Source: Nitrospirota bacterium (GTDB lineage Bacteria; Nitrospirota; Thermodesulfovibrionia; Thermodesulfovibrionales; Dissulfurispiraceae). Taken from it: DNA of 64,000 nucleotides. Positions 1 to 64,000 of this stretch are shown piece after piece. A program made the position numbers and the translations under genes. The stretch lies in assembly GCA_040758355.1 (NCBI GenBank), contig JBFLWF010000012.1, positions 1-64,000 on the forward strand. Reading direction: 5' to 3'. A model generated the notes under the pieces. The model ran no database searches and was not told the origin of the DNA. It was given only the letters and a program-made list of their open reading frames with translations. Positions within the stretch are counted from its first letter, which is position 1, and each line of letters opens with the position of its first letter.

Positions 1-91
1 CTCATCTAAAGGCCTCCATATGGAATTAAGATGAGATATTTTAACAGGATTTGCGGTAAAAGAAAATCAGAATATACTCGCAGAACCTTGA

Positions 92-1162
<1,071 letters not shown>

Positions 1163-1176
1163 AGTTCCAACTACAG

Positions 1177-1201
1177 AGGACGGCGTTAAAAACGCCGTCC
1201 T
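1177..1201. terminator. Hairpin between convergent ilvC and brnA, probable terminator
   Basis: Perfect 11-bp inverted repeat AGGACGGCGTT-aaa-AACGCCGTCCT; weak U-tail. Confidence 0.6.
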
Positions 1202-1208
1202 AAGCAAA

Positions 1209-1472
1209 TTACTTTATCACTGCTTTTTCCTGTTTTACACGCTCGTGGAGCCAGACCTTTATTAATGCTCCTCTGTCAACACCTATCCGCTGTCGTATAT
1301 CGTCTATCTCATTTACCAGAGACTCGGCTATATCCAGTGTTAACCGCACCTTTTTGCCATGACGGATAATCTTTGCCTTTGACATATCTATCAAGTCATG
1401 TATGTCCTCGCCAGAATCAAATCGTCTGTCAAATTCAGTTGTGCTTTTAGCCAATTTCTTCTTCTTTGCCAT
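1209..1472 (-). CDS. Type II TA antitoxin, BrnA/CopG-like
   Basis: EFDRRFDSGEDI N-terminus and RHH-like C-terminus (GVDRGALIKVWL); overlaps a BrnT-like toxin gene. Confidence 0.8.
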   Translation of the reverse strand: MAKKKKLAKSTTEFDRRFDSGEDIHDLIDMSKAKIIRHGKKVRLTLDIAESLVNEIDDIRQRIGVDRGALIKVWLHERVKQEKAVIK

Positions 1473-1722
1473 ATAACTCGGTCTCCTTTCTTCTTGATCT
1501 CCTCACAGAAATTATTCTAATGGCATCGCTCCTCATTGTATATACGGCAGTCCATAGTTTGCCACGAAGTTCAGCAATTATGATGCTTCTTTTCTCCACG
1601 GGGTGAGGGGCATCAATCTCTATCCTATGCTCATCAATCCAGAGGTCCTTTGCCGTCTCAAAATCGATGCCATGTTTTTCCTTGTTTGCCTTGCTCTTGG
1701 CAGCGTCCCACTCGAATTTCAT
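1447..1722 (-). CDS. Type II TA toxin, BrnT family
   Basis: MKFEWDAAKSKANKEKHGIDF...IRIISVRRSR, typical BrnT signature. Confidence 0.9.
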   Translation of the reverse strand: MKFEWDAAKSKANKEKHGIDFETAKDLWIDEHRIEIDAPHPVEKRSIIIAELRGKLWTAVYTMRSDAIRIISVRRSRRKETELYGKEEEIG

Positions 1723-1815
1723 AAATTAATTATACAATATTTGATTAAATTCTGGACAAAATAAAATTTCTAATCGTTATTGCTCAATATCTTGGGTTTA
1801 ATGTTATAATCTTTC

Positions 1816-2445
1816 ATGTTTAAACTTGCACCGGAAGGTTATCCATTTATCATATTTTTCTCTGTATTAACCATTATCTCATTCTTCATAACAGGCGCGA
1901 CATGGGTAGCCCTTTTACCGTTCATTCTTACGCTCTTTATGCTGTACTTCTTCAGAGACCCCGAAAGGATTGCACCTGAAGGAGATAATATCTTTGTGTC
2001 ACCTGCCGATGGTAAGGTCATATTGATAAAAAATGTTCGGGAAGATCAGCGTCTAAAAAGCGATGCCATTGAAGTCAGCATCTTCATGTCTCCTCTGAAT
2101 GTCCATGTTAACAGGGCGCCATGCGATGGGGTCGTGGAATCAGTAGTTCATACATCTGGAAAATTTCTGTCCGCCTTTAAACATGAGGCATCTTTGCAGA
2201 ATGAAAACATCGCCATGTTGCTTAATACAAAGCACGGCAAGGTGCTTGTCCGTCAGGTTGCTGGATTTGTTGCACGGAGGGCTGTATGCAGGGTCAAACC
2301 CGGTGACACCTTAAAAAAGGGACAGCGGTACGGAATAATTAAATTCAGTTCGAGGCTGGATGTCTATCTGCCAAAAGATGCCGATATTAAAGTTAAGCTG
2401 GGGGATAAGGTAAAAGCTGGGGAGACAATAATCGGAACAAAGTAA
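1816..2445 (+). CDS. psd: Phosphatidylserine decarboxylase proenzyme (PSD-A type)
   Basis: FFRDPER, SPADG, IFMSPLNVHVNRAP, KFSSR cleavage motif; adjacent to pssA. Confidence 0.93.
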   Translation: MFKLAPEGYPFIIFFSVLTIISFFITGATWVALLPFILTLFMLYFFRDPERIAPEGDNIFVSPADGKVILIKNVREDQRLKSDAIEVSIFMSPLNVHVNRAPCDGVVESVVHTSGKFLSAFKHEASLQNENIAMLLNTKHGKVLVRQVAGFVARRAVCRVKPGDTLKKGQRYGIIKFSSRLDVYLPKDADIKVKLGDKVKAGETIIGTK

Positions 2446-2462
2446 TGGTATAATAGTTTAGA

Positions 2463-3242
2463 ATGACGCCAAAACATAAGAGAGAGGAAAGAAAGCCCAA
2501 AAAGGGCGTATATCTTCTGCCCAACACCATAACCCTCTGCGGCATGTTTGCCGGCTTCTTTGCAATCCTGTCTGCTATAAACGGCAATTTTCTCAATGCA
2601 GCGTGGGCAATAGTAATTGCAAACATATTTGACGGCCTTGACGGATGGATTGCGAGGCTCACAAATACATCCACGAGATTCGGAATAGAGCTTGATTCCC
2701 TCTCTGACCTTGTGGCCTTTGGTGTTGCTCCATCTCTAATGATGTATAAATGGTCCCTTGCTCCATTCGGCAGAGTGGGATGGGCAGCAGCATTTTTATT
2801 TGTTGCATGCGGAGCTTTAAGGCTTGCGAGATTCAATATACAGACAGGCTCCCCTGGTTCAAAGGCATTCAAAGGTATGCCTATACCTGGTGCTGCAACT
2901 ATTTTAGCATCTGTGGTTATATTCTATTATGAATTCTGGACAGGGATTCCTGAAAAAAATATCTTTTTCCCGATCATTACAATCCTGCTTTCTTTATTGA
3001 TGGTAAGCACCCTTCGCTATCATGGCCTTAAGGAGATAGATTTCAGGGAGAGGAAGCCCTTCTGGGTATTGATTGTGTTTGTTTTAGTGCTCTTTGTCCT
3101 GTTCGTGCATCCTTCAACAGCAATATTCATCTTTGCAATGGCATACCTCCTTTGGGGTATAATTGAGAATGCATTTCTTTTTGCAAAGAGGAGAAAATTA
3201 AAGCACTTAGAGCAGGCATCTTCGGAAGGACATAGAGAATAA
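2463..3242 (+). CDS. pssA: CDP-diacylglycerol--serine O-phosphatidyltransferase
   Basis: DGLDGWIARLTNTSTRFGIELDSLSD CDP-alcohol phosphotransferase motif; ALRLARFN. Confidence 0.95.
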   Translation: MTPKHKREERKPKKGVYLLPNTITLCGMFAGFFAILSAINGNFLNAAWAIVIANIFDGLDGWIARLTNTSTRFGIELDSLSDLVAFGVAPSLMMYKWSLAPFGRVGWAAAFLFVACGALRLARFNIQTGSPGSKAFKGMPIPGAATILASVVIFYYEFWTGIPEKNIFFPIITILLSLLMVSTLRYHGLKEIDFRERKPFWVLIVFVLVLFVLFVHPSTAIFIFAMAYLLWGIIENAFLFAKRRKLKHLEQASSEGHRE

Positions 3243-3245
3243 AAA

Positions 3246-4754
3246 ATGAGAATAATTAAAATATTCGATACAACACTGAGAGATGGCGAACAGTCACCCG
3301 GCGCATCCATGAATGTGGATGAAAAAATTCAGGTGGCAAAACAGCTCGTGAAGTTGGGCGTGGATATTATAGAGGCAGGGTTTCCCATTGCATCGCCAGG
3401 AGACTTTGAAGCAGTCAAAAGGGTTGCAACAGATGTAAAAGGCGCTACCATTGCAGGCCTCGCAAGGGCAAGGAACGAAGATATCGACAGGGCAGGAGAG
3501 GCATTGAAGCCTGCCGAGTCAAAAAGAATCCATACATTCATAGCCACTTCAGACATACATCTGCAGCATAAATTAAGGATGTCGAGGGAGGCTGTTATCG
3601 AGGCTGCCATTAATGCCGTAAAAAGGGCACGGCAGTATACGGATGATGTAGAGTTTTCGGCAGAGGATGCTACAAGGTCTGATTGGGACTATCTCTGCAA
3701 AATAATAGAAGAGGTTATAAAAGCAGGCGCAGGAACGGTTAATATCCCCGATACCGTAGGTTACACAGTGCCGCAGGAATACGGAGAACTCATGGAATAT
3801 TTGATGAACAATGTTCCCAATATCGATAAAGCGGTAATCTCTGTGCACTGCCATAATGACCTTGGCCTTGCTGTTGCCAACTCCCTTACTGCAATCCTTA
3901 AGGGCGCAGGACAGGTGGAGTGCACCATCAACGGCATTGGCGAAAGGGCAGGAAATGCGTCTATGGAAGAGATTGTGATGGCATTGAAGACAAGGCCGAA
4001 GTTTTACAACGCAGACACAAAGATAGTGACACAGGAGATATACAAGACAAGCCGCCTTGTTTCAAAGATAACAGGAATGGTTGTCCAGCCTAACAAGGCA
4101 ATAGTGGGTGAAAATGCCTTTGCCCATGAGGCAGGAATACACCAGGACGGCCTGCTCAAGGAGAGGTCAACATACGAGATTATGAAGCCGGAGGATGTTG
4201 GAATCCCGAAATCAAAGCTCGTCCTCGGAAAACATTCGGGAAGGCATGCATTCAAGGCGCGCCTTCAGGAGCTTGGATATGATCTGACAGAGGAAGAACT
4301 CAATCGTGCATTTGAAAAATTCAAGCACCTTGCAGACCAGAAAAAATATATATTCGATGAGGATATAGAAACACTTGTCTCGGAAGAGGTGTCAAAGACG
4401 CCCGAGATATACAGCCTCGTTGACCTGTCGATTACAAGCGGCGTTAATGTAAAGCCTACAGCAGCCCTTAAGCTGAGGGTCAACGACAATATTGTCGAAA
4501 AAATGGAGCATGGCGACGGCCCTGTTGATGCTGTCTATAAGGCTATTGCGTCCCTTACCAATACAAAAAGCAATCTTCTGAAATTCGAGGTAAAAAGCGT
4601 AACCGGCGGAATGGACGCACTCGGAGAGGTAGTCGTTTCCCTTGAAGAGGACGGCCGTACAGTAAGGGGACATGGGGCTGATACAGACATAATCGTTGCC
4701 GCTGCAAAGGCGTATATTAACGCTTTGAACAAACTCGCCGCAAGGAAGAGATAA
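3246..4754 (+). CDS. leuA: 2-isopropylmalate synthase
   Basis: [38 protein letters not shown]-terminal GDGPVDA regulatory domain. Confidence 0.96.
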
Positions 4755-4781
4755 GTTTCTTTCCAGAGCTTCAGTGCCTCA

Positions 4782-6977
4782 TCATGCCTCCTTTTGTTTG
4801 TTTCTGAACTCATTCCATGAACTGCAGAATCCTTCCATGGACTTTTCGGCACCTTTAAGGAACTCTATCCTCGCTTCTATCGTTTCCATCGAGTGTTTCA
4901 GTTCGCTGATTATGCCGTCAAAGATCGATTTATAGCTATTGATACCCCTCTCCATCTCCTCTGATACATCATTGCTTAAGGCATCGAGATGCATGTCTAT
5001 ATGGGACAATAATTCCGTATTTTGCTCGGATATCCATTTTTGCATGGACTCCTCCAGATTTTTCTTGATCAAAAAAAGCGCCTTTTTCAGTTTTATATCA
5101 TCGAATTTAAATCCTCCTGTCCTCTGGTTTATCTTTCCAAAAGAAAGTATCAACAATAATGCGCCCATTAAACCCCTCTTCCTCGAAAGTCTGCCCTTAA
5201 AAAGGTGGGGGTAGAATGTGCTGTCAAATTTCAGGGCTATCCGAGGGAAGTCAAAACTACTGAAAGATGGCTGGAGTTTAGGCAGTGCTATATGTATATT
5301 CTGACTCTCCGCATCTTTCACATACTCATTATATTCCATTACCTTTGACTGCATTAGTCTGTTTTGTTCCTGAACGGCCTTTTCCTTTTCGGATATATCG
5401 CTGTTTATATACTTTTCATACTTGCCCATTACCTGGAGATAGTTTTTCTCCACCGAACCCCTTTTTATTTCACCGGATATCTCATCAACTGCACGCAGAT
5501 TATTGCCGTTTTGCAATAAAATCAGTTCATCGTTGGAAAGGGATGTCAGAACCTTTGTCAATCGCTTCATAATATTGTTTATATTCCCGTTGATTATGAG
5601 CAGCATGGACTTATGGGCAAGGTTAATATCCCTTTCCATGCTGCCCGTATCTTTGGCAAATGCAGCCCTTTCCTTCATTGCTCCGGTGACTTCCTCATAA
5701 AATTGCCTTATGCCGGACATCTCCTTCTCAAGCTGTTCCCTCTTCTCCCCGAGTTTTACTATCTGACTGGAAATAGTGTCCTTTGTTCCTGCAAGCCTCC
5801 GATCTATGAGGGACACCTTTTGTTTAAACATTTCGATAGATGCCTTTTCCACTGCAATATAGTTTATGTATTTTATGAGCTGCTCAACCCCGCTTTTTTC
5901 CATGAGGGTTTTCAGGGTTGCCCCCTCCCTGCCGTGAAACCACAATAGATTTCTTATCTGGCTGTCGATGAAAGACAGGGTTGTCATCTCTTCCATTCCC
6001 TGATACCGCTTCAGAGAGGCATTCAGGCATTCGCGCAGCATGTATCCATCATCTGTATCCAGACCCGCACATTCCTTGATGCGGAGTGCCTTCTGCGAGT
6101 AAAAATACTGCAGTGCCGAAATGCCCAGTACGATAAATCCCCTGTAGCCCAATCCCTTTAGTTTAGAACGCAGAAAATCTATAAACCGCACTGCAGACTT
6201 CTTCTCTTCGCTCAAATACATGAGGTCCAGTTTATTGACTACGACTATAAAGGAGTAGATCTTGTTGTGCTCCTCAAATGCGGCCTTTATATCCCTGAAG
6301 AAATCCTCCTCGCTCTTTGTGAGGTGTTTTGCATAATCCACGATAAAAACCACCACATCTGCTTCTCCGATCCATTTGTAAGCAACTCTTTTATGGTCGC
6401 TTCCTGCCAGATCAGGACCAGGAGTATCTATAATCGTATAGCTGCACAGGCTATCGGCATTGGGCACATAGCGGATCTCCATATCATCGAGGATATAGCC
6501 GCTCTTTTTATCGGCATGTGCACTTCTGAATTCATCGAGGATGTATTCCTTTATTTCGGATGGATTCTTAAAAATCATCTGCTGGTCATGATAATTCAAC
6601 GATATGGTGCTGTCTACGCTCTTTCTGTATATGCAGGAATTGAATGTGGGAAGCTCGGCACTGGCAGGAGCATACTCCTCGCCAAGGAGGCAATTCACTA
6701 TTACGCTCTTGCCTGATTTTTTCAAAGCCATAATGGCCACCTTCAGGTCTTTTCCGTGTATATCCACGAGCATATCCCCGATATCGGACAGGGTCTTTAT
6801 AACAATATCCCTGTCTTCTTTAATTGCCCGGTTGCTCTGCTTAAGACTTATCTGCTCTTTTGCCTTCTCCAGATTCCCCTTTAAGTCATCGAATATCTCA
6901 CCGAAAAACTCCATTTCCCTTCTATCGGACTCTTCATTCTTGAGCATTACTTCCATGTCTATATCGAGATAGAGCAT
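4782..6977 (-). CDS. Bacterial dynamin-like GTPase with coiled-coil C-terminus (start uncertain)
   Basis: G1-like ALKKSGKS, G2 LPT, G3 DTPG, G4 NKLD, G5 ISA; long helical C-half with a hydrophobic paddle-like segment (GLMGALLLILSFG). Confidence 0.8.
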   Translation of the reverse strand: MLYLDIDMEVMLKNEESDRREMEFFGEIFDDLKGNLEKAKEQISLKQSNRAIKEDRDIVIKTLSDIGDMLVDIHGKDLKVAIMALKKSGKSVIVNCLLGEEYAPASAELPTFNSCIYRKSVDSTISLNYHDQQMIFKNPSEIKEYILDEFRSAHADKKSGYILDDMEIRYVPNADSLCSYTIIDTPGPDLAGSDHKRVAYKWIGEADVVVFIVDYAKHLTKSEEDFFRDIKAAFEEHNKIYSFIVVVNKLDLMYLSEEKKSAVRFIDFLRSKLKGLGYRGFIVLGISALQYFYSQKALRIKECAGLDTDDGYMLRECLNASLKRYQGMEEMTTLSFIDSQIRNLLWFHGREGATLKTLMEKSGVEQLIKYINYIAVEKASIEMFKQKVSLIDRRLAGTKDTISSQIVKLGEKREQLEKEMSGIRQFYEEVTGAMKERAAFAKDTGSMERDINLAHKSMLLIINGNINNIMKRLTKVLTSLSNDELILLQNGNNLRAVDEISGEIKRGSVEKNYLQVMGKYEKYINSDISEKEKAVQEQNRLMQSKVMEYNEYVKDAESQNIHIALPKLQPSFSSFDFPRIALKFDSTFYPHLFKGRLSRKRGLMGALLLILSFGKINQRTGGFKFDDIKLKKALFLIKKNLEESMQKWISEQNTELLSHIDMHLDALSNDVSEEMERGINSYKSIFDGIISELKHSMETIEARIEFLKGAEKSMEGFCSSWNEFRNKQKEA

Positions 6978-7155
6978 CTGCTGGATCTTTTCTGGGTATA
7001 CAGCGCTCCTTTTATTTTAAGGACATCCATATCTTATCCCCCGGCTATCGATTTCAATTATACTATACCCTAAAAAGACAGAAAACGGACTATGGATATA
7101 ACTAACCTTAATCCGTAACCAAGAAAAGCAGGCACAGCTTCAAAGCCTTTATCAA

Positions 7156-7198
7156 ATCCAGCGATAAGGATAGGAGAAATTTATCCTTATCGCTGGAT
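7156..7198. repeat. Short hairpin, internally deleted relative of the 9292-9472 element
   Basis: Perfect 17-bp IR ATCCAGCGATAAGGATA / TATCCTTATCGCTGGAT; TCAAATCCAGCGATAAGGAT occurs at both 7152 and 9285. Confidence 0.85.
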
Positions 7199-7314
7199 AT
7201 CGGTAAATGTTTCTTTATGGATTTAGCACCTGACCACTGGCTACCGGCTGCTAAAATAGGATATAATAATTTTTAAAAATCTTATGCGGGAACGATTAAC
7301 TTTCAGGAGGATAC

Positions 7315-8574
7315 ATGACTATTACCGAGAAGATACTTGCTGCGCATTCCGGGAAGAAGGAAATCTCTGCCGGCGAATTAATAAATGCAAGGGTTGACCT
7401 CATCCTTGCAAATGACATTACCGCCCCAATTGCAATACAGGAATTCAAGAAAATAGGGGCGAAGGATGTCTTTGATAAAAATAAAGTAGCTTTTATTCCA
7501 GACCATTTCACACCTCAGAAGGATATAAAGGCTGCAGAACAATGCAAACTGCTCAGGGATTTTTCAAAGGATTACCATCTCGGTCTCTATTTTGAAATAG
7601 GAAGGATGGGTGTTGAACATGCATTACTGCCTGAACAGGGCATTGTCGTTCCCGGAGATTTGGTCATCGGCGCTGACAGCCATACATGCACATACGGGGC
7701 ACTTGGTGCATTTGCAACAGGCGTCGGCTCAACAGATGTGGCTGCTGCTATGGCAACAGGCGAATGCTGGTTCAAAGTCCCGGAATCCATGAAATTCATT
7801 TACTATGGAAAGCTCAATAAATGGGTTGGAGGCAAGGATTTAATCCTTCATACCATAGGAGATATAGGAGTTGACGGTGCATTATACAGGGCAATGGAAT
7901 TTGAAGGAGAGACAATAAGAAACCTTCCAATGTACGGAAGGCTCACCATGTGCAACATGGCAATAGAGGCTGGAGGCAAAAGCGGCATAATCGTTCCTGA
8001 CAGCATAACAGAGGAATATGTGAAAGGCAGGGCTAAAAGGCCTTATAAATTTTACACATCTGACTCCAATGCAAATTATGTGGAGACTAAAGAATACGAC
8101 TGCTCAAAGATACCTTTAACAGTTTCATGCCCTCATCTTCCTTCAAATACAAGACCTGCGGCCGAATTATTCGAAATCGCCATAGACCAGGTAGTTGTCG
8201 GCTCATGCACAAATGGAAGGCTCGAAGATTTAAGGGAGGCAGCACAAATTATTAAAGGCAGAAAGGTGAATCCAAATGTGAGGATGATAGTCATCCCTGC
8301 AACACAGCAGATATACAAGCAGGCAATGAACGAAGGGCTTCTCGATATATTCATAGATGCAGAGGCGGTTGTCTCAACACCAACATGCGGGCCATGCCTC
8401 GGCGGACACATGGGAATCCTTGCAAAAGGAGAAAGGGCGCTGGCAACAACAAACAGGAATTTTGTGGGAAGAATGGGACATCCCGAAAGCGAAGTGTATC
8501 TATCAAACCCGGCAGTTGCAGCGGCAACCGCCGTGCTCGGAAGAATAGGCGTGCCGGAGGAATTGGGGCTGTAA
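7315..8574 (+). CDS. leuC: 3-isopropylmalate dehydratase large subunit (LeuC type 2/HacA-like)
   Basis: [23 protein letters not shown] aconitase-family Fe-S motifs, [19 protein letters not shown]. Confidence 0.93.
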
Positions 8575-9032
8575 TGTCGCCTGAAGAAAAACTCAAGGAA
8601 TTGGGCATTATACTTTCTGAGGCTCCAAAACCCCTCGGCTCTTATGTGCCGTGCGTTCAGACAGGCAATCTCCTGTTTCTAAGCGGAATGCTTCCATTGA
8701 AAGACGGCAAACTAATTAAGACGGGAAAGCTCGGAGAATCGGTGTCAATTGAAGAAGCGCAGGAAGATGCTCGGCAGTGCGTTATCAATGCGCTTTCAGT
8801 CCTAAAATCCCATCTTGGAAGTCTCGATAAAATCAAGCGATGCATAAAATTAAACGGCTATGTCGCATCATCGCAAGACTTTACAGAACAGCCGAAGGTC
8901 TTAAATGCCGCATCTGATTTGTTATTCGAAATCTTTGGCGAGGCAGGCAGACATGCAAGGGCAGCAGTCGGCGTCTCCGTGCTTCCTCTAAACTCGCCTA
9001 TAGAGATAGATTTTATTTTTGAAGTGATTTAA
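8574..9032 (+). CDS. RidA/YjgF family protein
   Basis: PLGSYVP, LFLSGMLP, NAASDL, GRHARAAVGV..LP; ATG overlaps the leuC stop (TAATG). Confidence 0.88.
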   Translation: MSPEEKLKELGIILSEAPKPLGSYVPCVQTGNLLFLSGMLPLKDGKLIKTGKLGESVSIEEAQEDARQCVINALSVLKSHLGSLDKIKRCIKLNGYVASSQDFTEQPKVLNAASDLLFEIFGEAGRHARAAVGVSVLPLNSPIEIDFIFEVI

Positions 9033-9256
9033 ATCAAACCAAGCTCTTTTAACTGTTTCACCATCTCATCGAATTCGGTACGAAATCTGTATCCAAGCGC
9101 AACTATGGCCTCATACGGTTCCATCGATGCAGTTGGGTCGGCTAAAGACAAATACTTATCGAATACTGCATTAAAGGCATTTCTTTTTGGGATCACAAAG
9201 TAATTGTCCTCAAAGGCAGCAGAAATTTTAAAGGCAATATCTTCTATCTCCGGCAT
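9029..9256 (-). CDS. Hypothetical protein (75 aa)
   Basis: ORF with AGGAGGAAGG RBS and protein-like composition. Confidence 0.7.
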   Translation of the reverse strand: MPEIEDIAFKISAAFEDNYFVIPKRNAFNAVFDKYLSLADPTASMEPYEAIVALGYRFRTEFDEMVKQLKELGLI

Positions 9257-9291
9257 TTTCCCTTCCTCCTTTGTTTAATCTATCTCAAATC

Positions 9292-9472
9292 CAGCGATAA
9301 GGATGGGGCTCTGGAGTGAATAGCTATGTTTTGGCAACAATTCTTTGCGACTGGAGCGTTAAACAGCCGCAAGTGTTTGAACCCGAAGGGTGAGTTTTGC
9401 GGCTGTAGCGCAAGGAGCATTAGAATTGTCAAAATATAGCTATTGAACGAAAGAGACTCATCCTTATCGCTG
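9292..9472 (+). repeat. ~180-nt long imperfect hairpin element (MITE/REP-like or structured RNA)
   Basis: Nested arms CAGCGATAAGGAT/ATCCTTATCGCTG, AATAGCTATGTTTTGGCAA/TTGTCAAAATATAGCTATT, ACAGCCGCAAG/TTTGCGGCTGT; apical ACCC-GAA-GGGT. Confidence 0.85.
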
Positions 9473-9484
9473 ATTCTCGTTCTA

Positions 9485-11137
9485 TTATACACTCATAGCC
9501 TCTAAATACTCACTCCATAGTTTCTCTTTCGATATACCTGTATCTATAAAATCCCACGGCAGGTTTTCATTAAAGTCTTTTTTTCTGAATATATAAAAGT
9601 CCATATCTACCCCCGCATGGGAACACGCCATTTTATAGTCATCCGTCTTAACCATTTCCTTTAAAACCCTAAATATCCTCCTGTCCCCCATAGAAAAAAG
9701 CCCCTGCATATGCGCATACTTTGGAACATCATGAAAGACCTTGACACCCCTCTCATCCCTCAATGCCGTTTTAATAAACTTCAGCTTCTCCTTCACAGAA
9801 TCAAGCCTCTCCATAGGATGCCATTGAAATGGAGTAAACGGCTTTGGAACAAATGTACTGATGCTCAATATTATATTTCCCTTGTTCGAAATTCTCCTCA
9901 CTTTTTTTACAATCTCAACAATCCCTGAGACGTCTTCATCCGTCTCTGTTGGAAGCCCGATTATGAAATAAAGCCTCAGATTCTCTATGCCTGCATTTAA
10001 TATGAGTTTCGATGTGTCAAGTATATCCTTCTCTGTAATCTTTTTATTGACAACTCTTCTCATCCTCTCTGTTCCTGCTTCAGGTGCAATGGACACACTC
10101 TTGTGCCCCTTGAGAAGCTCAACAAGTTCTGCGCTCTTTGCACTTGCACGCAAAGATGTTATGGAAAAATCGACGCCTTCAATGCACAGAACATCTTTGA
10201 TATGTGCATAATCTGTAAGGGAAGGCCCGATTAACCCTATTTTCGGAGTAATCTCCTTTGCCCTTTCTATTTCCACTGTAATGGTATCCAGATCCTTTTT
10301 CCGTGTAGGGGTGTAAATATGCCCCACAAGACAGAATCTGCATTTCCACGGGCATCCCCTCATAGCCTCGACAAGATACATCTCTGAAAATTCGGCTTCA
10401 GGGGTGATGATTGTGGTTGTTATAGGAGAAACGGATAAGTCTTTAATGTATCTCCTCTTTATCTTTTCAGGTGCATTATTAATGGGAACCCTTTTTAATA
10501 TTGTTCCGTCATTGTCGTAATCAGTCTGATAAAATTCAGGAATATAAAGACCTTCAATATTTAATAGGTCTTTTTTCATTTCATCCCTTGACCCTTGACC
10601 CCCATGGGTCTTCGACTTGACCCTTAACCTCTCCAGAAACTCATTCAGCGATTCCTCTGCCTCGCCAATAAAGATAACATCAAAGATTGGAGCTATGGGC
10701 TCTGGATTGAAGAAACAGCAAACTCCCCCTGCAATCAGGAGTGGATGATATTCGTTTCTTTCTGATGAACCGAACGGAATTTTAGCAATATCGAGTATCT
10801 TTAAAATATTCGGATAGTCATTTTCAAAGGAAATGGAGAAGGCAACTATATCGAATCTGTTTAACGGCCTCTTTGATTCATAAGAAAAGATTGGTGTCTC
10901 TGTCCTTATATATTCTTCGATGTCTCTTTCATCAGGCAGAAATGCCCTCTCGCATACAACATCATCCCTCTTATTGAGAAGGCCGTAAATGCCCTGAAAT
11001 CCTAAGTTCGACATGCCTACATGATATGTATTGGGATAAACGAGGCATATATTTATCTTCCCGCCGGGGTCTTTAAAGATAGTGCCTTTCTCTTTTGAAA
11101 GAAGGGCGTCAACTTTTTCGATTAGCTTACGGTTCAC
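9485..11137 (-). CDS. Radical SAM protein (YPNTYHVGMSNLG-type, TIGR03960-like)
   Basis: CxxxCxxC (RGCPWKCRFC), APEAGTERMR, YFIIGLPTE, FVPKPFTPFQW; start overlaps the ftsZ stop. Confidence 0.88.
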   Translation of the reverse strand: MNRKLIEKVDALLSKEKGTIFKDPGGKINICLVYPNTYHVGMSNLGFQGIYGLLNKRDDVVCERAFLPDERDIEEYIRTETPIFSYESKRPLNRFDIVAFSISFENDYPNILKILDIAKIPFGSSERNEYHPLLIAGGVCCFFNPEPIAPIFDVIFIGEAEESLNEFLERLRVKSKTHGGQGSRDEMKKDLLNIEGLYIPEFYQTDYDNDGTILKRVPINNAPEKIKRRYIKDLSVSPITTTIITPEAEFSEMYLVEAMRGCPWKCRFCLVGHIYTPTRKKDLDTITVEIERAKEITPKIGLIGPSLTDYAHIKDVLCIEGVDFSITSLRASAKSAELVELLKGHKSVSIAPEAGTERMRRVVNKKITEKDILDTSKLILNAGIENLRLYFIIGLPTETDEDVSGIVEIVKKVRRISNKGNIILSISTFVPKPFTPFQWHPMERLDSVKEKLKFIKTALRDERGVKVFHDVPKYAHMQGLFSMGDRRIFRVLKEMVKTDDYKMACSHAGVDMDFYIFRKKDFNENLPWDFIDTGISKEKLWSEYLEAMSV

Positions 11138-12429
11138 TCACCTATCTTCTTTCTCAAAAAAGTCGGGATATCATAAATATCTTCCTGAGGGAGGATGGAT
11201 TCGTTTAAAGCAGGCTTCTGTTCTTCCTGCGGTTGGTCATGGAAGTTTAGAAGACTCCTCTCAGGCTCTTTATCCTGCATATCTTCTGCAAGATTTTTCA
11301 TATCTTTGGCCGGCTCTCTGGTAGGCTCTTTTACAGGACTCTGTTCAACAGGGCTTTGCTCCTTTGAAGGCATATCTATGCTCTTGGACAATACCCTCCC
11401 TGAGCCTTTAAGGCTTATAGGGTCTTTCGTGGGCATCCACTTCTTCACCTGGGGCAGTTCTGCCTTTTCCACCCTGTCCTCAAGCCCTGTGGCTATTACT
11501 GTTACCCTCACATCATCCTCCATGTCAGGATTTATAACAGCGCCGAGGATAATGTTTGCATCGTCATGGGCAGAATCATAAATCAGCGACGAAGCCTCCT
11601 GAACAGCATCTATGGACATATTGAGCCCGCCTGTTATGTTTATGAGTATGCCCTTTGCACCTTCTATGGATGATTCTTCAAGAAGGGGATTGGATATCGC
11701 CCTCTTTGCTGCCTCAAAAGCGCCTCCCTCTCCGCTTCCTGTCCCCATGCCGATAACAGCCCTTCCTGCATTTTCCATTATTGATTTCACGTCTGCAAAA
11801 TCGAGGTTTATAAGACCTGGGATGAGTATCAAATCCGATATGCCCTGTATTGCCTGCCTTAAGACATCATTTGCTATGGAGAAGGATTTAAGCAACGGAG
11901 TTCCCTTTTCCACAACGAGGTGAATCCTGTCATTTGGGATAATGATCAAGGTATCCACATGCTTCTTAATCTCCCTTATGCCTTCCTCTGCATTTATTGC
12001 CCTTTTCCTGCCTTCATAATAAAAAGGCTTTGTCACTACTGCAACCGTAAGGATACCCATCTCCCTTGCAATATTTGCAATGACAGGTGCTGCGCCAGTG
12101 CCTGTCCCGCCGCCCATGCCTGCCGTGATAAAGACCATGTCTGCCCCTTCTATGCATCCTGACAGAGAGTCCTTATCCTCAATGGCTGCCTGCCTGCCGA
12201 TAACAGGGTTGGAGCCTGCTCCAAGCCCTTTTGTAAGGCTTGTGCCTATCTTTACCTTCACAGGCGCAAGGGATGCATCGAGATGCTGGCTGTCCGTATT
12301 AACAGTGATGAACTCCACGCCGTAAAGGTTCGCTGCAACCATGCTGTTTATGGCATTGGTGCCCCCGCCTCCGACACCTATCACCTTTATCTTTGCAACC
12401 AGTCTCCCTACATCTTCCAGCTCAAACAT
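11134..12429 (-). CDS. ftsZ: Cell division protein FtsZ
   Basis: GGGTGTG tubulin motif, NLDFADV, C-terminal DIPTFLRK. Confidence 0.98.
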   Translation of the reverse strand: MFELEDVGRLVAKIKVIGVGGGGTNAINSMVAANLYGVEFITVNTDSQHLDASLAPVKVKIGTSLTKGLGAGSNPVIGRQAAIEDKDSLSGCIEGADMVFITAGMGGGTGTGAAPVIANIAREMGILTVAVVTKPFYYEGRKRAINAEEGIREIKKHVDTLIIIPNDRIHLVVEKGTPLLKSFSIANDVLRQAIQGISDLILIPGLINLDFADVKSIMENAGRAVIGMGTGSGEGGAFEAAKRAISNPLLEESSIEGAKGILINITGGLNMSIDAVQEASSLIYDSAHDDANIILGAVINPDMEDDVRVTVIATGLEDRVEKAELPQVKKWMPTKDPISLKGSGRVLSKSIDMPSKEQSPVEQSPVKEPTREPAKDMKNLAEDMQDKEPERSLLNFHDQPQEEQKPALNESILPQEDIYDIPTFLRKKIGE

Positions 12430-12431
12430 AA

Positions 12432-13721
12432 TTACCTCCTGCCCGCTATTTTCTTAAACCATCCTGTCATCTTATTTAAAACCCTGCTAAACAGATCAGA
12501 AGAAAAGCCACCTCTTTCGGAAGGCATTATAGACCCGATGCCGTACAGCACAAGTCCTATACCTGTGGCATACATTGGATTGTTGAATTCTCCCTTCAGC
12601 ACATGCATTCCATGACCATCCCCAGAAAAATTCTGATGAGAAAAATTCTGATGCGACAAATGCGGATACCCTATCCGAACAGGCATGGATAAGATCGCTT
12701 CTGCCATCCTGTCAAAGCCCGAAAGCAATGAAGACCCTCCTGTCAGAACAACGCCGGACACAGCAATGCCGTTATTATGCACGGCATGTATCTCCTGCCT
12801 GACAAGCTCAAGAAGCTCTTCACACCTCGGCTGGAGTATCTCCGTAATATACTTCCGGGGTATTCCCCTCACCTGTCCATCAATAGCCACAACATCTACT
12901 TCGGCATTGTCGATCTCCGGGACAATGGAGCCGTATCTTTTTTTAACACGCTCTGCCTCGTTAAAAGGCAGCCTCAGTCCAACCGATATGTCGTTTGTAA
13001 AGTGATTGCCTCCTATGCCCAATACTGCCGTATGCCTCAGCCATCCCTCTCTGTAAATGGCAATGTCGGTTGTCCCACCGCCGATATCCACAAGGGCTAT
13101 ACCCATGTCCCTCTCATCGTTGTTCAATGTTGCTTCTGCAGATGCAAGGGGCTGAAGGACTATATCCACGACCTCGAGCCCGGCCCTTTCACAGCATTTC
13201 AGGAGATTCTGTACGGATGCAACAGCACCTGTAACGATATAAACCTTTACCTCCAGCCTGACGCCGGCCATGCCAACAGGGTCTTTTATCCCATCCTGTC
13301 CGTCGAGGATGAAATCAGTGGGAAGGACATGGAGTATTTCCCGGTCAAGGGGCACATACACGGCACTTGCAGAATCTATGGCCCTTTCCACATCCTCGCT
13401 CGTTACTTCCTTGCCCTTTATGCCCACAGCACCGTAACTGCTGAAACTCTTTATATGGCTTCCTGCAATGCCTACATACACCTCCCTGACGCTGATGCCT
13501 GTCTGCTCCTCGACATCAGAGACAGTCTTCTTTATGGAATTCGCCGTAGCCTCGATATCGATCACTACGCCTTTTCTAAGGCCGTTGGACGGGTGCGAAC
13601 TCACAGAGAGTATATCTATTCCATCTTCCGTAACCTCTCCTGCAATAGCGCATATCTTTGTCGTGCCTACATCGAGTCCGACAATAACACTGCTATTTCT
13701 CTTTCTCTTCTCTGCTGCCAT
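12432..13721 (-). CDS. ftsA: Cell division protein FtsA
   Basis: GLDVGTTK, DIGGGTTD, VLTGG, PMYATGIGL, amphipathic C-terminus. Confidence 0.97.
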   Translation of the reverse strand: MAAEKRKRNSSVIVGLDVGTTKICAIAGEVTEDGIDILSVSSHPSNGLRKGVVIDIEATANSIKKTVSDVEEQTGISVREVYVGIAGSHIKSFSSYGAVGIKGKEVTSEDVERAIDSASAVYVPLDREILHVLPTDFILDGQDGIKDPVGMAGVRLEVKVYIVTGAVASVQNLLKCCERAGLEVVDIVLQPLASAEATLNNDERDMGIALVDIGGGTTDIAIYREGWLRHTAVLGIGGNHFTNDISVGLRLPFNEAERVKKRYGSIVPEIDNAEVDVVAIDGQVRGIPRKYITEILQPRCEELLELVRQEIHAVHNNGIAVSGVVLTGGSSLLSGFDRMAEAILSMPVRIGYPHLSHQNFSHQNFSGDGHGMHVLKGEFNNPMYATGIGLVLYGIGSIMPSERGGFSSDLFSRVLNKMTGWFKKIAGRR

Positions 13722-13724
13722 TTC

Positions 13725-14498
13725 TCATTCCCCTTCGACGCTGCCTACTGGCTTCACTATTATCTTATTTGCGAACCGCAGGTCTATATATTCAACAGAC
13801 ATATTCCGCTTTTCTATCTCATCCCTCACAAATTCAAGCCGCTCCAGTTTTTTATCGAAATCGCCGGCGCCAATCTTTATGGATATGTTATCGAGCTTTA
13901 ATGTAATGTCTTCAGGCCTCTGCCCTGTTATTTCGATAGTGCCGTCGTAAGATACAACCCTTTTGTTATGAAGCACATCCACAAACCTGACTGCTTCCAG
14001 ATATGCCTCTCTATTGTTCTTATAGTCGATATCTTTAATAACCGGGAGGAACAGGACTGTTCCTTCCTTCATCGGTTCGAGTATGTTCCCTTCCCTGTCT
14101 ATAAGATACGGTCTGCCTGCTATGCTCAGGATGGCAACAGGGACCGCCTCTGTCACATTTATCAGCACCCTTCCTGAAAGCTCTTTCTTAATGACTGCAT
14201 CCCTTATCCACGGAGATGATTTGAGCCTCTTGTAAAGCTCCCTTCCAGAAATGCCGAAAAGTTCGTCTCCCTTCTTGATCTTGATCAACGACTTCAGCTC
14301 ATCGTTTTTAAGGTGATGGTTCCCCTCGAAGGCTATATCCCTGACCAGCATGTGGTTTTTGATAAAAAAATATGCAGCAGAAAAGGCAATAACAAAAATC
14401 AAAAAAAGAAAGACAACGAATTTTATCTTCTTACTTTCCTTTTTCCTCTGCAATGACCTCAGGTTTCTCCTGTTCATAAATATAGCCATTTTAGTCAT
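13725..14498 (-). CDS. ftsQ: Cell division protein FtsQ/DivIB (start may be 14489 or 14477)
   Basis: N-terminal TM, POTRA-like region, YIDLRF C-terminal motif; located between ddl and ftsA. Confidence 0.88.
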   Translation of the reverse strand: MTKMAIFMNRRNLRSLQRKKESKKIKFVVFLFLIFVIAFSAAYFFIKNHMLVRDIAFEGNHHLKNDELKSLIKIKKGDELFGISGRELYKRLKSSPWIRDAVIKKELSGRVLINVTEAVPVAILSIAGRPYLIDREGNILEPMKEGTVLFLPVIKDIDYKNNREAYLEAVRFVDVLHNKRVVSYDGTIEITGQRPEDITLKLDNISIKIGAGDFDKKLERLEFVRDEIEKRNMSVEYIDLRFANKIIVKPVGSVEGE

Positions 14499-14548
14499 TA
14501 AGTTATTAAGTCATTAAAAAACTAATTACTCAATGACTCAATTGCTTA

Positions 14549-15481
14549 TTAACTTAATATTGCCAGTTTCAATATCTCCTCTATTAGATCGGGAAACTCA
14601 AGTCCCGTGAGTTTTGCTATCTTCGGCAAAAGGCTCGTCTCTGTCATTCCGGGTATTGTATTTACCTCGAGGATATACGGCTCATTGGATTCATCGAGGA
14701 TAAAATCAACCCTTGTGGCGCCTTTACAGCCGAGGGCATTGTGCGCCTTCAGAGCAACATCCTTAAGCGTTTCGTAAGCATAATCGTCAATCTCCGGAGG
14801 CAGTATGTATTGCGTAAGACCAGGCGTATATTTCGCTTCGTAACTGTAAAACTCCTTTGACGGCCTCACCTCAACGCCTCCGAGCACGGTCTGTCCCAAA
14901 ATGCCTATCTGTATCTCTTTGCCACTTATGTATCTCTCAATAATTATTTTCCTGCCGTATGAAAATGCACTCTGCACCGCATCGTCTATATCTTCCTCTC
15001 CCTTCACGATATTTACGCCTATGCTCGAGCCTTCTGCAACAGGCTTTACAACCCACGGCAGAGGGAAATCGACAACAGCAGTTATCAATTGAGGATTTAT
15101 CCTTTCACCTAACTGTTCCCTGTTAATCACCACAAAAGGTGCTACAGGTATATCATGATAAATAAATATCTTCTTTGATGCCTCTTTGTCCATGGCAAGG
15201 GCAGATGACAGAACACCAGAGCCTGTATACGGTATTCCCATCACCTCAAGGAGACCCTGTATAGCGCCGTTTTCACCGTGACCGCCGTGAAGCACCAAAA
15301 AGGCAATTTCTATGCTCTCCTTCTTTAAGTCCTCGCAGATATTGTCCGATACATCTATAAAAACAGCATCATAGCCGAGGTTCAGCAATGCCTTATAAAT
15401 GGCATTGCCGCTTTTAAGGGAAACCTCCCTCTCGGCAGATGTCCCGCCTGCAAGAACCCCTATTCTTTTATCCGTTATCAT
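14549..15481 (-). CDS. ddl: D-alanine--D-alanine ligase
   Basis: [35 protein letters not shown]. Confidence 0.96.
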
Positions 15482-15572
15482 AAATCATTACCTCTCAAAT
15501 TTCTTGCCTCCTATTTTATCAGGGAAACGCATAATATCTCCAATCTATAATTTACCTTTTCCTATGCAATCT

Positions 15573-15604
15573 TCTCCTGCCCTCTGCCCGACGGATAATG
15601 TGCC
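15573..15604. repeat. 32-bp direct repeat, copy 1 (flanks the DUF433 gene)
   Basis: TCTCCTGCCCTCTGCCCGACGGATAATGTGCC, 29/32 identical to 15991-16022. Confidence 0.85.
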
Positions 15605-15671
15605 TGTGTTTTTGATTTTCAGGATAATAAGGATTGTTAATGTTGGATGTACTAAACAATTTTCATACTGT

Positions 15672-15899
15672 TTAATTAAGTGCAGGATGCAGTTCCTCTT
15701 TGGCAAGCCAGTAGCCATACTGAAGGGCTTCCTTTATGTCTTCCGGTTCAAGGTCAGGATATTCCTTGATTATCTCTTCAGAGGTCATGCCGTTTGCAAC
15801 GAGATTTATTATCAGGGAAACGGGTATCCGCATTCCCCTTATGCATGCCTGCCCGCCCATAATCTCTTTGTTGAATGTTATTCTCTTGAATTCCTTCAT
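15672..15899 (-). CDS. DUF433 family protein (putative antitoxin)
   Basis: RITFNKEIMGGQACIRGMRIPV...EEIIKEYPDL..EDI..AL.Y; GGAGG RBS. Confidence 0.9.
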   Translation of the reverse strand: MKEFKRITFNKEIMGGQACIRGMRIPVSLIINLVANGMTSEEIIKEYPDLEPEDIKEALQYGYWLAKEELHPALN

Positions 15900-15990
15900 A
15901 TCATACCTCCAGGAAAGCTTTGCTGAGTTTATTATATAACAGCTTACTGCCTTTTACATCTTCCCCCTTCATTCTATTAGTCGCTTTCAA

Positions 15991-16022
15991 TCTCCAGCCC
16001 TCTGCCCGATTGATAATGTGCC
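15991..16022. repeat. 32-bp direct repeat, copy 2
   Basis: TCTCCAGCCCTCTGCCCGATTGATAATGTGCC; a 14-bp tandem duplication lies nearby at 16059-16086. Confidence 0.85.
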
Positions 16023-16131
16023 CGTCCTTTTTTGTTCTTCCAAAACCAGTCTCTGACCCTATTATTTACGCTCTATTATTTACGCTCAAGAGGTTATTCA
16101 GACATCTTTAAACAAATTCGGCTGTGTTTTT

Positions 16132-17073
16132 TTATTGGACATAGCCACTTCTCCCTAAAATCCTTATCTCCGGCTCAAGAATAATCCCGAATTTATCTTT
16201 CACCTTTTTGCCCACAATATCCATAAGTTTGAGAAAATCATCTGCCGTTCCCTTTCCAGTATTTATAAAGAAATTGGCGTGCATTGCGCTGACCTCTATG
16301 TCTCCAACCCTCATGCCCTTGCATCCTGCATCATCTATAAGCTTGCCTGCAGCAATATCTTTTGGGTTCTTAAATACGCATCCTGCGGATGGCTTTGACA
16401 CAGGCTGTCTTGATTTCTTTTCATTGATAAATTCTACAAACCTTTTTTTAATTTCAAACGGTTCATCTTTCTTAAGGGACAAAACAGCACTAAGAATAAT
16501 AGAACCTGAAGGAATCTTTGCGCTTCTATACTGAAAGCTCATATCACTTGCAGATAATTCTTTTATGCCTCCATCAGGCATTAATAGATTAACCGATTTA
16601 ATCACGTCCTTTATCTCGCATCCGAATGAGCCTGCATTTCCGGCAATTGCGCCTCCCATAGAACCAGGAATGCCTGCAAGCCCTTCCATTCCTGACAATC
16701 CTTCATCCACACATAAGTTTATGACCTTCTGTAGAGAGCATCCTGACTGAACAAGAATAAATTCTTCGTCGGACTGCTGAATGCTGATTGCTGACTGCTG
16801 GCTTTTTATGTTATTCATCTTCGATGTGAAAATCACAGCACCATCGATGCCCCTGTCTTTTACCAGTATGTTTGTGCCGCCGCCGATAACAATATACGGG
16901 ATTCCTTCTTTGGTAAGAGTTTTTATAAGTTCAGGCAAGGAGGGTTCATCGGGGAATAATGCAATATCGGCAGGGCCGCCTATTTTTAAGGAGGTGTGCA
17001 TCGACATGGGTTCGTTGAACCGCATGTCAATGTTTCTGGAAATACAGAACTCTCTCAATAGTTCATAGTTCAT
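16132..17073 (-). CDS. murB: UDP-N-acetylenolpyruvoylglucosamine reductase
   Basis: IGGPA, GGGTNIL, GIPGSMGGA..NAG, SAGCVFKNP, HANF, LEPE. Confidence 0.96.
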   Translation of the reverse strand: MNYELLREFCISRNIDMRFNEPMSMHTSLKIGGPADIALFPDEPSLPELIKTLTKEGIPYIVIGGGTNILVKDRGIDGAVIFTSKMNNIKSQQSAISIQQSDEEFILVQSGCSLQKVINLCVDEGLSGMEGLAGIPGSMGGAIAGNAGSFGCEIKDVIKSVNLLMPDGGIKELSASDMSFQYRSAKIPSGSIILSAVLSLKKDEPFEIKKRFVEFINEKKSRQPVSKPSAGCVFKNPKDIAAGKLIDDAGCKGMRVGDIEVSAMHANFFINTGKGTADDFLKLMDIVGKKVKDKFGIILEPEIRILGRSGYVQ

Positions 17074-17079
17074 ACCAAA

Positions 17080-17278
17080 TTGAGCGATTCTAAGTTTAAA
17101 ATATATGTCAGGTGCGGCGAAAAAACTTTAAACTCCGCACTTGCAAAGACATCTATCTTGTATCCGTATTCTACAACATTGAATCCTTTTTGAGTAATGC
17201 ATATATTATCTTATAGCTGCACTTGAAACAACACTTTTTAAAGTCCTTGAGCCGTGCCTGACATATATAATCGCTCAA
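17080..17278 (+). repeat. ~200-nt structured dispersed element, copy A
   Basis: Terminal IR TTGAGCGATT/AATCGCTCAA plus inner arms TATATGTCAGGTGCGGC...GCCGTGCCTGACATATA; homologous to 33299, 37640 and 18671. Confidence 0.92.
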
Positions 17279-18651
17279 CTTAGGTTTAACTTTTTCAATA
17301 TCTCTTCGCCCATCTTATATACATCGCCTGCACCGAGGGTTATGAGCACATCCCCCTGTTTCAGCTCAGACGCTATCCTTTCCATCATTTCTTTCCTGTC
17401 AGGAATATAGGTCAGATTTTCAAATCCTGTGCCTCGTATCCTTTGAGCAAGGACTTCCGAGTTTATTCCCTTAATCGGCCTTTCGCTTGCAGGATATATG
17501 TCCATTAAAAACAGCTTATCCGCATTGCCGAAGCTCATTGCAAACTCATCCATCAAATCCCTTGTGCGTGTGTATCTGTGGGGCTGAAATAAAACGACCA
17601 CCCTGTTGCCGTTGAAGCATTCCCTTGCTGCCTTGAGCGTAGCCATTATTTCTGAAGGATGATGTCCGTAATCATCAAAAACCTTGATGTCACTTGCCTC
17701 GCCCTTAAATTCGAATCTGCGTTGTATTCCGCTGAAATTGCTCAATGCCTTTGCAATGACATCCACAGGGATCTGCAGTTCCATGGCAACGGCTATTGCC
17801 GACAGGCTGTTCAGTACATTATGTTTTCCGGGCACAGGAAGGGTGAACATCCCCAGCGATTTTCCTTTATATACTGCCTCAAAGCTCATCCTTATGCCTG
17901 AATGCTCTATATTCCTCGCATAGATGTCCGCATGTTCGGATAATCCGTAGGTCAGGTATTTCCTCTGGATTAATGGAATTATCTCCCTGAGATATTCATT
18001 CTCCATGCAGACAACCGCAATCCCGTAAAAGGGTATCTTGTTTATGAATAATAGAAACGCTTGTTTCAATACATCCATATCCGTGAAGTAATCCATGTGT
18101 TCCCTGTCTATGTTGGTTATAACAGCAATTGTTGGATTGAGCTTAAGAAAAGAGCCGTCGCTTTCATCTGCCTCTGCCACAATATAGTCGCCCTGTCCCA
18201 GCTTTGCATTGCTTCCCATGGACTTGAGCTTTCCGCCTATAATCACTGTCGGGTCAAGTCCGCCTTCGCCGAGCATGGTTGCAATAAGCGATGTTGTGGT
18301 CGTCTTACCGTGAGCGCCTGCAACGAGGATTCCGTATTTAAGCCTGCCCAGTTCGGCAAGCATCTCTGCCCTCGGTATTACAGGGATAGACCTCTGCTTC
18401 GCTTCTAAAACCTCCGGATTATCGGCAGAGACAGCAGAGGATATAACAACGACATGGGCGCTATCTATATTTTCTCCATTATGCCCTATAAATATCTTTA
18501 TGCCGAGGTTACTCAATCTATTGGTCGTCTCTGATTCCTTTATATCCGAGCCCGTGACCTCATATCCGAGGTTATGCAGCACCTCTGCGATACCGCTCAT
18601 TCCAATGCCACCGATGCCGACAAAATGAATTATCCTGTATTTATTGAACAT
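17275..18651 (-). CDS. murC: UDP-N-acetylmuramate--L-alanine ligase
   Basis: GIGGIGMSG, GAHGKTTT, EADESDGSF, DDYGHHP, FQPHRYTR. Confidence 0.97.
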   Translation of the reverse strand: MFNKYRIIHFVGIGGIGMSGIAEVLHNLGYEVTGSDIKESETTNRLSNLGIKIFIGHNGENIDSAHVVVISSAVSADNPEVLEAKQRSIPVIPRAEMLAELGRLKYGILVAGAHGKTTTTSLIATMLGEGGLDPTVIIGGKLKSMGSNAKLGQGDYIVAEADESDGSFLKLNPTIAVITNIDREHMDYFTDMDVLKQAFLLFINKIPFYGIAVVCMENEYLREIIPLIQRKYLTYGLSEHADIYARNIEHSGIRMSFEAVYKGKSLGMFTLPVPGKHNVLNSLSAIAVAMELQIPVDVIAKALSNFSGIQRRFEFKGEASDIKVFDDYGHHPSEIMATLKAARECFNGNRVVVLFQPHRYTRTRDLMDEFAMSFGNADKLFLMDIYPASERPIKGINSEVLAQRIRGTGFENLTYIPDRKEMMERIASELKQGDVLITLGAGDVYKMGEEILKKLNLS

Positions 18652-18670
18652 TCCTCACTCCTGTTAATCT

Positions 18671-18861
18671 CGAATTACCTAAAATATGGCAGCAGGTGCG
18701 CTGAAAAGACTTTACACTTCGGAATATCATAAAACATTCTCTTAAATCCGTCACCTACTACATTGCTTTCTTTTTATGTAAAAGCGTTAATAGTCTTCTG
18801 GTATGCACAAAGAACAACGACTTTGTAAAGTCTTTGATGCACACCTGCTGCCATACATTCG
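18671..18861 (+). repeat. ~190-nt structured dispersed element, divergent copy D
   Basis: Arms TATGGCAGCAGGTG...CACCTGCTGCCATA and AAAGACTTTACA/TGTAAAGTCTTT; shares the internal ATCCGTnnnCTACnACATTG core with copies A-C. Confidence 0.8.
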
Positions 18862-18868
18862 TTTGAAT

Positions 18869-19984
18869 TCATTTCTTTATCAAACTCATCGCTAAATCCA
18901 CGATCTTTTCTGCCGCATCCGTTCTTCCGAACGCCAGAGCTGCCTTCTGCATCTCCTTCCTCGCCTTCTCATCAACATGGAAATCCCTTATAGCATCTGC
19001 CAGCACCTCGCCTCGCAACTCCCTGTCGAGTATCATACGTGCAGCTCCCATGTCTTCGAGCTTTCTTGCGTTAGACTCTTGATGGTTTGACGCTGCATGG
19101 GGGAACGGTATCAATATGGCCGGCTTGCCTATGGCTGTAATCTCTGACAGGGTTGTAGCCCCTGCCCTGCAAATAACCATATCAGCTATGGAATAGGCCT
19201 CTGCCATCTGGTATATAAAAGGAACTACAATGCCGTTAAAGCCGAGCCTCCTGTAAGTATCCTTCACGGTTTCATAATCGCGCTCTCCTGTCTGGTGGAG
19301 AAACTGGATATTTTGCCTTAAATCCAGAAGGTAATTCAATGCCTCTACCATTGCGCTGTTTATGCTCTTTGCACCTGAACTGCCGCCGAACACAAACACG
19401 GTGAATTTCTCCTTTTCGAGGGGGAATAATCCGTAAGCCTTGTTTTCATCGCGCTGCAGTATCTGTTTCCTTATGGGATTTCCTGTCAGATATGATTTCT
19501 CTTTCGGGAAAAAAGAGATGCTCTCCTGATATGTTAGGGCAATTGCATCCACGAATTTACCGAGGAGCTTATTTGCAAATCCAGGCACGGAGTTCTGTTC
19601 GAGTATTATTGTTGGGATACCCTTAAAATGTGCTGTAAGCACCATGCCCACAGATGCATAACCGCCGACCCCGATGACGACATCCGGCCTTACCGACCTG
19701 AGAATACTGTAAGCGCCTGAAAGAGAGAAAAGAAATGCAATTAGCGCCCTGATTTTCTTAAATAAGGATTTTCCTACCAGTCCCTCTGCCTTTAAAAACC
19801 TTATGGGATAACCTTCTCTGGGGATAACTCGCGACTCTATCCCATGCTCTGTCCCGACAAAGACCATGTCACTTTTTTGTATTCTTTCTTTTGGCCCCTG
19901 ACTCCTGTTAAGGAACTCTTCTGCCACTGCGATGCCGGGATAGAGGTGTCCACCCGTACCACCGCCTGCAATTATTATTTTCAT
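18869..19984 (-). CDS. murG: Undecaprenyldiphospho-muramoylpentapeptide N-acetylglucosaminyltransferase
   Basis: GGGTGGH, GGYAS, EQN, GNPIR, GGSSGA, RAGATT, HQESNA. Confidence 0.97.
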   Translation of the reverse strand: MKIIIAGGGTGGHLYPGIAVAEEFLNRSQGPKERIQKSDMVFVGTEHGIESRVIPREGYPIRFLKAEGLVGKSLFKKIRALIAFLFSLSGAYSILRSVRPDVVIGVGGYASVGMVLTAHFKGIPTIILEQNSVPGFANKLLGKFVDAIALTYQESISFFPKEKSYLTGNPIRKQILQRDENKAYGLFPLEKEKFTVFVFGGSSGAKSINSAMVEALNYLLDLRQNIQFLHQTGERDYETVKDTYRRLGFNGIVVPFIYQMAEAYSIADMVICRAGATTLSEITAIGKPAILIPFPHAASNHQESNARKLEDMGAARMILDRELRGEVLADAIRDFHVDEKARKEMQKAALAFGRTDAAEKIVDLAMSLIKK

Positions 19985-20026
19985 AAGGTTTGCCCTGCCA
20001 TGCTATTTTAGTAAAATGATAAAAAA

Positions 20027-21289
20027 CTATGTCCTTTTCATTTTACTATATCTTCTATATCCCTGTCCCCTCTGCCATCGTGATTGTTGATCAGCAGACA
20101 GTTTATAATGGGTACGGGCAGGAACCGTTACATCGGCTACAGGTTTGTTCATGACATGCGTCCTGTGTTCTGTTCCGTCTTTGGCAGACTGCACCTTAGA
20201 GACATTCAACAGTAATCCTATGGCTGTCATGCTGACAAGGAGCGACGAGCCTCCGTAGCTTATAAACGGCAGGGGAAGACCCTTTGTCGGGACCATCCCT
20301 GTGACAACAGCGAAATTGATAACAGCCTGAACCGCTATCATTATGGATATGCCGAATGCAAGGTAATGTGCGAATGTATCAGATGTTTTCCGCGCAATGC
20401 CGATCCCCTTAATAAACATTACAAAGAACAAAAAGACCACAAAAACCACGCCAATAAAACCCAATTCCTCGCCGATCAATGAAAAGATAAAATCCGTATG
20501 TACCTCAGGCAGAAATGAGAGCTTCTGTTTTCCTTCTCCCAATCCCACCCCATTAATGCCTCCGCTTCCGAGGGCTATGAATGACTGAACAAGCTGAAAC
20601 CCGCTGCCCTGGGCGTCCTTCCACGGATCGAGGAATGCCGCAACCCTCTTCCATCGATACGGTTCTGATATGAGCTTGAAAATGACAGGAATGGCAACGA
20701 TGCCGAGGGATAATATATAGCGCAATCTTATGCCTGATAAAAAGAGCATGGCTATTGTCAGTATGCCAAGACTCATGACAGCGCCGAAGTCGGGCTGTTT
20801 TAGAAATATAACCTGAAACATTCCCATTATCCCTACAGGAATGGCAAACGACAAAAATTTGTCCTTCCTGTAACTCGGAAGGCTCATGTACCATGAAAGG
20901 AATATAACCATCGAAAGCTTCACGAGCTCCGAAGGCTGAAATGTGGAAGGCCAGATCCTTATCCATCTCCTTGCTCCTCCGGCAGTAACGCCCAGTTTTG
21001 TAAAGACCATTACCAGACAGACGAGCGATACAACAAGCAGGGGTATGGACATTTTTTTCAGATATTGCAGGGGCACTTTATATGCAATAAACATGGCGAT
21101 CAAACCCAGCAAAACCGTAAACAACTGCTTCTTCAGAAAGCCGAACTGACTTATGACCACGCCTTTTTTCCGGTACTTCTCCACCATGTCAGGGGAAATC
21201 ACAGATGTAGAGCTATATACAGCCATCAGACCGATTAATATAAGGAGAAGTACAATAAACAATATCCATTTGTCATACTGCTGCTTCAT
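20027..21289 (-). CDS. ftsW: Cell division SEDS protein FtsW
   Basis: GARRW, QPSE, QPDFG, LPEVHTDFIF, LPFISYGGSS. Confidence 0.95.
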   Translation of the reverse strand: MKQQYDKWILFIVLLLILIGLMAVYSSTSVISPDMVEKYRKKGVVISQFGFLKKQLFTVLLGLIAMFIAYKVPLQYLKKMSIPLLVVSLVCLVMVFTKLGVTAGGARRWIRIWPSTFQPSELVKLSMVIFLSWYMSLPSYRKDKFLSFAIPVGIMGMFQVIFLKQPDFGAVMSLGILTIAMLFLSGIRLRYILSLGIVAIPVIFKLISEPYRWKRVAAFLDPWKDAQGSGFQLVQSFIALGSGGINGVGLGEGKQKLSFLPEVHTDFIFSLIGEELGFIGVVFVVFLFFVMFIKGIGIARKTSDTFAHYLAFGISIMIAVQAVINFAVVTGMVPTKGLPLPFISYGGSSLLVSMTAIGLLLNVSKVQSAKDGTEHRTHVMNKPVADVTVPARTHYKLSADQQSRWQRGQGYRRYSKMKRT

Positions 21290-22722
21290 AGCTCCATTAC
21301 CGCCTTTTTAAACTGCCTCCCCCTGTCCTCGAAATCCCTGAACATATCAAAACTGGCGCACGCAGGCGATAGCAAAACCACATCTCCTGGAGAGGCTGCA
21401 TGCTTTGCCTTTATTACCGCTGCCTTAAAATCCTCTTCCATAAAAACATCTTTTGCCACGTCCCCCACTGCCTTTTTTATCTTGTCCCTTGCCTCACCGA
21501 TAAGGACAAGGGACTTAACTTTTTCTTTAATAAGCGGTCTCAAAATTGTAAAATCGCTGTCCTTATCCCTTCCGCCTGCAATAAGCACTACAGGCTCGCT
21601 GAAGCTCTCAAGGGATTTTATAACAGCCCCAACATTGGTTCCCTTGGAATCGTTGATGAACTTTACACCGTCTATTTCCCTGACAAACTCAAGCCTGTGC
21701 TCAAGTCCCGGAAAGATTTTCAGTGTACTGATTACGGTATCGGCACTGCAGCCTGACAATAGCGCCATCAAAGAAGCAGCCATGGCATTTTCGATATTAT
21801 GGACGCCTTTAATTTTAAAGGTTGAAGGATCAAGGCAATAGGCTATAGGCGATAGGCCATGGGCTTCAACTTCAGGGATATTAAAGCGTATTAAACCGTC
21901 TTTGTAAAAAGCGCCTTTAACCTCTTTTTTTCTGCTAAAGTAAAAAATCTCCGGTCTATTGCCTATTGCCCATTGCCTATTGCCTATTTTCTCTATCTCT
22001 TCAGTTGCCGGGTCATCCGCATTCAATACCAGAAAGTCTCCTGACCTTTGATTCAGGAATATCCTGCATTTCGCATCGATATAATCGGACATTGAATGGT
22101 ATCTGTCCAGATGGTCGGGTGTTATATTGAGTATTGCTGCACCTTTTGGCCTGAATGCATCGATAGTCTCGAGCTGAAAACTCGATACCTCCGCAACAAT
22201 GTAGCTGATAGCTGACGGCTGATGGCTGATAACTTTCTGTATCTCTTCTGTAAGCGCATTGCCTATGTTACCGCCGACAATGGCATTAAACCCGCTGTTT
22301 TTTACCATCTCGTAAAGGAGTGCAGTAGTTGTCGATTTTCCATTGGTTCCGGTCACAGCAAGAAATTCTGTCTTTCTATTGCTGACTGCTGACTGCTGAC
22401 CGCTGACTATCTGATACGCCAGTTCCAGTTCGCCTATTATCTTTATCCCTTTTTCCGATGCTGCTTTCAGAGGCGCGATATTTAAAGGTACGCCCGGACT
22501 TACAATAATAAGGTCTGTATTTTCGAATAACTCCGCGGGATGATTACCGAGTTGCAGTTTAATATCAGGATTAAGTTTTTTCAGGAACGTTTCGAGTTCC
22601 CTGATATTTTTTTTGTCTGTTACTGTAACTAAGGCGCCGAGTTTAGAAAGGAGATTGGCTGCGCCAACGCCGCTTCTGGCAAGGCCAACAATGGTAACCT
22701 TCTTACCCTTTACATCTGTCAA
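21286..22722 (-). CDS. murD: UDP-N-acetylmuramoyl-L-alanine--D-glutamate ligase
   Basis: GLARSG, SPGVP, TGTNGKSTT, EVSSFQL, DHLDRY, NDSKGTN, SPACASFD. Confidence 0.96.
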   Translation of the reverse strand: MTDVKGKKVTIVGLARSGVGAANLLSKLGALVTVTDKKNIRELETFLKKLNPDIKLQLGNHPAELFENTDLIIVSPGVPLNIAPLKAASEKGIKIIGELELAYQIVSGQQSAVSNRKTEFLAVTGTNGKSTTTALLYEMVKNSGFNAIVGGNIGNALTEEIQKVISHQPSAISYIVAEVSSFQLETIDAFRPKGAAILNITPDHLDRYHSMSDYIDAKCRIFLNQRSGDFLVLNADDPATEEIEKIGNRQWAIGNRPEIFYFSRKKEVKGAFYKDGLIRFNIPEVEAHGLSPIAYCLDPSTFKIKGVHNIENAMAASLMALLSGCSADTVISTLKIFPGLEHRLEFVREIDGVKFINDSKGTNVGAVIKSLESFSEPVVLIAGGRDKDSDFTILRPLIKEKVKSLVLIGEARDKIKKAVGDVAKDVFMEEDFKAAVIKAKHAASPGDVVLLSPACASFDMFRDFEDRGRQFKKAVMEL

Positions 22723-22767
22723 TTCTTATACCCGACCTCGCTGTGTTTTTAACCTCAACAAAAATAC

Positions 22768-23865
22768 TCATGATTTATCCGTTGATTCATGTCTGCGGAC
22801 AGAAAGCTCCTTACCCGAAGACTTCTTTGTTTTCTTTTTGTCTATCTTTGCATGAGAGTTTTTCTTGTGACTTGCATGAGCAACCTTTTTTGCCTTGTAT
22901 TTATGCCTCTTTGCAATTGATTTTTTATGCTTATGTTTTTTATCTGCCTTATACGATGCAAAAACCACAGGCCTTTCATCCTCGCTGCTGAAAAAGATCA
23001 TGGGTTCTGCCTTCTGGTTTAAGACATCGTAACCTTTTGATAAAAGCACCGTAGAATCCTCCCATAGATTGTCCCGTGCCGATTCGCCCAGGACAGCGGC
23101 TATGAGCGTATTTTGTTCCCTTTTTGCAGCACAGACAAAGCAGTGCCTTGCTGCCCTTGTGTACCCTGTTTTCCCTCCAATGTTTTCTTCATCTGTCCAG
23201 AGAAGCTGGTTTGTATTTTTAACGAATATCCTTCTTCCGCTCTCAGAGAATATCTCTTTTGCCCGTGTGTTGACTACCTCACGAATCAAAGGATATCCGA
23301 GAGATTTTTTCATGATTATGGCAAGGTCAAAGGCTGTTATATATTGGTCAGGGCCTGGAAGTCCGGAGGCATTCATGAACCTCGTATTTTCTGCGCCCAG
23401 ATGGATTGCCTTGTCATTCATCATCGATACAAATGCATCCTCAGAGCCTGCAGTCGCTTCTGCAAGGGCAACGGCAGCGCTGTTCACAGACCTCATGAGG
23501 GCAAGATACAAAAGGTCTCTTACACTGAACCGTTCCCCTTTCCTGAGGTGGGGGCTTACCGATGGTGTGTTGGCCGCATTCTCGCTGATTGTGATAATGG
23601 AATCAGGATTAAGCCTGTCCAGGGCAACCATTGCTGTTATGAGCTTTGTGGTACTTGCAGGAGGCTGCTTCAGATTTGGGTTCTTTGCATAAAGTATCTT
23701 TTCGCTTGCACTGTCTATAACTACCGCAGCCCTTGCAGAGATATCATCGGCATAGACAGTGGACAGAGAATAGTGAATAGTGAATAGAAAGACAACAAGT
23801 ATAAATAAAAAGATTTCCCTGCCGCCCTTGACCCTTGACCCTTGACCCTCGATCCTTTTCTTCAT
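22768..23865 (-). CDS. D-alanyl-D-alanine carboxypeptidase (peptidase S11) with Lys/His-rich tail
   Basis: PASTTK (SxxK), SVN (SxN), GGKTGYT; N-terminal signal/TM. Confidence 0.9.
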   Translation of the reverse strand: MKKRIEGQGSRVKGGREIFLFILVVFLFTIHYSLSTVYADDISARAAVVIDSASEKILYAKNPNLKQPPASTTKLITAMVALDRLNPDSIITISENAANTPSVSPHLRKGERFSVRDLLYLALMRSVNSAAVALAEATAGSEDAFVSMMNDKAIHLGAENTRFMNASGLPGPDQYITAFDLAIIMKKSLGYPLIREVVNTRAKEIFSESGRRIFVKNTNQLLWTDEENIGGKTGYTRAARHCFVCAAKREQNTLIAAVLGESARDNLWEDSTVLLSKGYDVLNQKAEPMIFFSSEDERPVVFASYKADKKHKHKKSIAKRHKYKAKKVAHASHKKNSHAKIDKKKTKKSSGKELSVRRHESTDKS

Positions 23866-23868
23866 ATC

Positions 23869-24951
23869 TCACCTCAATTTTAATGTTGCAAGGCTGAATA
23901 ATGCAAGGATTATTCCTACAATCCAGAATCTCACGATGACCTTCGGCTCGGGCCATCCCTTTAACTCAAAATGGTGGTGTATGGGCGCCATCTTGAATAT
24001 CCTCCTGCCTGTAAGTTTAAACGACATAACCTGCATTACAACGGATACTGTCTCTATAACGAATATGCCTCCCACAACAGCAAGGACTATCTCGTGTTTT
24101 GTTATAACGGCGAGTGTGCCCAGTGCGCCTCCAAGCGACAATGACCCGACATCCCCCATAAAGACCTCTGCAGGATGTGAGTTGTACCATAAGAACCCCA
24201 GCGAAGCACCGAGCATGGCCCCGCAGAATACCGTCAATTCACCGATCCCGGGAATATATAGAACCTGCAGATATTTTGCGAACTGTGCATGGCCGGATAT
24301 ATACACAAGGGCTACATTGGCTATGGTGGCGATGGCAACAAGGCCTATGGCAAGACCGTCTATGCCGTCTGTGAGGTTCACGGCATTGGAAGATCCGACA
24401 ATAACAAAAACCGAAAACGGTATATAAAAATAGCCGAGGTCAAAAAGCCATTTCTTGAAAAATGGTATGCTCAAAACATCGTTATAGGGATCCTTCGGAT
24501 TCGTATAAAGGAATATTCCTATCAACAGGGCAAGCAATAACTGTAAACCGAACTTGTACAAAGCCTTCAATCCCTTTGGATTCCGCTTTACCGATTTCAG
24601 ATAATCATCGCAAAAACCGATGGCGCCAAAACCCAGCAGCGAAGTCATCACCACACAGATATAGATATTCCTGAAATTCCCCCACATCAGCATGGAGACA
24701 GTGATTGACGCCAGAATTATAATGCCGCCCATTGTCGGTGTACCGGCCTTTGAATAATGGGTCTTAGGGCCGTCGTCCCTTATCTGCTGGGTCATACTTA
24801 TCTTTCTGAGCCACCGTATGATATGAGGCGCAATAATGAATGTGACTATCAGGGCGGTCATTGCTGCCAGGGATGTCCTGAATGTTATATACCTGAATAC
24901 ATTAAAAGGAGAAAAATAGTTATGCAGGCTGTAAAGCAGTTCGTAGAGCAT
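23869..24951 (-). CDS. mraY: Phospho-N-acetylmuramoyl-pentapeptide transferase
   Basis: KAGTPTMGG, NAVNLTDGIDGL, FMGDVGS, MAPIHHHFE. Confidence 0.98.
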   Translation of the reverse strand: MLYELLYSLHNYFSPFNVFRYITFRTSLAAMTALIVTFIIAPHIIRWLRKISMTQQIRDDGPKTHYSKAGTPTMGGIIILASITVSMLMWGNFRNIYICVVMTSLLGFGAIGFCDDYLKSVKRNPKGLKALYKFGLQLLLALLIGIFLYTNPKDPYNDVLSIPFFKKWLFDLGYFYIPFSVFVIVGSSNAVNLTDGIDGLAIGLVAIATIANVALVYISGHAQFAKYLQVLYIPGIGELTVFCGAMLGASLGFLWYNSHPAEVFMGDVGSLSLGGALGTLAVITKHEIVLAVVGGIFVIETVSVVMQVMSFKLTGRRIFKMAPIHHHFELKGWPEPKVIVRFWIVGIILALFSLATLKLR

Positions 24952-24953
24952 AC

Positions 24954-26366
24954 TCAGCCCCTGTGCTGTCCCGAAAAGTCCCCGGTGAAACCAACAGACT
25001 CTTTGGAACTCTCTATTGCGGCCATTACCCTTTCCATCCTCATTCCCCTCGAACCCTTTATCAAAACGATATCTCCATCATCGATTATCTCGCTCAACTT
25101 CACTCCGGCATCCTCTGACGTATCTGCGTATATACCATTTCCCCTGAATTCGGAAACAGCAAAGGACATCAACGGCCCCACACCTATAAAGACATCCACA
25201 GAAATGTCCGAAAGCCTCTGCCCCAATTTTTTATGTTCTGTAACCCCGTAATCGCCAAGTTCCAGCATATCCCCCAAAACTGCAATGGCCCTCTTGTATT
25301 TGCCTGAACTCACGAGCCTTGTCAGTTCATTGATGGACTCTTCCATGGATGAAGGATTTGCATTATAAACATCGTTGAGAAATGTCACGCCTCTGTTCTT
25401 TTTTATCTCAAACCTCATATTAACGCCTTCGAAGGATTCCAGACCCTTTTTTATCTCTTGCAGGTTGAATCCAACGGCATACGCGGCAGCGGCTCCGGCA
25501 AGGGAATTATACACATTAAAACGTCCCTGTATCTTTAGGTTTATATCAATGCACTCCTTTCCTGCACATAAAAGAAATCCAGTACCTTCATCGGAAAAGA
25601 CAATATCTCTGGCGATTAAATCTGCATCCTGCGTTTCTATTGCAAAGGTTATAATTTCCCCTTTAAACTTTGCACTCACGCCTTCCATGAGGAACGAGTC
25701 ATCGGCATTCACGACCAATTTCTTTACAAAAGGCGCTATTTCAAGCTCGGCATCCCTGACCTTATACAGTGAGCCGAAACCCTGAAGGTGCTCATACCCT
25801 ATGTTGGTAATAACCCCGATGTCAGGCAGTGCAATGCTGCACAGCTCATCCACATCTCCCGGCCTGTTCGTCCCCATCTCAAGCACCATGATGCGTGTAT
25901 TTTTATCCATCATGGTGATGGAAAGGGGCATCCCGATATGGTTGTTGAGGTTTCCCGATGTCTTGAGTACACTCAGCCGTGTGTTGAGAATTGATGATAT
26001 GAATTCCTTTGTTGTTGTCTTGCCATTGCTCCCCACCACGCCGATAACATGCCCCTTGAATCTTTTTCTCATATACCGCGCTAAATTATGGAGGGCAAGG
26101 AGGGTATTATCTACGAGGATAATAGTTCTATCCTCGATTGGCAAACCTTGAGCCATGAATTGCAGATTATTGACAACGGCACCACCGCCGGACTTCAAGG
26201 CATCAATGAGGAAATCGTGGCCGTCGAACCGGTCCCCCTTTAATGCGATGAGTAATTCGCCGCTCTTTATTGTTCGTGAGTCTATGGACACGCCGGTAAA
26301 TTCGGCATTTCCCTCAACGACAATACTGCCGCCTGTTGCCTTGATTATGTCCCTGATGCTCAGCAT
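24954..26366 (-). CDS. murF: UDP-N-acetylmuramoyl-tripeptide--D-alanyl-D-alanine ligase (start 26366 or 26378)
   Basis: DSR, GSNGKTTTKE, NNHIGMP, YNANP, GDMLELG, KGSRG. Confidence 0.95.
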   Translation of the reverse strand: MLSIRDIIKATGGSIVVEGNAEFTGVSIDSRTIKSGELLIALKGDRFDGHDFLIDALKSGGGAVVNNLQFMAQGLPIEDRTIILVDNTLLALHNLARYMRKRFKGHVIGVVGSNGKTTTKEFISSILNTRLSVLKTSGNLNNHIGMPLSITMMDKNTRIMVLEMGTNRPGDVDELCSIALPDIGVITNIGYEHLQGFGSLYKVRDAELEIAPFVKKLVVNADDSFLMEGVSAKFKGEIITFAIETQDADLIARDIVFSDEGTGFLLCAGKECIDINLKIQGRFNVYNSLAGAAAAYAVGFNLQEIKKGLESFEGVNMRFEIKKNRGVTFLNDVYNANPSSMEESINELTRLVSSGKYKRAIAVLGDMLELGDYGVTEHKKLGQRLSDISVDVFIGVGPLMSFAVSEFRGNGIYADTSEDAGVKLSEIIDDGDIVLIKGSRGMRMERVMAAIESSKESVGFTGDFSGQHRG

Positions 26367-28021
26367 CTGCCAGTACACCCGATATTCTCTGTACCTTTAT
26401 AATTGGTGCCGCCTCCAAAGGACGGCCTGCTTATTGAACGCCTGATTGCGTTCTCAAGGGCAACCCTGTCGCTGAAATCATAACGCTTCCCCTGAATCTC
26501 CTGATAATCCTCATGTCCTTTCCCTGCCACCAGCACTATATCCCCGGAGGATGCAAGCTCAACGGCCATGCTTATGGCAACATCCCTGTCAGGGATGATG
26601 ATGTAGTTGTCTCCGACCATCCCTTTCTCTATATCCCTTATAATTGACCTCGGACTTTCATTTCTCGGATTATCGGAGGTTATTATCACAAAGTCGCTGA
26701 GACGTGCTGCAATCTCTCCCATCTTTGAGCGCTTTCCCCTGTCCCTGTTGCCTCCGCAGCCGAAGACGGTGATGATCTTTCCCCTCTTTTCATTTCCTTC
26801 TAACTTTTCGGGCATAGAGTATTCACGTCTTTTTGCCTTCATCATCTCCTCTGTCTTTTCCGCAAAACGGTACGCCTCAAGCAGTTGACGGGCAGTGAGC
26901 AAAAGCCTCTCAAGGGCATCTTCTGTATGGGCATAATCCACAACAGCGAGGAAGTCCTGCCCTACGTCGACCTTTTCAAACCTTCCCTTGACCAATCCTG
27001 TCATGGCAATTCCCTCCTTTATTATCTTTATTGGTATATCCATTGATAAAGCTGCACATATGGAAGAAAGCATGTTATAGACATTTGTTACTCCAACAAG
27101 GGGAGAAATAATGACCTTTGACCCCTGACCCTTGACCCTTATCTTGAATGAAGTTCCCTTGAATGTTGTTTTTATATCAGAGGCCAGCACATCTGCATTT
27201 TGATTATTTATCGCATAAGTTAATATTTTTTGACCCTTTAGATCATTCACGAGCCTTTCCCCATATGGGTCGTCCAGATTAATTACAGCAGTGCCGTCTT
27301 CTGTTAAAAGTTCGGTAAAGAGTCTCCTTTTTGCCATGAAATAATCTTCCATTGTCCGGTGAAAATCGAGATGATCCCTTGTGAGGTTCGTAAAAACAGC
27401 CACTCTGAATTTTGTATAATCCACCCTCTTCTGTGAAAGGGAATGGGATGAAACTTCGGTTACTACATGGCTGCAGCCCTTATCGACCATCTCCCTGAGC
27501 AGTACCTGAAAGTCAGGGGCTTCCGGCGTTGTATGCGGCGCATCATAGGCCCTGTCCTTTATCAGATAAGTGATCGTACCTATCAGACCAACATCTTTTC
27601 CCCATTTTTCGAGGATGGACTTCATCAGGTATGATGTGGTTGTCTTGCCGTTTGTGCCTGTAATGCCGATAACAGCGGCAGCCTCAGACGGCCTTCCATA
27701 AAAATTATGTGAGATGGATGCAGCAGCATCCCTGCTATCCTTAACTCCAATCCATATTATGTCAGGATATTTATTCATGAGCATTGCTGATTGCTGATTG
27801 CTGATTGCCGATTGCCCATATACTATGGCAACCGCACCTTTCTTAATCGCATCCTCAATAAAATCATGGCCGTCAAAGCTCTCTCCCTTTATGGCTACAA
27901 AAACATCTCCGTTCTTAACCTTTCTTGAGTCATAGGTTATTCCGGAGATGCTCTTTTCCATGTCTCCGGTTACTTCGAACTCATTCATCAATATATCTTT
28001 TATCTTCATATTAATTATCAT
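26360..28021 (-). CDS. murE: UDP-N-acetylmuramoyl-L-alanyl-D-glutamate--diamino acid ligase
   Basis: TGTNGKTTT, EVSSH, DHLDFH, DYAHT, GCGGNRD, DNPR (mDAP-type), AGKGHE. Confidence 0.96.
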   Translation of the reverse strand: MIINMKIKDILMNEFEVTGDMEKSISGITYDSRKVKNGDVFVAIKGESFDGHDFIEDAIKKGAVAIVYGQSAISNQQSAMLMNKYPDIIWIGVKDSRDAAASISHNFYGRPSEAAAVIGITGTNGKTTTSYLMKSILEKWGKDVGLIGTITYLIKDRAYDAPHTTPEAPDFQVLLREMVDKGCSHVVTEVSSHSLSQKRVDYTKFRVAVFTNLTRDHLDFHRTMEDYFMAKRRLFTELLTEDGTAVINLDDPYGERLVNDLKGQKILTYAINNQNADVLASDIKTTFKGTSFKIRVKGQGSKVIISPLVGVTNVYNMLSSICAALSMDIPIKIIKEGIAMTGLVKGRFEKVDVGQDFLAVVDYAHTEDALERLLLTARQLLEAYRFAEKTEEMMKAKRREYSMPEKLEGNEKRGKIITVFGCGGNRDRGKRSKMGEIAARLSDFVIITSDNPRNESPRSIIRDIEKGMVGDNYIIIPDRDVAISMAVELASSGDIVLVAGKGHEDYQEIQGKRYDFSDRVALENAIRRSISRPSFGGGTNYKGTENIGCTGRC

Positions 28022-29739
28022 TTATCGGCCTCATTTTTGGAAACCATTAACAATCCCTTTTCTCCGGAATCATCCCTCGGAACACTCAGATAAGAGAGGG
28101 ATTCGCTGGCTATCTTCCTGAAAACAGGTCCGGCAACTACGCCTCCGTATATCTGTCCTTTAGGCTCGTGAATAACGACTATCATCGCTATCTTCGGCTT
28201 ATCCGCAGGGACAAACCCTACAAACGAACTCACGAACTTCTCCTTGGAATACCTCTTTGTCTTCGGGTCTATCAGTTGCGCCGTGCCTGTCTTGCCCGCA
28301 ACCTGATTGCCGTCAACAGCAGCCTCCAGTGCAGTGCCGCCTTCCTCTGTAACTGTCTTGAGTATTTCCCTGAAGACATTTACGGTCTTTTCTGAAAGGA
28401 TCCTTTTAGCCTCAGGATTTATTTTGTAAACAGTGTTTCCATCCGGTGACTTCACCTCTGAAACAACATATGGTCTGACAAGAAACCCGCCGTTAGCAAT
28501 AGCCGCATATGCCCTTAAAACCTGCAAAGGAGTTACTGCAACCTCCTGGCCTATAGAGATAGCACCGATAGATGTACCCGACCACTTTGAAGGACTATAC
28601 ACCCACCCCGAGACCTCGCCCGCAAGGTCTATCCCTGTCTTTTCGCCGAAACCGAAGCGCTTGATATACTCATATAATCTTTCCCTGCCCAGACTAAACC
28701 CTATCTTTATAGTTCCAACATTTGACGATTTCTGTATCACTTCCTTAAATGAGAGAACACCATGCCTGTGGTCATCCTTTATCCTTTTGCCTCCCACTTC
28801 TATGTATCCAGCACTACAGTCAAATTTTGTATCGGGATTTACGATCCCCTCTTCAAGGGCAGCAGTGCCAGCTATTATTTTAAAGGTTGAGCCCGGCTCA
28901 TAGCAATCTGTAATGGCCCTGTTCCTCCTCTGGTTCGGTGCTGCATCAGAGGGATCATTGATATCAAAGGTCGGCCTGTTTGCCATTGCCAGTATTTCAC
29001 CCGTATAAGGGTCCATCATTATGGCCGTGGCTGAAGCAGCCTTCCAGTGCAAATAGGCGGCATCGAGGTTTTTTTCCAGAATATATTGCAGTCCCTCGTC
29101 AATGGTTAAAACTAAATTATTACCCTTTATCTCCCTGCTTAAAGAAAAGCCCTGGCCGTCTGAAAGCACATTCCCCTTTGCATCCCTGAATACATAGGCC
29201 TTCTCGCTTCTTGAGGCAAGGTATCTGTCATACCTCTGCTCAACACCCTCAAGCCCGTTGTTGTCCACATTCACAAAGCCTATGATATGGGATGCAAGAC
29301 TGCCTTTAGGGTAGTACCGTTTTACCTCAGGGGCAAATCCTATTCCCCTCAGCTTCAAATCCTTTATGCCCCGGGCATACTCGATACCGACTTTTCTCTC
29401 TATCCAGTTGAACCTCCTGTCGGTATTCAGCTTTGCTAATATAATCTCCGGTTTTTGATTAATCCTTTCAGATAGGGCAGATGCAACTTTATCAGGAGAT
29501 GTTATTTCAGAGGGGTCGGCATAAATGGATTCGGTGTCCAGATTTATGGCAAGCTCCCTGCCCCTCCTGTCGAAGATAATGCCCCGTTTGACAGGAATGA
29601 TCTCTTTTCTGACTTGTTGAAATTTCGCCTTGGCAGAAAACCATTCATGATTAAAGAGCATAATATCCACAAGCCGGAAAACAACGGCAATAAAACCAAA
29701 GGTAATGGCTGTGCTCAAAATAATCGCCCTTTTTCTCAT
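28018..29739 (-). CDS. ftsI: Penicillin-binding protein 3 (class B)
   Basis: RGIIFDR, EPGSTFK, SSN, KTGTAQ; downstream of ftsL. Confidence 0.93.
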   Translation of the reverse strand: MRKRAIILSTAITFGFIAVVFRLVDIMLFNHEWFSAKAKFQQVRKEIIPVKRGIIFDRRGRELAINLDTESIYADPSEITSPDKVASALSERINQKPEIILAKLNTDRRFNWIERKVGIEYARGIKDLKLRGIGFAPEVKRYYPKGSLASHIIGFVNVDNNGLEGVEQRYDRYLASRSEKAYVFRDAKGNVLSDGQGFSLSREIKGNNLVLTIDEGLQYILEKNLDAAYLHWKAASATAIMMDPYTGEILAMANRPTFDINDPSDAAPNQRRNRAITDCYEPGSTFKIIAGTAALEEGIVNPDTKFDCSAGYIEVGGKRIKDDHRHGVLSFKEVIQKSSNVGTIKIGFSLGRERLYEYIKRFGFGEKTGIDLAGEVSGWVYSPSKWSGTSIGAISIGQEVAVTPLQVLRAYAAIANGGFLVRPYVVSEVKSPDGNTVYKINPEAKRILSEKTVNVFREILKTVTEEGGTALEAAVDGNQVAGKTGTAQLIDPKTKRYSKEKFVSSFVGFVPADKPKIAMIVVIHEPKGQIYGGVVAGPVFRKIASESLSYLSVPRDDSGEKGLLMVSKNEADK

Positions 29740-29800
29740 AACACCCCGTTACTATAAAATTCTCCCTTTAAAGCCTCCTTTGGATAGCGAGCTTTCACGG

Positions 29801-29923
29801 CTACCGCACAAGAAGCCATGCAGCTACCATCCACATTACAAGACCAAGGAAAACAGCTATTGCGAAGTATTCCAAAAACCCTGTATCTTCGTCTTCATCC
29901 AACCGGATGTTGTTGTCCACCAC
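29801..29923 (-). CDS. Putative 40-aa single-pass membrane protein (absent from the ORF track)
   Basis: GTG start after GAGGA; MVDNNIRLDEDEDTGFLEYFAIAVFLGLVMWMVAAWLLVR-TAG, an acidic N-terminus plus a ~20-aa hydrophobic helix. Confidence 0.6.
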   Translation of the reverse strand: MVDNNIRLDEDEDTGFLEYFAIAVFLGLVMWMVAAWLLVR

Positions 29924-29941
29924 TCATGTCCTCTGCTTCAT

Positions 29942-30277
29942 CTATCTCTCCTTAAAGGATGCCCTGTACGGCTCGTTGTCCTTTGCCTTTTTCACATACA
30001 CAACCTTAACCCTGTCGGGAAAGGCAAAACCACTATTAACAGTGCTATTACCGGCAACCTTCTCAAACCGCTCAACAGACAACAGGCTTGCCCTCTCTGC
30101 TGCAAGCATTTTTCTGTCCTTCATGAGCACGGACTTTTTCTTTTCGAGACTGCTGATGCCGTATTCAAGGGAAACAAAGCTCGACCGCAGCCATACAATG
30201 GAAAATATCGATAAAAGCAGCATTGCAATAGAGAGCGGCTTCAACATCGCAATCAATCTATTTTGTCTTCTAATCAT
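29942..30277 (-). CDS. ftsL: Cell division protein FtsL-like
   Basis: Small TM plus coiled-coil protein between rsmH and ftsI. Confidence 0.75.
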   Translation of the reverse strand: MIRRQNRLIAMLKPLSIAMLLLSIFSIVWLRSSFVSLEYGISSLEKKKSVLMKDRKMLAAERASLLSVERFEKVAGNSTVNSGFAFPDRVKVVYVKKAKDNEPYRASFKER

Positions 30278-31178
30278 AACCCTTAACCCCTTGACTACTT
30301 ATTTTCTCCGCCCCCCTGAGCTTCGCACTCCTCGATGAAGGATTGATCTTTATCTCATCAAAACCGGCGGTTACAGGCTTTTTCGTTAAAACCTTCACGA
30401 TGCCCTCTCTGGCATTGTCTCTCACGAAGTTCTTTACTATCCGGTCTTCGAGGGAGTGGTAAGAGATAACGCACAGCCTGCCGCCTGCCTTCAACATATT
30501 CAGAGCTGATGCAAGACCTTTTTTCAGTTCATCGAGTTCTCTATTGACCTCTATCCTCAGTGCCTGAAATGTCCTTGTTGCAGGATGTGTTTTGCCCCTG
30601 CCTCCATAAACCTTCATCACGGTATCGGATAGCTCTTTGCACGTATTTATTGGAGACTTTTTCCTGCAGGTAATAATCGCCTTTGCTATCCTCCTGGCAA
30701 ATGGCTCTTCTCCGTATTCTTTCAATATCCCCTCCAACTCCTTTTCAGGGTATTTATTCACAACATCCCATGCCGTTAATTCCTGTGCAGTATCCATCCT
30801 CATATCAAGTCTTGCTTCCGAGGCAAAGCTGAAGCCGCGTTTTAGCTCCTTCAACTGGAGCATCGAGACCCCAAGGTCGAACAAAACACCGTCAACCTCT
30901 CTTATATTCATGGAAGATAGTATGTCTTCTATCTGCGAGAAACTCCCGTTTTTAAGGAATACCCTGCTGTTGCCAAGCCTTTCACGGGCATACCCGAGTG
31001 CATCTTCATCCCTGTCTATGCCGACCAGCCTGCCATCGGAGCCGAGCATCGAAAGCACTGCCTCTGCATGGCCTCCAAGGCCGACAGTTGCATCCACATA
31101 TGTTCCATTTGCTTTCACGTCAAGCATTTCCATGGTCTCCTTCACCAAAACCGGGATATGCATTAGTTCATAGTTCAT
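30270..31178 (-). CDS. rsmH: 16S rRNA m4C1402 methyltransferase
   Basis: HIPVL, DATVGLGGH, DLGVS, LDMRM, FQALRIEVN, HSLEDRIVK, SRSAKLR. Confidence 0.97.
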   Translation of the reverse strand: MNYELMHIPVLVKETMEMLDVKANGTYVDATVGLGGHAEAVLSMLGSDGRLVGIDRDEDALGYARERLGNSRVFLKNGSFSQIEDILSSMNIREVDGVLFDLGVSMLQLKELKRGFSFASEARLDMRMDTAQELTAWDVVNKYPEKELEGILKEYGEEPFARRIAKAIITCRKKSPINTCKELSDTVMKVYGGRGKTHPATRTFQALRIEVNRELDELKKGLASALNMLKAGGRLCVISYHSLEDRIVKNFVRDNAREGIVKVLTKKPVTAGFDEIKINPSSRSAKLRGAEKISSQGVKGYD

Positions 31179-31201
31179 AGTCAAAAATAAAAATCCATGA
31201 G

Positions 31202-31378
31202 CTATGAGCCGGCATAAACCTCGCCCACATAATGGGACACATTATAGTTGTACAGGGAGAACGGGTCTATATGCTCCTTTATCCTGGCGATTATCTCTTC
31301 CATATCCTTCTCATTCCCCCATTTTTCATAAAACGGCGATGCCTTTACAGCTTCCCTTACTTCCTCCACTGTCAACAT
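31202..31378 (-). CDS. Small hypothetical protein (58 aa) between mraZ and rsmH
   Basis: Strong AAAGGAGGT RBS; MLTVEEVREAVKASPFYEKWG...GEVYAGS. Confidence 0.7.
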   Translation of the reverse strand: MLTVEEVREAVKASPFYEKWGNEKDMEEIIARIKEHIDPFSLYNYNVSHYVGEVYAGS

Positions 31379-31451
31379 AACACTACCTCCTTTCTTAAAG
31401 GGAGACGGAATGCATAGGGATATTCCCAGCATTCCCCGTAATGTGTTCTGT

Positions 31452-31907
31452 CTACAGTCCATAACCTGCAAGCACCGACTCATACGCCTTTGCATCAACC
31501 TTCTTTGGATCGGTCACATCGCTCCATGAAGCCTTATCCCATATCTCTATCTTGTCCAGTTGTCCGACTATGACGACCTCTGTATTTATCCCGGCATCCT
31601 GCCTGTGCTCGTAGGGAATGAGTATCCTTCCCTGTTTGTCCATCTCGCACTCGATGGCGGATGCGATAACGCGCCTCAAAAAATACTTTACGGCCTCTTC
31701 CATCTTTGGCATTGACCGTATCTTTTCCTCCAGCTTGTTCCATTCATCAAGCGGATATATATGCAGACACTTGTCAAATGCGGCATTTGTGATATATAGT
31801 TTTGAATTAGTGTATTTTTTGGAGATGATGTCGCGGAGAGGAGCAGGGATAATGATTCTTCCCTTAGGGTCTAAGGTGTAGTAATATTTGCCCAAAAACG
31901 AGGTCAT
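31452..31907 (-). CDS. mraZ: Transcriptional regulator MraZ
   Basis: Two DxxGR motifs (LDPKGRIIIP, MDKQGRILIP), IEIWD. Confidence 0.96.
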   Translation of the reverse strand: MTSFLGKYYYTLDPKGRIIIPAPLRDIISKKYTNSKLYITNAAFDKCLHIYPLDEWNKLEEKIRSMPKMEEAVKYFLRRVIASAIECEMDKQGRILIPYEHRQDAGINTEVVIVGQLDKIEIWDKASWSDVTDPKKVDAKAYESVLAGYGL

Positions 31908-31918
31908 TCCCTTTTCCT

Positions 31919-31942
31919 CCACTTTATACCACTTTTTACCAC
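31919..31942 (-). promoter_or_regulatory. MraZ-binding repeats
   Basis: Three GTGG boxes at 10-bp periodicity (GTGGtaaaaaGTGGtataaaGTGG) directly upstream of mraZ. Confidence 0.8.
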
Positions 31943-32069
31943 AATGAAATGATATTTATAAAAAATAGGGATTGTCAAGAAAAAAATGCATTTTTTCAAA
32001 AATTTCCATATTATGTGGTATTTTTTTAGAAAAAATACTATATATTGGGCAATATGATAGGGGTATAAG

Positions 32070-33227
32070 GTGTTTTTTGAGGAATTGGAAAGGCTGCGAC
32101 AGGATAATCTACTCAGGCAGATAAGGGACAGAGGACCCGCTTGCGCCTCTGCAAAGATATTGATAAATGGCGTTGAACACATAAACTTCTCATCCAATGA
32201 TTACCTCGGACTTGCGAATCACCCATCCATAACAGAAGCCGCAAAAAAAGCACTGGATAAATATGGATTCGGCTCAGGCGCATCAAGGCTTTTATCAGGA
32301 GGGACAGAATTACATAGCGCGTTGGAAAGAAAGATAGCTGAATTCAAAGGCGCAGAGGCCGCATTGACATTTAATTCAGGATATACAGCAAATATAAGCG
32401 CCATCCCAACTCTTGCAGGCGAAGGGGATGTCATTTTCAGCGATGAACTCAACCATGCAAGCATCATCGACGGATGCAGATTAAGCAGGGCAAAAAAGGC
32501 GATTTACAGACACAGGGATGTGGAGCACCTCTCGGAATTAATAAAAAAGGAAAAGGGAAAAAGAAAGGTAATAATCACAGACACCGTATTCAGCATGGAC
32601 GGAGATGTTGCACCAATAAAGGATATATATGAACTCTGTCATTCTCTAAACTCAGAACTCCAAACCCCTAACTCTGTACTCTTATACATAGACGATGCAC
32701 ACGGAACAGGCGTACTGGGCAATGGCAGAGGCGCATTATCACATTTTGGAATAAAACCCGATCCTCAAATAATCCAGATGGGGACATTCTCAAAGGCCCT
32801 CGGCTCCTACGGCGCATTCATTGCCGCTGACAAGAATATAATAGACTGGCTTACAAACACAGCAAGGGGATTTATCTATTCAACAGCCATTCCTGCATGC
32901 ATAGTTGCTGCATCAATAGAGGCATTGAAAATCCTGCAAAACGATTCATCTCTTGTGAAAAAATTGTGGCAGAATCGGGAAAGGCTTTTCAAAGGAATCA
33001 GGGATTTAGACTTTGATACAATGGACAGCGAAACACCCATAATACCCATTGTAGTAGGCGATACCACCACCACACTGAAATTCTCGGAATTACTTATGAG
33101 CCACAATATCTATGCCCCTGCCATAAGGCCCCCGACAGTAAAAATACCAAGATTAAGGGTTACGGTCACAGCAGCACACACAGAAGATGATATTGATAAA
33201 CTGCTGAAAGTACTGACAGTTGCATAA
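32070..33227 (+). CDS. bioF: 8-amino-7-oxononanoate synthase
   Basis: SSNDYLGL, GSGASRL, NHASIIDG, FSMDGD, DDAHG, GTFSKALG, IRPPTV. Confidence 0.92.
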   Translation: MFFEELERLRQDNLLRQIRDRGPACASAKILINGVEHINFSSNDYLGLANHPSITEAAKKALDKYGFGSGASRLLSGGTELHSALERKIAEFKGAEAALTFNSGYTANISAIPTLAGEGDVIFSDELNHASIIDGCRLSRAKKAIYRHRDVEHLSELIKKEKGKRKVIITDTVFSMDGDVAPIKDIYELCHSLNSELQTPNSVLLYIDDAHGTGVLGNGRGALSHFGIKPDPQIIQMGTFSKALGSYGAFIAADKNIIDWLTNTARGFIYSTAIPACIVAASIEALKILQNDSSLVKKLWQNRERLFKGIRDLDFDTMDSETPIIPIVVGDTTTTLKFSELLMSHNIYAPAIRPPTVKIPRLRVTVTAAHTEDDIDKLLKVLTVA

Positions 33228-33229
33228 TC

Positions 33230-33289
33230 AAGCAAAGCAGGCACGGCTTCAAAACCGCCGCCCTCTTTTCATTCATGCCTGCTTTGCTT
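33230..33289. repeat. 14-bp inverted-repeat hairpin after bioF (possible terminator; repeat-family member)
   Basis: AAGCAAAGCAGGCA...TGCCTGCTTTGCTT; 33234-33253 is 19/20 identical to 7125-7144. Confidence 0.75.
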
Positions 33290-33298
33290 TTACCTAAA

Positions 33299-33496
33299 TT
33301 GAGCGATTCTAATCTAAAAATATATGTCAGGTGCTGCGAAAAGACTTTAAACCCGCACTTATAAAAACATTTATCTCGTATCCGTCATCTACTACATTGG
33401 ATATTTGTTGGATGATGCATTTATTATCTCTCATATTCACTTGAACCAACACTTTTTAAAGTCTTTGAGCAGTGCCTGACATATAAAATCACTCAA
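33299..33496 (+). repeat. ~200-nt structured dispersed element, copy B
   Basis: Homologous to copy A, with a compensatory change (GCTGC/GCAGT vs GCGGC/GCCGT). Confidence 0.92.
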
Positions 33497-33558
33497 CTTT
33501 TGGCAACGAATTATTGTCATTTGCCAAATAAACACGTTTCTGTTATATTTTTATCTCT

Positions 33559-34569
33559 ATGAATTATCCCAATAGCTATATATCGGTTATAGGCGCCGGA
33601 AGCTGGGGAACCACCCTCGCCTCGCTCCTCGCAGAAAAAGGCTATGACGTAACATTGTGGGCATACGAAAAGGATCTGGCGGAACACATCAACAAAGAAA
33701 GGGTGAATAATATTTATCTGCCAGATGTGGTTATATCAGAGAACTTAAGGGCTACCCATGATATTGCTGAGGCAGTAACGAATTCCCGCTACATATTAAA
33801 CGTTGTCCCGACCCAGCACATAAGATCCATATTCACACAGGCCAAACCTTATATAAGGGACGAATCCATCATCATAAGCGCATCAAAAGGCATAGAGAAC
33901 AATACGCTGCTGACCCCATCAATGATAATAAAGGAAATTCTGAACAAACCGGTCTCCGTCCTTTCAGGCCCGAGCTTTGCAAAAGAGGTAATAGCAAAAA
34001 TGCCGACTGCAGTGACCCTCGCAACAGAAGACAGGAAGACAGGCCTGCTCCTTCAGGAGGTGTTCAATACAGACTACTTCAGGGTATATACCCACGATGA
34101 CGTGATCGGCGCAGAGATAGGCGGCGCTCTAAAAAATGTGATAGCAATCGCAGCAGGCATCTGTGACGGACTCGGGCTCGGGCATAATTCAAGGGCAGCA
34201 TTGATAACAAGGGGCCTTTCTGAAATAGCAAGGCTGGGCATCAGCATGAATGCGAAAGAAATTACATTCTCCGGTTTAAGCGGCCTCGGAGACCTTGTAT
34301 TAACCTGTACAGGCCCGTTGTCGAGGAACTACTCTGTAGGATATAAGCTTGGACAGGGATTAACGTTATCAGAGATCATAAGCCAGACAAGGTCTGTCGC
34401 CGAAGGAGTGACTACAACGCTTTCTGCATATGACCTCTCAAAAAAATATGCTATAGATATGCCCATAACAGAGCAGGTATATCTCACCCTCTATAAAGAG
34501 AAACCGCCTAAAGAAGCTGTCAGGGATCTTATGAACCGCACACTGAAATCCGAATTCTATGGATATTAA
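33559..34569 (+). CDS. gpsA: NAD(P)H-dependent glycerol-3-phosphate dehydrogenase
   Basis: GAGSWGT, SKGIE, SGPSFA, GGALKNVIA, GLGDLVLTC, SRN. Confidence 0.96.
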   Translation: MNYPNSYISVIGAGSWGTTLASLLAEKGYDVTLWAYEKDLAEHINKERVNNIYLPDVVISENLRATHDIAEAVTNSRYILNVVPTQHIRSIFTQAKPYIRDESIIISASKGIENNTLLTPSMIIKEILNKPVSVLSGPSFAKEVIAKMPTAVTLATEDRKTGLLLQEVFNTDYFRVYTHDDVIGAEIGGALKNVIAIAAGICDGLGLGHNSRAALITRGLSEIARLGISMNAKEITFSGLSGLGDLVLTCTGPLSRNYSVGYKLGQGLTLSEIISQTRSVAEGVTTTLSAYDLSKKYAIDMPITEQVYLTLYKEKPPKEAVRDLMNRTLKSEFYGY

Positions 34570-35296
34570 GAAATTAGAATCACTCCTTAACGACGTAAGA
34601 AACGGCAAAACATCCATAGACAAGGCGCTCGATACACTCAAACATCTGCCTTACGAGGATATGGACTTTGCAAAGATAGACCATCACAGGGGCATAAGAA
34701 ACGGCGTTCCTGAAGTGATATTCGCAAAGAACAAGAAAACAGACAATGTGGTGGCCATAGCAAATGCAATGCTGAAAAAAAGCGGAAGATTTCTCATCAC
34801 GAAGGCTTCAGAAGAGATATACAGGGCATTAAACTTAAAAAAAGCAAAGTTCTATCCTGAATCAAAAATCATCTCTTATGGGGAAACAAAAAATAAAAAG
34901 GGCCACATCCTCATCGTTTCAGCGGGAACATCAGATATACCGGTAGCAGAAGAGGCAGAAGCGACGGCATCTTTCCTGGGCAGCAGGACAGAAAGACTAT
35001 ATGATGTTGGAGTTGCAGGAATTCATAGGCTCCTGAGCCACAGAAAATTAATACAAAAGGCAAGGGTTATAGTAGTAGTTGCCGGAATGGAGGGGGCGCT
35101 GCCTTCGGTCGTTGGAGGAATCACTGATAAGCCGGTCATAGCAGTGCCCACATCCGTGGGTTACGGAACAAGCCTTGGAGGACTTACAGCATTATTTGCA
35201 ATGCTCAACTCATGCGTTCCAGGCATTGCTGTCGTAAATATAGACAATGGCTTCGGGGCAGGATGTCTTGCGCATAAGATAAATATAATTTGCTAA
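34559..35296 (+). CDS. larB: Nickel pincer cofactor biosynthesis protein LarB (PurE-like)
   Basis: AKIDHHR, AGTSDIPVAEEA, DVGVAGIHRL, AGMEGALPS, VPTSVGYG, VNIDNGFGA. Confidence 0.9.
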   Translation: MDIKKLESLLNDVRNGKTSIDKALDTLKHLPYEDMDFAKIDHHRGIRNGVPEVIFAKNKKTDNVVAIANAMLKKSGRFLITKASEEIYRALNLKKAKFYPESKIISYGETKNKKGHILIVSAGTSDIPVAEEAEATASFLGSRTERLYDVGVAGIHRLLSHRKLIQKARVIVVVAGMEGALPSVVGGITDKPVIAVPTSVGYGTSLGGLTALFAMLNSCVPGIAVVNIDNGFGAGCLAHKINIIC

Positions 35297-35320
35297 ACTT
35301 ACAGCTTAGCAGGAAGGTCC

Positions 35321-35542
35321 TCAGCCACCGCCAAAGCCGCCAAATCCTCCTGAAGAACCAAAGGATGTACTTCCGCCGCCACCAAAGCCTCCAATGGAGC
35401 AACAGCTAAAAGCCGAAACCTTCTTTTTTACGTCATTGGAGCCGCATTTCGGACATCTTGTATCTTTTTCGCTGGCATTTACGCTCTGGAATACCGAGAA
35501 AACTTCGTTGCATTTAGTGCAGGCATATTCATAGATAGGCAT
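35321..35542 (-). CDS. FmdB family zinc-ribbon protein
   Basis: MPIYEYACTKC...CPKCGS, Gly-rich tail; GGAGG RBS. Confidence 0.85.
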   Translation of the reverse strand: MPIYEYACTKCNEVFSVFQSVNASEKDTRCPKCGSNDVKKKVSAFSCCSIGGFGGGGSTSFGSSGGFGGFGGG

Positions 35543-35609
35543 AATAAAGAAACCTCCTGATAAAAATCTATTGTTTAATAATTGCATATTAATATATCTA
35601 AAGTCAAAT

Positions 35610-35969
35610 TTAATAGGGCGATTTCTGCCGGATTACCGACAGCAAGTCGTGGAGATAAAATGGTTTGTGAAGAAAGGCATCTGCCCCGGCATCGAGAAAA
35701 ACCCTTTCATCGCAATCGGCACTAATACCGATTATCAAAGAGTGCGGGCATTGTGAGCGCATTATCTTTGTAAGCTCTATCCCGTTCATCCCGGGCATGG
35801 CATAATCGGTAATGACTATGTCAAAGTCCGATGCTTTCAGGAGATCGAGGGCAGAAACCCCGTCATTGGCAGCCTGCACATCAAAGCCGTGAAGACGAAG
35901 GACATCGAAAAGAAATTTCCTGACCATTTCATCGTCATCTGCAACAAGAACTGTCTTCTGCTTTTTCAT
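35610..35969 (-). CDS. Single-domain response regulator (CheY-like)
   Basis: VLVADDD, ITDYAMPGMNG, ISA, FLHKPF. Confidence 0.88.
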   Translation of the reverse strand: MKKQKTVLVADDDEMVRKFLFDVLRLHGFDVQAANDGVSALDLLKASDFDIVITDYAMPGMNGIELTKIMRSQCPHSLIIGISADCDERVFLDAGADAFLHKPFYLHDLLSVIRQKSPY

Positions 35970-36117
35970 ATACAATCGGATAGAGCCTTCATAAAGACTT
36001 CATAAAAATATACAATTATAGGTTGTATTTGTCAATACTTTTTACAACCTTTGATTTATAGACTTCACTGCAATCTTACCTATAGACTTCTTAAACAATT
36101 CCAGTCAGGCGGATTAT

Positions 36118-36480
36118 ATGAGAAGAACAGCCGGATATAAAAGGAAAACAACCGGCCAGATCGTGAAGGAATACCGGAAGGCAAAGGGCATATCCCAGAT
36201 GGATCTGGCAGAGGTTATCGGCGTGTCGTATCAACAGGTGCAGAAATACGAAAAGGGAACCAACAGGATAAGCGTCGACAGGCTTAAACAGATAGCAAAG
36301 GCACTCGATGTGCCCATAAACGAATTCTTTTCTCCGGAGAAACTGGTGGTCTCAGAAACACGGGCAGCTTACGGAAAGATAACGGACGATGAGCAGCTCC
36401 TGCTGCATTTATTCAGGGAGATAAAAGATAAAAAGGTAAAGAAAGCTGTTATCGAATTTATAAAGGCAGTGGCAAAATAG
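36118..36480 (+). CDS. XRE-family HTH transcriptional regulator
   Basis: SQMDLAEVIGVSYQQVQKYEKGTNRIS. Confidence 0.92.
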   Translation: MRRTAGYKRKTTGQIVKEYRKAKGISQMDLAEVIGVSYQQVQKYEKGTNRISVDRLKQIAKALDVPINEFFSPEKLVVSETRAAYGKITDDEQLLLHLFREIKDKKVKKAVIEFIKAVAK

Positions 36481-36482
36481 GA

Positions 36483-36926
36483 TTAAAGCTCCATCATCAT
36501 GATAACCGCATCCTCTGCTGGATTTACATAATAACCCTTCCTTACGCCGACCATGTTGAATCCAAACTTCTCATAGAGCTTCCTTGCAGCATAATTGGAT
36601 GACCTCACCTCGAGATAAAAAAACCTGCAGCCCTCTATCCTTAATTCCTGAATCACGTCATCGAGCAGCGCCCTTGCAATGCCGCGCCTTCTGTAATCGG
36701 GGTGCACAGCCAGATCGAGGAGATGGCATTCATCCGCCACATGCTTTACGCAGATATATCCCACAACAACTCCATTAAGCTCTGCAACCCTTGTAACCGA
36801 ATACCTGCTGTAAATCTCGCTGCGGAATGATGTCTCCGACCATGGCGTACTGAAAGAGAGCCTTTCGATGCTTACGATTTCAGGGATATCATCTGGATAC
36901 ATTTCACGGATGTATACGGTATTCAT
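36483..36926 (-). CDS. rimI: Ribosomal protein alanine N-acetyltransferase
   Basis: FSTPWS, RRRGIA, LEVRSSN, LYEKFGF, RKGYY, EDA; adjacent to tsaB. Confidence 0.9.
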   Translation of the reverse strand: MNTVYIREMYPDDIPEIVSIERLSFSTPWSETSFRSEIYSRYSVTRVAELNGVVVGYICVKHVADECHLLDLAVHPDYRRRGIARALLDDVIQELRIEGCRFFYLEVRSSNYAARKLYEKFGFNMVGVRKGYYVNPAEDAVIMMMEL

Positions 36927-37606
36927 GAACCAAGCTTTATTTCTGCTTCCGATTTCCTGATGTACAGTGGCACAAGTTTTATGGGGTCTTCAAACTCGCC
37001 CTTTTTTGCTTTTATCATACCGATATATGCAACATTGGCAGGCGAAGGTACCATATCCTGCGGATTTCCGAATATAGCCGAATCGTTAAGCCATGCTTTA
37101 ATGCTGTCTTTATAGATGATCGAGCCCTCCCCTAAAAAAATTGTGGGCTCATTTATCCCTGAGAGAAGAACATCTATTTTGATTGTCTGTTCATTCATGG
37201 CCCTTGCAAAGCCATTTCCATTCCACCTGAATATCCCTGCGTAAACCTCTTTCTTGCGCGCATCGAGGAGTGGACAAACCTGATATTTGCTGAACGGCAT
37301 ATTCCATGCAAATGCCTCAAGGGTTGCAACAGAGACGAGCTTTTTCCCTGTGGCATATACGAGTCCTTTTACAGTACTGAGTCCGACCCTGAGTCCTGTA
37401 AATGAACCAGGCCCAATGGCAATGGCAAAGACATCTATGTCGTCTATTTTCATACCGGACTGTATTAATATATGGTCTATTGCACCCATTATGCGCTCCG
37501 AGTGCGTGACCTTCACATTTATCCGCGACTCGGCAATAAGGGTGTCATCCTCCATTATCGCCACGCCTCCAACCATTGTGGATGTCTCTATTGATAGTAG
37601 TTTCAT
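36923..37606 (-). CDS. tsaB: tRNA t6A biosynthesis protein TsaB
   Basis: IETST, HSE, GPGSFTGLRVG, DARKKEVY, PLYIRKSEAE. Confidence 0.94.
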   Translation of the reverse strand: MKLLSIETSTMVGGVAIMEDDTLIAESRINVKVTHSERIMGAIDHILIQSGMKIDDIDVFAIAIGPGSFTGLRVGLSTVKGLVYATGKKLVSVATLEAFAWNMPFSKYQVCPLLDARKKEVYAGIFRWNGNGFARAMNEQTIKIDVLLSGINEPTIFLGEGSIIYKDSIKAWLNDSAIFGNPQDMVPSPANVAYIGMIKAKKGEFEDPIKLVPLYIRKSEAEIKLGS

Positions 37607-37639
37607 GCCGCCTCTCTTCTGAATAATCTCAAACTTAAA

Positions 37640-37839
37640 TTGAGCGATTCTAATTTAGAAATATATGTCAGGTGCGGCGAAAAGACTTTAAACTCCGCAC
37701 TTGTACATACATATATCTTGTATCCGTATTCTACAACATTGAATACTTGTTAGGTGATACACTTTATAATCTCTTATATACACTTGAGCCAACACTTTTT
37801 AAAGTCTTTGAGCCGTGCCTGACATATAATATCGCTTAA
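37640..37839 (+). repeat. ~200-nt structured dispersed element, copy C (overlaps the MFS 3' end)
   Basis: Closely similar to copy A over both arms and the internal core. Confidence 0.92.
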
Positions 37840-39025
37840 ATCGGATTGAAAATATTATACTGCCGGCAATACACAGCAGTGCAAAAATCTTCAGCGAAGC
37901 AATCGTGCCAAAAGAGTGCGCAGTAATGCCTATGATGGAATTCCCTACAGGCGCAAAGCCCAGAAAGACAAGGGTGTACAGGCTCATCACCCTTCCCCTT
38001 AGTGCATCTGGCACTGCATGCTGTATAAAACTGTTGCTTACAGCAAGAAAGCTCACAATACCCCATCCTGCAAAAAATATAAGAAGCATGGAGAGGTGGA
38101 GATCCATTGAAAATGGTATTATTAAAATAGCCAGGGAAAAGACAAAAGCCGAAAGCGGGATATATAAATCTTTCCTTTTCACTTCACCTTTAAATGCGAT
38201 CATCATCGCTGCAAGAAAGGAGCCTGCGCCTGCCGAGGCAACAAGAAAACTCAGGCCTTTTGCCCCGACATTCAATACCTCGCCCGCGAGCACAGGCAAA
38301 AGAGTGATATATGGCACGCCAAAGAGGCTGAATACCGCTATCAGGGACATGATGTATAAGACAGGCTTTTCCTTTGTTATAAACCTCCATCCATCTGCTA
38401 TGTCCTTCCAGATATTGCCTTCATAGGACTTTATCATCCCCCTGGCTTTTATTTTTGAGAGTGCGAAAATTACAGGGATAAAACTCGCTGCATTAAGATA
38501 AAAACAGGCAGGGATGCCCACACTGGAGATTATGAACCCTGCTATCACAGGCCCGACAATCCGCGCTCCGTTGAAGGCTGCCGAGTTAAGGGCGATGGCA
38601 TTGGTGATGTCTGCCTTGCCGACCACTTCTGCAAGGAATGCCTGCCTTGCAGGCACATCAAACGCGTTCACAGTACCTAAAAAAGTAGCGACAACCCCAA
38701 CGTGCCAGACGGTTATTATATTTTTATCGGCAAGGATTGCCACAGTAAGGGCAGGAATAACAGACAGTATCTGGGTAATAATAAGGATATTCCTTTTTGG
38801 ATACCTGTCGGCAACCATCCCGCCAAAGAGCGTAAATAAAAGAATAGGCAGGGAAGAGAGCGATGCGATAATGCCGAGGTAGAGGGGAGACTTCGTAAGA
38901 GAGTACACAAGCCAGCTCTGGGCAACGGAATGCATCCATGTGCCTGAAAGGGATATTATCTGTCCGAGCCAGAAGAGCCTGAAGTCCCTGACGTATAATG
39001 CCGGGAATCTCTGTCCGTTGTCCAT
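37799..39025 (-). CDS. MFS transporter (MefA/EntS-like)
   Basis: FRLFWLGQIIS, GGMVADR, PARQ, LRGRVMS; about 12 hydrophobic segments. Confidence 0.9.
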   Translation of the reverse strand: MDNGQRFPALYVRDFRLFWLGQIISLSGTWMHSVAQSWLVYSLTKSPLYLGIIASLSSLPILLFTLFGGMVADRYPKRNILIITQILSVIPALTVAILADKNIITVWHVGVVATFLGTVNAFDVPARQAFLAEVVGKADITNAIALNSAAFNGARIVGPVIAGFIISSVGIPACFYLNAASFIPVIFALSKIKARGMIKSYEGNIWKDIADGWRFITKEKPVLYIMSLIAVFSLFGVPYITLLPVLAGEVLNVGAKGLSFLVASAGAGSFLAAMMIAFKGEVKRKDLYIPLSAFVFSLAILIIPFSMDLHLSMLLIFFAGWGIVSFLAVSNSFIQHAVPDALRGRVMSLYTLVFLGFAPVGNSIIGITAHSFGTIASLKIFALLCIAGSIIFSIRFKRYYMSGTAQRL

Positions 39026-39065
39026 GTGTTATTATATCAATATTGAGTTTATTTCGGAGGCATAA

Positions 39066-39959
39066 ATGAAAAAAGCTTTTGTCTTCCTGTTTTTGCTCAT
39101 CTCTCTGTCTTTTGCCCATACCGTCCTTGCAGAACCTGTAAAAGTCGTTGTCTCCATCCATCCCCTTTATGACATAACAAAGCAGATAGGAAAGGATAAG
39201 GTTAGTGTAAAGACACTGCTTCCTCCTGCTGCATCTCCTCACACATTTGAGCCCACGCCAAAACAGATGATGGAACTCCACGATGCAAAAATATTTATCA
39301 AAATAGGAGCAGGCCTTGAGTTCTGGGCAGACAGGATTGTGAAGGCTGCCTCTAATAAAAACCTTATGGCCGTGGATCTGTCAAAAGACATGCCCCTCAT
39401 ACACAGCACGCATAAGCATGAGCATAAGCATGAACATGCGGGGCAAGCAGCGGACCCCCATTTCTGGCTCGACCCTGTGCTGACAAAGAATATCGTGGAC
39501 AAAATAGCAAGTACACTTATAAAGGTGGATGCCCAGAACAAAAAGTTTTATATGGATAACGCAGAAACCTATAAGAAAGAACTCGATAAACTGAACGAAG
39601 AGATAATACAGAAGGTCGGCACATTTAAGACAAAGGGATATGTCACATTTCATCCTGCATGGAATTATTTTTCGAAAAGATACGGGCTGCGGGTCATTGG
39701 AGTTATTGAAGAGGCTCCAGGAAGAGAACCAGCGCCGGGAGATGTTGCACGCATAATAAAAGATTTAAAGAAATCAGATATCCGTGTGGTCTTTGCAGAG
39801 CCGCAGTTTAACCCCAAAATCGCAGAGGCAATAGCAAAGGAGGCCAATGCAAAAGTCCTGTTCCTCGATCCAATCGGCGCATCCAATGCCCCTGACAGAG
39901 ATTCCTATCTTAAACTCATGCGTTACAACATTTCACAGATGGAAAGGGCGATGAAATGA
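39066..39959 (+). CDS. znuA: Zn/Mn ABC transporter substrate-binding protein
   Basis: SPHTFEP, His-rich loop HKHEHKHEH, DPHFWLDP, FHPAWNYF, EPQF. Confidence 0.85.
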   Translation: MKKAFVFLFLLISLSFAHTVLAEPVKVVVSIHPLYDITKQIGKDKVSVKTLLPPAASPHTFEPTPKQMMELHDAKIFIKIGAGLEFWADRIVKAASNKNLMAVDLSKDMPLIHSTHKHEHKHEHAGQAADPHFWLDPVLTKNIVDKIASTLIKVDAQNKKFYMDNAETYKKELDKLNEEIIQKVGTFKTKGYVTFHPAWNYFSKRYGLRVIGVIEEAPGREPAPGDVARIIKDLKKSDIRVVFAEPQFNPKIAEAIAKEANAKVLFLDPIGASNAPDRDSYLKLMRYNISQMERAMK

Positions 39960-40738
39960 AAGCTGTTGAAATAAAAGACCTCGATGTATCCATAAACAGC
40001 AGGGAGATATTAAAAGACATAAACCTTGAGCTTGGAGAAGGGAAATTTCTGGGCATCGTGGGCCCGAACGGAAGCGGAAAGACAACCCTGCTCAGGACTA
40101 TCATTGGGATAATCAAGCCGACATCCGGTAGTATAAAAATCTTCGGCAGCATCCCTTTTGATGCGATACAAAAGGGCATGTTCGGCTATCTTCCCCAGAG
40201 CCAGAAGATAGAACTCAACTTTCCTGCAAGGGCAATAGATGTCGTCCTCATGGGAATATATTCGAGGCTTGGAACCTTCAAATGGCCTTCGAAAAAAGAT
40301 ACTGACCGTGCAAAAGAAATGTTATCGATAATGGATATGTCAGGTCTCGAAAACGAGCCCTTCGGAGACCTTTCAGGAGGTCAGCAGCAGCGTGTATCCA
40401 TTGCACGGGCGCTTATAAATAATCCGAGTATATTGATCCTCGATGAGCCGAGCACAGGCATAGATGTAGTGGGACAGGAAGACTTCTACCATCTCCTGAA
40501 GGGACTTCAAAAAAAACTGAACCTCACTATAATAATGGTCTCACATGATATAGGCACTGTAACATCGTACGTGGACGAGATCGCATGCCTGAACAAAACA
40601 CTTCACTACCACGGGAGCCCATTAGGCGCTCTCAATGATGCGGTTATAAAACAGCTTTACGGCAAACATGTGGATATCATGATGCATACAGACCTCTGCG
40701 AAAAATGCGAGAGGCTACATAGCGAGCAAAAAGATTGA
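39956..40738 (+). CDS. znuC: Zn/Mn ABC transporter ATP-binding protein
   Basis: GPNGSGKT, LSGGQQQR, LDEP, SHD. Confidence 0.85.
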   Translation: MKAVEIKDLDVSINSREILKDINLELGEGKFLGIVGPNGSGKTTLLRTIIGIIKPTSGSIKIFGSIPFDAIQKGMFGYLPQSQKIELNFPARAIDVVLMGIYSRLGTFKWPSKKDTDRAKEMLSIMDMSGLENEPFGDLSGGQQQRVSIARALINNPSILILDEPSTGIDVVGQEDFYHLLKGLQKKLNLTIIMVSHDIGTVTSYVDEIACLNKTLHYHGSPLGALNDAVIKQLYGKHVDIMMHTDLCEKCERLHSEQKD

Positions 40739-40739
40739 C

Positions 40740-41546
40740 ATGTTAGAACTTTTTTCATACGGGTTCATGCAGAGGGCATTGCTCACAGGAGCGGTGCTTT
40801 CGATATTTTCAGGGATAATATCGGTATTCATAGTGCTGAGGAGAGTATCGTTCCTTGGCTCCGGCATCTCTCACGCTGCATTTGGAGGGGTTTCCATAGG
40901 CTTCCTGCTGGGCATAAACCCCCTTCTGACAGCACTTGTATATTCCATTATCGTGGCCTTTGGCATCGAACAGATAAGCTCAAAAGGAAGGCTCGCAGAA
41001 GATACAGCCATAGGGATATTCTTTTCCAGCTCCATGGCACTCGGCATCGTCCTTGTAGGATTATCGGCAAGCTACAATGTGGACCTATTCGGTTACCTTT
41101 TCGGCAGCATACTGGCAATAACAAACGAGGATGCATTAATAGCCGTATGCACAACCCTCTTCCTGATGGGAGTCATATTCGTAATCATGAAAGAACTTTA
41201 TTTCATCACCTTTAATGAAGAGCTTGCATTTGTAGGCGGCATAAAGGTGAGGCTCATAAAGTCCATATTCCTGCTTTCAATGGCAATCGCCATAGTAGTA
41301 GGCATCAAATTGGTTGGCATTATCCTCATCTCTGCGCTCCTCGTAATACCGGGCGCTGCCGCACAACTGCTGACAAAACGATTTTACAGAATGGTCATGG
41401 TCTCATGCCTTATATCCCTGTTTTCCACAATCTCTGGAATTATTGTCTCCTATCGCTTTAACCTCGCTCCAGGCGGGACCATAGTCATTCTATTGTCCTT
41501 GATATTTTTTGTTGCGTTTTTCAGCAAGACATTAAATAATGCTTGA
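40740..41546 (+). CDS. znuB: Zn/Mn ABC transporter permease
   Basis: ISHAAFGG, EDTAIGI, YLFGSIL (ABC-3 family). Confidence 0.85.
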   Translation: MLELFSYGFMQRALLTGAVLSIFSGIISVFIVLRRVSFLGSGISHAAFGGVSIGFLLGINPLLTALVYSIIVAFGIEQISSKGRLAEDTAIGIFFSSSMALGIVLVGLSASYNVDLFGYLFGSILAITNEDALIAVCTTLFLMGVIFVIMKELYFITFNEELAFVGGIKVRLIKSIFLLSMAIAIVVGIKLVGIILISALLVIPGAAAQLLTKRFYRMVMVSCLISLFSTISGIIVSYRFNLAPGGTIVILLSLIFFVAFFSKTLNNA

Positions 41547-41606
41547 AATTTTATTTGTTTAGGTGTATCTTTGTCTTAAAGAATTAACATTTTTTCCAGA
41601 AAGGGG

Positions 41607-41990
41607 GTGAAAAAACAAATGAAAAAGGCACTTCTATTGGCAATGGCAGTACTATTTCTCTTCTCTTTCGGATGTGCTACAAAAGACTATGTAAAACAGC
41701 AGATAGACCCGCTTGTTGACAGGATCAGCAAGCTTGAGGCAAGGGTTTCGGCTCTTGAATCAAAGGTTGGCGCCCTTGAAGGCAAGGTTGGCGCACTATC
41801 GTCTGATGTGTCCGCTGCTAAAAAGGATGCAGCAGAAGCCAAATCCCTTGCACAGGAGGCAATGAGGGTCGCAAAGGATTCTGCTGACAGGGCTGAGGCT
41901 GCTGCAAAGAGGGCAGAGGCTGCTGCACAGAGGGCAGAAGAGGCATTTGGCAAGGCTAAAAAGGCCTTTGAATTACAGCAGAAGAAGTAA
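41607..41990 (+). CDS. Alanine-zipper lipoprotein (Lpp/OprI-like)
   Basis: Lipobox FSFG-C, heptad coiled coil, Ala zipper, C-terminal QQKK. Confidence 0.85.
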   Translation: MKKQMKKALLLAMAVLFLFSFGCATKDYVKQQIDPLVDRISKLEARVSALESKVGALEGKVGALSSDVSAAKKDAAEAKSLAQEAMRVAKDSADRAEAAAKRAEAAAQRAEEAFGKAKKAFELQQKK

Positions 41991-42933
41991 TCTTACCCTC
42001 CCGCAAAAAATTTTCTGCGAAAATTTTTTGCGGGAGTTCTATTTTAAAACCGGAAATCTCCACAGGTATTCCGCTCTTTTCCTTAACAGCATGATATAGC
42101 TTTTCGGTATTTATTTTTTTAAGCAAACCCTTCTTCCTCAACAATTCCACTGCCTCGTTAAAATAGTTTATGTCCTTTTCGGTATCGTCTCTGTGAACTT
42201 CTATATACACACTATCGCCCTTTACGCCTACTTTAACAGGCTGCCGGACAATGGTAACTTTAGTACCCTTAGGCACCATCTGAAAAAGCTTAGGGACATC
42301 TTCAGGATACAGTCTTATGCATCCGTGTGTAACCCTCCTCCCCACTGCCCAGGGCCTGTTTGTTCCATGTATTAGATAACTGCCGAGGGAAAGCCTCAAT
42401 GCATGGGTGCCGAGGGGATTCTCAGGACCGGGCGGAACCACATTCGGCAGTTCCGGTCTCTCTTTTTTAATCGATTCAGGCACATGCCATGCAGGGTTAG
42501 CTATCTTCTCTATTATCTTGAAATTCCCGACAGGCGTGTCATTGCCTTCATCCCCTATCCCTATGGGGAAAGTCCTCGCCAGTAATACCTTCTTATGTTT
42601 CAGAAAGTAGTAAAGTCTCATCTCTGTGATATTTATGACAATCCCATCGTATGATGCCACATCAGGCAATATCCACATCGTTGGTATATTAACAGTCGAA
42701 TTGCTTCCGGGAAGGAAGGGATCGAGTTTTGGATTCGCATCCACAATCTCGTTGTAGCCAACATCGTAGTTCCTTGCTATCTCTATCAGGGATTCGTTGC
42801 CGTTAACCTTATGGGTCTTAATAACCCCGATCACTGTGTTGTCCTTGCCGTAGGAATAGACCTCGGCAGAAGCAGACGTGGAAGATATTGCGAAAAAAAC
42901 CAAAGCAGACAGGACAATTTTCAACAATCTCAT
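41956..42933 (-). CDS. L,D-transpeptidase (ErfK/YbiS/YcfS-like with LysM-like N-terminus)
   Basis: PPGPENPLG, YLIHGTN, THGCIRL catalytic motif; signal peptide. Confidence 0.93.
   Translation of the reverse strand: MRLLKIVLSALVFFAISSTSASAEVYSYGKDNTVIGVIKTHKVNGNESLIEIARNYDVGYNEIVDANPKLDPFLPGSNSTVNIPTMWILPDVASYDGIVINITEMRLYYFLKHKKVLLARTFPIGIGDEGNDTPVGNFKIIEKIANPAWHVPESIKKERPELPNVVPPGPENPLGTHALRLSLGSYLIHGTNRPWAVGRRVTHGCIRLYPEDVPKLFQMVPKGTKVTIVRQPVKVGVKGDSVYIEVHRDDTEKDINYFNEAVELLRKKGLLKKINTEKLYHAVKEKSGIPVEISGFKIELPQKIFAENFLREGKITSSAVIQRPF
41998..42036. terminator. Perfect hairpin at the junction of the convergent lipoprotein and LDT genes
   Basis: 18-bp perfect IR CTCCCGCAAAAAATTTTC-tgc-GAAAATTTTTTGCGGGAG. 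Confidence 0.65.
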
Positions 42934-43018
42934 AAATTGAATAATAACCAACAAGCGCAGTATAATTCAAGCGATTGACAAAATCTGACTTTATGTAGTT
43001 AAATATAAGTCGCTTTTC

Positions 43019-43094
43019 GGGCGGATAGCTCAGCTGGGAGAGCACAGCCCTTACAAGGCTGGGGTCACAGGTTCGATCCCTGTTCCGCCTACCA
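43019..43094 (+). tRNA. tRNA-Val (TAC)
   Basis: Cloverleaf: GGGCGGA/TCCGCCT acceptor, CAGCC-cttacaa-GGCTG anticodon arm, GGTTCGAT, encoded CCA. Confidence 0.97.
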
Positions 43095-43105
43095 TAAACC
43101 GCTTT

Positions 43106-43182
43106 GGGGCGGTAGTTCAGCTGGTTAGAACGCCGGCCTGTCACGCCGGAGGTCGCGGGTTCGAGCCCCGTCCGCCCCGCCA
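43106..43182 (+). tRNA. tRNA-Asp (GTC)
   Basis: GGGGCGG/CCGCCCC acceptor, CCGGC-ctgtcac-GCCGG anticodon arm, GGTTCGAG, encoded CCA. Confidence 0.97.
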
Positions 43183-43278
43183 GACGTTACTCTCAGCAAA
43201 CCGTCTGTACACACTCAATTACTTGGAAATAAATGGTGGGGTATCAAATCAAGAACAATATGAAGACTACTTTCTACT

Positions 43279-44343
43279 CTATTTCCCAAATGGACAAACA
43301 GGATACCTGCACTCCTTGCAATTAAGACATAGACCGCCATGTCCGAGTTCTGCAAGCTCTTTTCTTCCGATCTTTTCTCCTGCGAGTATCCTCGGAAGGA
43401 TTAAATCGAAAATGGTTATCTTATGATACATTCCACAGGCGGGAATGCCGAGAATGGGAATGGATGTAAGGTATGCTGCTAAAAACATCGCTCCAGGAAG
43501 AACTGCGGAGCCGTATGCAATATCGGCTGCGCCAAGCCTCCTTATGGCAAACCTTGTGACATCGTCCGGGTCAACAGACATGCCGCCTGTTGTTATAAGC
43601 AAATCAGCGCCTGCCTCGATTAATTCCTTCAGCCTTGCTTCGATAAATCCTTCGTCATCGGGTGCATAATATATGCCGACAATGCCTCCATCAAACTGTT
43701 CTATCTTTTTCGTGATTACAGTGGCAAAGGCATCTTTTATCCTCCCATAATAGACCTCGTTGCCGGTAATAACGACTCCGATCTTCGGTTTTCTCATTTC
43801 TTTAATCTCTATGATCTTACCTGCGGATTCAGTGATTCTCACTGCTTCTTCAACCACATTTCTCTTGACCACCAGCGGTATAGCCCTTGTTCCGGCCACA
43901 ACCTGACCTCTCTTTACCACGGTGTTGCCATGAAGGGTTGCACACATCACATCGCCTAACATATTGAATTGAGTAAGGGCGTGTTTATTTACCTTCAGAA
44001 GCCCGTCTCTGTCAGCAATTATGTTTATCTTTCCTTCCTTTGGTTCGCCCTCCACTGTAACGCCTTCACCCATGAGGGCATTGGCAAGGGCATATGCTGC
44101 ATCGTCTTCATGAACTTCGTCTTCAGCGATATTTAAAACAAATAAATGCTCTTTCCCAATTTTTCGAAGATGGTTTATGTCTTCCTCCTTGATGATATGG
44201 CCTTTTCTAAATGCCCTTCCCTTGAACTCGTCCCTGCGTATTTCTGTAATGTCATGTGCCAATACCATTCCTACAGCTTCTGCTACAGGTATTGTCCTGG
44301 CGCCTGACATGCTCCTTATTTCGTTATTCTGCACGTCGCACAT
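43279..44343 (-). CDS. Molybdopterin-binding/biosynthesis protein (MoeA/MoaB-like domain)
   Basis: GMVLAHDIT, TGNEV, TTGGMSVDPDD, GSAVLPG, C-terminal GGLCLNC..C.YP.CPFGK. Confidence 0.82.
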   Translation of the reverse strand: MCDVQNNEIRSMSGARTIPVAEAVGMVLAHDITEIRRDEFKGRAFRKGHIIKEEDINHLRKIGKEHLFVLNIAEDEVHEDDAAYALANALMGEGVTVEGEPKEGKINIIADRDGLLKVNKHALTQFNMLGDVMCATLHGNTVVKRGQVVAGTRAIPLVVKRNVVEEAVRITESAGKIIEIKEMRKPKIGVVITGNEVYYGRIKDAFATVITKKIEQFDGGIVGIYYAPDDEGFIEARLKELIEAGADLLITTGGMSVDPDDVTRFAIRRLGAADIAYGSAVLPGAMFLAAYLTSIPILGIPACGMYHKITIFDLILPRILAGEKIGRKELAELGHGGLCLNCKECRYPVCPFGK

Positions 44344-44355
44344 AGAGCCTCCTTC

Positions 44356-44655
44356 CTATAACTCCTTCCCGGCATTCGCAGTAATTGTTATCTTCTGGAA
44401 CCATAAAATCCCTTTCAAAGGTGACAGCATTCCTTTTAAAGTATTTTGTATTAATGTCTTTGCAAAGTCTTTTTTTATGTCTATCTCTCCATTTTCGGTA
44501 TAAATACGAAGCTCATCGTATTCGATACAGATGGTTACATTCCTTGGGTTATAGCCCAGGGACCTCGCAATTGCACACAGGACGTTTGCAATATAATTCT
44601 GTGTAAAGTCATTAAGGGGAACTACACGATTATTTACCAGAAGGCTCGTTTTCAA
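44356..44655 (-). CDS. Hypothetical protein (99 aa), resembles small MobB C-terminal-type domains
   Basis: LVNNRVVPLNDFTQNYI..GMLSPLKG; co-oriented and overlapping within the operon. Confidence 0.6.
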   Translation of the reverse strand: MKTSLLVNNRVVPLNDFTQNYIANVLCAIARSLGYNPRNVTICIEYDELRIYTENGEIDIKKDFAKTLIQNTLKGMLSPLKGILWFQKITITANAGKEL

Positions 44656-45259
44656 TTGTGTTTTGCGTTCTTGAAATTATTAAAGCTGTTATTCCCGCAC
44701 CTGCAGAATAGAATTTACTACCTTGTTCGAAATTTTTAATCTCCTTTGCAAGTTCGTCTATCCAATTCAGATGACTGCCGAGAAATTCCATTTGTTCCTC
44801 AATGTCTCCATTAATGCATAAAAACGCCATATACTCCATCTCAAGTGCTATGTGGTCTGGCATGGATGAATATTTATCCGGTATGACGATGTCGCGAGCC
44901 TGATAGCGCTTGATCATGTCCATCGCAGGGTCTCCCATCAGATAGCCTTTCTCTCCCGCCATAGGCAGCCTGCATTCGGGATCGCTCGACCATCTCTTAT
45001 AAACGCTTTCAACAGGAACGATATAAGGCGGTAACGGGCCCTCAAATAGCCTTCTGTATTCATCTTTAAGAATATTATATACATCACCGCTTACTAAAAA
45101 CCCCGAAAGGCAGGATGTATCAAGATCGAGTGCAGAGAATACTTCTTTGAAATAGTCGAGGAGTCTGCCTGACGCGACATCATCGGCAAACTCCTCTGTG
45201 GGTTCCTTGAAAAACTCACTTAATTGAGCGTATAGGTTTGCCAGGAATACTTTATTCAA
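44630..45259 (-). CDS. TorD/DmsD family chaperone
   Basis: YRRLF, PVESVY, PDHIALEMEYM, HL.W. Confidence 0.88.
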   Translation of the reverse strand: MNKVFLANLYAQLSEFFKEPTEEFADDVASGRLLDYFKEVFSALDLDTSCLSGFLVSGDVYNILKDEYRRLFEGPLPPYIVPVESVYKRWSSDPECRLPMAGEKGYLMGDPAMDMIKRYQARDIVIPDKYSSMPDHIALEMEYMAFLCINGDIEEQMEFLGSHLNWIDELAKEIKNFEQGSKFYSAGAGITALIISRTQNTIENEPSGK

Positions 45260-45794
45260 GCTTTAATCGCTCCAGATAAATGGTAGACGGCTTTGTTCCA
45301 AACTTATTTATATCACGAAACCACCGTCCATCTGACTTTGCTTTCGCAATGAGATCGTCGGACTTCCCGAAACTCAATGCATGTCCCGGGCACTTGGTAA
45401 CACATGCAGGTTTTTCATCCCTCGCAAGCCTGTGTGCGCAATATGTGCATTTGTCAGCAACCATTTTATCCTCATCAAACCCCATGGCTCCGTAAGGACA
45501 CGCCCATGAACAATAACGGCACCCAATACATTTGCTTTTGTCTATAAGCACAACGCCGTCTCCTTCCCTTTTATAAATCGCTCCGGTAGGGCATGCCTGT
45601 TTGCAAGCAGGCTTTCCGCAATGCATGCACGGCATTGAAACAAAGTAGAGCTTATTGCCTCCTTGCGGATTCACCCATATTAACTTGGTTCTGTATCTGC
45701 CTTCCCCTATGCCATTTTCAAGTTTGCACGCAGTCTCGCATGATTTGCATCCAATGCATCTTTCTAAATCAACCATTATCGTATATCGACTCAT
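45252..45794 (-). CDS. 4x[4Fe-4S] electron-transfer subunit (DmsB/PsrB/NrfC family)
   Basis: CIGCKSCETAC, CMHCGKPAC..ACP, CIGCRYCSWACP, CTYC...PACVTKCP. Confidence 0.93.
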   Translation of the reverse strand: MSRYTIMVDLERCIGCKSCETACKLENGIGEGRYRTKLIWVNPQGGNKLYFVSMPCMHCGKPACKQACPTGAIYKREGDGVVLIDKSKCIGCRYCSWACPYGAMGFDEDKMVADKCTYCAHRLARDEKPACVTKCPGHALSFGKSDDLIAKAKSDGRWFRDINKFGTKPSTIYLERLKLE

Positions 45795-45809
45795 TTTCCG
45801 CCTCCTTTG

Positions 45810-48206
45810 CTATGCCTTTGTTACTTTGCATATCAGCGCTTTAAAATTTATCTGATCGGAAACAGGACACCTCTTGTTCTTATCAACAATAAAGTTTAAC
45901 GATTTCCACTGGGTAAACGGCTGTTTTTCGGAATATGTGTTCGGCACGAAAACAGTGTCTTTCCTGATACCCTCATAAACCCATGCCTTTGCAAATACAT
46001 ACCCCTTCAGTCCCTCTACCTTTACCTTATCGCCGTTCTGAATTCCTATTTCTATCGCCTTTTCAGGATGTATCATGCAGTACTGGTCGGGCGTCTGCTC
46101 GCAGAGATTCCAGAGCCAGTGGCTGCCGTCGCCAAAGTGTGCCGCGGATGGCCTGCCTGATGTAAGATACATGTCAAAGCCCGACATCTCGGGCTTCTCG
46201 GGATATTTGATCTTTACCCGCCGCGCCCTCATGTTGCCTACAGCCACTATGCCTTTCATCAGAGAGGTAATGCCCACCGACGAATCGTCATCAAGATATT
46301 CAAGATAAGGAAGACCGTCCTTCATCCCGATCTCAGGGTCAACATAAAATTCAGGCAGGGGACTCAATCCCTGAGCCTTATACATTTTTTCCAAATCCTC
46401 AGTCCATATCTCAATCTTTCCTGAGGGTCTCGGGAACTGGCCTTTCTTGCCGGGCACTCCGTGCTTCTCGGTATAAAGAGTGCCTATCTCTGGAGCGTCC
46501 GGAGTCGGAAGCGGTCCTCTCAACGCGCCATCCTTCTTAGCAAAAAATCTCTCGGGCGAAAAACCTGTCTTCTTAGCCATCGCCCTTTGTAAAACCACAG
46601 GGTCTTTGTATTCGTCCTTAAATATATCTCCCCACCCCATCTTCTTGCCGAGTTCGATAAATATCCATCTTTCGGGTTTTGCCTGATGCAGCGGCTGGAT
46701 GACCTGAGGTACAAATACGTTTCTCCTCTCATCGGAAACAGGAGCAACCCCTCCTGATTCGGCCCATGGAGACACAGGAAGAATATAGTCGAAATAGAAT
46801 GTCTCTATGCTCGGAAACATATTGTAGTACACGGAGACCTCAAGGTTATCCAGCGCCGTCATTACCCTTTCGATGTCTCCCCATTGTACGAGCGGATTGC
46901 AGCATGCCATGAATGCCTTTATGGGATAAGGCTTCCCTGTGATCATCGGCTCAACCCATGCGATAGGAGACCTTCCGAGCCTCTGTTTTTTTGGTTTTAC
47001 TTCCTTATCGGCAGGCACGGAAATGCTTCCCATTGGCGTTGCGCCTGTATTTCCGCAGCCGTATCCCATTGAAGGCTTTCCGAAATGACCTGTTATGGCG
47101 GCAAGCATAAAGAACGCCCTGTGGGTCAGATGGCCGTTTGTGTGGTGGCTCAAGCCGGCGTTGCCCATGATTATCGCCTTTTCAGTCTTTGCGTATTCCT
47201 CCGCAAGCTCTTTAATCGTCTTTGCAGAAATTCCCGTAATTTTCTCAGCCCATTCGGGTGTGTATTTTTTCTCGATAAGAAACGCCTTGAGTTTATCAAA
47301 GCCAAGCACCTTATTATTTATGAAGTCCTGATTTTGCAGGTTCTTCTCTATGATGTGATACATCATAGAAAGCGCCAACGCCATATCTGTCGAGGGCTTT
47401 ATCGGGAGCCATACATCTGCCCTGCTTGCAGCCTCGGACATCCTCGGGTCGACCACAATAAATTTTGTCTTCCTTTTTATCCTTTCATCATTCGTTGCTC
47501 CGAACGCTACAGGTTTACATGCAGCCATATTACTGCCGACAAACATGTACCAGTCTGCGCCGCCGAAATCTTCTCTCGTGTATGTCCACGGCGGGTTGTT
47601 ATGTCCTAAAATGGAATTTGAAGCGGTCGTTCCCGCAAGATTACAAAAAGGGCCGGTTCCTTCGCGATGCGGAGTGCCGTAAAGTTTCTCGAACGTCCCT
47701 GTCAGCCCCGCTCTTGCCTGGGATTCGCTCCTACCTCCGGTCCACCACGCAAGCGCCTCGGGGCCGTATTTCTCTTTAACCGCTTTAAGTTTATCTGCAA
47801 TCTCAGTTAATGCCTGCTCCCAGCTTATCTCCTGATATGATTCCGGCTTGCCCCTCGGCCCTATGCGCTTTAAAGGAGCCTTCAGGCGGTATTTGTTATA
47901 CAGCATGTTCACGCTGTTCTGTCCCTTCGGACAGAGCTTGCCGCCTGTTACAGGGTCGTCAGGATTGCCGTAAATATTAATAATCCTCCCTGCCTTTACA
48001 TGCACCTTCATGCTGCATCCCGTCTGACACCATTGACAGCCTGCTGTCACCGCCCTGTCGGGCATAGGCGCTATACCGCTTTCGGCATATGGTTTATGGG
48101 TTTTAAAATTTTCCGTGCCTTTTACACTTAAAGGCATTCCCGCAACTGCCGCAGCGGCGCCTGCAACCTTTAGAAATGTCCTTCTTGAAAGCCTTAGCTT
48201 ATCCAT
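45810..48206 (-). CDS. Tat-exported Mo/W-bisPGD oxidoreductase catalytic subunit (Psr/Phs-like; substrate unknown)
   Basis: SRRTFLK Tat motif, CQWCQTGC...LCPKG FS0, ISWEQAL, VDPR, probable Cys ligand GPFCN; AAGGAGG RBS before ATG 48206. Confidence 0.9.
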   Translation of the reverse strand: MDKLRLSRRTFLKVAGAAAAVAGMPLSVKGTENFKTHKPYAESGIAPMPDRAVTAGCQWCQTGCSMKVHVKAGRIINIYGNPDDPVTGGKLCPKGQNSVNMLYNKYRLKAPLKRIGPRGKPESYQEISWEQALTEIADKLKAVKEKYGPEALAWWTGGRSESQARAGLTGTFEKLYGTPHREGTGPFCNLAGTTASNSILGHNNPPWTYTREDFGGADWYMFVGSNMAACKPVAFGATNDERIKRKTKFIVVDPRMSEAASRADVWLPIKPSTDMALALSMMYHIIEKNLQNQDFINNKVLGFDKLKAFLIEKKYTPEWAEKITGISAKTIKELAEEYAKTEKAIIMGNAGLSHHTNGHLTHRAFFMLAAITGHFGKPSMGYGCGNTGATPMGSISVPADKEVKPKKQRLGRSPIAWVEPMITGKPYPIKAFMACCNPLVQWGDIERVMTALDNLEVSVYYNMFPSIETFYFDYILPVSPWAESGGVAPVSDERRNVFVPQVIQPLHQAKPERWIFIELGKKMGWGDIFKDEYKDPVVLQRAMAKKTGFSPERFFAKKDGALRGPLPTPDAPEIGTLYTEKHGVPGKKGQFPRPSGKIEIWTEDLEKMYKAQGLSPLPEFYVDPEIGMKDGLPYLEYLDDDSSVGITSLMKGIVAVGNMRARRVKIKYPEKPEMSGFDMYLTSGRPSAAHFGDGSHWLWNLCEQTPDQYCMIHPEKAIEIGIQNGDKVKVEGLKGYVFAKAWVYEGIRKDTVFVPNTYSEKQPFTQWKSLNFIVDKNKRCPVSDQINFKALICKVTKA

Positions 48207-48234
48207 ATCAAACCCTCCTTCTATCCGTATCAAA

Positions 48235-49011
48235 TTAATAAAGCCCGAACGACTTCGAGATAACAGATAGGTCTCCCGTGAGCTTTGCCTTCAGCGCATT
48301 AAGCTTGCCGAGTCTCTTCGTAAACATCTCCTTTACCTTTTCCCTGTGCCGTTTGTCGATGCTCTCTGTTATAAGCTCCCTTCTCTTTTCGGCCCTTTCC
48401 ATGCTATTTATTTCAAGTAAACAACTCTCTATTTTTTTAAGCTCCTCCGACTCCAATGCAACACAGTATTTAAAATTTTCAAAATAGGATGCCGTAACCT
48501 TCAATTCATGCCTGTCAATGTCCTTGAGCCTGCGAATATTTGCTTTCCTGTCTTTATTCACCACAACGCCCCTGTCAATGCACTCATAACCACAGTTGCG
48601 GTACATACTCAGACTGCCGTTCTCCATAATGAGCGACTCAGGGAAGAGACGGCAGTGAATAGGCCTGATATCATAAACCGAACACTTGCCGTCTTTGAGA
48701 AATCTGCATGGGAATATCAGCCCTACAGAAGGGATAAGGAGGCACGTGCCCGGTATCCTGTTCCATATCACCTCGCAGTAGTCCTTAAAAAAATCCCCAC
48801 CCCTCATCGAGAGATGCTTGCACAGCCTGATAATATCTCCCAGTGTCAGTTCAAGGGGATTGCCCTTGTCAGTGCAGCACCGAACACATCCGTCAATACA
48901 TCGAAAGCCTCTGTTGTCCGGGGACAGTCCCGAATCAGAGCCTGCTCCGTTTAATACGGGGGCTTCGCCCGTAATTCTGGGACAGTCCCCTTTTCTGTCT
49001 TTAACACCCAC
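48235..49011 (-). CDS. YkgJ-family (CxxCxxCC) Fe-S/zinc-binding protein; start uncertain (GTG 49011)
   Basis: FRCIDGCVRCC, PCRFL..GKCSVY..RPIHCRLFP. Confidence 0.8.
   Translation of the reverse strand: MGVKDRKGDCPRITGEAPVLNGAGSDSGLSPDNRGFRCIDGCVRCCTDKGNPLELTLGDIIRLCKHLSMRGGDFFKDYCEVIWNRIPGTCLLIPSVGLIFPCRFLKDGKCSVYDIRPIHCRLFPESLIMENGSLSMYRNCGYECIDRGVVVNKDRKANIRRLKDIDRHELKVTASYFENFKYCVALESEELKKIESCLLEINSMERAEKRRELITESIDKRHREKVKEMFTKRLGKLNALKAKLTGDLSVISKSFGLY
48920..48990. repeat. GGGACAGTCCC-type palindromic element with an internal hairpin
   Basis: Two GGGACAGTCCC cores (48921, 48979) enclosing TACGGG-ggcttcg-CCCGTA; same core as 55003-55039. Confidence 0.75.
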
Positions 49012-49936
49012 AGGCCTCTTCCACAGAGATGTTGAGCTGTGATGTTGCCTTCTGTCCGTTTTCATCTTCAACAGTTAAGACAACCGCATAAACGCCCTGT
49101 GTAAATGTATGCTGGGCCTCTTTACCTGTAGCGCTTTCCCCATCTCCGAAGTCCCATCTTATGGATTTGATCCTGCCGCTTCCGCCTCCAATAATGGCCT
49201 TGAATTTAACTGTATAGGGTGCATCGCCTCTCCTGTTTTTTACGCCGCCGATCTTTACCTTAAGCGGTCCTCCAGAAGCCAGTTCTTCTTCAACAAGCAG
49301 ACTGCCGCCAAGACGCTTTGAAGCCTTCATCAATGAGTCCCTTGTTTTGTCCTGCATCTGCGCTGGAGCAGCAATGCTTCCGCCTATCTTCTGGACTGCC
49401 TGCTGTCCGTCATCCACCCTCAACTTGTTTACTCCCATATCCACAACTACCCTTCCCAAAATGGACCAGATGGTGAACTCTTTCTTTGCGTCATCATATT
49501 TCAGTGCAAATTCAGCGCCCTGAGTCATAATGGGAACATTGCCTGCACTGATCTCAAAGTGAGTAAACAGGTGTTCGGGAACCTGAGCCTTTGCAAATAT
49601 GCGGCCCTTTTCCAGTGTAAGGAGCGTCTTTTCCATGTTCCTGTCGCTCTCAAAGATAACTCCCTTCAGGATAATGGATGTTTCAGGATAAATTTCTACA
49701 ATGCCGCCGTTTGACCATGTAAGGACAACGGCAGAATTAGCGCCTGTGGCAATCTTTTCATCCCTCTGAACAATGTCGCCCTCTTTCAACGGAATACCGT
49801 TTTTTGTTACCGTACCATCTACCCTTGTAGCCCTCACTACAGATGCATCCTCGGCATAGGCGCTAACAACGCCGACAAGCAAGATGCAATAAAACAAAAC
49901 ACTTAACACCAACACATTTCTGAAAAGTCTGAACAC
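49001..49936 (-). CDS. Exported FecR-like plus PKD domain protein ending in CGC
   Basis: Signal peptide; FecR-like GD.V....IATG.NS.V.L; PKD motif WDFGDG...HTF..G.Y.V.LTV.D. Confidence 0.75.
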   Translation of the reverse strand: MFRLFRNVLVLSVLFYCILLVGVVSAYAEDASVVRATRVDGTVTKNGIPLKEGDIVQRDEKIATGANSAVVLTWSNGGIVEIYPETSIILKGVIFESDRNMEKTLLTLEKGRIFAKAQVPEHLFTHFEISAGNVPIMTQGAEFALKYDDAKKEFTIWSILGRVVVDMGVNKLRVDDGQQAVQKIGGSIAAPAQMQDKTRDSLMKASKRLGGSLLVEEELASGGPLKVKIGGVKNRRGDAPYTVKFKAIIGGGSGRIKSIRWDFGDGESATGKEAQHTFTQGVYAVVLTVEDENGQKATSQLNISVEEACGC

Positions 49937-50029
49937 TTTCTAATACCTCCTGATTTTTGGTTCCTAATTTCTTGTTCCTTTAGCTTCTATTTTTTTGGGT
50001 CCCTGTGCCACAGAGCAGAAGGATTTGCG

Positions 50030-50365
50030 TCAACCGGCCTCGACATCGATGGTTGTGCTCGCAGTGTATATCCTGCCGTCTCCATCCCAGACCTCCAGCA
50101 CCACATTACATTTCCCGTATTCGTAATAATGCGGTGGAGGGGTCTTTTCAGAACTCTCTTCTCCGTCTCCAAAGTACCAGTGAAACTTCAAAGGTTCTTT
50201 CAGTTTTCTTATCTTTGGTTCGAGCAGCCACATGGTGCCGCTCTCCGATGTCGGGACAGCAATAATCTCTACCCTGCCAGCCTTCTGTTCTTCAGCAAAG
50301 ACATTCCCCGAGATCACAATGACCGCACTGCATACGACAAAAATATGGAAGAGGATTTTAACCAT
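50030..50365 (-). CDS. Exported small PKD-domain protein (possible UGA read-through to 49964)
   Basis: Signal peptide; FHWYFGDG...PPHYY..G...V.L.V.D PKD pattern. Confidence 0.75.
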   Translation of the reverse strand: MVKILFHIFVVCSAVIVISGNVFAEEQKAGRVEIIAVPTSESGTMWLLEPKIRKLKEPLKFHWYFGDGEESSEKTPPPHYYEYGKCNVVLEVWDGDGRIYTASTTIDVEAG

Positions 50366-50368
50366 AAT

Positions 50369-52141
50369 CTAAAATTCAAACTCGGCTCCAAGAACAACCT
50401 TTGAGGCAGGGTCGGCCTTTTGTCCATTCGCCTGCTGGTAAACTGCCGAAGGAACAAAATACCCAGCTTCTGTAAAACCCCTCAGACGTTTATAGATCGG
50501 GAAATTGAGATCGAGATCTATGCCCCATCCAATATCCCTTGTCTTTTCGGTTGTGAGAGAAGCCCCGCTGCTCCAGTCTATTCCGGGCACGGGACCCCTT
50601 CCTTTATAAACGATCTCTGTTGTCCAGTATCTTGCGAGGGCAATATTCGTTTGAAGGCTCTTAACAGGCTCGAACCCTGCAATTGCCCTGATAAATGTAA
50701 CATTCGCGAGGTTGCTATCCCATAGATAATACCCAGCCCTCAAATCCTCGCTGAATATGTTTCCGAATTTCCTTCTGTCCTTGCATAGAAATAACCCTCT
50801 GAAATTTTTATAATCGCCGTTAACAGGATCGTCAACCTTGTTTCCCGATCCCCTCCCGAACTCCAGACCTGCCGAAAACTTCTTTAAAAAGCCCACATTG
50901 CCGAAATGATAATCGCCCCTCAGCAGAAAGGCATAGGCAGATAAATCCCTTGTATTGGTATACTGACCTGTAAGATAGATTAAGTCAGCCATGTATGAGA
51001 TTCTTTCTCCTTTCCCTGACAGTGCGATGCCGAGCCAGAGAGGTTCAAAACTTCCGTCGCGCGGCGTAGTGTTTAAATTAAAATCCTTATCGAGGTTTAA
51101 ATCAGGGTCGCCAAACTTACCCCTGTCAAATACCTTGAGGACATATGGCTCTATGTTCAAATCCCTCCTGGGCTTTATATTAAAGCTGATGAGAAAGCCA
51201 TCCAGCTTGTTTGCAATGCCGAGGGCAGCGCTCCTGTCTCCGGCAGGCCCTGCTCCGAAGTTGTTGTAATTCCTGAATCCTCCTGCAACAGCTATATATG
51301 TCAAATTCCCTGTGATCCTTCCCATAGGTGTCTGGCCAAAGGGATAAGAGATCTTGAATGCATCCACAGGACCTTCGAGCACTACACCATCATTTCCTGC
51401 CATGACATTTTGCCTGCCTGCCTTCGCAATAAAATCGCCCGTATACTGGACGTAGAGCTCCCTCACTAATGCTGAGTTTACCGTAAGAAACTCTGACCAT
51501 CTGTCGAGGGTGCCTTCGCTGTCTTCCTTCCAGTCAAACACAAAGTTCCCTTTGTCAAAAAGCACTACCCCTGTTATTGGGCCGTAGTCCGCCTCGATTT
51601 TCAACTGAAACCTCTGATCAAAATAGGTAGTGTTGTCGTATGTCCATGCCTGTCTCGGATTGTTGAGATTGATATTATCCTTTACATTCAGCCGCAGTTT
51701 GTATTTCCCTGAAAATGCAAATTTCGTCTTCTCTTTTGCCTCCTCTTCTTCTTTTGCCGTCCTGGCATCTAATTTTCTTTTCCACGTCTCAAGTTCTGTA
51801 AGTCTTCTTCTTGCTTCTTCATCCCTCGCTTTCTGGATATCCGTTTCAACCACCGGCTCGCCCCATTCATCTGCTGCTTCCTTTTTATCCTTTGCTTCGG
51901 CAACTGCAGGCTTTGAAGGAATAGCTGCCGGAGCAGGCTTTTTTTCCTGCAGGAGCCTATTCACCAGTGACTCGAGGTCAGAGACGCGCTTCTCCAGTTT
52001 TTGAATATAGCCCTTTGTCTCATCATCAAGAGGGGAGGCTGCGTATGCCGATAAAGATGATGCTATCAGAGAAAAGACCATAAAGGTTGTTATTAAAATG
52101 TATCTGACAAAAATTATCGTTTTTTTCTTTTCAATGCTCAT
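50369..52141 (-). CDS. Outer-membrane beta-barrel protein with N-terminal coiled coil (alginate-export/porin-like)
   Basis: Signal peptide, coiled coil, alternating beta-strand pattern, C-terminal aromatic (GAEFEF). Confidence 0.75.
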   Translation of the reverse strand: MSIEKKKTIIFVRYILITTFMVFSLIASSLSAYAASPLDDETKGYIQKLEKRVSDLESLVNRLLQEKKPAPAAIPSKPAVAEAKDKKEAADEWGEPVVETDIQKARDEEARRRLTELETWKRKLDARTAKEEEEAKEKTKFAFSGKYKLRLNVKDNINLNNPRQAWTYDNTTYFDQRFQLKIEADYGPITGVVLFDKGNFVFDWKEDSEGTLDRWSEFLTVNSALVRELYVQYTGDFIAKAGRQNVMAGNDGVVLEGPVDAFKISYPFGQTPMGRITGNLTYIAVAGGFRNYNNFGAGPAGDRSAALGIANKLDGFLISFNIKPRRDLNIEPYVLKVFDRGKFGDPDLNLDKDFNLNTTPRDGSFEPLWLGIALSGKGERISYMADLIYLTGQYTNTRDLSAYAFLLRGDYHFGNVGFLKKFSAGLEFGRGSGNKVDDPVNGDYKNFRGLFLCKDRRKFGNIFSEDLRAGYYLWDSNLANVTFIRAIAGFEPVKSLQTNIALARYWTTEIVYKGRGPVPGIDWSSGASLTTEKTRDIGWGIDLDLNFPIYKRLRGFTEAGYFVPSAVYQQANGQKADPASKVVLGAEFEF

Positions 52142-53081
52142 GACGTTTTTCGCTTCCGACTCCATAGAATATGGGGATTTCCTTAACCTTTCCATCACGC
52201 CCCATTACTTTATCCACCTTCCTCTCGCGGGTGTGGCACTCTATGCAGACGAGGCGTTTTAAAAGGGGTTTAAAGGTATAGGGATTTTCTGGATGTACAG
52301 CAGTAAAGAAGGGTATCCCGCCTTCATCTTTTCTCTGTACAAATAATTTCAACGGGCCATAAGGTTGTATTCTGGATTCTCTTATTATCTTTGCCTTTTC
52401 AATGCACTCCTCCATACCCGTTTCACCGACAATTGCCTTTGAAAAACACTCCATTACAGCCTTTTCGTCAACAACAGCCTCTTTAAGTCCTTCCTTAGGC
52501 GCATATGCCTCATGACAGGTTGCACAGGTCATCTTTTTGAGTTCCTTAACTTTCACTACCCTGAAGGTCTGAGGAAATATATCGTTTATAATATTTCTAT
52601 TCAGCCATTTGAGGTCTTCTTTGCTCCTCGTCTTGTTATACTCTGTCTCCGACTTTTTAGTCTCGCTGCCGAAAGCAACAATGCCCTTTAATTGGGAGAC
52701 AAGATTTTCATCCATCAGGAGTCTGTTTATCTCATTAACAACGATGGTCTTTTCATCGCTGTTCAATACTCCGGGCTTAAAACCACTTATGACCATTTTT
52801 GCTTCTGCACTTAATGGCAGAATCTTGAGTTTAGCCTGAAGATTCCTTAAAAAGTCAGGCCAATCCCTTATTTCATCCATGGAAAAATCCGCAGTCCTCT
52901 GGCTCATGGCCTCAAGATGAATGGCATGGGGATGAGGATATTTCTTACCCTGTTTTGTTACAATGCCTCCATCCGTCCACTTTATGGCCTCTGACCATGC
53001 TGTAGCGGCAATCAACCCGAAAGCCATAATGCCGATTGCTGCAATTGATATTACAAGACGGTTTAAGCGACTGTTTCGCAT
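52131..53081 (-). CDS. Periplasmic c-type cytochrome (2 CxxCH)
   Basis: Signal peptide; CATCH and CIECH motifs. Confidence 0.8.
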   Translation of the reverse strand: MRNSRLNRLVISIAAIGIMAFGLIAATAWSEAIKWTDGGIVTKQGKKYPHPHAIHLEAMSQRTADFSMDEIRDWPDFLRNLQAKLKILPLSAEAKMVISGFKPGVLNSDEKTIVVNEINRLLMDENLVSQLKGIVAFGSETKKSETEYNKTRSKEDLKWLNRNIINDIFPQTFRVVKVKELKKMTCATCHEAYAPKEGLKEAVVDEKAVMECFSKAIVGETGMEECIEKAKIIRESRIQPYGPLKLFVQRKDEGGIPFFTAVHPENPYTFKPLLKRLVCIECHTRERKVDKVMGRDGKVKEIPIFYGVGSEKRHEH

Positions 53082-53779
53082 ATCTCCTCTCCTTCCTTAC
53101 AGACCTTTGCATAGAGTTCTGAAACATATTCTTCTTCGCTCTTCATAAACTCTATTATGAAATTGGCAACGGCCTTATAAAATCCGTATTCCGCCCTTTC
53201 GATGATCTTTTCACAGCATCGATACACCCACTTTAAAAGGTGCTCTTCCAAAAACATCTTCTGGAACTCGACACATTTCTGTAGCGATTCAATCCCGGTC
53301 TTTTCCCATGACTCCCTCTCTATCCCGCAAAGAAAGGCCATAAACTCCAATTCCATTCCAAGGTGATCCGGCATCTCGGTGCACTCTTTTAGAATATCCG
53401 CTCCCGCCTTTTCATAAAATTGGCCTACGCTTATGGTAATCCTGCCTCCGAGTTTCTTATCTTTGTCGAGATACACGGCCTCGTGCGGCAACAAATCCGA
53501 CGGAAGAACAAACAAAGCGGTATGATCCGCCTCCAATTCTTCCTTAAGGTTCGGCATCTTCTCGGCCTGCCTTACGAATTCGAACAGTCCCGCGGGATAA
53601 GACTCTATACCTTCGCCGTCTTCGTAATTGTCCTGAAAGACCGACAATATGCTTCCGTCTCTTATCATCGCGATCAAAGAATCCGAAGGCGGCTTAAGAC
53701 AGAGACCCGATAAAAACCTGTATGTCCTTTCCCTTTCTCCAGCTGTTATGGCTTCAAATTCGCTCACTTTAACCTCCAT
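53063..53779 (-). CDS. TorD/DmsD family chaperone
   Basis: PHEAVY, MPDHLGMELEFM, FLEEHLLKW. Confidence 0.9.
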   Translation of the reverse strand: MEVKVSEFEAITAGERERTYRFLSGLCLKPPSDSLIAMIRDGSILSVFQDNYEDGEGIESYPAGLFEFVRQAEKMPNLKEELEADHTALFVLPSDLLPHEAVYLDKDKKLGGRITISVGQFYEKAGADILKECTEMPDHLGMELEFMAFLCGIERESWEKTGIESLQKCVEFQKMFLEEHLLKWVYRCCEKIIERAEYGFYKAVANFIIEFMKSEEEYVSELYAKVCKEGEEICETVA

Positions 53780-53781
53780 CT

Positions 53782-54969
53782 CTATGTCGATGCTTTAATA
53801 AACCCGTTTTGAATAAACGCCATCTGTTTTTTATGCCTGCTCACACATAAAGGGCATATATCCCCGCCGATATCCTGAGATTCGGTATCTCCGGCCGTTT
53901 GAACAAATTCGAACCTGCATATGGAGCAGGTCTTTCTTTCGCTTTCAAAAAGCGTGATCTCCGCGTTCTCCATCAGATAATTCAGCCTTGCCGTCTCTTT
54001 TATTTTTATAGCATTAGGCATGCAGGTCTCCACGCAGACCTTGCAGTTAACACACAATGCCGGTTTAAAGCTCAAATGAAATTTTCCGGCCTCCTGCCTT
54101 TGGGTTAAAGCACCGGCAGGACAGAGCGTAGCACAGACACCGCAGCCGGTGCATCCGGAAGATACCTCAAGCTCCGCAAGTATTGCGCCGGTTGACGGCA
54201 CATGCGTTTCTTTGGAAGACGAAAACCCCTCAAGCGCCTGCATCAGGAGATTCCTTTTAAAATTTTCGGGTTTCTTAGAGATAGCTCCGATAAATGTTTC
54301 TTTCTGCTCTCCTTCGATTCCGACATCTGGAATGGATGTTACTGCCACCTCAGCCGCCTTTGCCCTGAGCGCGGAGAATAATTCCCTCCTCGAAACCGCT
54401 TTCTCCGGCATTTTCGATAAAGGCTGAAGCGATATGTTCTTTATAACAAGCCTGTCCTTTTCTATGCCCGCCGTCTCATAAATAATCGAAACGTTATTAA
54501 TAACCCTGTCGATATTGGTGGAAGCCTTTGAATTCGGACACGCCGCGCATTCGGGGCGCGATATCTCTATATTCAAAACGCCCGCCTTTATAGGCTCAAG
54601 AAGCGTAGCCTCGCTGAGACGTCCGAGGCACGGCACCATAAGGTCGGCGCTGTCGTCTCCACGCTGACATGAAATACGGAATACTTTTGCTTTCTTAGAC
54701 TTTTCTCTTATTTCAGCAACGATCTTTTCATCAGCCGTTTCCTTCATCCTGAAAACGCCGTTTGGACACGCGGAAACGCATACTCCGCAATCTACGCAGC
54801 CTGCTTTTATCTCCGCTCCGTCCTCCGAAATGCCGACAGCGTCCGCAGGGCACGAATCGGCGCAGATCGAACAATCCGATTTCGGCGTCCTGAAACGCGA
54901 ACATAAAGACGCTTCTATCAGGATATGATGATTATTGATAATTTTATCCGCTACTTCTGCAACTCCCAT
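53782..54969 (-). CDS. Multi-[4Fe-4S] ferredoxin-like protein
   Basis: CSICADSCP, CVDCGVCVSACP, CTGCGVCATLCP, CVNCKVCVETC; GAGGTG RBS before ATG 54969. Confidence 0.85.
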   Translation of the reverse strand: MGVAEVADKIINNHHILIEASLCSRFRTPKSDCSICADSCPADAVGISEDGAEIKAGCVDCGVCVSACPNGVFRMKETADEKIVAEIREKSKKAKVFRISCQRGDDSADLMVPCLGRLSEATLLEPIKAGVLNIEISRPECAACPNSKASTNIDRVINNVSIIYETAGIEKDRLVIKNISLQPLSKMPEKAVSRRELFSALRAKAAEVAVTSIPDVGIEGEQKETFIGAISKKPENFKRNLLMQALEGFSSSKETHVPSTGAILAELEVSSGCTGCGVCATLCPAGALTQRQEAGKFHLSFKPALCVNCKVCVETCMPNAIKIKETARLNYLMENAEITLFESERKTCSICRFEFVQTAGDTESQDIGGDICPLCVSRHKKQMAFIQNGFIKAST

Positions 54970-55002
54970 GCTTGCACCTCTCAAAATTAGTTTTCGGTTA
55001 TC

Positions 55003-55039
55003 GGGGACAGTCCCTGTCTTAATAACAGGGACTGTCCCC
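55003..55039. repeat. 15-bp perfect inverted repeat of GGGACAGTCCC type
   Basis: GGGGACAGTCCCTGT-cttaata-ACAGGGACTGTCCCC, intergenic. Confidence 0.85.
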
Positions 55040-55057
55040 TTTGCCTTAAAACCCTTA

Positions 55058-55684
55058 CTACTTCGTATACAGCGTCGACGGCTCCGTGCTTGTCTTCGCA
55101 CCGATGAATCCCAGAGAAACCCTCTCTGCCCGTTTCTCCCTGATGAGTTTTGTAAGGGAGTCTATCTCGCCGAAGAACCTTGTCCTCGCAATACATGTAT
55201 CAACGCAGGCAGGACGGAGTCCTTTCTCTAACCTATGCACGCAGAGCGTGCATTTTTCCATTACCTTTGCCTCGGCATTGAACTGCGGATGTCCGTAAGG
55301 GCACGCCCACGCGCAATACCTGCAGCCGATGCATTTGTCCTTGTTGATAAGAACTATCCCGTCCTCTTTCCTCTTTGTGATTGCCCCGACCGGGCAAGCC
55401 GCCATGCAGGCCGGCTTCCCTCAATGCATACAGGGCATCGGCACAAAGTAGACCCTTAAATCTGGCTTTTCCTTCTGATTTTTAAATTCTCCGACTTCGA
55501 TCTCCATTACCCGGTTGTAATCCACGCCTACGGGAGTATTGTTCTCTCCCTTGCACGCCATGGTGCAGGCATGGCAACCGACGCAGTATTCGAGATCGAC
55601 CCAGAGCGTATACTGCTTAGGACCCGGTTTTTTAAAACTGGCCTCTAAGACTTCATCCGGTACAAAAGTCCCTAATTCCGACAT
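55058..55684 (-). CDS. 4x[4Fe-4S] subunit (DmsB/TtrB/NrfC family) with an in-frame UGA, probable selenoprotein
   Basis: ORFs 55421-55684 and 55058-55405 are in one frame; TGA (55421-55423) gives PCMH-U-GKPAC..ACP, against PCMH-C-GKPAC in the paralog at 45252. Confidence 0.8.
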
Positions 55685-55697
55685 ACCGTCCTCCTTT

Positions 55698-58694
55698 TTA
55701 TAACCTTTCGACCCTTAGAGGCGTACCGAAACTCTGCGTACCACCTCCTATGGGGTCAACCAGCACCCTATTTTTCAAAACAGGGTCGGCCATATAAAGC
55801 GGGTTTATATGGAAACCTGCGCCTACTCTTTCATCATGAGGCTGCTCTTTGCCGTTCATATGCCACTTGCCTTTCGGCGAGCCGGCTCCGAACCTTCCGT
55901 AAGACTGGCACACAGAGAACAACCCCGGCCTTATCCTGCTTGTAACCCTGATCTGGAATTTAAACCAGCCGTTGCCAAGATAGTTTGGATAAAACTGTTT
56001 TATGAGCTTGCGGAAATTTTTGTACATATCCGTCTCTATTTGTCCGCTGGAAGGAGACTTTGCCTTGACCCAGTCGCCTGTCTTAACGCCCAGTCTCTCG
56101 GCATCCGCAGGGTTTATCTCCGCATAGTTCTGAGGCTTGATGGATGCGAGCCACAGGTTGTTCATTGTCCTCGACTGGGTATGGAAGGCTTCCTTATTCG
56201 TGTGAAGCTGCATCGGATATTCATTCCAGATCGCTGGATCAAGGGGCTGCTCTTTGCAGTCAACGATAGTCCTGTACATCGGCAGACCATCCATATACTC
56301 GCCAGTCATAGCGTTTTTATATGTGGAGACCTTTTCGAGGAAAGCAAAGAGTACGCGCACCTGCCTGCCTCCGGGGAATGATGTGTACTCGCCCGAGGAA
56401 TAGTCTTTTGTGTATTGATGTTTTGGCGACGGGTTCTGGAATTTCCCGCCCAGCTTCACAAGACTGCTTTTCGGGTCCAATCCATCCTTAAAGTCTTTGT
56501 GCTTATAATATTCGTTCCAGAACTGCCATGAATTGTTGATATCCACGCCCGGTCCGCCTCCGTCTTTCCCGAATGCAGGAAGACCGCATTCTTTTGAGAT
56601 CATTATGAGAATATCATCAGCCATTTTTGTGTCAGGTCTTATGGGCTTATAATCATGGGTCTTTGGATCGAAAGATCCTACTACAGGCTGTCTTAATGCC
56701 CATACCTGTGTTTTTACCGGCGGGTATGTCTTAAATCCTCCGAGTCTTTCGAGGTATTCGGTATCAGGAAGCACATAGTCGCAAAGCTGGGTCGTCTCTC
56801 CCATATATGCATCTATGGAGAATGTCAAAGGCATTGCCTTCAAATCCAAAAGCGCCTCGATAGTCTCCTGATTATAAGGCATTGTATAGGCAGGGTCGTT
56901 GTAGTAATTGAGATATGCCTTATTCTTGTAAGGATACCCCATTCTCACATTGGAGAAGAAGTTCGGAGTCACGCTTCTCGGAGCGCTATAACCGGAGTAC
57001 CACGGCCTTGAAGCAGTCGGCTTCTTTCCCTGATATGCAGCCTTTGCCGTGTCGGCCCGGATGCCTGAAGGCTTCCGTTTTTCCTTAGCCTTTACATCGC
57101 CTTTATAAGCCGCATGCCCTGAGATAAAACCGCCTTTCCTGTCGATATTGTCAACGAGCATGTTTATGATGCAGAGCGCCTGCCCGTTATACCAGCCGTT
57201 TGACTGCTGGACAGGGCCGCGGAACATCTCGATTGCAGGGCGTTTTGCGGATGTGAATTCCTTTGCGATGTGGGCGATCGTTCCAGCCGGTATATCGCAT
57301 ACGGCATCGCACTCTGCGAGGGTTTTCTCCTGAGCCCTTTCTCTGAGCATCCTGAATACAGTCTTGTACTCAACGCCGTTTAAGACATAGCTTGCATCGA
57401 GGTCTGCAAACCCGTCCGCATCCTGAAACATCTTAGGCTGTCCGCCGACAAGCACCACAAAGTCGCTCTGGCCGAGGCCTGCGTCTTTTCCTGTAAGGTA
57501 CTTCCTCGGCTTGGTCGTGCTGACAAGGTATGTCATGTCCGTCCAGTTCCTGTAGCCCTTTTTCTTTGCGACCTTTTCATTTGGTATGGTAAGGTATTCC
57601 TTTTTATACCCGTTGTTCTCTATCATCCATCTGATCATACCCAACAGGAAATACGCGTCCGTTGTCGGCTTTATAGGAACCCATTCGCCAACGCCGTTAT
57701 GCGTTGCCTTTGCAGCGGCATTCGTAAACCTCGGGTCAACCACGACATGCTTGAAATTCTTTGCATCCGGATTAAGCCTCTTTCCGAATTTCTGCAAATA
57801 CCGGGCCCTCGTCTGCATGGGATAGTCTGCCTGAGTGACATTAGAGCCCATGCTTATCAAGTAATCGCAGTATTCATAATCGCAATAGCTCCCTATTTCG
57901 TAGGGAGGTAAATTCAAATTTGCCTCTACAACAGTGTAGAAGGTGCCGGCGCAACGGCTGCAATGGTTGAGCATATGCGGAACGCCGCAGGCGTCAACGA
58001 CAAACCTCGGCGTCAGAGGCGACTGCTCATTCCTGCCATGCGCCCAGACAAACTGGTTCCTTTTCGGTCCCCATCCGCCTGGGGGAGCTTCGTCCATATA
58101 GGCCGAATCCTCAGGTCCTATGGGCTTATCGTTGCTCAGTATGGATTTCAATCCTTCAACATTACGGTTCTCTTCTCCGGGAACATTCTTGAAGAGATAA
58201 CCGCCGTGGCATATCTCCTTAATAGCCTGATCCCACGAAATGGTCTTCCATTTACCTGATCCCCTCGGCCCAACTCTTTTAAGCGGATGCTGGAGTCTGA
58301 AGGGGCTGTAAAGGGCAAAGATGCCTGCCTGCCCTTTCGGACAGAGCGAACCTACGTCCTTTCCTGTAGGCCCTGCATCGAGGTCTGACTCCTCGACTAT
58401 ATCGCCCTTAGCAGTATAGTCGTAAGTGTTCGGATGGTAAGGATTGCCCGTAAGCCTCGCAAGCTCTCCGTTTACTACCTTTGCCTGAATGCCGCACCCT
58501 CCGTGGCACATAAGGCAGACGCTTCTTACTATCTTCATCTCTCCGTCAACCGGGTCCGGCTGTGAGCCGGACTTGCCTATCTGCTTTTTCCACTCTGCTG
58601 CCTCAACATCTTTGAAATTCGATGCTACCGCGGCAGCAGTAATAGTAGCTGCAGAAAGCTTTAGAAAAGACCTTCTTTTCATCTCGGTATTCAT
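55698..58694 (-). CDS. Tat-exported Mo/W-bisPGD oxidoreductase catalytic subunit (TtrA/SrdA/ArrA-related; substrate unknown)
   Basis: KRRSFLK Tat motif, CLMCHGGC...GNPYHP...LCPKG, ISWDQA, LPDTEYLER; 998 aa. Confidence 0.9.
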   Translation of the reverse strand: MNTEMKRRSFLKLSAATITAAAVASNFKDVEAAEWKKQIGKSGSQPDPVDGEMKIVRSVCLMCHGGCGIQAKVVNGELARLTGNPYHPNTYDYTAKGDIVEESDLDAGPTGKDVGSLCPKGQAGIFALYSPFRLQHPLKRVGPRGSGKWKTISWDQAIKEICHGGYLFKNVPGEENRNVEGLKSILSNDKPIGPEDSAYMDEAPPGGWGPKRNQFVWAHGRNEQSPLTPRFVVDACGVPHMLNHCSRCAGTFYTVVEANLNLPPYEIGSYCDYEYCDYLISMGSNVTQADYPMQTRARYLQKFGKRLNPDAKNFKHVVVDPRFTNAAAKATHNGVGEWVPIKPTTDAYFLLGMIRWMIENNGYKKEYLTIPNEKVAKKKGYRNWTDMTYLVSTTKPRKYLTGKDAGLGQSDFVVLVGGQPKMFQDADGFADLDASYVLNGVEYKTVFRMLRERAQEKTLAECDAVCDIPAGTIAHIAKEFTSAKRPAIEMFRGPVQQSNGWYNGQALCIINMLVDNIDRKGGFISGHAAYKGDVKAKEKRKPSGIRADTAKAAYQGKKPTASRPWYSGYSAPRSVTPNFFSNVRMGYPYKNKAYLNYYNDPAYTMPYNQETIEALLDLKAMPLTFSIDAYMGETTQLCDYVLPDTEYLERLGGFKTYPPVKTQVWALRQPVVGSFDPKTHDYKPIRPDTKMADDILIMISKECGLPAFGKDGGGPGVDINNSWQFWNEYYKHKDFKDGLDPKSSLVKLGGKFQNPSPKHQYTKDYSSGEYTSFPGGRQVRVLFAFLEKVSTYKNAMTGEYMDGLPMYRTIVDCKEQPLDPAIWNEYPMQLHTNKEAFHTQSRTMNNLWLASIKPQNYAEINPADAERLGVKTGDWVKAKSPSSGQIETDMYKNFRKLIKQFYPNYLGNGWFKFQIRVTSRIRPGLFSVCQSYGRFGAGSPKGKWHMNGKEQPHDERVGAGFHINPLYMADPVLKNRVLVDPIGGGTQSFGTPLRVERL

Positions 58695-58730
58695 GCTTTC
58701 CTCCTCCTTTTTGTTATTAACATAAAGTTT

Positions 58731-59951
58731 TCAAGCCTTCTTCCTGCTCTCAAACCTTAGTTCACCTGTATAAACCGGGATGGCAAACTTCAGCAACAGT
58801 GTATAAAACAAAGCTCCAAGCGCCCATATCCCTATAGTAATAAAGCCTTCTGCCATCGTAGGCCAGTATTCATATATCTCCCCGAGGGTATCGGGAATAA
58901 ATCCGGGGATAATCAGACCCAGACCCTTTTCTATGTATACCCCAAGGATTATTAATACAGCGCCTATGTTTAAGGTTTTAAAATTCTCGCGGGTCTTCGG
59001 TATCAGGAAGATAATAAAGGCTATGACATTAAATATAAGGGCTGTCCACATCCACGGCACCAATAGTTTTTTCCCATGCAGTCCGAAATATAGATATTCC
59101 AATGGAGCCTTGTGAATGCTGTTAGAATAAAACTCCTTAAATACCTCTGCGCCGAACAGGAAAAGATTAATGCCCATGGCATACGCTACCAATTCAGCAA
59201 TTTTAAAGATTGCCCTATTTTCTATCTCCACTCTTGTGAGCTTTCTGATGACCTGAAACAGAATCAACATAATGGCCGGGCCTGAACAAAAGGCAGATGC
59301 AAGAAACCTCGGCGCCAGTATGGATGCGTTCCAGAAAGGTCTGGATGGGAATCCATTATATAGAAATGCCGTTACTGTATGTATGCTCACCGCCCATGGG
59401 ATAGAAAGCAATATCAATGGCCAGATTAACGATAGCTTGTATTCCTTCCCGATGGAGAGCCTGTACAGGGCGTAAAGGACAAGAGCAAGGTTTATAAAGA
59501 GATACCCGTTCAAGACTATTACATCCCATGCGAGGAGGGAGGATGGGAAATTCATCATTCCCACAACAGGCAGGAGATGCCAAACCTTTTGCGGCTGCCC
59601 TAAATCAACCATTATGAAGAGTATGCACATGGTAATTGCTGTTATAGCAACCATTTCGCCAAAGAGCACAATCTCCTTAATGGGTTTAAAATTATATAAA
59701 TATGCTGGAACTACCAGAAGGACCGCTGCCGCAGCTACACCAACAAGAAAGGTGAAATTTGCTATGTAAAACCCCCACGATACCTGATCCCTCATAGCGG
59801 TTGTGATCAAACCCTTGTCGATCTGCTGGATATACGCGCTAATTCCAAAAACAATCAGTATACAAAGAAAAGCAACCCATGCATAATACTTTTTACCTCC
59901 CCTCGTTATCTGTAGAAGCGCCTTAAAAAAGTTTTTTATCATGTTATACAT
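58731..59951 (-). CDS. NrfD/PsrC/DsrP family membrane quinol-interacting subunit
   Basis: VSWGFYIANFTFLVGVAAAA, DLGQP, SIHTVTAF, APRFLASAF; about 10 TM segments. Confidence 0.9.
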   Translation of the reverse strand: MYNMIKNFFKALLQITRGGKKYYAWVAFLCILIVFGISAYIQQIDKGLITTAMRDQVSWGFYIANFTFLVGVAAAAVLLVVPAYLYNFKPIKEIVLFGEMVAITAITMCILFIMVDLGQPQKVWHLLPVVGMMNFPSSLLAWDVIVLNGYLFINLALVLYALYRLSIGKEYKLSLIWPLILLSIPWAVSIHTVTAFLYNGFPSRPFWNASILAPRFLASAFCSGPAIMLILFQVIRKLTRVEIENRAIFKIAELVAYAMGINLFLFGAEVFKEFYSNSIHKAPLEYLYFGLHGKKLLVPWMWTALIFNVIAFIIFLIPKTRENFKTLNIGAVLIILGVYIEKGLGLIIPGFIPDTLGEIYEYWPTMAEGFITIGIWALGALFYTLLLKFAIPVYTGELRFESRKKA

Positions 59952-59966
59952 TTACCAACCTCCCTA

Positions 59967-60899
59967 TTAAACTTGCCAGCCAGTAAAGAAGTAATAAAAT
60001 TTTGGCTCAGTATTTATGTCCTCTTTCAACCTGAAGACCCTCTTATTTTCAATAAGGTACCTTATCTCACTTTTAGGGTCTAAAAGATTGCCGAACTTCC
60101 TTGCTCCTACCGGACATACCTCAACGCATGCAGGATATTTGCCTGCCCTTGTCCTCTGTATGCAGAAGGTGCATTTTTCCACAACACCTTTATAGCGCGG
60201 ACGATTCCCAAGATAATGGGTCTCGGGATTTAATTCATTTTGCGGGATATTGGGTTTTGCCCAGTTGAAGCGCCTTGCGCCATAAGGGCATGCAGCCATA
60301 CAGTATCTGCAGCCGATGCACCAGTTATAATCGACAACTATAATGCCGTCGGGCTCTTTCCATGTTGCCTGTGTAGGGCACGCCTTTACGCATGGTGGGT
60401 TCTCGCACTGCTGACACTGTACAGGCATATAAAAGAAGCCCTTCTCGGGGACCTCTTTTGGGTTATAGTATTTCTCGGAATTTTCGAGATCAATCCATTT
60501 ATCGCCCTTCTTGAATCGCAGTACAGAAATCCAGTGGACCTGAGGAGTTCGTGATTGGTTGTTCTCTGCTACACATGCATACACGCAGCGCCTGCAGCCG
60601 ATGCATCTGGAAAGATCAAGGCCATATCCAAACTTTACTCCGGGCCTTGGCTTTGTTGCACTGATATGGATATCCTTCTTCCATTCAAGGGATGCCTCCT
60701 TTTCCAGTTTCTCGATTACCCTTTTGATCTCCTCATCCGTCATCTCCTTGAAGTGCTTCTGGGAAAAAGCATCCCAGTTGAACGCATCTGCAGTTTGCAG
60801 CGGAAGGGCTGATGCAGCAAGACCTGCTGCTGCACCCTTCAAGAATGTCCTTCTATCAAGCCTGAGTCCCATCGGGTTGTTCCTTATTTTCTTTGACAT
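59967..60899 (-). CDS. Tat-exported 4Fe-4S subunit (NrfC/DsrO-like)
   Basis: DRRTFLK, CIGCRRCVYAC, CQQCENPPCVKACP, CIGCRYCMAACP, KCTFC. Confidence 0.92.
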   Translation of the reverse strand: MSKKIRNNPMGLRLDRRTFLKGAAAGLAASALPLQTADAFNWDAFSQKHFKEMTDEEIKRVIEKLEKEASLEWKKDIHISATKPRPGVKFGYGLDLSRCIGCRRCVYACVAENNQSRTPQVHWISVLRFKKGDKWIDLENSEKYYNPKEVPEKGFFYMPVQCQQCENPPCVKACPTQATWKEPDGIIVVDYNWCIGCRYCMAACPYGARRFNWAKPNIPQNELNPETHYLGNRPRYKGVVEKCTFCIQRTRAGKYPACVEVCPVGARKFGNLLDPKSEIRYLIENKRVFRLKEDINTEPKFYYFFTGWQV

Positions 60900-60912
60900 G
60901 GCTGTTTAACCT

Positions 60913-61422
60913 CTACTTTAATTTAATGTCCGCTGGTCTCGTTGGCGGCTGTTTTGGTTCAAACGGTTTAAACCTCGGCTGATGCGGGTCATGGCAGGTT
61001 ACGCAGATACGATAAACCTTTTCTCCGTCCCACATTCCTGTGGTCTTGCCGTGAATACCTGCCTTCCAGTCCCTGATCACAGTTCCATGACACTGGCCGC
61101 AGAGGATGTATGATTTCTCATAATCTATCAACTGTCCGTTGGCTAATTTCAATTTGTCCCCCTCATGACAGTTGAAACACCACTGCTGATCCTCTGCATG
61201 TTTGAGCACTATGTTGGAGTGATTCCCCACCAGTTTTCTCTTTGCTTTGTTAACAGGCAAGTACCTGTGGCACTTGGAACAGGGATAATTCTCAGGAGGC
61301 ATGGGCTTGGTTATAATCAGCTTTGGAACATCTTCTTCTGCATTCCCTGAATTAAAGAAGAATGCCGAAACAAAAAACAATACCGAGAAAATCACTGCTA
61401 ACTTGCTTCTTCTCTTCATCAC
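60913..61422 (-). CDS. Tetraheme c-type cytochrome
   Basis: CSKCH, CFNCH, CGQCH, CVTCH; signal peptide. Confidence 0.9.
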   Translation of the reverse strand: MMKRRSKLAVIFSVLFFVSAFFFNSGNAEEDVPKLIITKPMPPENYPCSKCHRYLPVNKAKRKLVGNHSNIVLKHAEDQQWCFNCHEGDKLKLANGQLIDYEKSYILCGQCHGTVIRDWKAGIHGKTTGMWDGEKVYRICVTCHDPHQPRFKPFEPKQPPTRPADIKLK

Positions 61423-61456
61423 GGACTCCGTTTTAAAAGATTTTTTAGAATGAATA

Positions 61457-61471
61457 ACAAAAACGATGCCA
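61457..61471 (-). promoter_or_regulatory. Putative sigma-54 (-24/-12) promoter
   Basis: TGGCAT-CGTTT-TTGT on the minus strand (consensus TGGCAC-N5-TTGC), 35 nt upstream of the first operon gene. Confidence 0.6.
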
Positions 61472-61534
61472 GGAATGGAATTCCTTTAAAATCAAGACCA
61501 TCTCTTCACTGCCTGCAAATATGGACATAAATTG

Positions 61535-61550
61535 GTTGCAATGGTGCAAC
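61535..61550. promoter_or_regulatory. Putative enhancer-binding-protein site
   Basis: Palindrome GTTGCA-atgg-TGCAAC ~65 nt upstream of the sigma-54-like box. Confidence 0.45.
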
Positions 61551-61559
61551 TTTGAAATC

Positions 61560-62924
61560 CTAAATACGTTGCAGGAATTTAACTTTATCCGGGCCATGCG
61601 GTTCTCTATCTTTTAATGATACCCAGACAGTTTGATGATCTCTTATGGACTTCCTCTTTACAGGCAGAGTAAAGATAAATCTGCTGCCCTTGCCATGTTC
61701 GCTCTCCACATGGATCGTTCCTCCATGCATTTCAACGAGCCTCTTTACAATGGAAAGGCCGAGACCTGTACCCTCGATCTTCTCCATTCGTTCTGACCGA
61801 AGCTGTTCATAGGCATTGAATATGCTCTCATGGTGCTCTGGCGCAATCCCCTTTCCTGTGTCCCAGACGATGACCTCTACCGAATCGTTTATCTCCCCTG
61901 CCTTTATTCCTGCCTTGCCTCCGTCAGGGGTGTATTTTATGGCATTCTCCAGAAGATTAATGATTATCTCTCTAAAACGCATCTCATCTCCGCAGCAATA
62001 TGTGTCCTTGATGTCTTCTGTTTCAAGCGATATATCGATATTTTTATCCCTTGCCTTTAAATAGAGCATCCCTACTGTGTCATGGATTGCATCGGAAATC
62101 CTGAATGGCTTTATTGATAACTTAATATTTCCGGTTTCTATCTTTGAAAGTTCCATTATTTCGTTGAGGAGTGCATTTATATGTTCTATGGCCTCGTCTA
62201 TCCTTTTCCGGCATAGCTCTCTTTCTTCGGCAGCCGTGCTATAAGAGGTATAAAGCAGCGCTGAAAATCCCCTGACTGCATTAAGCGGCGTTTTTATTTC
62301 ATGCGAGAGGTTGGCGATAAAGTTAGACTGTGCAATATACAACCGTTTTATTTCTTCCTGTTTTCTAAAAAGCCTGTCAGATAGGTATGTAACAAACTAG
62401 GCTGTAAGTATAAGCGTGCTGATGAACACAGTCCCATAGATGGAAATAACCTCTATTCCTGCAAAGAACATCGGCCTATCTTTGAATATGCCGAAATGTG
62501 GCAAAATGCCGATATGCTTTAGCCCTAAAACGGTACTCTGAAGGATTACAGCAAAGGCTGTAAATCTATATGCCCATTTCTTCGGAAGGATAATGCCTGT
62601 TATCACGACATGGAAGATATAGTAATAAAGAAACGGGCTGTCGCAACTGCCCGAAAAATAGATTGCAGCGCTCAGTGCGATATAATCAAGGCCGATCTGT
62701 AAAACAGCGTCACCGAAAAGGTTTTCCGAAGGAAGTCTTAATCTACTTTGAAAATATAAATTATAGGCAACAACAGGAACGAGGATTATATAAACCGGGA
62801 ATATAGGGAAATCGAGTTTAAATATCCCTCTTAATGAGTGTGCTGCCACGAATACAGCCGCACACGCCAGCCATCTGAGGTTTATGAGCCATTTAAGATG
62901 TTCCCTTAACTCAGAATTATTCAT
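61560..62924 (-). pseudogene. Membrane sensor histidine kinase interrupted by an in-frame TAG (62397-62399)
   Basis: The TM ORF and the HisKA/HATPase ORF ([30 protein letters not shown]) share one frame: [27 protein letters not shown]. Confidence 0.8.
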
Positions 62925-64000
62925 GCCCTGCGGTCTTAAAGCCTGCTGCAGAATCTCTCAAATCCTCCGCTATCCTTGTAAGTGCATTTACCTCATGCAT
63001 TACATCGTCAGCCATCTTCTCCATGTCTTTTGATATGGCCGATGTCTTATCTATATTCTTTGCAACCTCTTCGGATGCCGACGACTGCTCGTCTACTGCC
63101 GTGGCTATCTGGGTTATCTGGTCTCTGACCCTTTGCACAGACTCCACAATGGTATCCAGAACATTTTTTAAGTTCTTAACATGTCCAACTGCCTTTGTTA
63201 TACCTTTTGAGGATTCTGTCATTGATTTCGTTGTTTTCCCTGATTCTGTTTGAACAGCGCCTATCTTTTCTGATATTTCCGATGTCGCTTTTATTGTCCT
63301 CTCAGCGAGCTTCCTGACTTCATCGGCTACCACTGCAAATCCCCTTCCCTGCTCACCTGCCCTTGCTGCCTCGATTGCTGCATTGAGGGCGAGCAAATTT
63401 GTCTGGTCTGCAATGTCCTTGATTACCGTGACAATGCCTCCTATTTCCCCTATCCTGCTGTTCAGCTTTTCAACCATTTCTGCAAGTTCTCCGGTCGATG
63501 CATGCACCTCGTTTATTGTTTCAACAGTTAAATCCGTTATCTGTTTGCCGCTTTCTGCTATTTCCATTGCCTCCGATGACGTATCCGATGCCACTGATGC
63601 GTTCTTCGCTATATCGGTGATTGTCTTGCTCATCTCTTCTGCTGCTGTTGCTATCTGGTGGGCCTGGGAAGATTGATTTTTTGCTCCTTCTGATGTCTTT
63701 TCCGTCCTTGTTTCCAATACATCCACTGTTGATACCACTTTGTTTGACGATACGAGTATGCCGTTTATCATGTTATTAAAGGACTGGATCATTCTGTTCA
63801 TGTCGTGTGCGAGGACGCCTATTTCATCTTTACTGTGATAATCTATTGTGGCTCTCAAATCTCCTTCTGACAACTGCCTGACCTTTTCTATCAGATGAGT
63901 CAATGGCCTGAAGGCAATTGTAACAAGAAAGAATATTGCTCCTGTTACCGACAGCATGCCCATCAGTCCGAGCCCGAAATAGAGATTGCGGGACGACCTG
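62917..64000 (-). CDS. Methyl-accepting chemotaxis protein (5' part outside the window)
   Basis: HAMP (DEIGVLA), [38 protein letters not shown]. Confidence 0.95.

Follow-up and report, generated by a model that had tools for sequence, protein, structure and literature searches.

Organization of the locus

The window (the whole 64,000-nucleotide stretch analysed, from Nitrospirota contig JBFLWF010000012.1) carries 17 co-oriented open reading frames on the minus strand between positions 43279 and 61422 (Table 1). All are real, with Pfam or NCBIfam support for each label, and the gene order given in a preliminary description of this DNA was borne out. That description ended the cluster at 61471, where a sigma-54-type -24/-12 site terminates; related Nitrospirota-type loci have the same motif ahead of their first gene.

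Table 1. Genes and sequence features of the cluster, in order of transcription
Feature	Position	Strand	Remark
Sigma-54-type -24/-12 promoter-like site	61457..61471	-	presumed function
Tetraheme cytochrome c (optional quinol module)	60913..61422	-	4 CxxCH
NrfC/DsrO-like Fe-S protein, TAT-exported (optional quinol module)	59967..60899	-	DsrO 192 bits, cut-off 200
NrfD/DsrP-type membrane quinol subunit (optional)	58731..59951	-	DsrP model 432 bits, cut-off 350
Mo/W-bisPGD enzyme 1 (core), TAT, 998 aa	55698..58694	-	TtrA-related, own clade
Codon 245 of Mo enzyme 1	57960..57962	-	TGC in this genome
Mo-ligand Cys248 codon of Mo enzyme 1	57951-57953	-
Decayed SECIS-like hairpin, Mo enzyme 1 gene	57923..57942	-
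Fe-S subunit 1 (core), predicted selenoprotein	55058..55684	-	UGA 55421-55423 = U88
SECIS-like hairpin, Fe-S subunit 1	55381..55397	-	loop 29 nt 3' of UGA
Polyferredoxin (core)	53782..54969	-	likely start 54969 (corrected)
TorD chaperone 1 (core)	53063..53779	-
Periplasmic di-heme cytochrome c (core)	52131..53081	-	2 CxxCH
Alginate-export-family outer-membrane barrel (core)	50369..52141	-	likely start 52141 (corrected)
Small PKD protein, predicted selenoprotein	49964..50365	-	133 aa with readthrough; UGA 50030-50032
SECIS-like hairpin, small PKD gene	50001..50015	-	G-loop 20 nt 3' of UGA
FecR-domain + PKD protein (core)	49001..49936	-	ends ACGC
YkgJ/CxxCxxCC protein (optional)	48235..48900	-
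Mo/W-bisPGD enzyme 2 (optional), TAT	45810..48206	-	likely start 48206 (corrected)
Fe-S subunit 2 (optional)	45252..45794	-
TorD chaperone 2 (optional)	44630..45259	-
99-aa protein	44356..44655	-	weak MobB-related match
MoeA-like molybdopterin-binding protein	43279..44343	-

The tetraheme cytochrome keeps its four motifs in 21 of the 22 relatives listed, the remaining one being cut by a contig end. The di-heme cytochrome had no family match, and its counterpart is triheme in the eight proteobacterial-type copies listed. No signal peptide was seen in the polyferredoxin. The YkgJ gene was seen only in L005, L006, L012, L062 and one duplicate. The ArrA cluster of the same genome holds paralogues of the 99-aa protein (67%) and the MoeA-like protein (77%), the sole in-genome paralogue of the polyferredoxin (28%) and the best paralogue of TorD chaperone 1 (34%). 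Upstream on the same strand lie genes for ArsR, two DsrE, DsrH, an FAD oxidoreductase, MMPL, YeeE/YedE and a LolA-like protein.

A conserved unit with optional additions

The conserved unit comprises Mo enzyme 1, its Fe-S subunit, polyferredoxin, TorD, cytochrome c, barrel, small PKD protein (absent from some copies) and FecR-PKD protein. It spans several bacterial phyla, from Nitrospirota to Sulfuritalea and Sedimenticola, and the five counted partners were found behind Mo enzyme 1 in all 30 loci long enough to tell. The envelope genes in the middle of the cluster thus co-occur with Mo enzyme 1 as first proposed (30/30 informative loci); within the class, FecR-PKD accompanies enzyme 1 in 10/10 genomes, and enzyme 1 is present in 10 of the 12 genomes with FecR-PKD. 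What stood of the proposed 17-gene cluster is this core, the NrfD module and Mo enzyme 2 being optional. The NrfD module is missing from proteobacterial loci, and a second copy (C18, 57-79% identical) lies elsewhere in this genome.

Mo enzyme 2 has a G-P-F-C motif and scores under every curated cut-off. Past FecR-PKD, 26 other loci carry enzyme 2 (8), a different Mo enzyme (8) or none (10). The earlier idea that two catalytic subunits share a single NrfD module and act in sequence to disproportionate sulfur, selenium or arsenic species therefore did not hold up and now seems highly improbable. Enzyme 2 does share the gene run here and in the eight other loci, and never occurs without enzyme 1 in the class sample, but it is missing or replaced in 18 of the 26 informative loci, and the proteobacterial loci lack the NrfD module even where (L023, L050) they carry enzyme 2. 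Enzyme 2 is an optional add-on.

Distribution is patchy: enzyme 1 occurs in 10 and enzyme 2 in 4 of 161 class genomes, and the module in none of four genomes of the same genus, one of them a single contig of 100% completeness. The module is therefore not a general route to S0 use. The literature search found no described operon matching the cluster, in agreement with the preliminary description.

Predicted selenocysteine sites

We predict that three cluster proteins represent new selenoprotein families, none of them in a 119-family selenoprotein catalogue. UGA and Cys alternate at an Fe-S ligand, in the small PKD tail and at residue 245 of Mo enzyme 1, each site being accompanied by SECIS-like hairpins. 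All 13 UGA-bearing genomes contain selA, five genomes without selA retain the module in Cys form, and this genome encodes selA, selB and tRNA-Sec. By these comparative criteria, both UGAs noted earlier in the window probably represent Sec/Cys pairs.

In Fe-S subunit 1, the predicted U88 occupies a [4Fe-4S] ligand position (C-x-x-U), and the site is UGA in 8 and Cys in 19 of 27 genome loci including the window. The hairpin is found in 11/11 distinct UGA forms but is a weak test, because 32/32 Cys forms fold there as well. In the small PKD protein, readthrough would yield a conserved U-x3-4-C tail (U-x4-C in this genome), and nine distinct Cys forms have G-C-G. The hairpin there keeps a constant loop position with stem sequences that vary between lineages, and reaches -3 kcal or lower in 10/14 TGA rows versus 1/9 Cys rows (background 10%).

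In 7 of the 27 genome loci (window included), TGA stands at codon 245 of Mo enzyme 1. The gene in this genome codes for Cys245 and carries a decayed SECIS, its stem as in UGA forms and its first loop base changed from G to C; in the tree, the Cys form nests among UGA forms. This Sec/Cys pair in the active site had been overlooked.

A selenite, selenate or tellurite reductase, with oxyanion import and export of elemental selenium via the MMPL/LolA-like block, is very improbable in our judgement. SrdA falls in the same broad lineage (PMC10100899, available text), the module occurs in a selenate respirer, selD and TauE flank two loci, and ExtI-type porins are tied to selenite uptake (PMC5877670, available text). 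Against this, Sec in a protein is uninformative on its substrate, the five selA-less genomes have the module in Cys form, and the available portion of PMC5052931 describes separate Ser/Clr-like enzymes in S. selenatireducens.

Thiol and selenol sites in the envelope proteins

Conservation extends to four separate thiol/selenol sites that are not cofactor ligands. In the barrel, a single Cys, C472 (its codon lies near 50783), is near-invariant and falls within L/M-C-[KRP]-[DE]-R in 30/31 loci; the preliminary description had overlooked it, as well as the upstream sensors discussed below. FecR-PKD homologues end in C-x-C in 118 of 120 cases, on a less confident and probably flexible tail of the structure model. 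Two PKD tails end in H-x-H instead (L056 FecR-PKD, L048 small PKD), which suggests a better fit to metal binding. The L056 protein is nearly identical to sister proteins that have C-G-C tails, with an adjacent accession.

Structure prediction weakly supports pairing of the barrel with FecR-PKD (score 0.38; best control 0.00). Runs share at least 54% of contacts, with partner pLDDT of at least 79. The mark for such scores is reached by 116/157 solved and 2/215 mismatched pairs, at 0.60 or below by 18 of the 157 solved pairs and both mismatches. Since the fold of the FecR domain resembles that of periplasmic anti-sigma domains (4m0h; PupR, 6ovk), the pair might be a cell-surface signalling device and not a substrate relay. 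We give this very little credence: FecR-PKD opens with what looks like a signal peptide and lacks a cytoplasmic anti-sigma domain, the barrel is not of the TonB-dependent type, no ECF sigma factor was found among the recurring neighbours scanned, and a sigma-54 system already covers regulation.

Mo enzyme 1 and its possible substrate

TtrA is the best curated model for Mo enzyme 1 (346 bits; 27% identity to annotated TtrA), and in a fold search ArrA and polysulfide reductase were nearest. The enzyme does not match the ArrA/ArxA motifs. Its own motif is N-H-[C/U]245-S-R-C248. Cys248, near-invariant across 84 aligned relatives, corresponds in the alignment to the Cys in the motifs SHSSVC (ArrA) and SVSLC (PsrA). 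Residue 245 is a clade-specific Cys/Sec three residues ahead of this Mo ligand; of 175 motif-matched proteins, 51 have Cys there, and with a single exception these belong to the enzyme 1 clade. Residue 245 aligns with the Ser after His in SHSSVC, which presumably contacts arsenate. From this alignment and the roles of ArrA residues, residue 245 would sit in the substrate funnel.

A sulfur, selenium or arsenic substrate, as originally suggested, is still the best class. Within it we tentatively favor, as a possibility short of an even chance, that the core operon is a thiol/selenol relay that delivers extracellular sulfane sulfur (as polysulfide, chains derived from S0 or a polythionate) to Mo enzyme 1, which would cleave the S-S bond. 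The barrel may admit the anionic substrate, which would pass C472 within a basic patch and be held covalently by the U-x3-4-C and C-x-C tails of the PKD proteins. Cys/Sec245, beside Cys248, would attack the S-S bond, and two electrons would pass between Mo with the Fe-S chain and either menaquinol, by way of the NrfD module, in Nitrospirota, or periplasmic c-type cytochromes in proteobacteria. A precedent for the chemistry is MccSep (PMC13510729, available text): this polysulfide reductase pairs a Cys that ligates the metal with a catalytic Sec that does not. Among 30 module-bearing genomes, which include kin and are not independent, dsrA was found in 27 and Arr/Arx-like genes in 12; two hosts from other phyla (L011, L014) had no dsrA match. 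Also in favor of sulfur are the genes upstream in this genome (ArsR, DsrE, DsrH and their neighbours) and, in the same place in Sedimenticola loci, DsrE, rhodanese and ArsR-rhodanese.

Other observations count against sulfane sulfur, among them the patchy distribution, the two hosts with no dsrA match and the two H-x-H tails. The polyferredoxin and TorD resemble the kit of arsenic clusters. In addition, ten proteobacterial-type loci have, upstream, a sensor of the AioX/ArxX family that retains the arsenite-binding Cys. In the available part of PMC5908839, the only ligands of characterised members of this family were arsenic oxyanions (and phosphate), with no binding of thiosulfate or tetrathionate. 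These sensors keep two arsenic readings in play.

Firstly, the relay could capture As-S species: Cys/Sec245 would take the sulfur of a thioarsenic (or thioantimony) anion, and Mo would interconvert thioarsenate and arsenite plus sulfide. We consider this unlikely, although it would explain the sulfur-carrier neighbours and dsrA hosts together with the arsenic-type sensor, and residue 245 aligns with the ArrA Ser. The proteobacterial module sensors are 53-62% identical to paralogues of the L025 sensor beside Arr/Arx-like genes in the same genomes. They share pocket motifs with these except at AioX Asp210, which is Ser in 10/10 and 4/4 module sensors (two overlapping) and Asp in six proteobacterial paralogues. 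However, the Nitrospirota-type sensor, including that of this genome, is PtxB/PhnD-like and lacks the Cys, Sedimenticola carries ArsR-rhodanese instead of the sensor, and no recurring ars resistance genes were found in the flanks clustered and scanned. As the literature search on this point, at the level of listed records, found no thioarsenate enzyme, this reading is without precedent in it.

Secondly, Mo enzyme 1 could be a new respiratory arsenate reductase, arsenite oxidase or antimony oxidoreductase, with thiol tails chaperoning As(III)/Sb(III). The ArxX-family sensor, sigma-54 regulator and divergent layout resemble arx clusters, the A-B-polyferredoxin-TorD kit is common to the cluster and this genome's ArrA cluster, distribution is patchy, and an alternative arsenate reductase falls in the TtrA lineage (PMC10100899, available text). 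We rate this as rather improbable, given that an ArrA-like enzyme (1053 bits) is already encoded in the genome, enzyme 1 lacks the ArrA/ArxA motifs, and known Arr/Arx clusters work without a barrel or PKD proteins (PMC6549141, as far as its available text goes). S. selenatireducens carries the module (L020) and is described as unable to respire arsenate in the accessible portion of PMC5052931.

Comparison with known systems

The TtrBCA/SrdBCA/alternative arsenate reductase lineage shares with the module a TAT-exported Mo-bisPGD subunit of about 1000 aa with a Cys ligand, a 4x[4Fe-4S] partner, PhnD-fold sensing and, in some hosts, an NrfD-type anchor. Enzyme 1 is distant (27% identity; 346 of 1750 bits) and has H-[C/U]-x-R-C where that lineage has H-G-A-Y-C; here the anchor is optional and DsrP-like, and the barrel, PKD proteins, cytochrome, polyferredoxin and Sec forms are additional. 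ArrAB/ArxB2ABCD with XSR regulators provide the nearest solved fold (6cz7), the polyferredoxin and TorD kit and, for proteobacterial loci, the AioX/ArxX-family sensor and sigma-54 system. Yet enzyme 1 scores 82 of 1600 bits, has G-R-N/H-E instead of G-R-Y or G-R-G-W, and has Cys/Sec in place of Ser; Asp210 of the module sensor is Ser, and other lineages use other sensors.

Geobacter extHIJKL/MccSep likewise combines a porin, sulfur-handling proteins and a selenoenzyme (PMC13510729; PMC5877670), and MccSep has a metal-ligating Cys with a nearby non-ligand Sec, the likely nucleophile (PMC13510729). No homology to these systems was found; there the enzyme is multiheme, here a Mo enzyme, with an alginate-export barrel and with PKD tails in place of the rhodanese lipoprotein. 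PsrABC/PhsABC and the MOLY cluster are also periplasmic A-B-TorD Mo enzymes of dsr-bearing anaerobes (PMC12998232), but enzymes 1 and 2 lie far under the PhsA cut-off (202 and 288 of 694), and PMC12998232 reports molyA from every member of the Thermodesulfovibrionaceae that it studied, in contrast to the sparse occurrence of enzymes 1 and 2 in the class. Finally, Sec-containing FdhA and FwdB are likewise Mo/W-bisPGD catalytic subunits; their Sec ligates the metal, whereas in enzyme 1 the predicted Sec precedes a retained ligand Cys by three residues.

Gene content and conservation of the operon

The seventeen open reading frames named in the preliminary description are all present, tightly packed on one strand, and family scans back each of the gene labels proposed there. 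The host genome (2.77 Mb, 99% complete), in which the window lies on contig C12, encodes dsrAB and aprA. It also holds 13 genes with a molybdopterin-oxidoreductase domain, including an ArrA-like gene (1053 bits) and a second TtrA-like gene. Enzyme 1 is 88-90% identical to its counterparts in named Nitrospirota MAGs.

A search with enzyme 1 yielded 30 genome loci and 29 metagenome loci. With three duplicates removed, the window counted, and only loci with at least 6.5 kb downstream considered, the Fe-S subunit, polyferredoxin, TorD, barrel and FecR-PKD genes accompany enzyme 1 in 30 of 30 loci, and the order of the core genes is identical across the mapped loci. Named hosts include Nitrospirota, Methylomirabilota, Deltaproteobacteria, Planctomycetes and Armatimonadetes, as well as Sedimenticola, Sulfuritalea and other Rhodocyclales. 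A single sample of 161 genomes of the class contains 10 with enzyme 1, all of which have FecR-PKD; FecR-PKD itself occurs in 12, the two without enzyme 1 being fragmented assemblies.

Enzyme 2 was found in four of the 161 class genomes, each time together with enzyme 1. Past FecR-PKD, it follows in 8 of the 26 other loci that reach at least 1 kb beyond this gene (tallied by eye), while a different Mo enzyme follows in 8 and the fetched flank contains no Mo enzyme in 10. The proteobacterial loci lack the cytochrome-NrfC-NrfD block; in some of them, a cytochrome c554-like gene lies downstream of FecR-PKD. Since enzyme 2 and the NrfD block are each missing from a share of the loci, we define the core as the stretch that starts at enzyme 1 and ends with FecR-PKD. 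The arrangement emphasized earlier, two Mo enzymes sharing a single NrfD module, is thus a local build. An obligatory two-enzyme system was rejected, and a model in which both Mo enzymes act in sequence is very improbable. The conserved operon is a variant, apparently not described before, of the complex iron-sulfur molybdoenzymes; full-text searches of the main texts of openly accessible papers found no description of it or of its selenocysteine sites.

The tRNA genes abutting the cluster (see table) may mark an integration site, as the cluster is missing from four genomes of the same genus.

Coordinates of the cluster and of other features (G000, host genome; C, contigs; L, fetched loci; positions without a handle refer to the window)
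Feature	Location	Strand	Remarks
Seventeen-gene cluster	61422 to 43279	minus	
Enzyme 1	55698..58694	minus	Mo/W-bisPGD enzyme
Enzyme 2	45810..48206	minus	second Mo/W-bisPGD enzyme
tRNA-Val and tRNA-Asp	43019-43182	plus	directly next to the cluster's 3' end
ZnuABC-type ABC transporter, Lpp-like lipoprotein, L,D-transpeptidase	39066-41546 and 41607-42954		ordinary
MCP/kinase pair	61560-63963		resembles the pair upstream of the ArrA-like cluster
Upstream block	G000:C12:65100-79720 (L070)	same strand as cluster	just past the window; co-oriented ArsR, DsrE, DsrE, DsrH, FAD oxidoreductase, MMPL, YeeE/YedE, LolA-like, methyltransferase, DUF1302-like, PhnD-fold sensor, kinase, sigma-54 regulator
Second tetraheme cytochrome-NrfC-NrfD copy	G000:C18:33257-35877		57, 79 and 73% identical
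ArrA-like cluster	G000:C3:74473-82600 (L068)		B subunit, TorD, polyferredoxin, FmdE, ModE-like, MoeA-like; shares paralogues with the studied cluster
Second TtrA-like enzyme	G000:C11:11000-14050 (L069:7006-10044)		581 bits; adjoins nitric-oxide-reductase-like genes and a NapH-like membrane Fe-S gene
955-aa TAT Mo enzyme	G000:C10:36437-39313 (L071:6438-9314)		under every cut-off; adjoins a Nap-like cluster and another PhnD-fold sensor system
TtrA-like operon on a Citrobacter arsenatis plasmid	L065		between ars genes; motif H-T-N-I-C, unlike TtrA
Tandem FecR-PKD duplicate	L056:16915-18647		tail H-F-H in place of the Cys motif
PKD tail	L048:7853-8100		H-Q-H in place of the Cys motif
selD and TauE gene	L057:600-2500; L059:5038-6782	opposite to operon	directly upstream of the operon
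dsrA matches with one internal TAA	G161:C2; G163:C155; G164:C58; G180:C117		may be the true stop near the match end, or a break

Family and active site of enzyme 1

Enzyme 1 has the N-terminal [4Fe-4S] motif, the molybdopterin and dinucleotide-binding domains and the fold of the DMSO reductase (MopB) superfamily. Its predicted structure is confident (pLDDT 90.5), with ArrA (2.8e-37) and PsrA, the polysulfide reductase (4.6e-34), as the closest Foldseek matches. The clade is tight (at least 66% identity, a single cluster at the 50% level); the nearest full-length relatives outside it are 41-45% identical, and annotated TtrA is 27% identical.

Enzyme 1 falls short of the TtrA, ArrA and PhsA cut-offs. 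It scores 345.6 bits on the TtrA model NF011567 (cut-off 1750), 82 bits against the ArrA/ArxA cut-off of 1600 and 202 bits on the PsrA/PhsA model NF012032 (cut-off 694), on which enzyme 2 scores 288 bits. The TtrA motif H-G-A-Y-C is replaced by H-C-S-R-C, and G-R-N-E is found rather than G-R-Y (Arr) or G-R-G-W (Arx; PMC13685797). As for the TtrC anchor, the cluster's NrfD protein reaches 432 bits with the DsrP model against 23 with the TtrC model. An unnamed lineage sister to TtrA/SrdA appears in PMC10100899.

The active-site motif reads N-H-C245-S-R-C248. Cys248 is near-invariant in 84 relatives and aligned with the Cys of the ArrA and PsrA motifs, which makes it, by homology, the predicted Mo ligand. 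Residue 245 is Thr, Trp or Gly in the sister clades; Cys occupies this position in 51 of 175 motif-matched proteins, all except one of which belong to the enzyme 1 clade. It aligns with the Ser after His in ArrA, which we take to be an arsenate contact.

Predicted selenocysteine sites

Enzyme 1, Fe-S subunit 1 and the small PKD protein each occur with an in-frame UGA that aligns with a Cys of homologues, with sequence conservation continuing beyond it, and we predict them to be three new selenoprotein families. Sequencing error and pseudogene formation were rejected as explanations, as the same codon recurs in many genomes. Codon 245 of enzyme 1 reads TGA at 7 of the 27 genome loci (at 10 of 51 when metagenome loci are added, duplicates included), and among nine class relatives the match contains one TGA in seven. 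In the Fe-S subunit, C-M-H-U is found at 8 of the 27 genome loci, the window among them. In the small PKD protein, UGA is followed by Cys four or five residues on, both in the window and in 14 further distinct loci, and 9 Cys forms have G-C-G. The host genome, which uses UGA forms of the Fe-S subunit and PKD protein only, encodes selA, selB and tRNA-Sec. More generally, selA is present in 13 of 13 genomes with a UGA form, and the 5 of 30 genomes without selA are Cys-only, while many selA genomes also use Cys. A TGA after the FecR-PKD tail was also considered as Sec and rejected (the codon is TAA or TAG in 7 of 21 loci, and the sequence past it is not conserved).

SECIS-like elements were scored as hairpins with a G loop 16-37 nt after the UGA, found at a background of 10% of random TGA sites. 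In enzyme 1, the same structure with a G-started loop 25 nt downstream is seen in 6 of 6 distinct UGA forms versus 11 of 34 Cys forms. In the small PKD gene, a hairpin that keeps its position while its stem sequence varies is seen in 10 of 14 UGA versus 1 of 9 Cys forms. For the Fe-S subunit the test has no discriminating power, as Cys forms fold there too (11/11 UGA and 32/32 Cys forms). An Rfam scan of positions 42000-64000 returned two tRNAs only and no match to a SECIS model. In a quick tree of enzyme 1 (33 rows: 29 fetched loci, the window and 3 long-branched outgroups), all UGA forms group in one 12-row clade with support 100, and the Cys form of the window is nested within it. The window's gene retains the stem but its loop no longer starts with G, consistent with a former Sec site that now encodes Cys and a SECIS left behind as a remnant.

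Database proteins break at the same place. Eleven close relatives of enzyme 1 (P0169-P0176, P0178-P0180) start just past the residue-245 site, and in a second subfamily (P0264 cluster, 62%) 6 of 6 members terminate exactly at the His preceding it. This sister subfamily, known as N-terminal and C-terminal pieces only (P0386-P0390 of the P0264 cluster, P0181, P0182), probably carries Sec at the same site, encoded by the same UGA, as read from these fragments. A search of the phylum with P0181 did not find it in 301 genomes.

Table 1 of PMC13188914, with 119 families, lists FdhA and FwdB as the sole Mo-bisPGD selenoproteins and contains no PKD or NrfC/DmsB-type family. NCBIfam (June 2026) likewise contains no model of the three predicted selenoproteins of the cluster. 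Surveys miss such Sec forms because many are stored in databases as split genes.

Envelope proteins and a putative thiol relay

The barrel belongs to the alginate-export family by family search. In 30 of 31 loci its mature form contains one Cys only, which sits within a basic motif. The model of FecR-PKD combines a beta domain of the FecR type with PKD and has a tail of lower confidence; the C-terminus of the protein is C-x-C in 118 of 120 homologues; one exception is truncated, and the other ends in H-F-H and has near-identical sisters with a C-G-C tail. Foldseek returned FecR-type and PKD matches only, with no SoxY among the matches listed, and atlas searches returned the same families only. 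We liken the tail, by analogy, to the SoxY carrier arm.

Complex prediction for the barrel and FecR-PKD gave 0.38 versus 0.00 for the best control, with a contact agreement of at least 54% and a partner pLDDT of at least 79. Of 157 solved pairs, 116 reached the mark, as did 2 of 215 mismatched pairs; at 0.60 or below, it was reached by only 18 solved pairs and both mismatches. The model thus lends weak support to binding of FecR-PKD by the barrel. That the pair, with its FecR-type domain, forms a signalling device seems highly unlikely to us. The mechanism to which we commit is a covalent relay, in which the barrel Cys would pass its cargo to the PKD tails, these to Cys/Sec245 and the latter to Mo; we infer each of these steps.

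Genomic neighborhood and candidate substrates

A sulfur compound, polysulfide or polythionate, is our leading, still tentative, prediction for the substrate of enzyme 1. It draws on dsrA in module hosts (27 of 30, a raw count without background correction in related hosts), on the sulfur genes of the upstream block and on ArsR-rhodanese, counted here as a sulfur clue. Parts of the upstream block are also found next to the module in Nitrospirota and in Sedimenticola; near the module, 13 loci have a DUF1302-like gene and 9 have ArsR or ArsR-rhodanese.

Other observations point to arsenic. A divergent sensor, apparently of the AioX/ArxX family (1e-49 to AioX), lies in 10 proteobacterial-type loci. 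The AioX pocket consists of Tyr88, Cys106, Tyr131, Ser161, Ser163, His192 and Asp210 (PMC5908839), and the proteobacterial module sensors keep five of these seven residues. Of the other two, position 163 has Thr in place of Ser, a trait shared with arx-linked paralogues, and position 210 has Ser in place of Asp, in the module sensors only. The closest in-genome paralogues of the polyferredoxin, TorD, small ORF and MoeA are all in the ArrA cluster, and 12 of 30 module hosts have Arr/Arx-like genes (9 full length, none above the cut-off). The upstream sensor of the host genome has Gly at the Cys106 position and thus no arsenite-binding Cys; its nearest solved relative is PtxB (2.7e-25). An AioR-box-like pattern was not found upstream of the proteobacterial copies.

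Thioarsenic species would accommodate the sulfur and the arsenic clues alike and are an unlikely but serious candidate. An arsenic or antimony oxyanion is rather less probable; against plain arsenate respiration, Sedimenticola selenatireducens carries the module yet is reported unable to respire arsenate (PMC5052931). Selenium or tellurium species appear improbable. On the arsenic side, the boldest reading is doubtful: a first thioarsenate-respiring system, with a retuned sensor, and with a Cys-gated porin and Cys/Sec-tipped PKD carriers that would bring the As-S anion to a Mo enzyme with a non-ligand catalytic Sec. If true, one pocket change would have retuned an arsenic-derived sensor, and arsenic and sulfur cycling would be linked in groundwater bacteria of several phyla.

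Significance and comparison with known systems

Whether the substrate is polysulfide, polythionate or another compound, the operon adds three predicted selenoprotein families to those in the 119-family catalogue of May 2026, as tabulated there (PMC13188914). Enzyme 1 would be a DMSO-reductase-family enzyme with Sec beside the metal and not on it, and Fe-S subunit 1 an electron-transfer subunit with Sec as a predicted [4Fe-4S] ligand. For sulfur oxidizers and disproportionators it is still an open question how a reactive sulfur or thio-metalloid compound gets through the outer membrane, and the putative thiol chain from barrel to molybdenum offers a concrete model amenable to mutation. Function is testable now, since two strains of Sedimenticola available in culture have the Cys form.

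The MOLY cluster (MolyABC) differs in distribution from the enzymes studied here; a PhsA-like gene on contig C6 (534 bits) is, by inference, the likelier molyA of the host genome. The Geobacter ext cluster is marked by the ExtKL/MccSep multiheme selenoprotein and an ExtI-type porin; neither cytochrome of the cluster studied here matches the ExtKL model, and the barrel is of the alginate-export family. The likeness of enzyme 1 to MccSep is one of analogy without homology, a metal-ligating Cys beside a non-ligand Sec, and in MccSep such a pair can reduce polysulfide (PMC13510729).

Follow-up and report, generated by a model that had tools for sequence, protein, structure and literature searches.

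A predicted selenocysteine ligand in the four-cluster iron-sulfur subunit of a TtrA-like molybdenum enzyme from a Nitrospirota bacterium

Iron-sulfur proteins of the PsrB/NrfC (2vpw_B), ArrB (6cz7_B), NarH (1q16_B), DmsB and TtrB types have in common a fold, four groups of cysteines and an operon place after the gene of a Tat-exported Mo subunit. The protein considered here, hereafter the B subunit, shares all these properties but differs from them in that one of the predicted ligands of its cluster FS3 is UGA-coded. The presence of Sec instead of Cys in an Fe-S motif also occurs in catalogued selenoproteins whose Sec is predicted to be an Fe-S ligand, namely VhuD/MvhD/FrhD, the RnfB-like PRK07118 (UxxC), PrdC form 1 (CxxU) and CopZ-like (2Fe-2S) proteins (PMC13188914), and the available text of PMC12013277 contains VhuD-like, PRK07118 and HgcB sequences with U; direct Sec–ligand interactions are still unconfirmed for most families (PMC13188914, 2026). 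Sec as an Fe-S ligand is accordingly not new in itself, but the catalogued proteins belong to other folds and families, none being a four-cluster protein of the DmsB/TtrB/NrfC type and none being listed under PF13247. The 119-family selenoprotein table of 2026 (PMC13188914, Table 1) holds neither a four-cluster nor a TtrA-like entry, a term search of PMC12013277 (main text and four supplements, as available) returned no 4Fe-4S or DmsB entry, and full-text searches of the openly available literature yielded no description of a DmsB/TtrB/NrfC protein that contains Sec. The B subunit apparently represents an uncatalogued selenoprotein family, with its partner, the A subunit, as a second candidate family.

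With the Sec-containing FdhA and FwdB the present system has in common its Mo/W-bisPGD nature and the SelB/SECIS type of recoding. In those enzymes, however, Sec ligates the Mo/W of the catalytic subunit, whereas here it would reside in the wire subunit and, among relatives, in A as well, probably at a second-sphere site. As far as the available text of Wells et al. goes (PMC10100899, PMC7331816), the TtrA-type lineage is listed with Cys only, and Sec is listed for Fwd and Fdh only. The A subunit resembles TtrA in its length of about 1000 aa, its Tat signal and a likely Cys ligand of Mo, but differs from it by an additional Cys/Sec located three residues ahead of that ligand and by the presence of a polyferredoxin, cytochromes and a porin in the operon. 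The MOLY cluster (MolyABC), which the available text of PMC12998232 links to sulfur disproportionation, shows the same A-B-TorD order, predicted export and hosts among Desulfobacterota and Nitrospirota; the likeness is one of description only, MolyA being treated there beside PhsA and separately from TtrA, and a second Mo-enzyme unit close to the B operon fits that description better than the B operon does.

If the reading proposed below is correct, a very widespread class of respiratory enzymes, for which Sec is listed in no role other than that of Mo/W ligand in Fdh and Fwd, would gain one and probably two selenoprotein families.

The B gene, its in-frame TGA and its orthologues

The sequence analysed (the window) comprises 64,000 nucleotides, positions 1 to 64,000 of contig JBFLWF010000012.1 of the Nitrospirota bacterium assembly GCA_040758355.1; its relevant features are collected in Table 1. 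The B frame spans 208 residues with a single internal stop, a TGA at codon 88. Re-reading of the sequence reproduced both the minus-strand codons given around this TGA in an earlier note on the same DNA and the full-length read-through product with U88 as the sixteenth ligand, 15 Cys and U88 falling into four groups (34/37/40/44, 85/88/93/97, 118/121/124/128 and 145/148/160/164). The paralog to which that note had drawn attention indeed carries Cys at the equivalent site and is 48% identical to B, and Cys is found at site 88 in all 12 other four-cluster matches detected by tblastn in the same genome.

Table 1. Coordinates of the B gene, its operon and related elements in the window
Feature	Coordinates	Strand	Basis
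B subunit, four-cluster [4Fe-4S] protein, DmsB/PsrB/NrfC type, 208 aa with predicted U88	55058..55684	-	Pfam Fer4_11, AF2 model, Foldseek
In-frame TGA, codon 88, aligned with NarH Cys187 (FS3 ligand)	55421..55423	-	orthologue and NarH alignment
Shine-Dalgarno-like AGGAGG preceding B start codon	55690..55695	-	sequence
Candidate SECIS, 6-bp stem, 5-nt loop beginning GG, 29 nt past UGA, -10.6 kcal/mol	55381..55397	-	synonymous conservation
Alternative hairpin, weaker candidate, beginning directly after UGA	55392..55420	-	pairing counts, covariation
A subunit, 998-aa Tat-exported Mo/W-bisPGD enzyme, TtrA-like	55698..58694	-	profile matches
A codon 245, TGC (Cys) in window, motif H-C/U-S-R-C248	57960..57962	-	orthologue alignment
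A-SECIS remnant, 8-bp stem intact, first loop base C (G in 12/12 A-TGA loci)	57923..57942	-	sequence comparison
Small multihaem cytochrome c, four CxxCH motifs	60913..61422	-	sequence, domain match
DsrO-like four-cluster protein, Cys at site equivalent to 88	59967..60899	-	profile match, alignment
NrfD/DsrP-type membrane anchor	58731..59951	-	DsrP model, over cut-off
Polyferredoxin, conserved downstream of B	53782..55101	-	domain match, orthologous loci
TorD/DmsD-type chaperone	53063..53779	-	profile match
Cytochrome c, two CxxCH motifs	52131..53081	-	sequence; conserved in orthologous loci
Outer-membrane beta-barrel, alginate-export family	50369..52198	-	domain match, orthologous loci
FecR + PKD protein ending CGC, operon-conserved	49001..49936	-	domain match, orthologous loci
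Cys-type paralog of B, in second Mo-enzyme unit	45252..45794	-	alignment, profile match
Second Mo-enzyme unit (A 45810-48233, chaperone 44630-45259)	44630-48233		profile matches

The Fer4_11 domain (PF13247), the four Cys groups and the fold place B in the four-cluster class (PF13247; PsrB/DmsB/NrfC). The NCBIfam models of DmsB, TtrB and NrfC are all matched under their cut-offs (184.4 bits against a cut-off of 214.1 for the DmsB equivalog, 149.4 against 416 for that of TtrB), and none of the 19 NCBIfam matches of B is a selenoprotein model. The AF2 model, computed with Cys at 88, has a pLDDT of 81.6 and a pTM of 0.74, its best Foldseek matches being ArrB (6cz7_B) and PsrB (2vpw_B) with TM 0.67–0.68. 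B residues 80–172 align without gaps with residues 179–271 of E. coli NarH, so that B 85/88/93/128 correspond to NarH 184/187/192/227, the residues tabulated as FS3 ligands in the available text of PMC5338063; because of this correspondence U88 is, by homology, very probably a ligand of FS3. A Sec inserted without binding iron, for instance one engaged in a selenylsulfide that leaves a [3Fe-4S] or otherwise altered cluster, would have a parallel in HdrA U197, which in the Hdr-Vhu-Fwd structure of M. maripaludis appears to form a selenosulfur bond instead of being a cluster ligand (PMC13518236, as far as its available text goes). This is nevertheless very improbable for B, where site 88 belongs to the 16 invariant Cys columns and aligns without gaps with an FS3 ligand of NarH, and where a spare Cys for pairing is absent.

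In GenBank the B gene is split into two fragments of 87 and 115 aa, and public databases likewise keep the TGA forms as one piece of 87 aa and another of 115 aa, for the most part under the names of hypothetical or dicluster-domain proteins; the N-terminal piece was exactly 87 aa in all 14 clusters recovered. This splitting in the public records makes the enzyme appear broken in genomes of groundwater Nitrospirota and Desulfobacterota, an annotation that the present reading corrects. That the two annotated pieces are genuine, being made separately with a restart at Met94 and complementing each other, has a negligible probability: Met94 is present in 15 of the 22 TGA forms, but the remaining seven have Q, K or R at this position, codons 89–93 are conserved in frame, a Shine-Dalgarno sequence is absent ahead of Met94 and two FS3 ligands would be lost.

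The orthologues of B were defined as tblastn matches with at least 53% identity covering position 88, a set that includes the window's own gene and, after one locus without site 88 was dropped, amounts to 121 loci with 101 distinct coding sequences. Among the latter, codon 88 is TGA in 22 and a Cys codon in 79 (67 TGC, 12 TGT); a stop other than TGA at codon 88, or a TGA at any of the other 15 Cys positions, was found in none of the 101. The TGA is thus not peculiar to this assembly, a point on which the earlier note had made its reading depend, being shared by 21 other distinct genes with identities down to about 72%, whose named carriers are Nitrospirota and Desulfobacterota MAGs. The U/C label at site 88 changes nine times on the best tree, at least three of these changes being forced by well-supported branches (shuffled mean, 20.3); since this quick IQ-TREE (100 rows, site 88 masked) is unrooted, gain and loss are not distinguishable in it.

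Comparison of the window's gene with the 14 other full-length TGA orthologues gave dN/dS values of 0.044 for codons 1–87 and 0.071 for codons 89–208; purifying selection acts on the gene both before and after the UGA. Furthermore, a contig from a second study covers positions 55318–55562 without a single difference in a contig-level comparison, one of the sources compared being possibly that of the window itself. The alternative of a single-base nonsense mutation or error entertained in the earlier note, or of a pseudogene, could draw on the in-frame TAG of another gene in the window and on the lack of the B gene in four other genomes of the genus, but the recurrence of the TGA, the selection continuing past it and the identical second contig leave it with almost no probability.

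The other gene said to be broken is indeed interrupted, but by a TAG (62397–62399), not by a TGA. It encodes a sensor histidine kinase (61560–62924) whose orthologue in a genome of the same genus (G003, 66%) is intact, whereas the match in G251 has one TAA; the kinase TAG is probably a true nonsense change.

The distribution of the B gene is patchy, the gene being present in none of the four other genomes of the genus and in five of 400 others in a phylum sample, and a phylum-wide search around G057, covering 301 genomes at E <= 1e-48, retrieved no locus beyond the two already known. The gene, not found in the rest of the genus (G001–G004), is yet 96–97% identical in another genus (G022, G251), a distribution that suggests recent transfer or repeated loss.

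Selenocysteine machinery and candidate SECIS elements

The search for selABCD proposed in the earlier note gave a positive result, since the genome (99% complete) contains selA, selB and selD, all over curated cut-offs and the last with a TGA of its own, as well as a single tRNA with a UCA anticodon that has the canonical tRNA-Sec (selC) shape, with an acceptor stem of 8 bp, a G as discriminator and a long variable arm. In a survey of 50 of the 57 orthologue-bearing genomes (those of L062–064 and L070–073 being left out), at least one of selA and selB was found in all 12 genomes with TGA-88 and both in nine, whereas neither was found in 11 of the 38 genomes with Cys-88 (Fisher p 0.046, a value to be read with the reservation that kin are not independent and assemblies are incomplete). 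All seven genomes checked among those with a TGA in the A subunit also possess selA or selB.

The UGA could alternatively be decoded as Cys by a tRNA of the SelC*/tRNA-ReC type, or be subject to leaky read-through, in which case the protein would be an ordinary one. According to the available text of PMC13582414, tRNA-ReC-like tRNAs reading a SECIS-dependent UGA as Cys occur in Desulfobacterota and others, and Cys is what all other homologues have at site 88. On the other hand, the genome contains one UCA tRNA of canonical tRNA-Sec shape and one ordinary tRNA-Cys, and a search of it with RF01852 detected no second Sec-like tRNA, the sole match outside the ARAGORN tRNAs (C71) yielding no tRNA; a SelC*-type tRNA-ReC was thus not found in the window's genome, and decoding as Cys or leaky read-through is very unlikely. 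That TGA-88 is a real, programmed UGA read as Sec appears close to certain.

Other UGA genes with short G-loop hairpins were found in the host genome by a crude scan. From their motifs, we take them to comprise a peroxiredoxin (TxxU), two thioredoxin-fold proteins (UxxC), a rhodanese-like and a UXX-star-like protein, FdhA and SelD. These probable selenoprotein UGAs lie at C17:47896, C9:59395, C29:11909, C22:6204, C1:239960, C3:41978 and C13:52449. Two adjoining paralogs (C4:100510 and C4:102417, plus strand) have an in-frame TGA in a shared P-D-G-U-P motif, with coding-like sequence on both sides, and are likely selenoproteins.

Both hairpins that the earlier note had placed after the UGA, at 55392–55420 and 55381–55397, exist, and the second, with its GGUC-containing loop, is the better SECIS candidate. 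Its loop presumably resembles that of the E. coli fdhF SECIS. The main argument is synonymous conservation: in 15 full-length TGA forms codons 96–102 rank first of 151 seven-codon windows (0.91 vs a mean of 0.54), whereas in 20 full-length Cys forms of similar divergence the same codons rank 81st of 155 (0.55 vs 0.54). Likewise, the exact 15-nt hairpin core is present in 17 of 18 TGA forms vs two of 23 Cys forms (identity at least 78%), and its inner 8-nt element in 19 of 22 vs nine of 78, the hairpin being retained in some Cys forms. Checked by hand, it conforms to the bacterial SECIS model (loop of 3–9 nt, stem of 4–16 bp, G in the first two loop positions, spacing of 16–37 nt, MFE <= -7.5; PMC13188914), its spacing from the UGA exceeding the ~17–22 nt read for four other selenoprotein hairpins of the genome.

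Several results limit the weight of these hairpins. Folding is no better than that of shuffled sequences in either region (54 nt, z -0.67; 29 nt, z -0.64), so that the hairpins alone constitute no evidence and support comes from the orthologues; neither covariation nor compensatory change was found in the hairpin at 55381–55397, whose 6-bp register is broken in the four most divergent TGA forms (L039, L045, L130, L131); and an independent-pairs test had three supported pairs, too few for a significant association between hairpin and UGA. As to the alternative hairpin, 84.7% of its cells are paired, one pair is broken in 11 of 19 sequences, its covariation score was reached by 51 of 500 shuffles and is not significant, and its 5' arm would be inside the ribosome during decoding of the UGA. 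An RNAalifold structure of 19 TGA forms was set aside, being built mostly from invariant columns under amino-acid constraint, and an Rfam gathering scan of the window returned two tRNAs and nothing else.

Taken as a whole, the explanation that the B gene encodes a selenoprotein with U88 in a four-cluster wire subunit is held with high confidence. As in established SelB/SECIS biology, SelB with Sec-tRNA would bind the hairpin and insert Sec to yield the complete 208-aa protein, which, to judge from NarH and PsrB, would hold four [4Fe-4S] clusters; U88 together with C85, C93 and C128 would hold FS3, the third cluster of the wire going from the Mo site to the membrane side. B lacks a signal peptide and is predicted to be exported together with the Tat-bearing A subunit. 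Selenium would tune or protect FS3 and is probably not essential, because the Cys forms are the majority.

A second, predicted Sec/Cys site in the A subunit

TtrA is the best NCBIfam match of the A subunit (E 5e-103), at 345.6 bits against an equivalog cut-off of 1750. Codon 245 of A, TGC in the window, is TGA in 12 loci representing nine distinct sequences, so that in close relatives A would also carry a Sec (U245) next to the Mo site. The A-TGA loci named are L018, L020, L034, L036, L068, L074, L098, L103 and L125.

All four combinations of U and C in A and B exist in nature: among 66 distinct readable loci, both sites are Cys in 51, A is Cys and B Sec in seven, both are Sec in five, and A is Sec and B Cys in three. 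(L018, with Sec at both, is not counted among them, since it duplicates a shorter locus.) The natural Sec and Cys versions of near-identical proteins (e.g. L100 vs L101) make it directly testable how a selenolate ligand affects a [4Fe-4S] cluster held by a protein within an electron-transfer chain.

As in B, synonymous conservation distinguishes the two forms of A, the windows starting at codons 251–253 ranking first to third of 551 in the nine TGA forms, and that at codon 251 ranking 262nd of 536 in 28 Cys forms. The corresponding A-subunit SECIS, an 8-bp stem with a G-initial loop, is present in all 12 A-TGA loci. Since the closest relative of the window (L018, 97% identical in B) has both UGAs, the window's A subunit has most likely reverted from Sec to Cys, and recently.

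The motif H-C-S-R-C of A is aligned by HMMER, in a weak stretch, with H-S-S-V-C of ArrA, whose Cys we take to be the Mo ligand and whose Ser presumably contacts arsenate. By this analogy C248 is likely the Mo ligand of A, and residue 245 probably occupies a second-sphere site and is not itself a Mo ligand; the AF2 model of A (pLDDT 40.1) is too low in confidence for the geometry of C245 and C248. The premise of the earlier note that Sec is normally the Mo ligand of the A subunit, and would be unusual as an Fe-S ligand in B, is therefore to be qualified on two counts: predicted Sec Fe-S ligands have precedents in VhuD/MvhD and the RnfB-like PRK07118, and A itself has a Sec/Cys pair whose Sec is probably away from the Mo ligand. 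The JGI name "anaerobic selenocysteine-containing dehydrogenase" borne by A homologues was rejected as evidence, since it is attached to full-length Cys forms.

A broader reading, to which we lean without strong conviction, is that of an undescribed respiratory Mo enzyme that in some lineages is a double selenoprotein, with B-U88 on a [4Fe-4S] cluster of the wire and A-U245 in a U-x-x-C motif by the metal; unlike in formate dehydrogenases, Cys would be on Mo and Sec would attack or carry the substrate. The window would then display the loss of Sec from A in progress, the G of the SECIS loop having mutated. The conserved C-P-V-G codons ten past the UGA need no more than synonymous changes to become a SECIS loop, and this would account for the repeated switching of one Cys among 16.

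Operon context and predicted function

The operon is ordered cytochrome c, DsrO-like protein, NrfD anchor, A, B, polyferredoxin, TorD chaperone, cytochrome c, porin and FecR-PKD protein, and from A onward it is largely conserved across orthologous loci; no NrfD was found within the flanks examined of proteobacterial loci. By its best match alone, A would fall in the sulfur/arsenic/selenium clade described by Wells et al. The prediction that we somewhat favor is an oxidoreductase of the Ttr/Psr/Arr clade that faces the periplasm and acts on a sulfur compound, a selenium or arsenic oxyanion as substrate being possible but clearly less probable.

In Sedimenticola selenatireducens, a cultured host of the Cys form in whose genome (G077) neither selA nor selB was found, an ArsR-rhodanese fusion (L054:390-1115) lies upstream of the operon. 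The second Mo-enzyme unit of the window consists of a Tat-exported PhsA-like Mo enzyme, a B subunit and a TorD chaperone, without a membrane anchor. The FecR-PKD protein, with its C-G-C end, is possibly a carrier of sulfur or of a metal.
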